This document shows positions 1 through 45,974 of a stretch of DNA of 45,974 nucleotides, in pieces. The notes under the pieces are model-generated. The model was given only the letters and a program-made list of their open reading frames with translations. It had not been told where the DNA came from and ran no database searches. Numbering within the stretch: the stretch's first letter is position 1; every line of letters starts with the position of its first letter. The position numbers and the translations under genes are program-made. Source of the DNA: Limisphaerales bacterium (lineage in GTDB: Bacteria > Verrucomicrobiota > Verrucomicrobiia > Limisphaerales > SXTU01); the NCBI GenBank assembly GCA_046090965.1, contig JBJTAU010000268.1, forward strand, positions 1 through 45,974, read 5' to 3'.

Positions 1-677
1 GGCAAACCGGAGTTGGGATTGGTGAGGCCGGACTTGGTGAATGCGGCGAGGGCGGCGGCGGGACTGTGATCCGCACGTCGGCCGAGGGCGATTTGCAAAG
101 CCTCGTTGCGCGCCGAGCCGGGCGGGAGTGTCTGCTCCCACGCGAGCGCGGCGGAACTGTCTGCGTCCGCCCAGACTCCGAGCACGGCACTGGTGGCGGC
201 GCGTCGCTCCGCCGGGCGGGCAAGTTGCTGGGCGAAACGGAGTGCGCCCGCGGCGTCCACCGATGCCCAGCGGGAGAGCAGGGCTTGAAGCACGGCGTCG
301 CGCTCGTCGCGCCGGCCCAACTGCTCGAAGAGGCGGACTACCTGGGGCACGTCAACGGGGGCGACGCGCTCGGCGAGTTCGATCAACTTATCTAAGCGCT
401 GCTCCGTGTGACTGATCCGCAGCGCTGCGGCGAAGGCGGCCGTGAAATCCTCGGCGGTCAAGGGCGGCAGCGGCGGCTCTACTTCCAGCGGTGGCGCGTT
501 AGTGCGGCTGGCCGGTGGACGGGCGAGCGCCGGCAGGACTTTGGACCCGCTGTCCGATCCCCGGATGACGCCCGGCTCTGGGCTGGAACGGGACAGCAGC
601 GTCCGGTCGGCCAGCACGCCAAGGCCCGCGCCCAGCAGCAGCCACAGAGCGGCGAGGGCGAGATCCTTTGGTTTCAT
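1..677 (-). CDS. hypothetical membrane-anchored helical-repeat protein (partial; 3' end lies outside the window)
   Basis: Absent from the ORF track because it runs off the edge. Reverse complement from ATG (cat at 675-677) reads MKPKDLALAALWLLLGAGLGVLADRTLL... with no stop down to base 1. Hydrophobic N-terminus, then Ala/Leu/Arg-rich helical sequence. No family recognised. Confidence 0.5.
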   Translation of the reverse strand, partial: MKPKDLALAALWLLLGAGLGVLADRTLLSRSSPEPGVIRGSDSGSKVLPALARPPASRTNAPPLEVEPPLPPLTAEDFTAAFAAALRISHTEQRLDKLIELAERVAPVDVPQVVRLFEQLGRRDERDAVLQALLSRWASVDAAGALRFAQQLARPAERRAATSAVLGVWADADSSAALAWEQTLPPGSARNEALQIALGRRADHSPAAALAAFTKSGLTNPNSGL

Positions 678-866
678 GTGCGGGTTGCTTCCGTGCGCGG
701 CGATGGGGAACTTATCCGCTGTGACCGGCACGGGGGCAAACAGAATTCTCGCGCGCGCTCAAGCCAGCCTGGCACTGGCCTTCGCCCGCCCAACCGACGT
801 GCCTCGGTGAATTCCCGCCCTCGCCCGCCAGTCCTTTCCCCTCGTCGCAGACAACCAACCTTCGCC

Positions 867-1952
867 ATGAAACTGTCCCACTTCCTTCCTTTCGCCGCCG
901 CATTGGTCCTCGCCACCGCGAGCGCCGAGGCTGCCGCCAAGAAGATCCTCGTCATCACGCAATCCAAGGGCTTTCAGCACAATCCGGTGAAGCGGCCCGC
1001 GCCCGACCAGCTCTGCCTCGTCGAGCAGCAGATGAAGGAACTCGGCGAGAAGTCCGGCGTCTTCACCACCGAGAATTCGCAGGACGCCATCGCCGCGTTG
1101 ACGAAGGAGAACCTGGCCAAGTTCGACGCGGTCTTCTTCTACACCACGGGCACGCTGTTGCCGGCGGGCGAGCCGCGCGAGGCGCTCATGGATGTCGTGA
1201 AGAGCGGCAAGGGCTTCATCGGCACGCACAGCGCCACCGACACCTTCCACGACTTCAAGGGCTACACCTCGCTCATCAACGGGCGCTTCGCCGGACATCC
1301 TTGGGGCAGCGGCACCCAATGCAGCTTCGTGAACCACGAGCCCGGCCATCCCGTCGTGGCGATGCTCGGCAGCGAGTTCCAGTGGAAGGACGAGATCTAT
1401 CAATACAACGACTACGATCCGAAGGCCGTGCGCGTGCTCTACAGCCTCGACATGGCGAAGACCTCGCCCAAGCGCCCCTACCTCGTGCCCGTCTGCTGGG
1501 TGCGCGAGTTCGGCACCGGCCGGCTCTTCTACACGAACCTCGGCCACAACGACGCCACTTGGAAGGACGCCAAATACCATGAGCACCTCCTCGCGGGCAT
1601 CAAATGGTCGTTGAAGCTCATCGACGGCCCGGCCACCCCGAATCCCGACGTGCAGCAGGCACACCACAACCATTCCGTCGTCGCCTTCGCCGCGTCGCTC
1701 GCGGGCAAGGACGCCGCCCCTTACGTCGCCAAGGCCAAGGCGAGTCCCCAGTGGCTTGCAAACGTGGTCGCCGCCGCCAACGCCGCGAGCAAGGCGCAGG
1801 ACGCCGTCGGTGCCGTGCGCGATCCCGACCCGAAGAAAACCAAGCCCGAAGACCTCGAGGAACAAAAGGCCCTCGCCAAGGCCAAGCGCATCGCCGCGCA
1901 AGCCCAGTTCGAGGAGGAAAAGAAGAAGCTCCTCGCCACGCTGGAAAAGTAA
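867..1952 (+). CDS. ThuA-like (trehalose-utilisation family) secreted protein with Lys/Ala-rich C-terminal tail
   Basis: Internal ATG 867 of track ORF 408-1952 gives signal peptide MKLSHFLPFAAALVLATASAEA, then KKILVITQSKGFQH...GTHSATD...LFYTNLGHN, typical of ThuA. The 408-866 part of the ORF is Arg/Gly-rich junk. Confidence 0.85.
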   Translation: MKLSHFLPFAAALVLATASAEAAAKKILVITQSKGFQHNPVKRPAPDQLCLVEQQMKELGEKSGVFTTENSQDAIAALTKENLAKFDAVFFYTTGTLLPAGEPREALMDVVKSGKGFIGTHSATDTFHDFKGYTSLINGRFAGHPWGSGTQCSFVNHEPGHPVVAMLGSEFQWKDEIYQYNDYDPKAVRVLYSLDMAKTSPKRPYLVPVCWVREFGTGRLFYTNLGHNDATWKDAKYHEHLLAGIKWSLKLIDGPATPNPDVQQAHHNHSVVAFAASLAGKDAAPYVAKAKASPQWLANVVAAANAASKAQDAVGAVRDPDPKKTKPEDLEEQKALAKAKRIAAQAQFEEEKKKLLATLEK

Positions 1953-1960
1953 TTGCCATC

Positions 1961-2039
1961 GCCCGCGGATAACGCGGAACACACAGATCAAGAATCTTCG
2001 CCCCTCCCCTTATCCGTGTCATCCGCGCCATCCGCGGGC
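1961..2039. repeat. imperfect hairpin built from tandem ~9-nt units (GCGGATAAC type)
   Basis: Left arm GCCCGCGGATAACGCGGAACACACAGAT (1961-1988) pairs with right arm CTTATCCGTGTCATCCGCGCCATCCGCGGGC (2009-2039). Same family as 39336-39422 and half-copy 9151-9173. Confidence 0.8.
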
Positions 2040-2053
2040 CGAAAGAATCATTT

Positions 2054-2668
2054 ATGAAAAACCTGTTCCTCATCCTCACCGCCCTCGCCCTCACCCTCAC
2101 CTCGTTCGCCGCGGACTAGGAAGACGGCTTCAAGCCCATCTTCAACGGCAAGGGCACCACCGGCTGGAAGCTCCGTCGCGCCGACGGCCACAACAGTTGG
2201 ACCGTCGAAGACGGCGTGCTCAAGAACACCGTCAACAAGGGCGAGCACGGCACCGACCTCGTCACCGAGCAGAAGTATTGGAACTTCACCGTGCGCTACG
2301 AGTTCATGGTGCCCGACGGCTCCAACAGCGGCTTCTACCTGCGCGGCCGGCACGAGATTCAGATCCTCGGCGACTTCAAGAGCGGCAAGCCCAGCAAGAC
2401 CGGCAACGGCGCGATCTACAACCAGACCGCGCCCAGCGAATTCGCCAGCAAGCCCGGCGGCGAATGGCAGACCTGCGAAGCCACCATCATCGGCAACAAG
2501 ATCACCGTCATCCTCAACGGGAAGAAGATCCACGACGCCGTCGAGTGCAACGTCGCCACCGGCAGCGAGATTGACCGGAACGTGACCGAGCCCGGCCCGC
2601 TCTTCCTCCAAGGCGACCACGGCACCGTCTGGTTCCGCAACATGCGGATCAAGGAATTGGCGAAGTAA
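2054..2668 (+). CDS. DUF1080 (3-keto-disaccharide hydrolase-like) secreted protein interrupted by an in-frame TAG at 2117-2119
   Basis: ATG 2054 encodes signal peptide MKNLFLILTALALTLTSFAAD, then TAG. The same frame continues EDGFKPIFNGKGTTGWK...LFLQGDHGTVWFRNMRIKEL (DUF1080 hallmarks). The track shows only the 2216-2668 remnant. Confidence 0.75.
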
Positions 2669-3016
2669 GCGTCCGGCCGAGCGCAGCTAAGTTTCCTAGC
2701 GACGCCAATCGCGGGCCTCGCAGGCCAGAGGCTTCCCAGCCATTGGCCAGGGGTATCGATGACCGATGCCATCGCGCCGACGCCCCTACGATCGCGATTT
2801 GAGGGGCCAAATACCCCTTGCCAGCCGCCGCCCGGCCGCTAGTGTCCGCCCCGCCTGAACGCCGTGAGTGCGGCGATTCATTGAGGCTGAGAAACGTCGG
2901 TCAACAACGCAACCTAACCCTTAACCTCCGTTGCCCTGCAACGTCGGTCGTTAGGCAATGGAGCCTTCGCCGGGCCTTCGCCCGCCTAGTCTCCCGCAGT
3001 CACACACACAGTAAGT

Positions 3017-4672
3017 ATGCTAACCATGGAAGAAGCCATGCGCGCGAGCTCGAAACGCTTTGCCGCTGGTGAAATTGTCAAAGGCATCATCCTCGAAGTC
3101 CGCAACAAGGAAGTCCTCGTGGACATCGGCTACAAATCCGAGGGCGTCGTCTCCCGCAGCGAGTTTCTTGAACCCGACGCCATCAAGGTCGGGGACGAGA
3201 TTGATGTGCTCATCGAGAAGCTCGAAGACAAGGAGGGCATGGTCATCCTCTCCCACGAGCAGGCGGAGTTTAAGAAGAACTGGGACCGCATCCGCACCAT
3301 CTGCCAGGAGGGCGGCACCGTCTCCGGCAAGGTCAAGGCCATCGTCAAGGGCGGCCTCATCGTCCACATCGGCGTCGAGGCGTTCCTGCCCGCGTCGCAG
3401 ATTGACATCATCCCGCCCAAGAACCTGACCCCGATGCTGGGCAACAACTATGATTTCAAGGTCGTCAAGATCAACGAGGACCGCCGCAATGTCGTCCTCT
3501 CCCGCCGCGAGCTGATCGAGGCCGAGCGCTCCGAGCGCCGCGGCAAGCTCCTGGGCGAGATGACGCCTGGCGACATCCGCAAGGGCACCGTCAAGAACAT
3601 CACCGACTTCGGCGCGTTCATTGACCTCAACGGCCTCGACGGCCTCCTCCACATCACCGACATGAGCTGGGGCCGCATCGGCCACCCGAGCGAAATCCTC
3701 AAGGTCGGCCAGGAACTCGATGTCGTCGTGCTCGACGTGAACAAGGAGAAGGAACGCGTCAGCCTCGGCCTCAAGCAGAAGCTCGCCAACCCGTGGGAGG
3801 CCATCGAGAGCAAGTTCCCCGTCGGCGCGAAGGTCAAGGGCAAGGTCGTCAACCTCGTTGCCTACGGCGCGTTCGTCGAACTCGAACCCGGCGTCGAAGG
3901 CCTCGTCCACGTCACCGAACTCTCTTGGGCCAAGCGCATCGCCAAGCCCTCGGACGTCCTTAAGGCCGGCCAGGAAGTCGAAGCCGTCGTCCTGGGCATC
4001 AACCGCGAGGAGCAGAAAATCTCCCTCGGCATCCGCCAGCTCGAATCCAACCCGTGGGAAGCCGCGCAGGGCAAATACCCGCCCGGCACCAAGATCAAGG
4101 GCAAGGTCCGCAACCTCACCAGCTACGGTGCCTTCGTCGAGCTTGAGGAAGGCCTCGACGGCATGGTGCACGTGTCCGACATCTCGTGGACGCGCAAGAT
4201 CAACCACCCCTCCGAAGTCTTCGAGAAGGGCACCGAGGTCGAAGCCGTCGTGCTCGAGATCGACAAGACCAACCAGCGCATTTCGCTGGGCATGAAACAA
4301 CTCGGCACCGACCCGTGGTCCAGCATTGACCAGTTCTACAAGGTCGGCGACCTCGTCACCGGCAAGGTCACCAAACTCGCCAGCTTCGGCGCGTTCATCG
4401 GCCTGGCCCACGACATTGATGGCCTCGTCCACATCAGCCAGATCAGCGAAGAGCGCGTGGACAAGATCAAGAACGTGCTCAACGCCGGCCAGGAAGTGAC
4501 CGCGCGCGTGGTGAAGATTGACCGCGCCGAGCGCCGCATCGGCCTGTCCATCAAGGCCGCGAACTACAGCCCCGAGCAGCTCAAGGAAGAGCAGAAGATC
4601 CTCGACGCGCTCAAGCCCGGCGAGGACCTCGTCGCGCTCCAGCACGCGTTCGACGCCGCCGAGGATCGCTAA
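3017..4672 (+). CDS. rpsA: 30S ribosomal protein S1
   Basis: 551 aa with six S1 repeats (e.g. GxVxxItdFGAFIDL / GLVHISE-type motifs). The start could be ATG 3017 or ATG 3026. Confidence 0.95.
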   Translation: MLTMEEAMRASSKRFAAGEIVKGIILEVRNKEVLVDIGYKSEGVVSRSEFLEPDAIKVGDEIDVLIEKLEDKEGMVILSHEQAEFKKNWDRIRTICQEGGTVSGKVKAIVKGGLIVHIGVEAFLPASQIDIIPPKNLTPMLGNNYDFKVVKINEDRRNVVLSRRELIEAERSERRGKLLGEMTPGDIRKGTVKNITDFGAFIDLNGLDGLLHITDMSWGRIGHPSEILKVGQELDVVVLDVNKEKERVSLGLKQKLANPWEAIESKFPVGAKVKGKVVNLVAYGAFVELEPGVEGLVHVTELSWAKRIAKPSDVLKAGQEVEAVVLGINREEQKISLGIRQLESNPWEAAQGKYPPGTKIKGKVRNLTSYGAFVELEEGLDGMVHVSDISWTRKINHPSEVFEKGTEVEAVVLEIDKTNQRISLGMKQLGTDPWSSIDQFYKVGDLVTGKVTKLASFGAFIGLAHDIDGLVHISQISEERVDKIKNVLNAGQEVTARVVKIDRAERRIGLSIKAANYSPEQLKEEQKILDALKPGEDLVALQHAFDAAEDR

Positions 4673-4699
4673 CCCGCTCCACGGCAGAACCGGTTTCGC

Positions 4700-4736
4700 A
4701 ACCGGCAGGCCAGCGATGGCCTGCCGGTTTTTCTTT
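4700..4736 (+). terminator. Rho-independent terminator after rpsA
   Basis: Perfect 10-bp stem CCGGCAGGCC (4702-4711) / GGCCTGCCGG (4718-4727), 6-nt loop, then TTTTTCTTT. Confidence 0.85.
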
Positions 4737-4934
4737 GCGGTGTCTCGCTGGTCGGAAAGGCGGAGTCGCTCAATGCGCTTGCCAGCCAAGCGAACGTCCC
4801 GGTGGGGACGTAACTGGGCGCACCTGCCCGGGATTTCGGAGCGGAGCAAAGCGTCCGGGAGTTGGCACCGGGAAAAGTGATTCCTGCCAACTTCGGCGTT
4901 TGCATCGGTCACACTCCCTGCCAGCCTGAGCGTC

Positions 4935-6539
4935 GTGAAAGCCGTTCGTCTCCGGGTCCCCGCCTTTGGATTGCGGGCCACGCTCACCGCGCTGGTGATG
5001 GTCGTCGCGTGCGCCGGCCGGCTTGCTGCCGCCGTTGCGATCACGGAACTGCCGGACCGCCTCCGCGTGACGATTGATGGCGAGGTGTTCACGGAGTGGC
5101 GGCACCAGGATTGGGTCGGGCCGTATCTCTATCCCGTCATCGGACCCAACGGCGAGAACGTCACGCGGCACTTTCCGATGAAGGCGGGCGTGCCGGGCGA
5201 GGACGCGGATCATCCGCACCATCGCTCCATCCGCTTTTCGCACAGCGATGTGAACGGGTTCAACTTCTGGTGGTCTCCGCCCAAACCCAAACCCGGCCAG
5301 TCCGCCGAGGTGAAACTCGAGAAGGTCGAACGCCTCAGCTCAGGCCAGACCGGCGAAGTGGTGCTGTGGAATCAATGGCTTGGCGACGGCAAGCTGGTGT
5401 TGCGTGAAAAGGTGCGGCTCGCGTTCACGCCGCTGGCGAACCGGCAGGTGCTGATGGATTACGACGTGGAATTGCAGGCGGCGAATGCGCCGGTCGTCTT
5501 CGGCGACAAGCGCGACGGCGGCTTGCTCGTGCGCGTGGCGGGCACAATGAAGGTCGAGTCGGAGAAGGGTGAGAAGGGCAGCGGCACCATCGTGAACAGT
5601 CGCGGCGATCGCAACGAGGCCGCGTGGGGGAAACGCGCCGAGTGGACGGATTACTTCGGGCCGGACGCGAGCGGCAAGACGGTGGGCATCGCCATGTTTG
5701 ACCATCCCACGAACCTGCGTTTTCCCACGCACTGGCACGCGCGGACTTACGGGCTGATGACGGCGAACCGCTTCGGCACGGATCACTTCAAGGGCAACTA
5801 CGGCGACCACAAGACGGTCATCTGCCGCCCGCACGGCACGAACTGTCCCGCGTGCAACTCGCACTCGGGAGACTTCACGCTCGCAGCCGGCCAGACGCTC
5901 ACGTTGCGCAACCGCTTCTACTTCCACCACGGCGACGCGCAACTCGCGCAAGTCGCGGCGCAATACGCCCGCTACACGGCGGATCCGGACGCGGTGCTCG
6001 GTCGGATGCGGGCCTTGCAGCAGGAGCGGAAGTGGAAGGAACTCATTGAGCAGTTCGGCACGGAGGACTTCGCGGCCTGGCCGGCGAAGGGAAAGGCTGG
6101 CGAGGCGCTGCATTTGCGCGGGCAGATTTACTCTTTCCTGAAGGACGGAGCGAAGGCCGAGGCCGACTTGAAAGCCGCCACGCAGCTCGTGCCCAACGAC
6201 TCCACGATCTGGCTCACGCTCGGCGATAATTACGTGAACAATCTGAACGACGATGAGAGGGCGCTGGCCGGGTATCGCCGAGCGTTCGCCATCACCGGCA
6301 AGGGCCAGGGTTGGCAGCCGCTGACCGCCACGGTGTCCATCGCGCGCATTCTCACCAGCCAGGTGAAACCGGACGAGGCGCTCGCCGTGCTTGGCCAATA
6401 CGGCGATCTCTCCGGCATGGCCACGAGCTGGCGCATCCAGTTGCTCCGCGCCTACGGCCACGCTTACGCCGCGCAGGGCAAGGAGAAGGAATCGCTCGCA
6501 AAATTCCGCGAGGCGCTGGCGCTGGAGGCCAAGCCGTGA
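4935..6539 (+). CDS. PmoA-like (PF14100/DUF6807-type) protein fused to a C-terminal TPR domain
   Basis: GTG start with signal/anchor sequence. GPYLYPVIGPNGENVTRHFPMK...DHPHHRSIRFSH is typical of the PmoA-like family that accompanies ThuA and Gfo/Idh/MocA genes. The C-terminal 150 aa are TPR-like. Confidence 0.8.
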   Translation: MKAVRLRVPAFGLRATLTALVMVVACAGRLAAAVAITELPDRLRVTIDGEVFTEWRHQDWVGPYLYPVIGPNGENVTRHFPMKAGVPGEDADHPHHRSIRFSHSDVNGFNFWWSPPKPKPGQSAEVKLEKVERLSSGQTGEVVLWNQWLGDGKLVLREKVRLAFTPLANRQVLMDYDVELQAANAPVVFGDKRDGGLLVRVAGTMKVESEKGEKGSGTIVNSRGDRNEAAWGKRAEWTDYFGPDASGKTVGIAMFDHPTNLRFPTHWHARTYGLMTANRFGTDHFKGNYGDHKTVICRPHGTNCPACNSHSGDFTLAAGQTLTLRNRFYFHHGDAQLAQVAAQYARYTADPDAVLGRMRALQQERKWKELIEQFGTEDFAAWPAKGKAGEALHLRGQIYSFLKDGAKAEADLKAATQLVPNDSTIWLTLGDNYVNNLNDDERALAGYRRAFAITGKGQGWQPLTATVSIARILTSQVKPDEALAVLGQYGDLSGMATSWRIQLLRAYGHAYAAQGKEKESLAKFREALALEAKP

Positions 6540-6578
6540 AGGACGTGCGCTGGCACGTGGCAAACGAACCGAGTCATG

Positions 6579-6610
6579 GTCGCGCGAAGGCCGCGAAGGG
6601 GGCGAAGGAC
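6579..6610. repeat. solo arm of the GCGAAGG tandem-unit family
   Basis: GTCGCGCGAAGGCCGCGAAGGGGGCGAAGGAC contains three GCGAAGG cores at 9-nt spacing. It starts like the left arm at 18188 (GCGCGAAGG...). No complementary arm nearby. Confidence 0.6.
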
Positions 6611-6628
6611 TGGCGGCCCCGTAATGAG

Positions 6629-8020
6629 GTGGGCGCGCCATCGGAGCGCATCGCCTGCGCAGCTCAAGTCTTCGGCTCGGCCCTCGCCCCCGTCGGGGTC
6701 TTCGCGCGACAGCTCCTCGTGCTGCTGGCGTTTGCCAACATCCCTTGCGCCGCCGCCGCTGCGCTCTGGGCCGGCACGGCGAAGGTCGAGATCACGCCCA
6801 CCGAGGACGCCGCGGTGAACCTGTCCGGCCAGCCGTTGCGCCTGCGCGATCCGCTCTTCGCCCGCGTGCTCGTGCTCAAGGACGCCAAAACCTCCGTGGC
6901 CATCGTGTCGGCGGACCTGATCGTTTTCGCGTCGCCGAAAGTCATCGCCGAGGCGAAGCGCCAGTGGGGCGTGGACCACGTCATTCTCACTGCCACCCAC
7001 ACGCACGCAGCGATGGCGCCGCGCGGCCTGCTGATCAAACCTCCCACCGCGCCCGACTGGACGCGTCACGCCAACGGCCCGTCCACCTCAGTCAACTGGC
7101 TCAAGCTCTCCGACGATCCTTGGTATGCCGCGACCGAGGCGAAGGTCATCGCCGCCATCGGCAAGGCGATGCAAAGCCTCTTCCCCGCGCGGCTGGCCTC
7201 CGGCAAGGGCTCGTATGACAGCGCTTACATGGCGCACAACCGCCGCGACGTCCGGCCCGACCGCGTGCTGCCGCTCAGGGAAAATCCCAACCGCCGACCC
7301 ACGCAGCCCGTGGACCCGACCGTCGGCGTGCTGCGCGTCGAGGACTTGTCCGGCAAGCCGCGCGCCTTCGCGGTGCATTACGCCTGTCATCCCGTGGCGC
7401 TCATGGCCGCCGGCGTGGTGTCGCGCGACTATCCCGGTGCGATGGTGGACCACCTCGAGCAGGAACTGGGCGGCGACTGCATGGCGATGTTTCTCCAAGG
7501 CGCGTCGGGCGACCTTGACCCTTACGACCTCCACAATCTGCGCGGCGAGAACCGGTTTAACATCGTGAAGCAAGCCGGCATCGCGCTTGGCAAGGCCGCG
7601 CTTCAGCTCGCGGCGAAACTCAAAGCCCCGCCGACCAGCGCGCAGCCCGTGCTCGAAGTAAAAGAGAGCTTGCTCACGATCCCGCACCGCAGTGGCCCGC
7701 AGAGCACCGAGGTCGGCCTGCTCACCGTCGTCATCCAGCGCGACCTCGCGCTGGTGGCCATCCCCGGCGAGCCGTTCGTGCAGCACCAGCTCGACCTCAC
7801 GGCGAAGTCGCCCGTGCCCAACGCCTTCATCCTCGGCCTGGCCTACAGCGGGCGCGGCACGCCGTTCACCGTTTACCTGCCCACCGTGCAAGCCGTGAAG
7901 GAAGGCGGCTACGGCGCGGCGGAGTGCAGCTTTCTCGCCGCGGATGCCGGCGAGCGGTTGGTGACCACGGCGTTGACAGAAATGCAGGCGATCGTGGGCA
8001 AGACGCCACCCGCCCGATAA
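6629..8020 (+). CDS. neutral/alkaline ceramidase-like hydrolase (N-terminal domain family), secreted
   Basis: ...AKVEITP...LFARVLVLKD...ILTATHTHA...VGVLRVEDLSGKPRAFAVHYACHPV. The start is uncertain: GTG 6629 is preferred because it lies after the solo repeat arm; GTG 6536 overlapping the upstream stop is also possible. The track ORF start at 6311 overlaps the previous gene. Confidence 0.7.
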   Translation: MGAPSERIACAAQVFGSALAPVGVFARQLLVLLAFANIPCAAAAALWAGTAKVEITPTEDAAVNLSGQPLRLRDPLFARVLVLKDAKTSVAIVSADLIVFASPKVIAEAKRQWGVDHVILTATHTHAAMAPRGLLIKPPTAPDWTRHANGPSTSVNWLKLSDDPWYAATEAKVIAAIGKAMQSLFPARLASGKGSYDSAYMAHNRRDVRPDRVLPLRENPNRRPTQPVDPTVGVLRVEDLSGKPRAFAVHYACHPVALMAAGVVSRDYPGAMVDHLEQELGGDCMAMFLQGASGDLDPYDLHNLRGENRFNIVKQAGIALGKAALQLAAKLKAPPTSAQPVLEVKESLLTIPHRSGPQSTEVGLLTVVIQRDLALVAIPGEPFVQHQLDLTAKSPVPNAFILGLAYSGRGTPFTVYLPTVQAVKEGGYGAAECSFLAADAGERLVTTALTEMQAIVGKTPPAR

Positions 8021-8039
8021 CGCCCCATCCTTTTCCACC

Positions 8040-9104
8040 ATGTCCACTCCCCACCTCCGTTCAGCGCCGCTGCTGGCGACGCTCGCCTGTCTTTGGTTCG
8101 GTGCGCCGGGACCTTTCGCGGCCGAGCCACTTGCTCCAGCGAAGCCCGTCGCGCTTCGCCCACTGCTCGTTGAAGGCGGTGGCCAACTCATCACCACCTC
8201 GGCCGGTTGGAAGAAACAGCGCGCAGCGATCCGGGCGGAGTGGCAGGCGTTCCTCGGCGCGTTCCCCAACGAGAAAGCGCCGCTGAAGGCCGAAGTTCTC
8301 TCCACCGAAACGCTTTCCGAGTTCACCCGCCAGCTCGTGAAGTATCAGGTCGAGGACGGCGTGTTCACCGACGCCTACTTGCTCACGCCGCGCAACCTCT
8401 CCGGCAAGCTGCCCGGCATCGTGGTCTTCCACCAGACCGTGAAATCGCACGCGCAGCAAGCGGCGGGCATTGATGCCTCCGTGCCCGAACTCATGCACGG
8501 CGTGCAGCTCGTGAAGCGCGGCTACGTGGTCATCTGCCCGCGCTGCTACATCTTCGGCGAGGGCGCGGGCATCGCCGAGTGGGCCAAGCGCGAACTGGCC
8601 CGCCGACCGGCCTGGACCGGCATGGCGCGCATGACGTGGGACGGCATCCGCGCGGCGGACTATCTGGAATCACTGCCTCATGTGGATCGCGAACGCATCG
8701 GCTGCCTCGGCCACTCGCTCGGGGCGAAGGAAGTGCTCTACGCCGCCGCGTTCGAGGAGCGGTTCAAGGTCGCGGTCTTCAGCGAAGGCGGCATCGGCCT
8801 GACCTTCAACAACTGGGACGCGCCGTGGTATCTCGGCCCGCGCATCAAGCAGCCCGGCTTCACGCGTGAGCACCACGAACTCATCGCGCTGATCGCGCCG
8901 CGCCCGTTCCTCCTGCTCGCCGGCAATTCCGCTGACAGCGACCGCAGCGCCGCCTTGGTCGAAGCTGCGCGGCCCGTTTACGAACTGCTCGGCGCGAAGG
9001 ACCGCGTCCGCCTGCTGAACCACCGCCAAGGCCACCGCTACCCCGCCGACGCGCAAACCGCTGCCGAGGAACTGCTCGATCCACATCTCAAGGCAAAGCG
9101 GTGA
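8040..9104 (+). CDS. secreted alpha/beta hydrolase, dienelactone-hydrolase/acetylxylan-esterase-like
   Basis: Signal peptide, GHSLG nucleophile elbow, overall DLH-like layout. Confidence 0.7.
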   Translation: MSTPHLRSAPLLATLACLWFGAPGPFAAEPLAPAKPVALRPLLVEGGGQLITTSAGWKKQRAAIRAEWQAFLGAFPNEKAPLKAEVLSTETLSEFTRQLVKYQVEDGVFTDAYLLTPRNLSGKLPGIVVFHQTVKSHAQQAAGIDASVPELMHGVQLVKRGYVVICPRCYIFGEGAGIAEWAKRELARRPAWTGMARMTWDGIRAADYLESLPHVDRERIGCLGHSLGAKEVLYAAAFEERFKVAVFSEGGIGLTFNNWDAPWYLGPRIKQPGFTREHHELIALIAPRPFLLLAGNSADSDRSAALVEAARPVYELLGAKDRVRLLNHRQGHRYPADAQTAAEELLDPHLKAKR

Positions 9105-9150
9105 GCCAGCCGGTTTTGGATTTCCTGCCCCCGACATGACACACAAATAC

Positions 9151-9173
9151 GTGTCCATCCGCGCCATCCGCGG
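9151..9173. repeat. solo arm of the GCGGATAAC-type family
   Basis: GTGTCCATCCGCGCCATCCGCGG is nearly identical to right arm 2016-2038. No left arm is present. Confidence 0.6.
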
Positions 9174-9187
9174 TTAAGCTTCAGCCT

Positions 9188-10270
9188 ATGGATCCTGTTC
9201 GTTCATTCGCCCTTTGCTTTGCGCTCTTTGCGTCCTTTAGCGGCCAAGCCTCCGCCGCCGATGCGCCGCTGACCTTCAACGACCCCGCGCCGAAGCGCTA
9301 CGAACTCACCGCCCGCGCCAGCCAGCTCGACCCGCGCGCGAAGCCGCACCCTGAGATCGAGTTCGTCTTCGAGAAGGACGGCAAACCCGCCGACACCCAG
9401 CACGCCTCGGTGGACACGCGCGTCAAGCCGCAGGGCAAGCTCGTCATCTGGCTCATGGGCCACAGCGCACCGCTGGCCGAGCGCGTGAACAGCTACGGTC
9501 TGCACTTCCTGCGCGTCCACTACGCGAACGGCTGGTTCGGGAAGTTCGGTGGCCAGTCGCCCGGTGACGATGGGCTGCTGCTCGGCAAAATCCGGCTCGA
9601 AGCCGCGACCGGCGAGGACTTCAGCCCGCTGGTGAACATCCCCAAGCCCGACGGCATGATGGAGCGCGCCTTCCAGTTCGTGAAATGGCTCGCGAAGGAA
9701 AACCCCGCCGGGCGCTGGGAATTTTTTCTCACCGACGACAAGTCCGGCTTGCGCTGGGACCGCGTCATCATCAGCGGCAGTTCGCATGGCTCCACCACGG
9801 CGGCGCGCTTCGCCAAGCACGTGAAGGTGGACCGCGTGGTGATGTTCTGCGGCCCGCGTGACCAGGATGAGATGTGGCAGGCGTTGCCCTCCGCCACGCC
9901 CGCGAACCGTTACTTCGGCTTCAGCCACGTGCTCGACGGCGGCTGGTCCGGTGACCACTACTGCCGCTCGTGGGAGTTGCTCGGCCTGCATCAGTTCGGC
10001 CCCATCGTGAACGTGGACAAGACCGCCGCGCCTTACGGCCACTCGCGCCGCCTCATCACCGACGCCGACGTGAAAGGCGATGCGAAGCGCGCGCACAGCT
10101 CCGTCGTGCCCGGGGGTGCCGCGGCAAAGGACAAGGCCGGCAAGTTCCTGCACGAGGACGTGTGGCGCTATCTCTTCACGCAACCCGTCGAGCAGACCGG
10201 CCCCGCCGTCCCGCGCGATCCGGCGTGCAAGGTTCAATCCAAGCCCGCCGCAAAGAAGTCTGCCAAGTGA
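9188..10270 (+). CDS. secreted hypothetical protein, possible alpha/beta hydrolase
   Basis: Signal peptide ...FASFSGQASA; IISGSSHGS resembles a G-x-S-x-G elbow. Family not recognised. Confidence 0.55.
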   Translation: MDPVRSFALCFALFASFSGQASAADAPLTFNDPAPKRYELTARASQLDPRAKPHPEIEFVFEKDGKPADTQHASVDTRVKPQGKLVIWLMGHSAPLAERVNSYGLHFLRVHYANGWFGKFGGQSPGDDGLLLGKIRLEAATGEDFSPLVNIPKPDGMMERAFQFVKWLAKENPAGRWEFFLTDDKSGLRWDRVIISGSSHGSTTAARFAKHVKVDRVVMFCGPRDQDEMWQALPSATPANRYFGFSHVLDGGWSGDHYCRSWELLGLHQFGPIVNVDKTAAPYGHSRRLITDADVKGDAKRAHSSVVPGGAAAKDKAGKFLHEDVWRYLFTQPVEQTGPAVPRDPACKVQSKPAAKKSAK

Positions 10271-10328
10271 GCCGCAGCAATTCCTCCCTTGGCTTCGCAC
10301 GCCGACCCGGTAGAACTCCCTCACAGCT

Positions 10329-11318
10329 ATGAAACGAACCAGCCTTCTCCTCGCCTCCCTTTGGCTGCTCAACAGTCCCGCTTTCGCCGCAGATGCGCCA
10401 AAGAAAACCGACCCAGCCGCCAAGCCCGCTGCGGCTCCGCAGGTTTGGCAGCGGGCACCCACGCAGGCGAACGTCGCCTACGGCACGCACGAGCGGCAGG
10501 TGCTGGATTTCTACCAGGCGGAATCCGCCACGCCCACGCCAGTGGTCTTCCACATCCACGGCGGCGGTTGGGTGGCGGGGGACAAGAAAGGCGTCGCCGG
10601 CTTGGAGAAGTATCTCGCCGCCGGCATCTCGGTGGTCTCGATCAACTACCGCTACAGCACGCAGGCGCAGATTGCCGGCGTGAAGCCGCCGGTCGAATGG
10701 CCCATCGCCGATGCCGCGCGCGCACTCCAGTTTGTCCGCAGCAAGGCGAAGGAATGGAACCTCGACAAGCAGCGCATCGGTGCGACCGGAGGGAGCGCCG
10801 GCGCCTGTTCGTCGCTCTGGCTCGCGTTCCATGCCGACCTCGCCGACGCGAAGAGCGCCGATCCCGTCGCCCGCGAATCCACGCGCCTGTGGTGCGCCGC
10901 AGTTAGCGGGGCGCAGACTTCACTCGACCCGAAGGAGTTGAAGGAGTGGACGCCCAACAGCCGCTACGGTGGCCACGCCTTCGGTTTCATGCCGGACCCG
11001 AAAGACAACAAGACGCGTGACACGCAGTTCGCCGCCTTCCTCGCCGCGCGCGAGTCCGTGCTGCCGTGGATCAAGAAGTATTCCCCCATCGAGCACGTCA
11101 GCAGCGACGACCCGCCCATTTGGATGATTTACTCCACGCCGCCCGCGCTCGGGCAGGAGCACAAAGATCCCACGCACACCGCCAACTACGGCGTGAAGCT
11201 TCAGGAGAAATGCACGCAACTCGGCGTCCCCTGCGAACTGGTCTATCCCGGCGCGCCGGACGTGAAGCACGCCAGGACCGAAGACTTCCTCATCGCCACG
11301 CTCAAGGCGAAGTTGTGA
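10329..11318 (+). CDS. secreted alpha/beta hydrolase (esterase/lipase, HGGG type)
   Basis: Signal peptide, FHIHGGGW oxyanion motif, GATGGSAG nucleophile elbow. Confidence 0.8.
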   Translation: MKRTSLLLASLWLLNSPAFAADAPKKTDPAAKPAAAPQVWQRAPTQANVAYGTHERQVLDFYQAESATPTPVVFHIHGGGWVAGDKKGVAGLEKYLAAGISVVSINYRYSTQAQIAGVKPPVEWPIADAARALQFVRSKAKEWNLDKQRIGATGGSAGACSSLWLAFHADLADAKSADPVARESTRLWCAAVSGAQTSLDPKELKEWTPNSRYGGHAFGFMPDPKDNKTRDTQFAAFLAARESVLPWIKKYSPIEHVSSDDPPIWMIYSTPPALGQEHKDPTHTANYGVKLQEKCTQLGVPCELVYPGAPDVKHARTEDFLIATLKAKL

Positions 11319-11450
11319 CTTGCTGGGTCGCGCCGGGCGAGTATCCCAACCACCACGTCGCGGAGCTCCCGGCCTGCCGCTTCAGCGCCGCCGCGGCGAG
11401 GGGATTGAAGATTGCCTTCCCGACTCGCTCCGACATTCTCACCGCACATT

Positions 11451-13187
11451 ATGAACCAACGTCTTTCGCTGTCCCTGCTTCTCCTCGCCCTCGCCGCTCC
11501 GCTCCGCGCGGCCGATGATTACAAGCCCGGCCCCGACTCCCTCCCGCAGCCGGGCGTGCCCAAGGGCGAGTTGGTCAAGGGCACGTTTGATCAGTCCAAG
11601 GTCTTTCCCGGCACGGTGCGCGACTACACGGTGTATCTGCCCACGCAGCTCGACCGCGCCAAGCCCGCGCCCGTGATGGTCCTGCAGGACGGCGGCGGCT
11701 ACAACGCGACGACGGTCTTCGACAACCTGATTCACAAGAAGGAAATCCCCGCGCTGGTCGGTGTCTTCGTGATGCACGGTCGCGTGAAGGCACCGTCCAC
11801 GAACGCGCTGGACCGCTTCAACCGCAGCTACGAATACGACGGCCTCGGCGGCGACTACGCGAAATTCCTGCTCGATGAGTTGCTGCCGTTCATCGAAGCG
11901 AAGCACGGCGTCAAGCTCTCCCAGAACGGCACGGACCGCGCCATCGGCGGCGCGAGCAGCGGGGCGATCGCGGCGTTCACGGTGGCGTGGGAGCAGCCCG
12001 AGGCGTTCACGCGCGTGTTCAGCGCCATCGGCACTTACGTCGGCCTGCGCGGCGGGAATGTTTATCCCACGATCATCCGCAAGTATGAGCCCAAGGCCAT
12101 CCGCGTGTATCTCCAGGACGGCAGCGCGGACCAGAACATCTACGGCGGCGATTGGTGGAAGGCCAACGAGGAAATGGAGCGTGCGCTCAAGTTCGCCGGC
12201 TACGAAGTCGAGCACGCGTGGGGCGACGGCGGCCACAACGGCAAGCACGCCACGGCGATTTTCCCCGACGCGTTGCGCTGGCTCTGGAAGGACTGGCCCG
12301 CGTTGCCGAAGGCCGGCCTTGGCTCGCCGCAGTTGAAGGAAATCCTCGTGCCCGGCGCGGACTGGCAGCTCGTCGCCGAGGGCTACAAGTTCACCGAAGG
12401 CCCGACGGCCAACGCGGCGGGCGAGGTTTTTTACAACGACGTGCCGAACAGCAAGACCTACCGGGTCGGCGCCGCCGGCAAGGTGAGCGTGGTCCGCGCC
12501 GAGACGAAGAAGGGCGACGGCCAGCGTTTCGGTCCCGACGGGCGGCTTTACGCTGTCGCGGGTGGCGTCGAGCAAATCCTCGCTTACGACGCGAGCGGTG
12601 CGGTGACGAAAATCGCCGAGGGGTTTCGCGGCAACGACCTCGTGGTCGCCAACAACGGAAACATCTACGTGACCGACCCAAACTGGACCGGCGCGAACAC
12701 CAACACGAGCAAGGTCTGGCTCATCAAGCCGGACGGCACGAAGCAGGTTGTGGACACGGGCCTCAAGTTCTCGAACGGCGTCACGCTCTCGCCCGACCAG
12801 ACGCTGCTCTACGTGGCGGACAGCCGGTCGCACTGGGTTTACAGCTACCAGATCAAGGCGGACGGCACGCTCCAGCACAAGCAGCGTTACTTTCACCTCC
12901 ACATGCCCGACACGGCGGACGACAGCGGTGCGGACGGCCTCCGCACGGACCGCGATGGCCGGCTCTGGGTCGCCACGCGCCTCGGCCTGCAAGTCTGCGA
13001 TCAGGCGGGCCGTGTGAACTGCATCATCCCCACGCCCAACGGCAAGTGCAGCAACCTGACCTTCGGCGGCCCGAACGGCGACGTGCTCTACGTGACGGCA
13101 GGGGACAAGGTCTTTAAGCGTCAACTCAAGGTGAAGGGCGCGGATCACGCATTGAAGCCCATCAAGCCCGTCGCGCCGCGGCTGTAA
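11451..13187 (+). CDS. fusion of putative esterase (PF00756-like) and SMP-30/gluconolactonase/LRE-like beta-propeller
   Basis: ATG 11451 gives signal peptide MNQRLSLSLLLLALAAPLRA. The N-terminal half has GGASSGA (esterase). The C-terminal half has FTEGP...NGVTLSPDQTLLYVADS...DGLRTDRDGRLWVA, typical of gluconolactonase-like propellers. Confidence 0.8.
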   Translation: MNQRLSLSLLLLALAAPLRAADDYKPGPDSLPQPGVPKGELVKGTFDQSKVFPGTVRDYTVYLPTQLDRAKPAPVMVLQDGGGYNATTVFDNLIHKKEIPALVGVFVMHGRVKAPSTNALDRFNRSYEYDGLGGDYAKFLLDELLPFIEAKHGVKLSQNGTDRAIGGASSGAIAAFTVAWEQPEAFTRVFSAIGTYVGLRGGNVYPTIIRKYEPKAIRVYLQDGSADQNIYGGDWWKANEEMERALKFAGYEVEHAWGDGGHNGKHATAIFPDALRWLWKDWPALPKAGLGSPQLKEILVPGADWQLVAEGYKFTEGPTANAAGEVFYNDVPNSKTYRVGAAGKVSVVRAETKKGDGQRFGPDGRLYAVAGGVEQILAYDASGAVTKIAEGFRGNDLVVANNGNIYVTDPNWTGANTNTSKVWLIKPDGTKQVVDTGLKFSNGVTLSPDQTLLYVADSRSHWVYSYQIKADGTLQHKQRYFHLHMPDTADDSGADGLRTDRDGRLWVATRLGLQVCDQAGRVNCIIPTPNGKCSNLTFGGPNGDVLYVTAGDKVFKRQLKVKGADHALKPIKPVAPRL

Positions 13188-13323
13188 TCAGTCTCTCCAC
13201 TGCGCTGCGCAGGCCGTTGAAATAATTCCGGAACCCGGCTTGTCTTCCATGCTATGGTCCCCACAGACCGCCGTGCCACCGAAGGTCGGCGTTGAGCGAA
13301 CTCGAACTCAAACCGCATCAGCC

Positions 13324-13755
13324 ATGCATGCCTCCTCCGCCTCCTCTGCCCCTGCCCAGCGCGCCACCCTGTTGTTGGCGGGGCTGCTCGTCCTCGTCCT
13401 GCGCATCAGGCCCACCCGCCCAGCCGGCGCCGCTGAGGTGCCGGTGACCCAGTCTTGGTCTGGCAATTGGAACTACCGCAAATACAACACCACCGGCGCG
13501 CTCACCTGCACGGTCGTCGGCGAGCAGAACGGCCAGTGGATCGCCAAGTTCACCGGCACGGCGCTGGGCAAACCCATCAGCTACACCGCGCTGATGACGC
13601 CCAAGGCCAGCGGGACCGACACCGCGCTGTCGGGCACGACCAAGGTGGACGGGTTCGATTATCAGTGGTCAGCGACGTTGGCTGGCAAGTCGCTCAACGG
13701 CTCCTACCGCGCCTCGAACGGCAACAACGGCGAGTTCCGACTGCAACCTAAGTGA
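13324..13755 (+). CDS. small secreted hypothetical protein
   Basis: ATG 13324 within track ORF 13240-13755. Hydrophobic LLLAGLLVLVL segment, then Thr/Gly-rich beta-like sequence. No family recognised. Confidence 0.45.
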   Translation: MHASSASSAPAQRATLLLAGLLVLVLRIRPTRPAGAAEVPVTQSWSGNWNYRKYNTTGALTCTVVGEQNGQWIAKFTGTALGKPISYTALMTPKASGTDTALSGTTKVDGFDYQWSATLAGKSLNGSYRASNGNNGEFRLQPK

Positions 13756-13779
13756 GCTGGCGCGCCGCTACTTCCGCCA

Positions 13780-16443
<2,664 letters not shown>

Positions 16444-16524
16444 GGGTGAAGTGTGCGGCGAGTTTGCGAGCGGCAGGCTGGCAGTTCAATCTAAATTCGA
16501 GTCTGACGCATTGACCAAGACGCC

Positions 16525-16553
16525 TTGAGCCGTCTCCGGCCGGCTGCTAGGTT
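16525..16553 (+). promoter_or_regulatory. candidate promoter, leaderless geometry
   Basis: TTGAGC (16525-16530), 17 nt, TAGGTT (16548-16553), 6 nt, then ATG 16560. Confidence 0.4.
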
Positions 16554-16559
16554 GCGCCC

Positions 16560-18140
16560 ATGCGTCCCGTCTCTCGCGGCAGCCTTGCTGCGCTCGCGCT
16601 GGCCTTTGGAATGAACGTGTTCGCCACCCGCGCCGCCGAGCGCCCGCCGAACATCCTCTTCGCCATCGCCGATGACTGGGGCGCGCACGCCAGCGCCTAC
16701 GGGACGAAGTGGGTCAAGACGCCGCACTTCGATCGCGTGGCGAAGGCCGGCCTGCTCTTCACGCGCGCCTTCACGCCCAACGCCAAGTGCGCGCCGTCGC
16801 GCGCGTGCATCCTCACGGGCCGCAACTCCTGGCAGCTCGAAGCGGCGGCGAACCACATCTGTTTTTTCCCGCCGAAGTTCAAGGGCTGGGGCGAGGCGCT
16901 CGCGGAGCACGGCTGGTTCGTCGGGCACACGATGAAGGGCTGGGGCCCGGGCGTGGCGACGAACGCACTGGGCCAGCCGCGTCTGATGACCGGCAAAGCG
17001 TTTAACGAGCGCAAGGCCGCGCCACCCACGAGCGGCATCGCGAACAACGACTACGCCGCTAACTTCACCGACTTCCTCGACGCGACCAAGCCGGATCAGC
17101 CGTGGTGCTTCTGGTATGGCGCGGTCGAGCCGCATCGCGGCTACGAGTTCGGCTCCGGAGTGGCGAAGGGCGGGAAGAAACTCACCGACATCGACCGCGT
17201 GCCGGCGTATTGGCCGGACAACGAAACCGTGCGCAACGACATGCTCGACTACGCGTTCGAGGTCGAGCACTTCGACCGGCACCTCGGCCGGATGCTCGCG
17301 GAGTTGGAGCGGCGCGGCCTGCTCGCGAACACGCTCGTCATCGTCACGTCCGACCACGGCTGGCCTGTCCCGCGCGGCAAGGGCAGCGCCTACGAAGCCT
17401 CGAACCACGTGCCCTTCGCCGCGATGTGGCCGCGCGGCATCAAGACTCCTGGCCGCGTGGTGGATGACTACGTGAGCTTCATCGACCTCGCGCCGACGTT
17501 TCTCGAACTCGCCGGCCTGCCGTTGGAAAAGTCCGGTTTGGCCGCGAGTCCGGGCCGCAGTCTCACCGACGTTTTCCGCTCGGAAAAATCCGGCCGCGTG
17601 AACCCTGCGCGTGACCACGTGCTCATCGGCATGGAGCGGCACGACATCGGCCGACCCGGCGACGTGGGCTATCCCATCCGCGGCATCCTCAAGGACGACG
17701 TGCTCTTCCTGCAAAACTTCGAGCCGTCGCGCTGGCCCGCGTGCAATCCCGAGACCGGTTACCTCAACGTGGATGCCAGCCCGACGAAGTCCTTCATCCT
17801 CGACGCGCACCGACAGAGTTCCGGCGACATCCCGTGGGCGCTCGCGTGTGGCAAGCGACCGGCGGAGGACTTTTCCGATCTGCGCAAAGACCCCGACGCC
17901 GTCGCGAATCTCGCCGCGAGCGAAGCCGCGAAGCCACTGCTTGCCGCGCTCAAGGCCCAACTCCACGCTGAACTGAAGGCACAAGGCGACCCGCGCATGG
18001 AAGGTAAAGGCGAGCTCTTCGACCAATACCCGCACGCGAACAAAGGCCACGTCGGCTTCTACGAGCGCTACATGAAAGGCGAGAAGCTCAAGGCGGGCTG
18101 GGTAAACCCAACCGACTTCGAGAAGAAACCGCTGGACTAG
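16560..18140 (+). CDS. formylglycine-dependent sulfatase (N-sulfoglucosamine/heparan sulfatase-like)
   Basis: Signal peptide, [11 protein letters not shown], and the C-x-P-x-R motif in [15 protein letters not shown]. Confidence 0.9.
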
Positions 18141-18187
18141 CTTGTGGAGCCAAACTGAAGTGAATCTGCCGTTACGAAGACCGTGTC

Positions 18188-18256
18188 GCGCGAAGGAGGC
18201 GAAGGAAGAGATGAAGCGAACCCGCTCCCCCTTCGCTCCCTTCGCGGTCTTCGCGC
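18188..18256. repeat. imperfect hairpin of GCGAAGG-type tandem units
   Basis: CGCGAAGGAGGCGAAGGAAGAG (18189-18210) pairs with CTCCCCCTTCGCTCCCTTCGCG (18225-18246); an extra CTTCGCGC at 18249-18256 can pair with GCGCGAAG at 18188-18195. Confidence 0.7.
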
Positions 18257-18282
18257 AACCCCATCGATGCACTGTTAACCAC

Positions 18283-19257
18283 ATGAAACTCAGCGCTTTT
18301 GGTTGCTGCGCCTTTGTGTTCTTTGCGCTCCTTTGCGGAATTGGCCTTTCCGCCGAGACGAAGAAGTCGGCCAAGTCCAACCAGACTAACACCGACGACA
18401 TGTGGGTCGCGAAGCCGCTGCCCGCCAGCTTTCCGACCAACGTCACGCATCACACCTATCGCAGCGCCGCGATGCAGCACGACGTCGGATACTGCATCTA
18501 CCTCCCACCCAGCTATGCGAAGGACACCGCACGCCGCTATCCCGTGATCTACAACCTCCACGGCGCGGGCGGCAACGAGACGCGGGCACTCTTCTCCGCT
18601 GAGGTGCTGCACGCCGGCATCCTCGCAGGCCAGTGGCCGGAGCTGATCATGGTCTTCCCCAACGGCGGGCGCGGCACGATGTATCAGGACTCCGCCGATG
18701 GGCGCTTCCCGGCCGAAACCACCTTCGTGAAGGAGTTGATGCCACACATTGATGCGACCTACCGCACCATCGCGGACCGCCGGGGCCGGTGCATCGAAGG
18801 CTTCTCGATGGGCGGACGCGGCTCGACCCATCTCGCGATGCGCCACCCGCAGCTCTTCTGCTCACTCTTCAACCAAGCGGGGAACGTCTATCACGCTGCT
18901 GAGCTGGCGAAAACCGTTTCACCGAGCGAATGGCCGGTGAACTATCTCGGCACCGACGTCGCGCACCTGCTGGCCAACGACCCGTTTGCGAACCTCACGA
19001 AGAACCTCACCGCCATCAAGGCGAACCTCCGTATCCAGGTCGCGTGCGGCACGGCGGACGACGGTCACTTGCCCACCGTCCGCGAATACCACGCGGCGCT
19101 GACGAAGGCGGGCGTCGAACACACTTACTGGGAAGTCGAGGGCCTCGGCCACAACCAGCGCAAGATGATCGAGGGCCGCCGCGCCACCTGGTTCGACTTC
19201 CATGTCGAATCGCTGCGACAGGCGGGCGCGGAACTGCGCTATTGGAACAAGCCCTGA
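18283..19257 (+). CDS. secreted putative esterase (PF00756 / esterase D-like)
   Basis: ATG 18283 gives signal peptide MKLSAFGCCAFVFFALLCG. YPVIYNLHGAGG and GFSMGG nucleophile elbow. Confidence 0.8.
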   Translation: MKLSAFGCCAFVFFALLCGIGLSAETKKSAKSNQTNTDDMWVAKPLPASFPTNVTHHTYRSAAMQHDVGYCIYLPPSYAKDTARRYPVIYNLHGAGGNETRALFSAEVLHAGILAGQWPELIMVFPNGGRGTMYQDSADGRFPAETTFVKELMPHIDATYRTIADRRGRCIEGFSMGGRGSTHLAMRHPQLFCSLFNQAGNVYHAAELAKTVSPSEWPVNYLGTDVAHLLANDPFANLTKNLTAIKANLRIQVACGTADDGHLPTVREYHAALTKAGVEHTYWEVEGLGHNQRKMIEGRRATWFDFHVESLRQAGAELRYWNKP

Positions 19258-19279
19258 TCGGAGAGGAGGACGGCAGGAT

Positions 19280-20272
<993 letters not shown>

Positions 20273-20275
20273 ACT

Positions 20276-20353
20276 CGTGGTGCGTGGTGCGTGGTGCGTG
20301 AAAAAGCAGGAGCACTCCAAGCCCTGCGCACGCACCACGCACCACGCGCCACG
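20276..20353. repeat. hairpin of GTGGTGC heptamer repeats
   Basis: CGTGGTGCGTGGTGCGTGGTGCGTG (20276-20300) pairs with CGCACGCACCACGCACCACGCGCCACG (20327-20353). 24 of 25 positions are complementary and the loop is 26 nt. Confidence 0.85.
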
Positions 20354-20405
20354 CTGGCTTCGCCAAGCCGGGCGCGACCGTCGTCAAAGTGTCGTTCTTC
20401 GCGGC

Positions 20406-21932
20406 TCACAACACCCTCATCACGATGCACGTCACGTCGTCCTGCTGCTCGGCGCCCTTGCAGAACTCGCGCACGGCGAGGTAGAGCGCGTCCACGATGC
20501 GCGCGGCGGATTGGTCCCGGTTCGCGCGCAGCACGGCCAGCATCCGGTCGGTGCCAAACATCTCGTCGCCCGGCCCCATTGCCTCCTCGATGCCGTCGGT
20601 GAGCAGCAACGCGATTTCCCCCGGGTGCAGCGCCACCGGCGGTGCGTTGCGATACTCGGTGTTGGGTCGCATTCCGAGCGGAACACCGGTGCGACGCAAC
20701 TCCATCCGGACACTGCCGTCCGGAGCGAGGAGGTAGCCGGGCGGGTGACCGGCGCTGACGTAGGTGAGCCTGCGCTCCGACGAATCAAGCCGGCCGAGAA
20801 ACAAAGTCACGAACCGCTCCGAACCGATGTCCTCGGCCAGCGCGACGTTCGTGCGTGTGAGCACATCGCCGGGGTCGGCGCGGTTCAGGCCGGCGATACG
20901 CACGTAGGCACGCGTCTCGGCCATCAGTAGCGCGGGGCCGATGCCGTGCCCCGTCACGTCGCCGACCACAAGGCCGAGACCATTGTCCGCCATCGGGACG
21001 AAGTCGAAGTAGTCACCGCCCGCCGCCGCTGCCGGGAAGCTCGCGCCGGCGATGTCAAAGCTGGGCAAGTGCGGCGCCGCCTTCGGGAACAAGTGCGACT
21101 GGATCTCACGCGCGACGCGGAACTGCTCGGCGTGCTCCAGCAACTCGCGGCGGTTGCGCTCGCGCTCGGTGATGTCGCGGATGAAGGCGACGAACAGCCG
21201 CTGGCCGCCGAGTTCCATGTCGTTGAAGGCCAGTTCCAGCAGCACTTCGGAGCCGTCCTTTTTCAAGCCAGCAGTTTCCAGTGTGCGGCGCTGCGCGGTG
21301 GTGACGACCTGCCCGTGCCTTTGAAACGCAGTGTCCGAGGTCGCCCGCAGCTTCTCCGGCAGGAGCATCGAGAAGTTCTTTCCGACCAGTTCCGTGGGCG
21401 CGTAGCCGAAGATGCCCTGCACCGCCGGGTTGGCGAAGAGGATGTCGCTCTTGGTGTCCATCAGCAGGATGGCATCCGTGGCGGTCTCCCACAGCAGACG
21501 GTAGCGCTGCTCGCTCTCGCGCACCTCGGCCTCGGCCTTGTGACGGGCCTTGCGGACGGCGGCGTCGCGGAGTTCGCGCTCCACAGCGGGCACGAGCCGC
21601 GCGAGGTTGCCCTTCATCAGGTAATCGTTCGCGCCGGACTTCATCGCCGCGACGGCGATGTCCTCACCGATGCCGCCGGAGACGATGATGAACGGGAGGT
21701 CGAGCTTGGTGGCCTGAAGCAGTTGGAGCGCGAGCGTGGCGTTGAAGCCGGGGAGGTTGTAGTCGGAAAGGACGAGGTCCCACTCCTTCTCCGTGAGCGC
21801 GCGGCCCATGTCGTCGGCGGTTTGGACGCGCTCGTAAGTGGTCGCGTAGCCGCCGCGGTCCAGCAGGCGGACCAGCATCTTGGCGTCGAACTCAGAGTCC
21901 TCGACCACGAGGACGCGCAAGGGCTGTTTCAT
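20406..21932 (-). CDS. response regulator receiver - PAS - PP2C/SpoIIE phosphatase (RsbU-like)
   Basis: N-terminal REC (VLVVEDSEFD...DLVLSDYNLPG...K), central PAS, C-terminal SpoIIE-type PP2C (GDYFDF...VVGDVTGHG...LLTDGI). Confidence 0.9.
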   Translation of the reverse strand: MKQPLRVLVVEDSEFDAKMLVRLLDRGGYATTYERVQTADDMGRALTEKEWDLVLSDYNLPGFNATLALQLLQATKLDLPFIIVSGGIGEDIAVAAMKSGANDYLMKGNLARLVPAVERELRDAAVRKARHKAEAEVRESEQRYRLLWETATDAILLMDTKSDILFANPAVQGIFGYAPTELVGKNFSMLLPEKLRATSDTAFQRHGQVVTTAQRRTLETAGLKKDGSEVLLELAFNDMELGGQRLFVAFIRDITERERNRRELLEHAEQFRVAREIQSHLFPKAAPHLPSFDIAGASFPAAAAGGDYFDFVPMADNGLGLVVGDVTGHGIGPALLMAETRAYVRIAGLNRADPGDVLTRTNVALAEDIGSERFVTLFLGRLDSSERRLTYVSAGHPPGYLLAPDGSVRMELRRTGVPLGMRPNTEYRNAPPVALHPGEIALLLTDGIEEAMGPGDEMFGTDRMLAVLRANRDQSAARIVDALYLAVREFCKGAEQQDDVTCIVMRVL

Positions 21933-21952
21933 GGCGGCAGCGTAAGCGAAAC

Positions 21953-22756
21953 TCAGGTGCCTAACAACTCCCGCGCCTTCGCGCCGAGGTCGGCCTCGCG
22001 CATGAGGGATTCGCCCACAAGGATGGCACGGGCGCCGGCGCGCTTGAGCCGCAGGACATCCGCACGTGAGTGAATGCCGCTCTCGGCGACCAGCAGCGCG
22101 GCGTGGTGCGTGCCGGGACCGGAGAAGAGCCGGGTGGCGATGCGCTCGGTAGTGGCCATGTCCACGGTGAAGGACTTGAGGTCGCGGTTGTTCACTCCGA
22201 TGAGCGTCGCGCCGGCGGCGAGGGCTCGCTCCAACTCGGCTTCGTCATGCACTTCCACGAGCGCGGTCAGGCCGGACTCAGTGGCGAGCTGATTGAACTC
22301 GCGAAGCTGGCGGTCGTCGAGAATCGCAACGATGAGCAGGATGGCATCCGCGCCCCACTGGACAGCCTCGCGGATTTGCCGGGCATCAATGATGAAGTCC
22401 TTGCGCAGGAGCGGCAGGTCCACGGCGGCGCGGATGGCGGCGAGGTAATCGAGCGAGCCTTGGAAGAACTTCTCATCCGTCAACACCGAGAGGCAGCTCG
22501 CGCCTGCCGCCTGATACTCCAAGGCAATCTTCACCGGGTCGAAGTCCGCACGGATGACGCCCTTGGAGGGCGAAGCCTTCTTCACCTCGGCAATGAGCGC
22601 GACGTCGCCACATCGGGGCTTGCGCAGCGCAGCGAAAAAGTCGCGCAGGCCGCGCTGCCTTAGCGCCGTGCGCAACTCAGCAGCCGTCACCGGCTCGTTC
22701 GGGAGCCTAGCGATTTCGAGCCGCTTCTGGGCGACGATGGTGTCGAGGATGGACAC
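21953..22756 (-). CDS. trpC: indole-3-glycerol phosphate synthase
   Basis: GTG start, 267 aa. ILDTIVAQKRLEI...IAEVKKASPSKGVIR...LRKDFIID...EVH...IGVNNRDL motifs. Confidence 0.93.
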   Translation of the reverse strand: MSILDTIVAQKRLEIARLPNEPVTAAELRTALRQRGLRDFFAALRKPRCGDVALIAEVKKASPSKGVIRADFDPVKIALEYQAAGASCLSVLTDEKFFQGSLDYLAAIRAAVDLPLLRKDFIIDARQIREAVQWGADAILLIVAILDDRQLREFNQLATESGLTALVEVHDEAELERALAAGATLIGVNNRDLKSFTVDMATTERIATRLFSGPGTHHAALLVAESGIHSRADVLRLKRAGARAILVGESLMREADLGAKARELLGT

Positions 22757-22760
22757 AGGG

Positions 22761-22840
22761 GTTAGTAATTAGTGTTTAGTGATTAGTAGCGAGGAGTCGT
22801 GGGCGCTGCCAGCGCGGACTAAATACTAAGCACTAATTAC
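22761..22840. repeat. hairpin of TTAGTGA-type heptamer repeats
   Basis: GTTAGTAATTAGTGTTTAGTGATTAGT (22761-22787) pairs with ACTAAATACTAAGCACTAATTAC (22818-22840). The right arm contains the prfB stop codon (22837-22839). The left arm starts 5 nt upstream of the trpC GTG. Confidence 0.8.
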
Positions 22841-23980
22841 TCCTCTTCGTCTTGCACGCCCTGCATCCGTTTCAACGGGCAGCCCGCGCGGAGCCAGCCG
22901 TTCACGAAGTCATCAAGCGTGCCGTCCATGACGGCCTGCACGTTGCTGGTCTGCACGCCGGTGCGGAGGTCCTTCACCATGCGGTAGGGCTGGAAGACGT
23001 AGCTGCGAATCTGCTGGCCGAAACCGATCGCGCCCTTCTCGCCGTAGAAGCGTTCCATCTCGGACTTCTGCTGGTCCTCGCGCAGCGCGTAGAGCTTGGC
23101 GAGCAGCATCTTCATGCACGTCGCGCGGTTCTGGTGCTGCGATCGCTGGCCCTGCGACGCGACGATGATGCCGGTGGGCACGTGCGTGATGCGGACAGCG
23201 GTCTCGACCTTGTTCACGTTCTGCCCGCCTTTGCCGCCGGAGCGAAAGGTGTCGGTCTTCAAGTCCACCGGGTTGATGACGATGTCACCCGCCTCCTCAA
23301 TCTCCGCGATGACGTCCACGCTGGCGAAGCTCGTATGCCGCCGCTGGTTCGAGTCGAAGGGCGAGATGCGGACGAGCCGGTGCTCGCCGCGCTCGGCCTT
23401 GGCGAAGCCGTAGGCGTTCTCGCCCTCGATGGTCATGGTGGCGCTCTTCACGCCGGCGACTTCGCCTTGGAGAATGTCCGTGACCTCGGCCTTCCAGCCG
23501 CGCAGTTCGCACCAGCGCTGATACATCCGCAACAGCATGTTGGCCCAGTCCTGCGCCTCGGTGCCGCCGGCCCCGGCGTTGATGCTGAGAATGCAGCCAT
23601 TCTTGTCGTGCGGCCCTTTGAGCAGGAAGCTCAGTTCCAATGCGTCCAAGTCCGCGACGAACTTGGCCACATCGCGCGTGAGGTCACGCAGGACGGCGGG
23701 TTGGCCTTCGACGGGCTCAGCCTCGCCGAGTTCGACCATCATGCGGAAGTCGTCGAGCTGCCTTTCGGCGGCGAGGAGAGGGTCCACCTTCTTGCGGAGG
23801 GCGTTGGCCTCGTCAATGGCCTTTTGCGCGGTCTCGCGGTTGTTCCAGAACGACTCCTGCGCCATCACGGAGTCCAGCTCCGCTATCCGTTTCTGCGTGC
23901 CGGGCCAGTCAAAGAAACCTCCGCATCTGGGCGAGCTTCTCTGCCGTGGTAATCAGTTGCGCCTTCACCGTGTCGAACAT
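22837..23980 (-). CDS. prfB: peptide chain release factor 2, programmed +1 frameshift (join 23980..23912, 23910..22837)
   Basis: Frame 0 reads [23 protein letters not shown] then TGA. The +1 frame continues [23 protein letters not shown]..., with SPF and GGQ motifs ([21 protein letters not shown]). Confidence 0.95.
23908..23922 (-). promoter_or_regulatory. RF2 recoding site: GGAGG-TTT-CTT-TGA-C
   Basis: On the minus strand: internal SD-like GGAGG, a 3-nt spacer, then the CTT TGA C shift site. Same layout as the E. coli prfB site. Confidence 0.9.
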
Positions 23981-24067
23981 AGGGCGGTGAATCTAAGGGG
24001 AAACGGGGCGTTGCCCAGCAGAAACTCGCGCACCGTCCGCAGCGGGCTCGGCCGGGCCAAAGCTGAA

Positions 24068-24095
24068 TTGACGGCTCCCACTTCGGGTCTAGTTT
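24068..24095 (+). promoter_or_regulatory. candidate promoter, leaderless geometry
   Basis: TTGACG (24068-24073), 16 nt, TAGTTT (24090-24095), 6 nt, then GTG 24102. Confidence 0.45.
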
Positions 24096-24101
24096 TGTCG
24101 C

Positions 24102-26354
24102 GTGAACCACCTGATTTTCCCGCTCCTCGCTTTGCTCGCCGGGAGCGTCTGCTCGAACCTCTTCGCGGCCACGGCTTATGACGGGTTGCCGTCCGGCCTC
24201 GACCAGCGCACCCCGCTCACCACCTCGCGTGTCATCGGTTCGCCGGAGCCGCCGCCGATGCTGCGCGCGAAACCTGCCTGGCCGGGGTTGAGCTTCAACC
24301 ACTCGCTGTTCATCGGGCGCGATGCCAGCAGTGACGGCTTTCTCGTCGTGGAGCAAGCGGGCCGCGTGCTGTCGCTCGCGCGCGACCAGGCGGTGAACAC
24401 GACGAATCTCTTCCTCGCGGTGCCGGACCACGAGCTCTATTCGGTGTATTTCCACCCGGGCTTTGCGACGAACCGCTTTGTGTATGCGTTCGCGAACGGG
24501 CCGACGAAGTTGATCACCAACAGCGCCACGGGCGTGGTGCTGGGCGGGACGAACCGGTTTAACCGCATCCTCCGCTACACAGTCACGGCGGCGGGCGCGG
24601 CGGACCCGGCGTCGGAGTTGGAAATCATCAAGTGGTGGTCGAACGGGCACAACGGCGGCGAGATGACCTTCGGCCTCGACGGAATGCTTTACATCACGTC
24701 GGGCGACGGCACGAGTGACTCGGATGGGAACAACACCGGCCAGGACATCACGGACTTGAACTCCGGCCTGCTGCGGCTCGACGTGGATCATCCCGCGCCG
24801 GGCAAGACGTTCTCTATCCCGAAGGACAATCCCTTCTGGGACATCCCGGGCGCGCGGCCGGAGTTGTGGGCTTACGGTTTTCGCAACCCGTGGCGCATCA
24901 CGATGGACCCGGCGGACGGCGGGCTGCTGGTGGGCGACATCGGGCAGGACCTCTACGAGATGATTGAGCTGGTGACGCGCGGCGCGAACGTCGGCTGGAG
25001 CGTGCGCGAGGGCAACCACCCTTTCCACGCGCAGCGCAAGCTCGGGCCGCACCCGGTCACGCCGCCATTGGTCGAGCATCACCACGCCGAGGCGCGATCC
25101 ATTACCGGCGGCGTGGTGTATCAGGGGAGCAAGTTTGCCGAACTGCGCGGCGCGTATCTCTATGGGGATTACGGCACGGGAAAAATCTGGGCGCTCAAGC
25201 GCAAGGGCCACCAAATCACTTGGCACCGCGAGATTGCGGATACGCCTCACCAACTGCTCGCGTTCGCCGAAGGCCGCGCGGGCGAAATCTTCTACGCGGA
25301 CTACGCCGGACAACTCTACGAACTGGAGCTGACGCCGCCGGAGACGAAGAAGCGCCCGCCCTTCCCGAAGAAGCTCAGCGAGAGTGGGCTGTTCGCGAGT
25401 GTGAAGGGCCATGTCGTTCAGCCCGCGCTGATTCCGTATTCGGTGAACTCGCAGTTGTGGTCGGACGGCGCGCACAAGGAGCGGTTCATCGCGCTGCCGG
25501 GCACGAACCAGATCACCTTCAGCGAGGGCGGCGGCTGGAAGTTCCCGGAGGTCACCGTGCTCGTGAAATGCTTCGCGCTCGATCTCGAAGCGGGGAACGC
25601 GAAGTCACGCAAGTGGGTCGAGACGCGTTTCCTCCTCTTTGAGCAAAACGAGTGGGTCGGCTACAGCTACCGCTGGAACGATGCGCAGACGGACGCGGAG
25701 CTAGTTGAAGCGAAGGGCGCGGACCGCGATTACAAGATCAAAGACACCCGTGCACCCGGCGGCTCGCGCAAGCAAACGTGGCATTACCCCAGCCGAGCCG
25801 AGTGCATGACCTGTCATAGCCGCGCCGCGCAGTTCGTGCTGGGCACGACCACGCTCCAGATGAACCGCGAGCACGACTACGGCGGGGTGAAGGCGAACCA
25901 GCTTCGCACCCTTGCGCACATCGGCGCTTTCAATCTGAAGCCGGGCGCGGACGGCGTCGCCAAGCTGCCCAAGCCGTCGGAAAAGATGGCGGCGTTGCCC
26001 AATCCCTACGACGAGGCCGCGCCGTTGGAGGACCGGGCGCGCTCCTACCTGCACGCGAACTGCTCGCATTGCCACGTCGAGGCCGGCGGCGGCAACTCCG
26101 CCATCACGCTGCGCTGGAATACGAAGTCCGAGCAAATGAAGTTGATCGGCGTCGCGCCGCTGCACGACAAGTTCGGTATTGCTGACGCCCTGCTCGTCGC
26201 GCCCGGAGTGCCGGAGCGCAGCGTGCTGATGCAACGCGTCCTTCGCGTGGGCCAAGGTGGCATGCCGCCGCTCGCCAAGACGCTGGTGGACGAGCCGGCG
26301 GTGAAGATGCTGGGTGAGTGGATTCGCGGGGTGAAGCCGCCAGACGGAAAGTGA
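24102..26354 (+). CDS. PQQ-dependent sugar dehydrogenase (SGDH-like beta-propeller) fused to a C-terminal domain with two CxxCH haem motifs
   Basis: GHNGGEMTFGLDGMLYITSGDG...AYGFRNPWR...GDIGQDLYEMIE propeller motifs; CMTCH and CSHCH in the C-terminal third. Confidence 0.8.
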   Translation: MNHLIFPLLALLAGSVCSNLFAATAYDGLPSGLDQRTPLTTSRVIGSPEPPPMLRAKPAWPGLSFNHSLFIGRDASSDGFLVVEQAGRVLSLARDQAVNTTNLFLAVPDHELYSVYFHPGFATNRFVYAFANGPTKLITNSATGVVLGGTNRFNRILRYTVTAAGAADPASELEIIKWWSNGHNGGEMTFGLDGMLYITSGDGTSDSDGNNTGQDITDLNSGLLRLDVDHPAPGKTFSIPKDNPFWDIPGARPELWAYGFRNPWRITMDPADGGLLVGDIGQDLYEMIELVTRGANVGWSVREGNHPFHAQRKLGPHPVTPPLVEHHHAEARSITGGVVYQGSKFAELRGAYLYGDYGTGKIWALKRKGHQITWHREIADTPHQLLAFAEGRAGEIFYADYAGQLYELELTPPETKKRPPFPKKLSESGLFASVKGHVVQPALIPYSVNSQLWSDGAHKERFIALPGTNQITFSEGGGWKFPEVTVLVKCFALDLEAGNAKSRKWVETRFLLFEQNEWVGYSYRWNDAQTDAELVEAKGADRDYKIKDTRAPGGSRKQTWHYPSRAECMTCHSRAAQFVLGTTTLQMNREHDYGGVKANQLRTLAHIGAFNLKPGADGVAKLPKPSEKMAALPNPYDEAAPLEDRARSYLHANCSHCHVEAGGGNSAITLRWNTKSEQMKLIGVAPLHDKFGIADALLVAPGVPERSVLMQRVLRVGQGGMPPLAKTLVDEPAVKMLGEWIRGVKPPDGK

Positions 26355-26424
26355 TAAGTAATTAGTGCTAAGTAGGCTCGCGCAGAACTTCGCCCGTTGC
26401 GACTAATCACTAATCACTAAGCAC
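26351..26424. repeat. hairpin of TTAGTGA-type heptamer repeats between convergent genes
   Basis: GTGATAAGTAATTAGTGCTAAGTAG (26351-26375) pairs with GACTAATCACTAATCACTAAGCAC (26401-26424), about 70% pairing. The left arm contains the TGA stop of the upstream gene (26352-26354). The right arm ends 4 nt from the stop of the DUF1501 gene. Confidence 0.75.
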
Positions 26425-26428
26425 TGCT

Positions 26429-27883
26429 TCAGGCCAACACTTCCCTGACCACGCTCCCGCCCGGCGTCATGGGACGGAGCCGCCCGCCCGCATCCTCCAC
26501 GAAGCCGTCCGGGTCAATGCCCATCGCGGCATACACTGTCGCGATGAAATCAGCCGGGCTGACGGGCTTGTCGGTCACGCGCTCTGCCTTCGCATCGGAA
26601 GCGCCGTGGACGTAGCCGTGCTTCACCCCCGCCCCGGTCAACAGGATGTTGTAAACCATGGACCAATGGTCGCGGCCCGCGCTGCCGTTGATCTTCGGTG
26701 AGCGGCCCATTTCGCCCATCACGATCACGAGCGTCTCATCGAGCAGGCCGCGCGCTTGTAAATCCTCACACAACGCAGAGTAAGTCTGGTCCAGCGGGGG
26801 GAGGCGGTGGTTCTTGCAGATGTTGAAGTGGTCGGAGTGCGTGTCCCACGCGGTCGGGTCGCCGCCCACTTTCTCGAAGCATTCCCAATACACGGTGACG
26901 AAGCGCGTGCCGCGCTCCACCAACCGCCGCGCGGTCAGCGCTGATTCGCCGAAGAGATAGCGGCCGTAGCGGTCGCGCAGCGCGGGGGACTCGTCGTCGA
27001 GATCAAACGCACGCCACGCGCTGCCGTTCGAACTGTTGTCGGCCAGGATGTCGAGGGCACGCTTTTGGTAGGCGTCGAAGCGCTCGTAAGCCTCGGAGTT
27101 GCCCACGCGGTCGGCCTGCAGGTGGAGTTGCTCGGCAAGCGAACGGCGGCGGGCGAAGCGGTCGAGGGTGATGTCGGCGGGGAGTTTCGTGCCGGGCACG
27201 AGGATGTTGCCCGCCGCCTGACGCTGGACGTCGTAGAAGGACTTCGGCTCGTAGGTGTCGCGCAATTCCACATCGGTCACGAGCGGATCCCACTTGCGCC
27301 CGAGCCAGCCGGCGAAGGGGCCGGGGCGGGTGATTTTCTGACCCCAGCCCGGCGCGCACGGCATCCACACGCTCGGCGGCGCGGAGCTGCGGTTGGCGCG
27401 GGAGAGATACTCGACCATCGCGTTCATGCTCGGGGCTTGCGTGTTGAGCACGGGCACGAGGGACTCCAGCTTGTCCGCGGGCGCGCCGGACATCGTGTAG
27501 AGCATCCCGGCGCTGTGGTCGTTGTGGTCGTGGGTGGCGGAGCGGATGAGCGTGGAGCGGTTCATCCACATCGCCATGCGCGGGAGGTATTCGCAGAAAT
27601 GCACGCCCGGCAGCGAGGTGGGAATGGAGCCGAACTCGCCGCGCAGTTCGCGGGGCGCGTCGCGTTTCGGGTCGAAGGTCTCTTGCACCGCCGGGCCACC
27701 GAAGAGGTAGAGGAGGATGACAGACTTGGCCTTGCCCCGGCCCGGCCCGGCGGGAATCGTCGCCTCCGCACGGAGCAACTCCGGTAGCGACATGCCCAGC
27801 AGGGACAGCCCGCCCAGACGCAGCATCTCGCGGCGATGGAGGCCGTCGCAGGCGGTTTTACTCTGGCCGAGGACGCGAATCAT
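26429..27883 (-). CDS. DUF1501 domain protein (sulfatase-fold, Tat-like signal)
   Basis: ATG 27883 gives MIRVLGQSKTACDGLHRREMLRLGG... followed by SVILLYLFGGPAVQETFDPK...GEMGRSP...GRDHW, typical of DUF1501. Confidence 0.88.
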   Translation of the reverse strand: MIRVLGQSKTACDGLHRREMLRLGGLSLLGMSLPELLRAEATIPAGPGRGKAKSVILLYLFGGPAVQETFDPKRDAPRELRGEFGSIPTSLPGVHFCEYLPRMAMWMNRSTLIRSATHDHNDHSAGMLYTMSGAPADKLESLVPVLNTQAPSMNAMVEYLSRANRSSAPPSVWMPCAPGWGQKITRPGPFAGWLGRKWDPLVTDVELRDTYEPKSFYDVQRQAAGNILVPGTKLPADITLDRFARRRSLAEQLHLQADRVGNSEAYERFDAYQKRALDILADNSSNGSAWRAFDLDDESPALRDRYGRYLFGESALTARRLVERGTRFVTVYWECFEKVGGDPTAWDTHSDHFNICKNHRLPPLDQTYSALCEDLQARGLLDETLVIVMGEMGRSPKINGSAGRDHWSMVYNILLTGAGVKHGYVHGASDAKAERVTDKPVSPADFIATVYAAMGIDPDGFVEDAGGRLRPMTPGGSVVREVLA

Positions 27884-28014
27884 GCTGGCAGAAGGAAACT
27901 CGAGCTGATGGCGTGAACCGTAGCGGCGCAACCGGACCCGTCAACGCGGTAAATCATGGGAACATGGCTTGGAATGCCGGTCGGAGAATCCCCCAGAATC
28001 CCCCAAATTCTCGG

Positions 28015-28042
28015 TTGACAAGCCGGTGGGGAATCCTAGTTT
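28015..28042 (+). promoter_or_regulatory. candidate orphan promoter
   Basis: TTGACA (28015-28020), 16 nt, TAGTTT (28037-28042). Flanked by GAATCCCC copies (two direct at 27986-28003, one inverted GGGGAATC at 28027-28034). Confidence 0.4.
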
Positions 28043-28048
28043 GGCTTC

Positions 28049-28142
28049 AGTTATTTGAAGCTTTGATTCGGGCGGCAGCACGTTTCTTCAGAGGGGTTCC
28101 CCACCCCCACCTCCTTGGCGTCTGCTGCCCGAATCGTTTTTT
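28049..28142 (+). ncRNA. candidate small RNA (promoter to intrinsic terminator, about 95 nt)
   Basis: No ORF. Stem GATTCGGGCGGCAG (28065-28078) / CTGCTGCCCGAATC (28122-28135) is followed by G-TTTTTT (28136-28142). Lies on the + strand between two minus-strand genes. Confidence 0.3.
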
Positions 28143-28159
28143 CCAAGGATCATCTCCCG

Positions 28160-29479
28160 TCACTTTGCGGCTTGCGTCCCCTTGACGTGCTCCAGCACGG
28201 CCTTCCGCATGGCCTCGCTGGCCTTGGTCGTGTTCGTGTGGCCCGCGTCGGGGTCGTGGTGGATGGATTTCTTTCCGCTGACGTTGTTGTAGGCGGCATA
28301 CACGCTGGATGGCGGGCAGGTCGTGTCAACGAAACCCACGGTGAAGATGGCCCCAGCCCTCGTGCGCGTGGCGAAGTTCATTGCGTCGAAATAGCGCACG
28401 GCGTCGAGCACGTTTGCGGGTGGTTGCTCGCCGGTGGCGATGAACTTGGGCCAGCCGTTGATGCGGCCAACCTTGAACCCCGTATGGTCGCAGCCCGCCG
28501 GCACGCCCGCCGCGAAGAACGTCACGCGCGCGTCCAGTCCCGCCGCGACGATGGCCTGATAACCACCTTGGCTTGACCCCATCACCACCACCGTCCTCCC
28601 GTCCCACTCCGGTTGTGCGGTCAGAAAATCCAGTGCGCGCACGAGCCGCAGGAACATCCCACGAAAGTAAATCGTGTCGCGTGATTCCCGGCCGCGCGCG
28701 CGGTAGTCCTTCAAGTCGCCGTTCGCCAGGTCCGTGTAAAACTTGTCCGGCTGGCCGTTGGGCAAGCCGTGCGCGTTGATATCCAGTGCGAGGAAGTTCT
28801 GCTTCGCCCAGCCCGTTGCGCCGCCGAGGCTGGAGCTGCGCACGCCCGCGCCGTGGACGGTGAGGATGATGGGCAGGCTCTTGGGCTTCGCCTCTTCCGG
28901 CTTGGCGAAATAGCCGGACACGGGAGCGCCGATGGAGTCCGCCTGCAAGTCGAACGCCACCACCCCTGCCGTCGCCTGCTGCACTGGCGTCAGCCGCGCG
29001 TTCACCGGCACGGCGGCGAGCAGCTTCTTCTGGCCGGCCCAGAAGGCGTCGAAGTCCGCCGGCACTGGCTGGCTCGGTTGGATCTTCAGCGGGTCAACGC
29101 CCGCCGCGCCGAGACTCGTGTAAGCCCGTTTCTCCGCGCTCGTGAACGTCACGCGGCATTGAAGGAATCCAGGTTCCGCCAACTTGCCGGTAACCGTCGC
29201 GCTGCCGTTGACGAGTTTCGCCTTGCCGCTCGTAGTGGGCGGCACGCCGTCCTTGGTGAGCGTCCATTGCACCTCAGCGTCGGTCACCGGGGTTTTGTCG
29301 AGCGCGAGCGTGATCTTGAACATGACGTTTTCGCCGGACTGGTAGAGCGCGTCAGCGCGGTCGGCGGAGACCCGGAGGACGTAGTTCGTGGAGGACTTGG
29401 CGTCCGGTGCGGAGGCGATCAATGCCGGCCCAAGCAACGCGGCCAGCAAGAGGGAACGACACGGTGGGCGAATTTGCAT
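28160..29479 (-). CDS. acetylxylan esterase / cephalosporin-C deacetylase-like (AXE1 family) with N-terminal beta-sandwich
   Basis: Signal peptide. FDAFWAGQ...PIILTVHGAG...MGSSQGGYQA (G-x-S-x-G)...GVPAGCDH, typical of AXE1/CE7-like enzymes. Confidence 0.82.
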   Translation of the reverse strand: MQIRPPCRSLLLAALLGPALIASAPDAKSSTNYVLRVSADRADALYQSGENVMFKITLALDKTPVTDAEVQWTLTKDGVPPTTSGKAKLVNGSATVTGKLAEPGFLQCRVTFTSAEKRAYTSLGAAGVDPLKIQPSQPVPADFDAFWAGQKKLLAAVPVNARLTPVQQATAGVVAFDLQADSIGAPVSGYFAKPEEAKPKSLPIILTVHGAGVRSSSLGGATGWAKQNFLALDINAHGLPNGQPDKFYTDLANGDLKDYRARGRESRDTIYFRGMFLRLVRALDFLTAQPEWDGRTVVVMGSSQGGYQAIVAAGLDARVTFFAAGVPAGCDHTGFKVGRINGWPKFIATGEQPPANVLDAVRYFDAMNFATRTRAGAIFTVGFVDTTCPPSSVYAAYNNVSGKKSIHHDPDAGHTNTTKASEAMRKAVLEHVKGTQAAK

Positions 29480-29542
29480 GGCGCGGATAATCCCGCCCGG
29501 CTTCGGCGCGACAAGTCATTTCCCGGCGCGTGGTGAAATCCA

Positions 29543-29572
29543 TTGGCTCCGACGCCCCGTGCCAGCTACCTT
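29543..29572 (+). promoter_or_regulatory. candidate promoter, leaderless geometry
   Basis: TTGGCT (29543-29548), 18 nt, TACCTT (29567-29572), 6 nt, then GTG 29579. Confidence 0.3.
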
Positions 29573-29578
29573 CGCCTC

Positions 29579-30268
29579 GTGACCATCGAATACGTCTTCA
29601 AGCTCGACGACGGGCAGACCTTCAACTTCGAGGTGGACACGGAGCGCACCTACCAAGCCCGCTTCGACAAGGTAGAGCATCCGTTTTGGACCAAATTGGA
29701 TTTTTAGAAGTGCAGCCTCTGCCCGCTGGCCAGCGAAGAGTTCCGCCATTGTCCCGCCGCGCTCGATGCCAAGAAGATCACCGAGACCTTCCGCTCGATG
29801 CTCTCTTACGTGGAGGTCACGCTGGAGGTCCGGACGCCAGAGCGCACCTACGTGAAGCGCACCGACGCGCAGACCGGACTGCGCGCGCTCTTCGGCCTGG
29901 TAATGGCCACCAGCGGCTGCCCGATCCTGTCGCGGCTCAAAGGCCTCGCCAGCACGCACCTGCCGTTTTCGACGATGGAGGAAACCATCTTCCGCACCGT
30001 GGGCGCGTATCTCATGCAACAGTTCCTCATCCACAAAAACGGCGGCGAACCGGACTGGGAGCTAAAGGGCCTGTATCTCCTCTACGAGCAACTCCAGGAA
30101 GTGAACCGCTGTTTCAAGGGCCGCATTGACGCCGCCTCCGAGCAGGACGCGAACATGAACGCGCTGGGCTCACTCATCTACCTGGCAATGGGCGTGTCTT
30201 TCTCGCTGGAGGCGCAGTTGCAGGAAATCCAGCACCTGACGATCTCGCCGGCGCAGTTGGAGAAGTGA
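29579..30268 (+). CDS. conserved Cys-motif hypothetical protein (resembles the DUF6901-type family from memory) interrupted by an in-frame TAG at 29705-29707
   Basis: GTG 29579 gives VTIEYVFKLDDGQTFNFEVD...HPFWTKLDF, then TAG, then KCSLCPLASEEFRHCPAAL...MATSGCPIL...PFSTMEETIFR... in the same frame. The track shows only 29798-30268. Confidence 0.6.
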
Positions 30269-30280
30269 AGGCCGTGCTCC

Positions 30281-30982
30281 TCACGGCATCGCCGTGAACC
30301 AACGTTCCCAACGCGGTGCGAACCACCGCTCGCGGTCGAAGGACAGAGCCACGGCCGTCGCCCGCCCGACGATCTGTCCGCGCGGCACGGGGCCGAAGTA
30401 GCGCGAGTCAAGGCTGTTGTCCCGGTTATCGCCGAGCATGAAGTAATGGTCGGAAGGAATCGTCGCCGGCCCGAAGCTGCGCAGTGCTGGCAGCGCAGGC
30501 GTGGCCATCACCGGGTGCTTCCGCTCTGGCAACTGCTCGCTGGCAAAATCGTGGCGCGGCTGCTGCGCGGTGGGAACGGCGTTGACCACCGTGGGGTCCA
30601 GCGCGGTGTAGTCCACGGCGCGGCCATTGAGAAAGAGCCGGTTGTCGCGCAACTCGATGGTGTCGCCCGGCAGGCCGATCACGCGTTTCACGAGCCGCTG
30701 GCCGTTGGCGGGGGAAAAGAACACGACGACTTCACCGCGCGCCGGGTTGTCCCACTCGGCGAAGTGCCAGGTGGTGTAGGGCACCTTGAGATCGTAGGCG
30801 AGCTTGTTCACCCACACGCGGTCGCCTTCGAGAATGCTGGGCTTCATCGAGCCGGTGGGCACGTCGTTCCAGTCCGCCAGCGCCGAGCGCAGCGCGGTGG
30901 TGACGAGCACGATGAGGAGGCAAGGCTTCAGCCACTCGACCCAGAAGCGGCGGGCGGCGGGTTTCAGACGGGCGGCTTTCAT
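30281..30982 (-). CDS. lepB: signal peptidase I
   Basis: TM anchor, PTGSMKPSILEGDRVWVNK (catalytic Ser box), VKRVIGLPGD, GDNRDNSLDSRYFG. Confidence 0.9.
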   Translation of the reverse strand: MKAARLKPAARRFWVEWLKPCLLIVLVTTALRSALADWNDVPTGSMKPSILEGDRVWVNKLAYDLKVPYTTWHFAEWDNPARGEVVVFFSPANGQRLVKRVIGLPGDTIELRDNRLFLNGRAVDYTALDPTVVNAVPTAQQPRHDFASEQLPERKHPVMATPALPALRSFGPATIPSDHYFMLGDNRDNSLDSRYFGPVPRGQIVGRATAVALSFDRERWFAPRWERWFTAMP

Positions 30983-31063
30983 GCGGCGAGTTGGAGCGTT
31001 CAGCGGGATTGGCGTTCAATCTCTCCCATCGCCCGACATTCTAATGTTGGCCGCCCCGTGCCG

Positions 31064-31483
31064 CTACTCCTCCGCCACAAACCACTTCAGATGCTTGTTA
31101 ATGACCGGTTGCTGCTTCGCTGCATCGCGGGCGGATTGCGCGCGAAACTCCACGCGCACCTGCGCGAGTTCGCCGGCATCGAGCCAGTTGCCACCGCATT
31201 GCGGGCACGAGTCCAGATGCGTGCCGCGTAGCTGGTTGAAGTAGTGGCGCATCATCGCGACGTTGCACTTGGGGCAGCGGCGCTTCGCCTGTGGGTCCAC
31301 GTGAACGGTCGGATCCATCGGCACAGTCAGCAGCGCGTCGTCCACTGTCTCGTGCGGCTCGTCGAAACGCTTCAGTTCGAAGTTGTCACACCACTATCCG
31401 CCGCAGCCAGCCACGCAGGCATCCACGTCCACGCCCTCGACGGCGAAGGTCGTGAGTAGACGGGCGCAGGCGGGACAGTTCAT
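31064..31483 (-). CDS. tandem TFIIB-type zinc-ribbon protein (zf-TFIIB/PF13453-like) interrupted by an in-frame TAG at 31394-31396
   Basis: ATG 31483 gives MNCPACARLLTTFAVEGVDVDACVAGCGG, then TAG, then WCDNFELKRFDEP.... A second copy reads CPKCNVAMM...LDSCPQCGGNWLDAGEL. The track shows only 31064-31345. Confidence 0.65.
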
Positions 31484-31568
31484 GGCGAATGCTGGCGAAC
31501 CTAGTGGCGAAGCGCACGGGCGTCAACCGGGCCTTGCGCACTCGCGCCGGCCTCGCCATCTTCGGACC

Positions 31569-33077
31569 ATGCGCCCGCTGCTACTGCTCACTGCGCTTTT
31601 CGCGTCCCTGCATTGCTGCGTTGAACCTGCCACCGCCGCGCCGCGCCCTCCCAACGTCGTCTTCATCATCGCCGACGATCTCGGCTGGGGTGACCTCGGC
31701 TGCTACGGACAAAAAATCATCCGCACGCCGCACCTCGACCGCCTGGCCGCGGAGGGGATGCGCTTCACGCATCACTATTCCGGCAACGCCGTCTGCGCGC
31801 CGTCGCGCTGCGTGTTGATGACCGGCAAACATCCCGGCCACGCGTTCATCCGCGACAACCGGCAGTTCAAGCCGAACGAGGAAGGCCAGTATCCGATCCC
31901 CGCCGATACGATCACGCTCGCGAAACTTTTCCAGCAACGCGGCTACGCGACCGGCGGCTTCGGCAAGTGGGGACTCGGCGGGCCGGGCACCACGGGCGAA
32001 CCGCTCAAGCAGGGCTTCACGCGCTGGTTCGGCTACAACTGCCAGGCCGTCGCGCATAATTTTTATCCCGAGTATTTGTGGGACAACGACCGCAAAGTGC
32101 CGACGCGGAACGCAAAATTTTCCGCGCACGACACTCTCAAACCCGGTGAAGACGCGGCCGACCCGAAGTCCTACGCGCGTTTTCAGAGCAAGGAATACTC
32201 GGCCGACTTAATCGCCGAGCAGGCGCGCGCCTTCATCCGTGCGAACAAGGACAAGCCCTTTTTCTGCTACGTCCCCACGACCGTGCCGCATCTCGCGCTG
32301 CAGGTGCCGGACGATTCGCTCGCCGAGTATCTCGGCAAGTTTGACGATCCGCCCTACGCCGGTGGCAAAGGCTACCTGCCGCATTTCAAACCGCGCGCCG
32401 CCTACGCCGCGATGATCACGCGTATGGACCGCGAGATCGGGCGCACGATGGAACTCGTGAAGGAACTCGGCCTCGACGAGCAGACGATTTTTGTTTTCAC
32501 GTCCGACAACGGCCCGCTCACCGGAAATCATCAGGGTCTCGCGGGCACGGATTGCGCGTTCTTCAACTCCAACGGCGGCCTGCGCAATGGCAAGGGCAGC
32601 CTCTATGAAGGCGGCGTGCGCGTGCCCGGCATCGTGCGCTGGAAGGGCCGCATCGCCGCGGGCGCGACGAGCGAGCGCGTGACCGGTTTCGAAGACTGGA
32701 TGCCCACGCTGCTTGAACTCGCTGGCTTCAACGAACACACGCCGAAGGCCATCGACGGCCTCAGCTTCGCGCCGACCTTGCTCGGCCAGAGACAGGCCGA
32801 GCGACCCTTTCTCTATCGCGAGTTTCCCAGCTACACCGGGCAGCAAAGCGTGCGCGTCGGCGACTGGAAGGCCGTCCGCCAAAACTTGAAGCCCGCGCCG
32901 GCGAAGCAAGCCGCGCCAAACCTGGCGATTCAACTCTACAACCTCCGCGCCGACCCAAGCGAAAGCACGGACGTGGCGGCGCAGCACCCGGAGGTAGTGG
33001 CGAAGCTCGAAGCGATCCTGCGCGCCCAGCACGCGGTAAGCACAGAGTTTCCCCTACCAGCGCTGGATCGCCTTTAG
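31569..33077 (+). CDS. formylglycine-dependent sulfatase (arylsulfatase A family)
   Basis: ATG 31569 gives signal peptide MRPLLLLTALFASLHC. NVVFIIADDLGWGDLG and CAPSRCVLMTGK (C-x-P-x-R). Confidence 0.9.
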   Translation: MRPLLLLTALFASLHCCVEPATAAPRPPNVVFIIADDLGWGDLGCYGQKIIRTPHLDRLAAEGMRFTHHYSGNAVCAPSRCVLMTGKHPGHAFIRDNRQFKPNEEGQYPIPADTITLAKLFQQRGYATGGFGKWGLGGPGTTGEPLKQGFTRWFGYNCQAVAHNFYPEYLWDNDRKVPTRNAKFSAHDTLKPGEDAADPKSYARFQSKEYSADLIAEQARAFIRANKDKPFFCYVPTTVPHLALQVPDDSLAEYLGKFDDPPYAGGKGYLPHFKPRAAYAAMITRMDREIGRTMELVKELGLDEQTIFVFTSDNGPLTGNHQGLAGTDCAFFNSNGGLRNGKGSLYEGGVRVPGIVRWKGRIAAGATSERVTGFEDWMPTLLELAGFNEHTPKAIDGLSFAPTLLGQRQAERPFLYREFPSYTGQQSVRVGDWKAVRQNLKPAPAKQAAPNLAIQLYNLRADPSESTDVAAQHPEVVAKLEAILRAQHAVSTEFPLPALDRL

Positions 33078-33217
33078 GCCGTCGAGGCTGGCGATCCCCA
33101 GCCCTGACGTGCTGCGCTGATCCCTGCCCGCAGAAAATTCATTTCCCTTTCCTGAGCACTTACCTACTGTGACCGCCTCATTCGTCGCGCCCGGGCGCAC
33201 GCAACCTGAATCGAAAT

Positions 33218-34183
33218 ATGCCGCTGACACACACGACCGACCTGTTCGCCAAGGCCCTCAAGGGCAAATACGCCTTGGGCGCGTTCAACGTGAACAACAT
33301 GGAGTTCATCCAAGCCATCGTCGAAGCCGCCGAGGAGGAAAAGGCGCCCCTGATGCTCCAGATTTCCAAGGGCGCGCGCGACTACGCGCACCCCGTCTAT
33401 CTCAAGAAGCTCATCGAGGCCGCCGTCAGCCTGAGCAACATTCCCATCGCCGTCCATCTCGACCACGGCGACACCTTTGAGCTTTGCAAGCAGTGCATTG
33501 ATGAAGGCTTCACCAGCGTGATGATTGACGCCTCCCACGATCCGTTCGAGAAGAACGTCGAGGTCTGCCGGAAAGTCGTGGACTACGCCCACAAACACAA
33601 CTGCGTGGTCGAAGGCGAGCTCGGCATGCTGGTTGGCGCGCAGCACGACGATGGCGAGGAAGGTGGCGCCTACTCCAAGGGCGGCTGCTACACGCACCCC
33701 GAGGAAGCCGTGGACTTCGTGAAGAAATCCGGTGTGGACTCGCTGGCCGTCGCCATCGGCAACAGCCACGGAGCCTACAAGTTCAAGGGCGAGCAACACC
33801 TCGACCTCGAACGCCTCAAGGCCATCAAGAAGGCCCTCATGGACGCCGGCCTCGGCGACTACCCGCTAGTGCTCCACGGGGCCAGCTCCGTGCCGAAGGA
33901 CCTTGCGCAGAAGATCAACCAGTTCGGTGGCGGCATGGGTGAGGACACCGCTGGTGTGCCGGAGTCGGATATTGAAGTGGCCCGTCGCACCGGTTGCACC
34001 AAGGTCAACATCGACACTGACCTGCGTCTGGCGATGACCGCCGCCATCCGGGAAGTGCTCTGGACCAAGCCGAAGGAGTTCGACCCGCGCAAGTATCTCG
34101 GCCCGGCCCGCAAGGCGGTGAAAGAGTTGGTCCGCCATAAGATGCGCAACGTCCTCTGCTGCTCCGGTCACGCGTTCGATTGA
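33218..34183 (+). CDS. fba: class II fructose-bisphosphate aldolase
   Basis: GAFNVNNMEF...HLDHG...SVMIDAS...EGELG...AIGNSHGAYK...LHGASS motifs. Confidence 0.93.
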   Translation: MPLTHTTDLFAKALKGKYALGAFNVNNMEFIQAIVEAAEEEKAPLMLQISKGARDYAHPVYLKKLIEAAVSLSNIPIAVHLDHGDTFELCKQCIDEGFTSVMIDASHDPFEKNVEVCRKVVDYAHKHNCVVEGELGMLVGAQHDDGEEGGAYSKGGCYTHPEEAVDFVKKSGVDSLAVAIGNSHGAYKFKGEQHLDLERLKAIKKALMDAGLGDYPLVLHGASSVPKDLAQKINQFGGGMGEDTAGVPESDIEVARRTGCTKVNIDTDLRLAMTAAIREVLWTKPKEFDPRKYLGPARKAVKELVRHKMRNVLCCSGHAFD

Positions 34184-34206
34184 GCCTCAACCTTCTGAAA
34201 TGCGAA

Positions 34207-34241
34207 AGCGCCGCCGGAACAGTCCGGCGGCGCTTTTCTTT
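34207..34241 (+). terminator. Rho-independent terminator after fba
   Basis: Stem AGCGCCGCCGG (34207-34217) / CCGGCGGCGCT (34224-34234), loop AACAGT, then a T-rich TTTTCTTT tract whose first T is the last stem base. Confidence 0.85.
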
Positions 34242-34259
34242 GCCCCGGTTGCCCGGGGC

Positions 34260-34306
34260 AAAATAAAACCGGGGCTAGCGACCTGAGGAAGGCCATCTAG
34301 CCCCGG
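34260..34306 (-). terminator. Rho-independent terminator acting on the minus strand
   Basis: Stem CCGGGGCTAG (34269-34278) / CTAGCCCCGG (34297-34306), 18-nt loop, followed on the minus strand by TTTTATTTT (34268-34260). Confidence 0.75.
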
Positions 34307-34526
34307 GGAGTTTGCAGAAACAGCACGCAGTAGGCTTATGTGGGAACTCATTCGGAGCCGTGCCTACTCCGAACGAAACCTGTTTGGCTTACAAAGAACT
34401 TGCAGCGTTCTTGCCAGAAATCGTTGCTGCCTACGCGGGCAAAGAAACCATCATGCAGGCCCGGTGTCAATCTCCCTGAAAAGATATTACCAGCCCTGTT
34501 TGGCGGAATAAGCGGAAGCGCCGGAC

Positions 34527-34823
34527 CTAGTCACCAAACAGTTTCCGCATCTGCTCACGCGCGGCTGATTCACGCGAGCCGTCCGTGCTGGGCGGCGTGA
34601 ACTTGCGCTTCACGAACTCGAAATACTCGCAGAAGTTGCCGGCGTGCTTGTCCATCTCCGGGTCCGCGCGGCGATCGCGGCACTGGTGGGCGGCACGGGG
34701 GTCGTAGCTCACGCAGTTGACGCAGCAGCGCAGGTCGGCGCGGCACTGCGCGCAGGTTTCGCCGCGGCCCGGGTTCACGGAGAACGTCCATTCCGTGCCA
34801 CATTTCCAGCAGTGTCGTGTCAT
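34527..34823 (-). CDS. small Cys-rich (zinc-ribbon-like) hypothetical protein
   Basis: ATG 34823 gives MTRHCWKCGTEW...CAQCRADLRCCVNCVSY...HQCRD...FCEYFEF. The track N-terminus MNLELTFSR is translated repeat sequence. Confidence 0.6.
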   Translation of the reverse strand: MTRHCWKCGTEWTFSVNPGRGETCAQCRADLRCCVNCVSYDPRAAHQCRDRRADPEMDKHAGNFCEYFEFVKRKFTPPSTDGSRESAAREQMRKLFGD

Positions 34824-34832
34824 GCGGGAAAA

Positions 34833-34930
34833 GGTAAGTTCAAGGTTCAAAGTTCAAAGTTCAAAGTTCGCCCGCCAGGAGCACGCGGTTGAACCTGAAA
34901 CCTTGAACCTTGGACCCGAAACCTTGAACC
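34833..34930. repeat. hairpin of GGTTCAA-type heptamer repeats in a divergent intergenic region
   Basis: Left arm (GTTCAAG)(GTTCAAA)x3 at 34833-34870. Right arm CGGTTGAACCTGAAACCTTGAACCTTGGACCCGAAACCTTGAACC at 34886-34930, ending 7 nt before ATG 34938. Confidence 0.8.
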
Positions 34931-34937
34931 TCCCGCC

Positions 34938-35915
34938 ATGTCCGCCTACGCACAGTTACTCGACGCCGCCATCCGCGACTTGGAGGAACGCAAGGCCGTC
35001 GGGGAACGCTTCATCACCGTCGCCCCCGCGACCTTGAGCGCGCTCGCGGCTCCGACAGCGGCCACGCCGCCCGCGCGTGCCAAGCCCGCCGAGATTCTTG
35101 CGCCTGCGGCTCGCCCCGCCACCGCGCCCCGGGCCGGCAGTTCGCAACCGCCGTCCGCACCGCCTGCCCCTACCTCGCGTGCCCCGCTCTTTCCCGCCGT
35201 TCAACCGCCGTCCAACCCATCCGCCGCTCCCGCACGTTCCACCGCCCTGCCGCCGTTGCCGGCACTCAACATGTCCGCCGCTGAGAAGCCCGCTGCCTTC
35301 GCCGCGCTGCGCGAGCGCGCGCTGGCCTGCACGAAATGCCCGCACCTCGTCACCACGCGCAAGAGCGTGGTCTTCGGCGTGGGTGATCCCAACGCGCAGC
35401 TCATGTTCGTGGGTGAAGCGCCGGGCGCGGACGAGGACGAGCAGGGCGAGCCCTTCGTGGGCCGGGCGGGGCAAATACTCACCGGGATGATCCGAGGGAT
35501 GAACCTCTCCCGCGAAACGGTTTACATCGCCAACATCCTTAAGTGTCGCCCCGACACCCTGCCCGGCATGCGCGGCAATCGTCCCCCGCGCCCCGAGGAA
35601 CGGGCCGCGTGCCTGCCGTATCTGCTCGAGCAGATTCAACTCATTCAGCCGCGCGTGCTCGTCGCGCTGGGCGGCACGGCGGTGGAAGGACTCTTTGGTC
35701 AGGCCGAGGTGCGCATCACGCGGTTGCGGGGGAGCTGGATGAACTTCCATGGCACGCCGGTGATGCCCACTTTCCATCCCAGCTACGTCCTCCGCGCCGA
35801 GGACGGCCCCGGCAAGGGCCGCGCCACCAAGCGCCTGGTCTGGGAGGACATGCTGCAAGTCATGGAGCGGCTGCAAATGCCCATCAGCGAGAAGCTGCGC
35901 GGGTTTTTCAAGTAG
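34938..35915 (+). CDS. family 4 uracil-DNA glycosylase with Pro/Ala-rich N-terminal extension
   Basis: CTKCPHL...FGVGDPNAQLMFVGEAPGADEDEQGEPFVGRAGQIL...ANILKCRP...FHPSYVLR. Confidence 0.88.
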   Translation: MSAYAQLLDAAIRDLEERKAVGERFITVAPATLSALAAPTAATPPARAKPAEILAPAARPATAPRAGSSQPPSAPPAPTSRAPLFPAVQPPSNPSAAPARSTALPPLPALNMSAAEKPAAFAALRERALACTKCPHLVTTRKSVVFGVGDPNAQLMFVGEAPGADEDEQGEPFVGRAGQILTGMIRGMNLSRETVYIANILKCRPDTLPGMRGNRPPRPEERAACLPYLLEQIQLIQPRVLVALGGTAVEGLFGQAEVRITRLRGSWMNFHGTPVMPTFHPSYVLRAEDGPGKGRATKRLVWEDMLQVMERLQMPISEKLRGFFK

Positions 35916-35955
35916 CCGCGGCTGGCCGCGCAGGAACGCAGCGATGAACAGGGAG

Positions 35956-36058
35956 AACTTCCAACGTCCAACGCTCAACTGCCAACGTCCAAAGGGGCGC
36001 TCGGATGCGGCGGGGGCTTCGTTGAATGTAGAAGGTTGGAAGTTGGACGTTGAACGTT
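35956..36058. repeat. imperfect hairpin of NNNCCAA / TTGGNNN heptamer repeats
   Basis: (CTTCCAA)(CGTCCAA)(CGCTCAA)(CTGCCAA)(CGTCCAA) at 35956-35993 pairs with (TTGAATG)(TAGAAGG)(TTGGAAG)(TTGGACG)(TTGAACG) at 36018-36058. The outer ~17 bp pair well; the inner part is degenerate. Confidence 0.7.
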
Positions 36059-36110
36059 TTCCCGATTCCTTCCTTGTGCTCTCTGCGCCCTTTCGCGGCC
36101 AATTCTCCCC

Positions 36111-37640
36111 GTGAAGAAGCCCGCCAAAATCGGCCTGTGGCTGCTGTTCTTCGCCGTGCTGGGCGTGCTGGCGCTGTGGTTGGAACACGAGCGGGCCAAG
36201 GCGCGGCTGGCGGCGTTCAAGGCGGACCTCATCGCCAAGGGCGAGAAGCTCGCCATCGCCGACCATGTGCCGAAACTCCCGCCCGCGGTTTCGAACGCCG
36301 CGCCGGACTTCATCGCCGCGGCCAACCGGCTCACGGAGCTGAAGGCCGAGTGGCAGCTGGCGCGGATGCGAATGGTCGCGCCCGGAAAGGCCCGCGTGAC
36401 GTGGCGGCAGCAGGAATTGCCGACCGAGAAGGAGCCGGACCTCTGGCCGTTCATCGTCGCCCATGTGGAAGACAACCGTCCGCTGCTCGCTGAGATGGCC
36501 GCCGCGCTGGGCCGACCGGAGATAGTGTTCAACTTGGATTACACAAAGGGCTTCAACCTACTGCTGCCGCATGTGGACAAACACAAGCGCGCGGTTTCCG
36601 TGATGGCCAACGCAACACTTGCAGACCTGCACGACGAGCAGACCGCTTCAGCCTTCACCAACCTGCTGGCCGCAGTTCGCTTCGTGCGGCTCAATGAAGA
36701 GCCATTGCTCATCTCTCAACTGGTGCGCGTTGCCTGCGGGCAAATCGCACTCGGAGCAACTTGGGAAGGGCTTCAGTCCGTTGGCTGGCGCGAAGCTGAA
36801 CTGCGTAAGTTGCAATCCGAGTGGGAGGGCTGGGACATGAAGCGCGGCTGGCTGGCGGCGATGCACATGGATCGGGCGATGGGTGTGGACACCTTCGCGC
36901 AATGCCGGGGTAACCCAGAGATGATGCGGCTGCTAAATGGCATGGGTGCTGGTGGCCCCAGCAGCTCCGGCGGTTCCTTCTTCGATGACCTCATCAATAA
37001 TCCCGGCCGGGCTGGGGAGCGGGCGTTGGGCTTCGGTGTCTCGATCGGCTGGACCCTCTGGTTCTCTTACGATGACGAACGGTGGGCTTTGAACTGGCAT
37101 CTTGCCTGGCTCGGCGGTGCGCGGCAGGCGCATCAGTCCGACTCCAACGCGCTGCCGTTTGCGCGGATGGACGCCGCCGCCAAGCCGTTCGAAACGCCGC
37201 CGACCACGCACATCATCTCGCGCCTGATGTTGCCGAGCCTGGGCAACATGCAGAAAAATTTTGCCCACTACGAGGCCGTCCGCCGCCTCACCGTCACCGC
37301 CATCGCGCTGCACCGGCACCGGCTGAAGCACGGGCAATTCCCCGCGTCGCTCGGCGCGCTGGTGCCGGAGTTCCTCGCCGAGGTGCCGCGCGACTTCATG
37401 GACGGCCAGCCGCTGCGCTACCGGCTGGAGGCGGACGGCCAGTTCCGCCTCTGGTCCGTGGGCGAGGATTTCAAGGACGACGGCGGCGACGCGACCACCG
37501 TCGGCGCGCACAGCACCAATCCCTTCGACTGGCTCAAGGGCCGCGACTGGATCTGGCCGCAGGCCGCGAGCGAGGCGGAAGTCGCCGCCTACCACGCGGA
37601 ACTCGAAGCCAAGCGCGCGTCCACGCCGCCCAAGCGGTAG
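36111..37640 (+). CDS. hypothetical membrane-anchored protein
   Basis: GTG start, TM segment IGLWLLFFAVLGVLALWL, 509 aa. The C-terminal LWSVGEDFKDDGGD resembles the pseudopilin-type motif. Family not recognised. Confidence 0.55.
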   Translation: MKKPAKIGLWLLFFAVLGVLALWLEHERAKARLAAFKADLIAKGEKLAIADHVPKLPPAVSNAAPDFIAAANRLTELKAEWQLARMRMVAPGKARVTWRQQELPTEKEPDLWPFIVAHVEDNRPLLAEMAAALGRPEIVFNLDYTKGFNLLLPHVDKHKRAVSVMANATLADLHDEQTASAFTNLLAAVRFVRLNEEPLLISQLVRVACGQIALGATWEGLQSVGWREAELRKLQSEWEGWDMKRGWLAAMHMDRAMGVDTFAQCRGNPEMMRLLNGMGAGGPSSSGGSFFDDLINNPGRAGERALGFGVSIGWTLWFSYDDERWALNWHLAWLGGARQAHQSDSNALPFARMDAAAKPFETPPTTHIISRLMLPSLGNMQKNFAHYEAVRRLTVTAIALHRHRLKHGQFPASLGALVPEFLAEVPRDFMDGQPLRYRLEADGQFRLWSVGEDFKDDGGDATTVGAHSTNPFDWLKGRDWIWPQAASEAEVAAYHAELEAKRASTPPKR

Positions 37641-37652
37641 CCGCTGTCCGCC

Positions 37653-38711
37653 TCAGCAGGCGACTCGCCGGCCTTCCTCGCTGGAGCGATACATCGCATC
37701 CATCAGCTCCAGCGTGGCCAGCGTGGAGGCCGTTGTGTTCCGGCATTCCTTGCGCTCGCCGCGCGCGACGGCGAGCCAATCGCGGATCAACTCGCGGCTG
37801 CGGTAGCCGTGGTAGCCGGGCGTCCTGTCGGCCGGCAGGGAGAAGACTTCCTCCATCGCGTGGAACTGCGGCTGCGGCCCGTGAATCTCCAGCACGCCGC
37901 TCGTGCCCGCGCGGTTCGGATCCCAATGCACCCAGCGCTGGCTGCCGCGTAACGACCACCGCCATTCGCCCGCCCAGCGCGGCAGCCAGTAGCCGCCGGT
38001 GAAGGTCGCCAGTCCGCCGCCAGACAAATCAAAGATGGCCGAGCCGCCGTCCTCGACGCCGAGTGGTGTCTCACCGAAGACGCCCGTGCGCGCGGTCACG
38101 GCGGTCACGGACTGGCCGGTCACGTAAGTCAGCAGGTCAAGGTAATGACAGCCCAGCCAGTTGAAGAACCCGCCGCCGCTCTGCTCCGGGTCGAACAGGA
38201 AGTGCGACGGTCCGCGCCGGTTGGCGTCGCTCGTCACGCAGGTCATCTCCACGCTGATGAGCTTGCCGAAGCGGCCCTCAGCGATCATCGCCTTGAGCCG
38301 TTGCGCGCCTTCGTCGTAGCGCCAGAGGTAGCCGGTCTGAAACGCGACGCCCGACTGCCGCACTTTCTCCAGCGCGGGCCGCGCGGCGGCGGCGTTCACG
38401 CCGCAGGGCTTCTCGGAACGCACGTGCTTGCCGGCGGCGGCGTGGTGTTCCAGCACGGCGGGCACGCGGTCGTAGGGTAAACAGACCACCGCGCCATCGA
38501 AGAGACTTCCGCGCCGGGCGCTCAGCTCCGCGATGCTGCCGAAGCGCGGCACGGCGGCGAGCGTTTCCTCCAAGCTGGCGAGCCCGCCGCCGAACTCCGG
38601 CACGATGGCCGTGATGACGACTTCCCCGGCGAGGTTGAGCAGCGACTCGCGCCACGCCGCCCCGTGCGGATGGTCAACGCCGATGAACGCGACGCGGAAA
38701 GGCTGGCTCAT
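37653..38711 (-). CDS. Gfo/Idh/MocA family oxidoreductase
   Basis: ATG 38711 gives MSQPFRVAFIGVDHPHG..., a Rossmann N-terminus, followed by a GFO-type C-terminal domain. The track N-terminus MNLEPETSNLEPPP is translated repeat sequence. Confidence 0.88.
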   Translation of the reverse strand: MSQPFRVAFIGVDHPHGAAWRESLLNLAGEVVITAIVPEFGGGLASLEETLAAVPRFGSIAELSARRGSLFDGAVVCLPYDRVPAVLEHHAAAGKHVRSEKPCGVNAAAARPALEKVRQSGVAFQTGYLWRYDEGAQRLKAMIAEGRFGKLISVEMTCVTSDANRRGPSHFLFDPEQSGGGFFNWLGCHYLDLLTYVTGQSVTAVTARTGVFGETPLGVEDGGSAIFDLSGGGLATFTGGYWLPRWAGEWRWSLRGSQRWVHWDPNRAGTSGVLEIHGPQPQFHAMEEVFSLPADRTPGYHGYRSRELIRDWLAVARGERKECRNTTASTLATLELMDAMYRSSEEGRRVAC

Positions 38712-38718
38712 GGGCGGA

Positions 38719-38756
38719 GGTTCAAGGTTCGAGGTTTCCGGTTCAAGGTTCAAACG
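38719..38756. repeat. solo arm of the GGTTCAA heptamer family
   Basis: (GGTTCAA)(GGTTCGA)(GGTTTCC)(GGTTCAA)(GGTTCAA)ACG. No complementary arm nearby. On the minus strand it ends 7 nt before ATG 38711. Confidence 0.7.
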
Positions 38757-38776
38757 ATGAGGCTTGGATTTTATCA

Positions 38777-38834
38777 GGAGAGCAGGAAGGCAGGAGGATT
38801 GGCTTCCAGTTGCTTTCCTGCCCTCCTGCTCCCC
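38777..38834. repeat. hairpin of GCAGGA(A/G)G-type tandem units
   Basis: GGAGAGCAGGAAGGCAGGAGG (38777-38797) pairs with TTTCCTGCCCTCCTGCTCCCC (38814-38834). Confidence 0.7.
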
Positions 38835-38864
38835 TTATGAAAAACCTCCCCTCCGGAAACGAAG

Positions 38865-38891
38865 AGCCCCTCCGCATCGCACGGAGGGGCT
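38865..38891 (-). terminator. possible terminator after the IscA-type gene
   Basis: Stem AGCCCCTCCG (38865-38874) / CGGAGGGGCT (38882-38891). On the minus strand it is followed by CTTCGTTTCC, only moderately T-rich. Confidence 0.45.
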
Positions 38892-38923
38892 GGCTTCGGC
38901 CTGCGCCGGTTGATCAAGCCGGG

Positions 38924-39274
38924 CTAGGCCTCAAAGGACTTCCCGCAGCCGCAGCTTTGCTTGGCGTTGGGATTGGAAATCTTGAACCCACCACCGGTCA
39001 GCTCGTCCTTGAAGTCGATCACGCAGCCGCGCAGCACTTCGGCGCTGATCGGATCGGTGAGCACGCCCACGCCGTGGAACTCGCCGGCGAAGTCGCCGTC
39101 ACGTTGCTCGTCGAAGACCATGCCGTATTGCATCCCTGAGCAGCCGCCCTTCTCGACATACACGCGGAGCCGCTTGCCGGCCGGTTCCGGCTCGTTCGCG
39201 AGCATGGACTTCACCTGCTCGGCGGCGCTGGGCGTGAGGCTGACGACGGGTTCGGCGAGTGTGGCGGTGCTCAT
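38924..39274 (-). CDS. iron-sulfur cluster insertion protein (HesB/IscA/ErpA family)
   Basis: 116 aa. LRVYVEKGGCSGMQYG and C-terminal CGCGKSF. Confidence 0.9.
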   Translation of the reverse strand: MSTATLAEPVVSLTPSAAEQVKSMLANEPEPAGKRLRVYVEKGGCSGMQYGMVFDEQRDGDFAGEFHGVGVLTDPISAEVLRGCVIDFKDELTGGGFKISNPNAKQSCGCGKSFEA

Positions 39275-39335
39275 TTGAGTCTTGGGGCGAACGTAGAGGT
39301 GGAGTGCGGGGCTGTCAAATCTGGCAAACTCCTTT

Positions 39336-39410
39336 GCCCGCGGATAACGCGGAATACGCGGATGGGGAAAGCGAGCTGCGAACTAGGTGTGTTCATCCGC
39401 GTCATCTGCG

Positions 39411-39422
<12 letters not shown>
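39336..39422. repeat. hairpin of GCGGATAAC-type 9-nt units
   Basis: GCCCGCGGATAACGCGGAATACGCGGATG (39336-39364) pairs with TTCATCCGCGTCATCTGCGTTATCCGCGGGC (39392-39422), 26 of 29 positions. The right arm encodes the last codons and the TAA of the U32 gene. Confidence 0.85.
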
Positions 39423-42143
<2,721 letters not shown>

Positions 42144-42252
42144 GAGAAGTCGCCGACGCGGACAAGCTACGGTTGGGCCGCGGCAGCGTCGAGCCTCGTC
42201 GCGGAGCGAGGATCGCATTCTACCTGCGGTCATTTCCGGATGCGTGGGAGGC

Positions 42253-42280
42253 TTGTCAGCGAGGGCCAGCGTGATAGCTT
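42253..42280 (+). promoter_or_regulatory. candidate promoter, leaderless geometry
   Basis: TTGTCA (42253-42258), 16 nt, TAGCTT (42275-42280), 6 nt, then GTG 42287. Confidence 0.4.
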
Positions 42281-42286
42281 GCCGGC

Positions 42287-42982
42287 GTGCGCCGCTTCTT
42301 CAGCCCGCTCTGTATGAGGCTCTACGCGTTCCTCGCGTTGTTCCTCGCTCTGTTCTACGCGTGGCCCCACGCCATGCGCAGCGAGTGGAACCGCGAGCGC
42401 CTTTACCGCCAGCTTCTCAGCGGCTCGGAGAAGGACCGCATCACCGCTGCTGGCAACCTCGTGGCCTACGGTGGTCGCGAACAACTCCTCAAGGCGCTCC
42501 AGTCTGACTCCCCCTCGATTCGCACCGTGGCCATCAGCGCGCTGTTCGACATCTGGGTGGCGGCGGAAGGAGAGGAAGCGGCGTTCCTCCTGCAAGTGGC
42601 GGGCAATTCGATCGAGCGGAAAAACGTCCAAGGCGCGCTTAACCACCTCACCCGGCTCACGCGCACCTATCCGTTTTTTGCCGAGGGCTGGAACCGCCGC
42701 GCCACGTTGCTCTGGCAGCTTGGCCAGGTGGAACAATCCCTCGCGGACTGCCGCAAAGCGGTGCTGCTGAACCCCGAGCACTTCGCCGCTTGGCAGGGCA
42801 TGGGGCTGTGTCAGGTGCGCCTCGGCGATCTCGCCGCCGCTACCAAGTCCTTCGAGCAGGCCCTCAAGCTCATCCCCCACGACCGCCAGACGCAGCACTA
42901 TCTCCGCTGGGCCGAGGACATGCTCAAACGCGAGCGGCAGACGCGGCCGAAGCAGGCGGAGTGGCAGGGTGAGCTGATCTGA
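42287..42982 (+). CDS. membrane-anchored HEAT/TPR repeat protein
   Basis: Hydrophobic N-terminus LYAFLALFLALFY, then TPR-like repeats (AEGWNRRATLLWQLGQVEQSLADCRKAVLLNPEHFAAWQGMG...). The alternative start is ATG 42314. Confidence 0.7.
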   Translation: MRRFFSPLCMRLYAFLALFLALFYAWPHAMRSEWNRERLYRQLLSGSEKDRITAAGNLVAYGGREQLLKALQSDSPSIRTVAISALFDIWVAAEGEEAAFLLQVAGNSIERKNVQGALNHLTRLTRTYPFFAEGWNRRATLLWQLGQVEQSLADCRKAVLLNPEHFAAWQGMGLCQVRLGDLAAATKSFEQALKLIPHDRQTQHYLRWAEDMLKRERQTRPKQAEWQGELI

Positions 42983-42990
42983 GGAGGAGA

Positions 42991-43079
42991 AGTGGTTAGT
43001 CCTTAGTGATTAGTCCAAATCGCCAACGTGAAGAGTCACGTCCTCGCCGCTGATGACTAAACACTAATTACTAACCACT
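42991..43079. repeat. hairpin of TTAGTGA-type heptamer repeats between convergent genes
   Basis: AGTGGTTAGTCCTTAGTGATTAGTC (42991-43015) pairs with GACTAAACACTAATTACTAACCACT (43055-43079), 22 of 25 positions. The right arm contains the TAG stop of the STAS gene (43071-43073). Confidence 0.8.
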
Positions 43080-43604
43080 TTTCCCCGCCTCCGCCTCCTG
43101 TTTGGCCACGTCTTCCGCGAAGAACTTCGCCACGTCCTTGAACTTCGCGACGTTCGCCGGGTTCAGGTCCATGAGCACCTGATGGGCTTCGAGGCAGTTG
43201 CGGGACATTTCCAGCTTCGACGCGCCAGCGGACTCGACGGCGGCGAGGCAGAGGTTTTCCAGATCCTTGCCCTGCACGACGTGGAAGAGGTGCAGCACGC
43301 CGAGGTTGTCAATGAGGTCGGCGACTTTGGGTGTGGGGTTGAGCAGCTCGATGGGGCGCTGCTCGGGCGGGAGGTCGTCGGCGGAGAGCTGGGTGCCGAG
43401 GCTGGCGAGCACGCCGAGGAACGTGCTGTCCATGATGGGGCAAGCCGCGAGGTCCACGATGAAGCGCTGCGCGCCGCGCGCGCGGGCCTCGTTGACGAGG
43501 CGCTTGAAGTCCACGCTGGTGGCGAAGTTCGCGCGCCCGGCGAGCTTCACGCACACAGCGTCACCGACGCGCGCGGCGAGGAGGGTGGAAGTGGGGGAGG
43601 TCAT
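43071..43604 (-). CDS. STAS domain protein (anti-sigma-factor antagonist-like) with C-terminal extension
   Basis: VKLAGRANFATS...FIVDLAACPIMDSTFLGVL (DS[ST] phospho-site context). Confidence 0.8.
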   Translation of the reverse strand: MTSPTSTLLAARVGDAVCVKLAGRANFATSVDFKRLVNEARARGAQRFIVDLAACPIMDSTFLGVLASLGTQLSADDLPPEQRPIELLNPTPKVADLIDNLGVLHLFHVVQGKDLENLCLAAVESAGASKLEMSRNCLEAHQVLMDLNPANVAKFKDVAKFFAEDVAKQEAEAGKSG

Positions 43605-43609
43605 CTAGG

Positions 43610-43867
43610 TCACAGCTTCGAAGTGCCGGTCAGATTGAGCCAGAATTCATAGTAGCTTTCAATCGCCGCACCCATCGGCGACCCGTGCGGGATGGCCCAT
43701 TCCAAAGGCGCGTAGATTCTGACGACCACCTCTACGGGCAACCAACCACGGTGATAACAGACACAGGCCGGGCCGATGCTCAACACGTAGAGCAACGGCA
43801 TCAAGACAAGCGCGACGACGACGTGGAACCACGTCTTGCCGGACTTGCTGGTCGCTTCGTCGCTCAT
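43610..43867 (-). CDS. small membrane protein, paralog 1 of 3
   Basis: ATG 43867 gives MSDEATSKSGKTWFHVVVALVLMPLLYVLSIGP...ESYYEFWLNLTGTSKL (85 aa). Its stop is 5 nt from the STAS start. Confidence 0.6.
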   Translation of the reverse strand: MSDEATSKSGKTWFHVVVALVLMPLLYVLSIGPACVCYHRGWLPVEVVVRIYAPLEWAIPHGSPMGAAIESYYEFWLNLTGTSKL

Positions 43868-43869
43868 TC

Positions 43870-44120
43870 TCAGAGTTTGGTTCCGGTGATACGCGCCCAA
43901 GCTTCCACGTAAGAGTCTATCGCCCCCCTAGGCCCGTCTTGTCCATGAACCGAATCAGCGGCTTATACACGGCTTCGATGGAGGAGCCGGGAATCAACCC
44001 TCGTGCCGCGAGCACAACCACCGGCCCGGTGCTCAACACGTAGCAAAGGGGCACGCCCACGAGGAGGCCCACGACGTAAAGCCACGTCTTGCTGGGCTTG
44101 TCTGTGGTTTCGTCGCTCAT
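43870..44120 (-). CDS. small membrane protein, paralog 2 of 3; needs a -1 shift in a G6 run (C6 at 43923-43928 on +)
   Basis: Frame 0 reads MSDETTDKPSKTWLYVV...FMDKTGLGGR then TAG (43917). The -1 frame continues AIDSYVEAWARITGTKL then TGA (43870), matching the paralog C-termini. Confidence 0.5.
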
Positions 44121-44380
44121 TTGGGAAAATGAAGTGTAGTCCCAGTCGTGATCATCCAGGCTTCGATGTAGCTCCGGAACAAGACTTCGGTATTCGTGGC
44201 GTCGGCAAACGACTGCAGCGGCTTGTAAAGTGTGTTAACGGCTGAATTGGAGGCCCAGCCCCGCATAAGCAGCACGACCGCCGGCCCGATGCTCAAGGCA
44301 TACAGCAGCGGCAAGGCGAGGACGAGGCTCAGGCCGTAGAGCCACGCCTTGCTGGCCTTGTCTGTGGTTTCCTCACTCAT
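44117..44380 (-). CDS. small membrane protein, paralog 3 of 3
   Basis: ATG 44380 gives MSEETTDKASKAWLYGLSLVLALPLLYALSIGP...RSYIEAWMITTGTTLHFPK (87 aa). ATGA overlap with the paralog 2 start. Confidence 0.6.
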   Translation of the reverse strand: MSEETTDKASKAWLYGLSLVLALPLLYALSIGPAVVLLMRGWASNSAVNTLYKPLQSFADATNTEVLFRSYIEAWMITTGTTLHFPK

Positions 44381-44467
44381 GCCGGGTTTTGTCTGGGCCG
44401 CCGGGGCCACCCGTCCCAATCAACACCCACGCCCGCCCAGTGGCAAGCGGCGGCATTTGCCCTCCGG

Positions 44468-44516
44468 CTTCTCCCTCTCCCTTCCTCGGAGGAGGGGAGA
44501 GGGCTGGGGTGAGGGG
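44468..44516. repeat. GC-rich near-palindrome (CTCCCTCTCCCTTCCTC / GAGGAGGGGAGAGGG)
   Basis: Centred near 44488. Different style from the heptamer elements: polypurine/polypyrimidine arms. Confidence 0.6.
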
Positions 44517-44540
44517 TTTCGCGCGTCGGCGTTGGTGGCC

Positions 44541-44610
44541 GCACCCCTCATCCGGCCTTCGGCCACCTTCTCCCCTCGCTACGCGAAGGGAGAAGGCTCG
44601 CGAGGGGTGC
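44541..44610. repeat. nested GC-rich hairpin
   Basis: Outer pair GCACCCCTC (44541-44549) / GAGGGGTGC (44602-44610). Inner pair CCTTCTCCCCTCGC (44566-44579) / GCGAAGGGAGAAGG (44583-44596). Confidence 0.6.
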
Positions 44611-44738
44611 GCGCCGAAATCCGTGCCGGCGATTTGCAACCGCCGCCCGTGGGATGGAGCAAGTCGAGACGGCTCTGAGCAGTCCACCCGCAACGCGGCG
44701 GCTGGAAGCCGCCGGCACGGGGTCATCGCGCGCTCACT

Positions 44739-44766
44739 CCCCATTCCCCATTCCCTATTCCCCATG
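44739..44766. repeat. solo arm (CCCCATT)(CCCCATT)(CCCTATT)(CCCCATG)
   Basis: Four tandem heptamers ending 4 nt before the holA stop codon at 44771-44773, i.e. just downstream of holA on the coding strand. No complementary arm found. Confidence 0.65.
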
Positions 44767-44770
44767 GCCT

Positions 44771-45910
44771 TCACCTCACCACCTCCTCGCGCCGGACGAT
44801 TTGCGTGAGGGTCTGTTGCAGCACGAGGGATTCGTCGAGCTGGCTGCTCACCAGCTTCATGTTGCACTGGAGCAGCAGGTCCATCGCACGGATCAGCTCG
44901 GCGGAGGAATACTTCTTCGCCTGCGGGAGCGCGCGGAAGAGCACGTAGGGGTTCATCGCCAGCGGGTTGATGCGCTTGTCCTCGGGTAGCGCATCGGCGG
45001 GGACGCGTTCGAGCTGGGACTTGAAGCGGTTGTAATCGCCGTCCGCCTTGAGCCAGCCGGCCTTGATCATCTCCTGGAGGAAGATCATCACGCGCACCTT
45101 CGAGATGAGGCCGTAGAGCAGGCCGATCTCGGACTTGCGCTCGACCTTAAGCCGGATTTCCCACAGCTCCTCGTCCAGCGTGCGGAGGAGCTTGGGCAGG
45201 TCGCGGTCGCCGAGCGCGTCGGCGAGGGCGAAGGCGCGGGCCTGCTTGTTGCGCGTGACGATGGCGTCCACGTCCGCCAGCTCGATGTCCGCGCGCGCGC
45301 CCACGTAGGCGGCGAGTTTCTCAACCTCGCTGTGAAGCTGCGCCGCGTGCGGGCCGACGTTGGCGACGAGCTTGGCGAGGGCTTCGGAGGAAATCTCCTT
45401 CTTCAGCGCCTTGAGTTTCTTGTAGGCGAGGTCTTCGGCTTGGTCGGCCCAATTGCGGTCGTCGAGCGAGAGTGCGGCGAAGTGCTCGACGCTGCCGAGC
45501 TTCTCCAGGGTTTTGTAAAACGTCTTGCGCTTGTCCACCTTGCCGGCGCTGACGAGCAGCCGCACGCCGTCCCAGCGGAAGGCCTTCAGCTCGGCGGCGA
45601 GTTCCGCGAGCGCCTCGGACACGGCGCTGGAGCCGGAGGTGCGGTCGTCGCCGAGGAAGCTGCAATCCTTGAACCCCACAACCTTGCCGCCGCCGAAGAA
45701 GGGGAGCGTCTGGAGCGCCTCGCGGAGCTTGCCGAGGGCCTTGAGCGCCTCGCCGCTGTTGCCGACGGCGGCGTCAATCGTCTCGTGGTCCATGCCGCCG
45801 ACCTCGCCGCACCACTTGTCGTAGAGCTGCCGCGCGCGCTGCTTCACCGCGAAATCCTCATCGCCGCAGATGAGGGCGACGGGGGCGGGTGGCTGCGGCG
45901 GAGGGGGCAT
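44771..45910 (-). CDS. holA: DNA polymerase III subunit delta
   Basis: 379 aa. VALICGDEDFAVKQRA...LPFFGGGKVV...LLVSAGKVDKRKTFYK layout typical of HolA. Confidence 0.82.
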   Translation of the reverse strand: MPPPPQPPAPVALICGDEDFAVKQRARQLYDKWCGEVGGMDHETIDAAVGNSGEALKALGKLREALQTLPFFGGGKVVGFKDCSFLGDDRTSGSSAVSEALAELAAELKAFRWDGVRLLVSAGKVDKRKTFYKTLEKLGSVEHFAALSLDDRNWADQAEDLAYKKLKALKKEISSEALAKLVANVGPHAAQLHSEVEKLAAYVGARADIELADVDAIVTRNKQARAFALADALGDRDLPKLLRTLDEELWEIRLKVERKSEIGLLYGLISKVRVMIFLQEMIKAGWLKADGDYNRFKSQLERVPADALPEDKRINPLAMNPYVLFRALPQAKKYSSAELIRAMDLLLQCNMKLVSSQLDESLVLQQTLTQIVRREEVVR

Positions 45911-45974
45911 CGAGGGAAACGTGTTCCGTAATCAGGGTTCAGCTTTCGGTGTGCGCGGCCGTGGTCAAAGACTG

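Follow-up and report, generated by a model that had tools for sequence, protein, structure and literature searches.

A 46-kb contig (45,974 nucleotides) from a Limisphaerales (Verrucomicrobiota) MAG assembled from short reads carries, among genes for a sulfatase, a radical-SAM/DUF3641 protein, a release factor, a U32 peptidase and others, a series of short hairpin-forming repeats. This whole contig, called the window here, is the part of the host genome that was covered, and relatives were compared through their 10-kb flanks. Direct sequence reading, TRF, RNAfold and an inverted-repeat scan recovered every locus and unit of an earlier, sequence-only reading, and its common architecture of tandem short units, a loop and complementary tandem units indeed recurs with many different units (Table 1). 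Hairpins were counted when their arms reached at least 20 nt with at least 80% complementarity. Some entries required revision. The supposed solo arm at 6579-6610 is paired with 6681-6710 (87% complementary) across a 72-nt spacer, the array at 38719-38756 lies outside the ORF, in the 5' leader of a conserved ATG, and GCAGGAAG has just two units of 8 nt. The CGCGTTT array at 19433-19459 had been missed.

Table 1. Repeat elements of the window and the U32 peptidase gene that hosts five of them.
Position	Strand	Feature	Placement and remarks
1961..2039	.	Palindrome, GCCCGCGGAT(NN)CGCGGA family, weak 9-nt period	8 nt past ThuA-like gene stop, 14 nt ahead of ATG 2054
6579..6710	.	GTCGCGCGAAGG-family palindrome, spacer 72 nt	From inverted-repeat scan
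9151..9173	.	GCGGAT-family solo right arm (CCATCCGCG x2)	14 nt ahead of ATG 9188
18185..18259	.	GTCGCGCGAAGG-family palindrome	Between sulfatase stop (18140) and esterase start (ATG 18283)
19433..19459	-	Solo CGCGTTT x3.9 array	In frame in radical-SAM/DUF3641 gene; peptide NAKRETRDA
20276..20353	.	GTGGTGC x3.6 / complement x3.7 hairpin	96% complementary, dG -64
22761..22841	.	TTAGTNN hairpin	Holds release-factor gene TAA stop (22837-22839); ends 4 nt ahead of trpC start (22756)
26351..26424	.	TTAGTNN hairpin	Occupies convergent-gene spacer; holds GSDH-like gene TGA stop (26352-26354)
34833..34931	.	GGTTCAA / TTGAACC hairpin	Between divergent genes
35956..36058	.	CGTCCAA / TTGGACG hairpin, 5.3 + 5.6 units	40 nt past UDG stop
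38719..38756	-	Solo TTGAACC x5 array	5' leader of GFO/IDH/MocA gene; stops 7 nt ahead of ATG 38711
38777..38834	.	GCAGGA(A/G)G hairpin	Downstream of canonical terminator
39334..39424	.	GCGGAT-family palindrome	Supplies last residues (LARG) and TAA stop of U32 gene
39411..42146	-	U32 peptidase/DUF3656 gene, 910 aa	Five in-frame elements, S1-S5
40119..40155	-	S5: self-complementary GATTGCC/GATTGGC array	In frame, residues 664-676; peptide QSPIGNWQSAI
40291..40407	-	S4: GGGGTCT hairpin	In frame, residues 580-618
40861..40893	-	S3: solo GATTGGC x3.9 array	In frame, residues 418-428
41134..41208	-	S2: GGGTCGA hairpin	In frame, residues 313-337; peptide VEGRESRVE...RPSTLDPRR
41531..41614	-	S1: GGAGTTT hairpin	In frame, residues 178-205
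42991..43079	.	TTAGTNN hairpin	Between convergent genes; holds STAS gene TAG stop (43071-43073)
44739..44766	.	Solo CCCCATT x4 array	4 nt downstream of holA stop (44771)

The repeats are far in excess of random expectation at the scale of the window. A strict period scan returned 10 period-7 arrays and none in 30 dinucleotide shuffles, and among periods 4 to 12 none besides 7 was enriched in the window. Period 7 accounts for 17 of the 32 arrays in a non-redundant TRF set (at least 2.5 copies); 10 of these 17 have a reverse-complement partner (at least 75% identity, no more than 160 nt away), as against 0/17 in a reversed-only control. Long hairpins number 14, compared with a mean of 1.95 and a maximum of 5 in 20 shuffles, and 11 of the 14 are elements that had already been listed. 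Chance is excluded as the origin of the arrays and hairpins. That the repeats are products of chance or of assembly is, as a whole, exceedingly improbable: although short-read MAG assembly is prone to error in repeats, the excess over shuffles is very large, all six in-gene elements keep the reading frame, and the artefact reading is refuted by dozens of independent assemblies and orthologous proteins that carry identical families and in-frame peptides.

Placement of the elements at gene boundaries or in frame within genes was borne out. They fill short intergenic spacers, and in four cases the stop codon of a gene comes from the element. The GTGGTGC hairpin lies 3 nt upstream of the radical-SAM gene's probable TTG start (20272), and in the 34833..34931 hairpin both arms are TTGAACC arrays in sense orientation, one ahead of the start at 34823 (minus) and one ahead of that at 34938 (plus), at distances of 7-14 nt. 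The in-frame elements occupy five surface linkers of the U32 peptidase and one site in the radical-SAM gene. The sequence-only reading was right about the frame but had confined such elements to one gene; since the CGCGTTT array is in frame in the radical-SAM/DUF3641 gene, there are two host genes. Across 23 orthologs of the U32 protein, S1-S5 are indel-rich linkers flanked by invariant blocks, and an AlphaFold2 model predicts them to be coil with pLDDT below 50. Period-7 arrays occur at the five sites in 8/26, 11/33, 6/30, 9/30 and 13/26 close relatives, and in 0-2 cases in Opitutales and cyanobacteria. The S4 loop holds additional small hairpins. S3 extends from a 54-nt baseline to 69-72 nt, with near-perfect units that differ between lineages, some of them set apart by a single substitution that all copies share (AAGTTCA, AAGTCCA, CAGTCCA). 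At S5, back-translation of the peptides QSAIGNRQSAI and QSEIGNRKSEI yields arrays of AATCGGC and AATCGGA, respectively. Whole-array unit switches occur at orthologous protein sites, and the units found there are those abundant elsewhere in the same genomes. In-frame palindromes are reportedly also known from Rickettsia, whose palindromic elements (RPE), described by Ogata et al. in 2000, are said to add peptide segments at permissive surface positions and to form families of 100-150 nt that are conserved over their full length and not periodic. The present elements are likewise palindromic repeats in frame within protein-coding genes but differ in that conservation is limited to the arms, which are heptamer arrays.

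As had been proposed, the units group into families. The further claim that these families share only their architecture does not hold, as certain families carry conserved termini that are found again at distant loci, namely AGTGGTTAGT...ACTAACCACT, GCCCGCGGATAAC... and GTCGCGCGAAGG... For instance, GCCCGCGGATAACGCGGAA stands at both 1961 and 39336, GTCGCGCGAAGG...GGTCTTCGCGC at both 6579 and 18185, and AGTGGTTAGT...ACTAACCACT in the window, L081 and L089; TTAGTNN and GCGGAT termini are found in other genomes too. Among the heptamer units of the clade, 140 pairs lie within one substitution of each other versus 75.8 +/- 6.7 for composition-matched random units, a 1.85-fold over-clustering. Heptamer arms can be aligned in several registers with nearly the same quality of pairing, which is the behaviour to be expected from arrays and not from fixed palindromes. 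The supposed 9-nt families show only weak periodicity, and their arms pair in one register only, with 82-90% identity in register versus 50-70% after a 9-nt shift. No similarity was found among the loops of 26 paired elements, and such unique loops argue against simple copy-paste of entire elements. Nested elements also occur (L061:12994-13172, L002:5456-5586). Given the conserved recurring termini, the clustered units and the described precedents discussed below, the elements are better regarded as a set of related repeat families, each defined by its sequence and all of a generally known kind, than as a purely structural class.

Elements come and go between close relatives. Both the window and L002 carry the 39334 palindrome and the 38777 hairpin, which L001 lacks, and the 42991 element is missing from the syntenic spacer of L001. 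Orthologous copies have conserved arms and unrelated loops, as exemplified by the GCAGGA(A/G)G hairpin of the window and L002. Period-7 arrays reach 3.7 per 10 kb in the window, 2.1 in close relatives and in heterocystous cyanobacteria, and 0.36 in Opitutales. Several observations count against dispersal by copying: no target-site duplication was seen at the syntenic presence/absence sites, no common terminal tag was found among the elements, and no copying machinery came to light. Pfam scans of every plausible gene upheld the earlier remark that no transposase, RAYT, integrase or reverse transcriptase lies in the 46 kb. It is conceivable, if rather unlikely, that every hairpin arose where it now stands, out of a small stem-loop or short inverted repeat already there, with no copying between loci; heptamer slippage in one arm would be followed by templated correction of the other, and family resemblance would reflect a shared mutational bias. 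Solo arrays exist, the arms are register-degenerate, the units form a mutational cloud, the loops differ from copy to copy and often hold a small hairpin rich in GC, and unrelated phyla share the design. Some solo arrays also look seeded by local sequence, which favours a local origin; those at S3 begin directly after conserved codons and have units resembling their surroundings. Such an origin is, however, hard to reconcile with identical non-periodic termini and variable-position patterns at distant loci, with two families that extend across genomes, and with protein-site units that match those abundant elsewhere in those genomes.

The design had been thought undescribed, yet there are precedents in the short tandemly repeated repetitive (STRR) arrays of heterocystous cyanobacteria, in Xanthomonas (PMC4692102) and in REPINs (PMC3116915). 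Xanthomonas has 70-75 convergent (GGGANTN)n heptamer-array pairs per genome, intergenic and near the upstream ORF (Rehm et al. 2015, PMC4692102). In X. campestris and X. axonopodis (GGGAATC / GGGANTN)n, a conserved core is combined with variable positions in typically ~4 units; most occurrences are two convergent arrays on opposite strands, capable of forming a stem-loop, and they are dispersed, ~90% intergenic, near the 3' end of the upstream ORF and not at the same genes across species (PMC4692102). The elements of the window share the tandem heptamers with core and variable positions, the convergent stem-loop pairing and the dispersed, intergenic location. Unlike the single G-rich, G-quadruplex-capable family of Xanthomonas, they fall into at least 10 unit families within 46 kb, the majority free of G-tracts, belong to a different phylum and lie to a substantial extent in frame in proteins, at linker sites reused across orthologs. 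Heterocystous cyanobacteria carry dispersed heptamer STRR arrays of several unit families per genome. These heptanucleotide sequences were reportedly described by Mazel et al. in 1990, and Vioque is said to have found in 1997 such arrays within a functional gene, lengthening a helix of RNase P RNA. The resemblance lies in the several heptamer families, the possible occurrence inside functional genes and a sampled density equal to that of the close relatives (2.1 per 10 kb); the differences lie in unit sequences, phylum, GC content and pairing, with ~10% of sampled cyanobacterial arrays having a complementary partner versus 59% in the window.

REPINs are inverted doublets that form hairpins, and their conserved arms vary less than the spacer between them (Bertels & Rainey 2011, PMC3116915). 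Singlets are found beside the doublets, several mostly extragenic families coexist in a genome and persist for long, and the REP arms are short imperfect palindromes, many GTAG- or CGTC-tagged and RAYT-associated (PMC3116915). Inverted hairpin doublets, conserved arms, variable spacers, singlets, several families in one genome and an extragenic preference are all encountered here as well, and the verrucomicrobium Opitutus terrae is known to carry GTAG-type REPs. It is nevertheless quite unlikely that these are classical REPIN/REP families, each of them non-autonomous and dependent on its own single-copy RAYT (Y1 HUH transposase), which would act in trans from elsewhere in the genome. Tandem arrays with multi-register pairing make up the arms, instead of self-folding 20-40-nt REP palindromes, the GTAG or CGTC tag is absent, many copies are intragenic, there is no RAYT association, and a large number of RAYTs would be required for more than ten families in 46 kb. 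The Pfam scans found no Y1 transposase in the window, nor did tblastn over ~2 Mb of related and metagenomic loci, the latter being weak evidence.

Selection for function could also maintain the architecture. The elements would then be cis-acting, either as protein-binding arrays or as RNA stem-loops that make mRNA 3' ends more stable, insulate one cistron from the next or adjust translation initiation. Most of them lie at stop codons or end 3-25 nt ahead of the next start, and their arms are conserved above the flanking intergenic loops. TTGAACC arrays are sense-oriented 7-14 nt ahead of three start codons and conserved in L001 and L002, and in all three genomes the leader array stands at the same position, in the same orientation and with the same number of copies. 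A parallel is found in Beggiatoaceae, Cyanobacteria and Bacteroidetes, whose leaders contain direct TAACTGA heptamer repeats (MacGregor 2015, PMC4679880); these arrays are sense-oriented, end a few nucleotides ahead of start codons and consist of a single unit that is almost always direct (inverted in 1/170; PMC4679880). The TTGAACC arrays are similarly oriented and placed, but most arrays in the window are paired and the units are many. As a general account, cis-acting function appears distinctly improbable, given in-frame copies within two proteins, presence or absence that varies between close relatives, no match in Rfam, and an antisense strand that folds better than the mRNA strand in 9/12 oriented elements (not significant). 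The elements are not intrinsic terminators because they have no U-tail, and the sole canonical terminator in the scanned 26000-45974 interval is separate from them.

On balance, we consider it somewhat probable that these are selfish or near-neutral, DNA-level heptamer palindromes of an STRR/REPIN-like nature, shaped by slippage and by templated correction within the hairpin. They are real, dispersed DNA repeats that belong with the heptanucleotide SSRs and resemble cyanobacterial STRR arrays; like the Xanthomonas (GGGANTN)n pairs and like REPINs, they form inverted doublets, which fold up as long stem-loops. Each arm would be a short tandem array, typically of a 5-nt core and 2 variable bases, and arms with family-specific termini would be copied from locus to locus, with ectopic recombination between arrays, array-to-array gene conversion and a hairpin-specific enzyme encoded elsewhere in the genome as candidate routes. 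Replication slippage would make the arrays grow, shrink and homogenise, while quasi-palindrome correction would keep both arms complementary; a unit mutation could therefore sweep an array, and new families would derive from old ones. The hairpin tip may be unstable or uncopied, so that the loop becomes individual to each copy. Selection would purge copies save in harmless places such as short intergenic spacers and protein surface linkers, the latter being tolerated if an element's length is divisible by three and its unit is free of stop codons. With their several families, the hairpins vary a repeat type that is known from cyanobacteria and Xanthomonas but is still poorly understood. Side effects follow for the host: intercistronic and 3' RNA gains stable stem-loops, some genes end on a stop codon supplied by an element, and leaders come to contain arrays. 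The conservation of the TTGAACC leader arrays hints at a function for at least that family.

The heptamer arrays of this contig stand far above chance. Every locus listed in the sequence-only reading carries the proposed unit in the proposed place, and shuffled controls bear out the excess: a strict scan finds 10 period-7 arrays in the window versus none in 30 dinucleotide shuffles, with no enrichment at any other period from 4 to 12, and the window holds 14 long hairpins (20 nt or more per arm, complementarity 80% or higher) where shuffles average 1.95, 11 of the 14 being listed elements. By non-redundant TRF, 17 of the 32 arrays with at least 2.5 copies have period 7, and 10 of these are partnered, no more than 160 nt away, by a reverse complement of 75% identity or higher, compared with 0/17 in a reversed-only control. 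The 46 kb of the window hold at least 10 distinct units.

Several details of the sequence-only reading have to be revised. The arm at 6579, described as solo, pairs with 6681-6710; the array at 38719 belongs to a 5' leader and not to coding sequence; GCAGGAAG, listed as a tandem unit of 3-5 copies, amounts to two units only; and in-frame elements, thought confined to one gene, extend to a radical-SAM gene. The "9-mer families" presented as tandem designs are ordinary imperfect palindromes of weak periodicity, whose arms match in one pairing register only (82-90% identity vs 50-70% when shifted by 9 nt). Moving heptamer arms by 7 or 14 nt leaves the match nearly as good.

Elements and related features of the window
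Feature	Position	Strand	Remark
TTAGTNN hairpins	22761-22841, 26351-26424, 42991-43079		
TTGAACC hairpin	34833-34931		
TTGAACC solo array	38719-38756		leader
GCAGGA(A/G)G hairpin	38777-38834		
9-mer palindromes	1961-2039, 6579-6710, 18185-18259, 39334-39424		
U32 peptidase/DUF3656 gene	39411-42146	minus	largest element-carrying ORF
In-frame sites S1, S2, S3, S4, S5	41531-41614, 41134-41208, 40861-40893, 40291-40407, 40119-40155		U32 gene
Solo in-frame array	19433-19459		radical-SAM gene
Intrinsic terminator	38865-38891	minus	only convincing one in 26000-45974; separate from neighbouring element

A typical arm combines a conserved core with variable positions, as in TTAGT-NN (from the TTAGTNN alignment) and the N-GGGTCT units. 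Because the variable positions are often unpaired between arms, the stems consist of short helices split by small internal loops. Some families have defined termini, for example AGTGGTTAGT...ACTAACCACT; the terminus GCCCGCGGATAACGCGGAA... is common to the elements at 1961 and 39336, and GTCGCGCGAAGG...GGTCTTCGCGC to those at 6579 and 18185. Across families there is no common outer motif, only scattered purine-rich flanks, and no common terminal tetranucleotide; the arms are direct tandem arrays, and neither target-site duplications nor flanking direct repeats were seen at the elements. Loops are 5-72 nt long in the window and up to ~120 nt elsewhere, differ in every copy and frequently enclose a small hairpin rich in GC. 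A comparison of 26 paired elements, taken from the window and from related loci, brought out only chance 7-9-mers in common between loops. Nested elements occur in other loci (L061:12994-13172 and the syntenic L002:5456-5586). In a small search (E = 0.04), two unrelated elements proved to carry the 9-mer CAGGAGCAC in their loops (20301-20328 and 34870-34889). This 9-mer is also similar to the GCAGGAGG arm unit at 38777; its sharing between loops is probably due to chance.

Intergenic spacers that bear an element are essentially all taken up by it. Gene stop codons lie inside four elements (22837-22839, 26352-26354, 39411-13 and 43071-43073), and most elements end 3-25 nt ahead of the next start codon. 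Three start codons are preceded, at 7-14 nt, by the end of a sense-oriented TTGAACC array, and the hairpin between divergent genes (starts 34823 and 34938) supplies such a leader to both. It is for these TTGAACC leaders that selection as cis-regulatory elements is most plausible. As a general account of the elements, however, cis-regulation is very unlikely, and folding lent no support to selection at the mRNA level: among 12 oriented elements, the strand antisense to the mRNA folded better and with more G-U pairs in 9, a trend that is not significant and runs opposite to the prediction for mRNA structure. For 41134-41208, the antisense strand reaches -58.8 kcal/mol versus -38.7 for the mRNA strand. 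The antisense excess may stem from a strand-biased transition pattern in the arms. A reading of the elements as intrinsic (Rho-independent) terminators was rejected because they have no T-tail, and none was flagged as a terminator in the region scanned (26000-45974).

Two relatives' loci, L001 and L002, share the gene order of the window and reveal how the elements come and go. The palindrome 39334-39424 occupies the exact same junction in L002, giving a common C-terminus ...KLARG*, and is missing from L001, where the gene end differs and the spacer measures 44 nt. The hairpin 38777-38834 has nearly identical arms and an unrelated loop in L002; L001 lacks both this hairpin and the TTAGTNN element at 42991. 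The TTGAACC leader array counts five units in each of the three loci. Elements have therefore been gained or lost on a time scale corresponding to ~80-87% protein identity. Arms are retained, and loops turn over faster than the adjoining non-coding DNA. The chance that the repeats are an artefact of assembly is practically negligible.

On a broader scale, period-7 arrays per 10 kb number 3.7 in the window, 2.1 in close relatives, 2.1 in heterocystous cyanobacteria and 0.36 in Opitutales; STRR1 (ACTGGGG), the positive control, was recovered in the cyanobacterial control loci only. A complementary partner accompanies 59% of the window's arrays, 27% of those in other Verrucomicrobiota and 10% of those in cyanobacteria. 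Units recur across genomes (AATCCGC, AATGCGG and ACTCCGC in 6 each), and the 88 verrucomicrobial units from the window and related loci are over-clustered, with 140 pairs separated by at most one substitution vs 75.8 +/- 6.7 for composition-matched units. Purely local growth, in which each hairpin would have arisen where it stands, seems rather unlikely. Four TTAGTNN units, used to scan metagenomes, picked up the family in high-GC contigs, where it has the same termini, loops of 13-122 nt that are unique to each copy, and as many as ~17 units per array; among the matches listed (120 loci), most lay in low-GC contigs of other taxa, and none of these 120 was a candidate master element. Two high-GC metagenome contigs carry very long solo TTAGTGN arrays (L192:5-128 and L191:393-488; 96-124 nt, ~17 units at most), and copy number can therefore far exceed the 3-5 of the window.

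Elements also occur inside proteins: six are in frame in two genes, five of them in the U32 gene. In an alignment of 23 orthologs (68-82% identity), these five coincide with five indel-rich hypervariable stretches between invariant blocks. An AlphaFold2 model of low overall quality (mean pLDDT 58.5), used solely for placing the inserts, puts them in coil of pLDDT <50 between secondary-structure elements. In the DNA around 80 orthologs, period-7 arrays occupy the five sites in 8/26, 11/33, 6/30, 9/30 and 13/26 of close verrucomicrobial relatives, versus 0-1 in Opitutales and 0-2 in cyanobacteria. Site S3 has a baseline length of 54 nt, seen in Opitutales, in cyanobacteria and in part of the close relatives; many Limisphaerales have 69-72 nt there, containing near-perfect arrays of differing units (CAATCGC in the window; TGCGGAA, AAGTTCA, AAGTCCA and CAGTCCA). 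Some of these units are one substitution apart, the substitution being carried by every copy. Two peptides at S5, QSAIGNRQSAI and QSEIGNRKSEI, correspond on back-translation to arrays of AATCGGC and AATCGGA; their alternation between orthologs does not track overall identity. We read this pattern as whole arrays evolving in concert or being overwritten.

The U32 relatives closest outside Verrucomicrobiota (60-62% identity) belong to heterocystous and other filamentous cyanobacteria (within loci L044-L080), the heterocystous forms being classical hosts of heptamer STRR repeats. Orthologs in the same subset carry other repeat-derived inserts at S2, e.g. ERPNPLTPFPTREGGIKAPLS. In the window, a GC-rich composite palindrome at 44466-44610 (CTCCCTCTCCC...GGGGAGAGGGCTGGGGTGAGGGG...) is the DNA counterpart of "PSGERAGVRG...LSPDGGEGE" peptides at S4 of orthologs P0003, P0007, P0031 and P0041. 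This is a second family of repeats, one that lacks heptamer periodicity and uses the same niches as the heptamer elements.

Cyanobacterial heptanucleotide repeats have been recognised since 1990 and those of Xanthomonas since 2015, with STRR heptamers in several families being classical in Calothrix and Nostoc; to our knowledge, no origin or function is accepted for them. The window shares with STRRs both the tandem heptanucleotide unit, in its 17 TRF arrays and in the strict scan, and the dispersal of several unit families in one genome, but the canonical units of heterocystous cyanobacteria (CCCCAGT, TTGGTCA, CAACAGT) are not those of this Limisphaerales host. Xanthomonas genomes carry 183-186 (GGGANTN)n heptamer arrays each, ~90% of them intergenic and ~28 nt from the upstream ORF, including 70-75 convergent pairs per genome capable of forming stem-loops (Rehm et al. 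2015, PMC4692102). Those pairs have the same architecture as the elements of the window, with two nearby arrays of one unit on opposite strands (here the 10 partnered arrays) and heterogeneous units of fixed core and variable positions (here TTAGTNN and N-GGGTCT), but they belong to a single unit family. Their G3-4 tract per unit, with its G-quadruplex potential, is found here only in GGGGTCT, GGGTCGA and CCCCATT and is absent from TTAGTGA, GGTTCAA, GATTGCC, GGAGTTT, CGTCCAA and GTGGTGC. In Beggiatoaceae, heptamer arrays of the unit TAACTGA stop shortly before start codons (PMC4679880). A literature search returned no description of heptanucleotide repeats or heptamer palindromes in Verrucomicrobiota. 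The proposal of an undescribed class set by architecture alone survives in part: the architecture is common to many units, but Xanthomonas offers a precedent and some of the families have conserved termini. The general kind is already described; new here are the many unit families, the phylum and the frequent in-frame placement.

In REPINs, which are inverted doublets of REPs, the arms are more conserved than the spacer (PMC3116915), and the same holds between the window and L002 at two orthologous elements. Typical REPs, however, are imperfect palindromes of 20-40 nt, often with a GTAG/CGTC tag, whereas the arms here are untagged direct tandem arrays; REPs are also extragenic, unlike the in-frame elements and the widely occupied linkers of the U32 orthologs. 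Classical REPINs mobilised by a RAYT are a highly doubtful explanation. A tblastn search of ~2 Mb of loci, with provisional IS200 TnpA and E. coli RAYT queries, gave no match below E = 0.1, which says little about their presence because RAYTs are single-copy; the only RAYT/REPIN match in the literature was the occurrence of GTAG REPs in the verrucomicrobium Opitutus terrae. Pfam scans of all plausible genes found no transposase, Y1/RAYT, integrase or reverse transcriptase in the window, in line with the claim that it holds no mobility gene. Other candidates were set aside: MITEs (terminal inverted repeats, target-site duplication, conserved interior), as there are no flanking direct repeats and loops are unrelated between copies; integron attC sites, as the arms lack RYYYAAC / GTTRRRY core sites, there is no integrase and the neighbours are housekeeping genes in both orientations rather than co-oriented cassettes; and CRISPR, on anatomy.

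The contig (G+C ~65%) otherwise carries housekeeping and carbohydrate-active functions by Pfam, including ribosomal protein S1, release factor, trpC, fructose-bisphosphate aldolase, holA, sulfatases, esterases, ThuA and GFO/IDH/MocA. Rfam 15 gave no match at gathering score on either strand of the window, and tRNA and tmRNA scans found none. A DUF1080/3-keto-disaccharide hydrolase gene (2054-2668, plus strand) encodes a signal peptide, MKNLFLILTALALTLTSFAAD, and then runs into an in-frame TAG (2117-2119), after which the mature domain resumes in unchanged frame; a pseudogene, a sequencing error and stop-codon read-through are all candidate explanations. Three small paralogous genes lie in tandem at 43610-44380 (minus strand; 85, 67 and 87 aa), with the N-terminus MSDE(A/T)T.K.SKTW and a hydrophobic stretch ...LS.GP...; the overlapping ORFs tested had no Pfam match. 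Their spacer spans 1.1 kb in the window vs 486 nt at the syntenic L001.

Taken together, we lean, with some reserve, towards STRR/REPIN-like heptamer palindromes that act at the DNA level and are selfish or neutral. Families have termini common to distant loci, elements are gained and lost, and arms are conserved over loops; arms are register-degenerate, whole arrays switch units and the units form a cloud of related sequences; and elements survive only in spacers and protein linkers. Arrays would change by slippage, templated correction within the hairpin would keep the arms complementary, hairpin tips would be unstable, and arms would be copied between loci via recombination or by an enzyme. 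A more specific proposal, which we regard as quite unlikely, is that hairpins are made and spread independently of a transposase: arms would grow by 7-nt slippage and be mirrored by template switching inside the hairpin, and copying or overwriting between loci would affect the arm arrays and spare the loops, in a process common to Verrucomicrobiota, Xanthomonas and heterocystous cyanobacteria. If true, such "heptad palindromes" would form a class of their own among self-propagating bacterial DNA, and would account for the bacterial excess of heptanucleotide repeats, which has long lacked an explanation.

This lineage presents an extreme, multi-family form of the heptanucleotide-repeat phenomenon. 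Across dozens of orthologs the same five U32 linkers bear different arrays, so a gene tree allows gains and losses, switches of unit and the turnover of loops to be reconstructed; this comparative material could render the old question of these repeats testable. The elements also supply stop codons, change protein termini and add low-complexity segments, effects that matter when genes are called and protein families aligned in Verrucomicrobiota MAGs.
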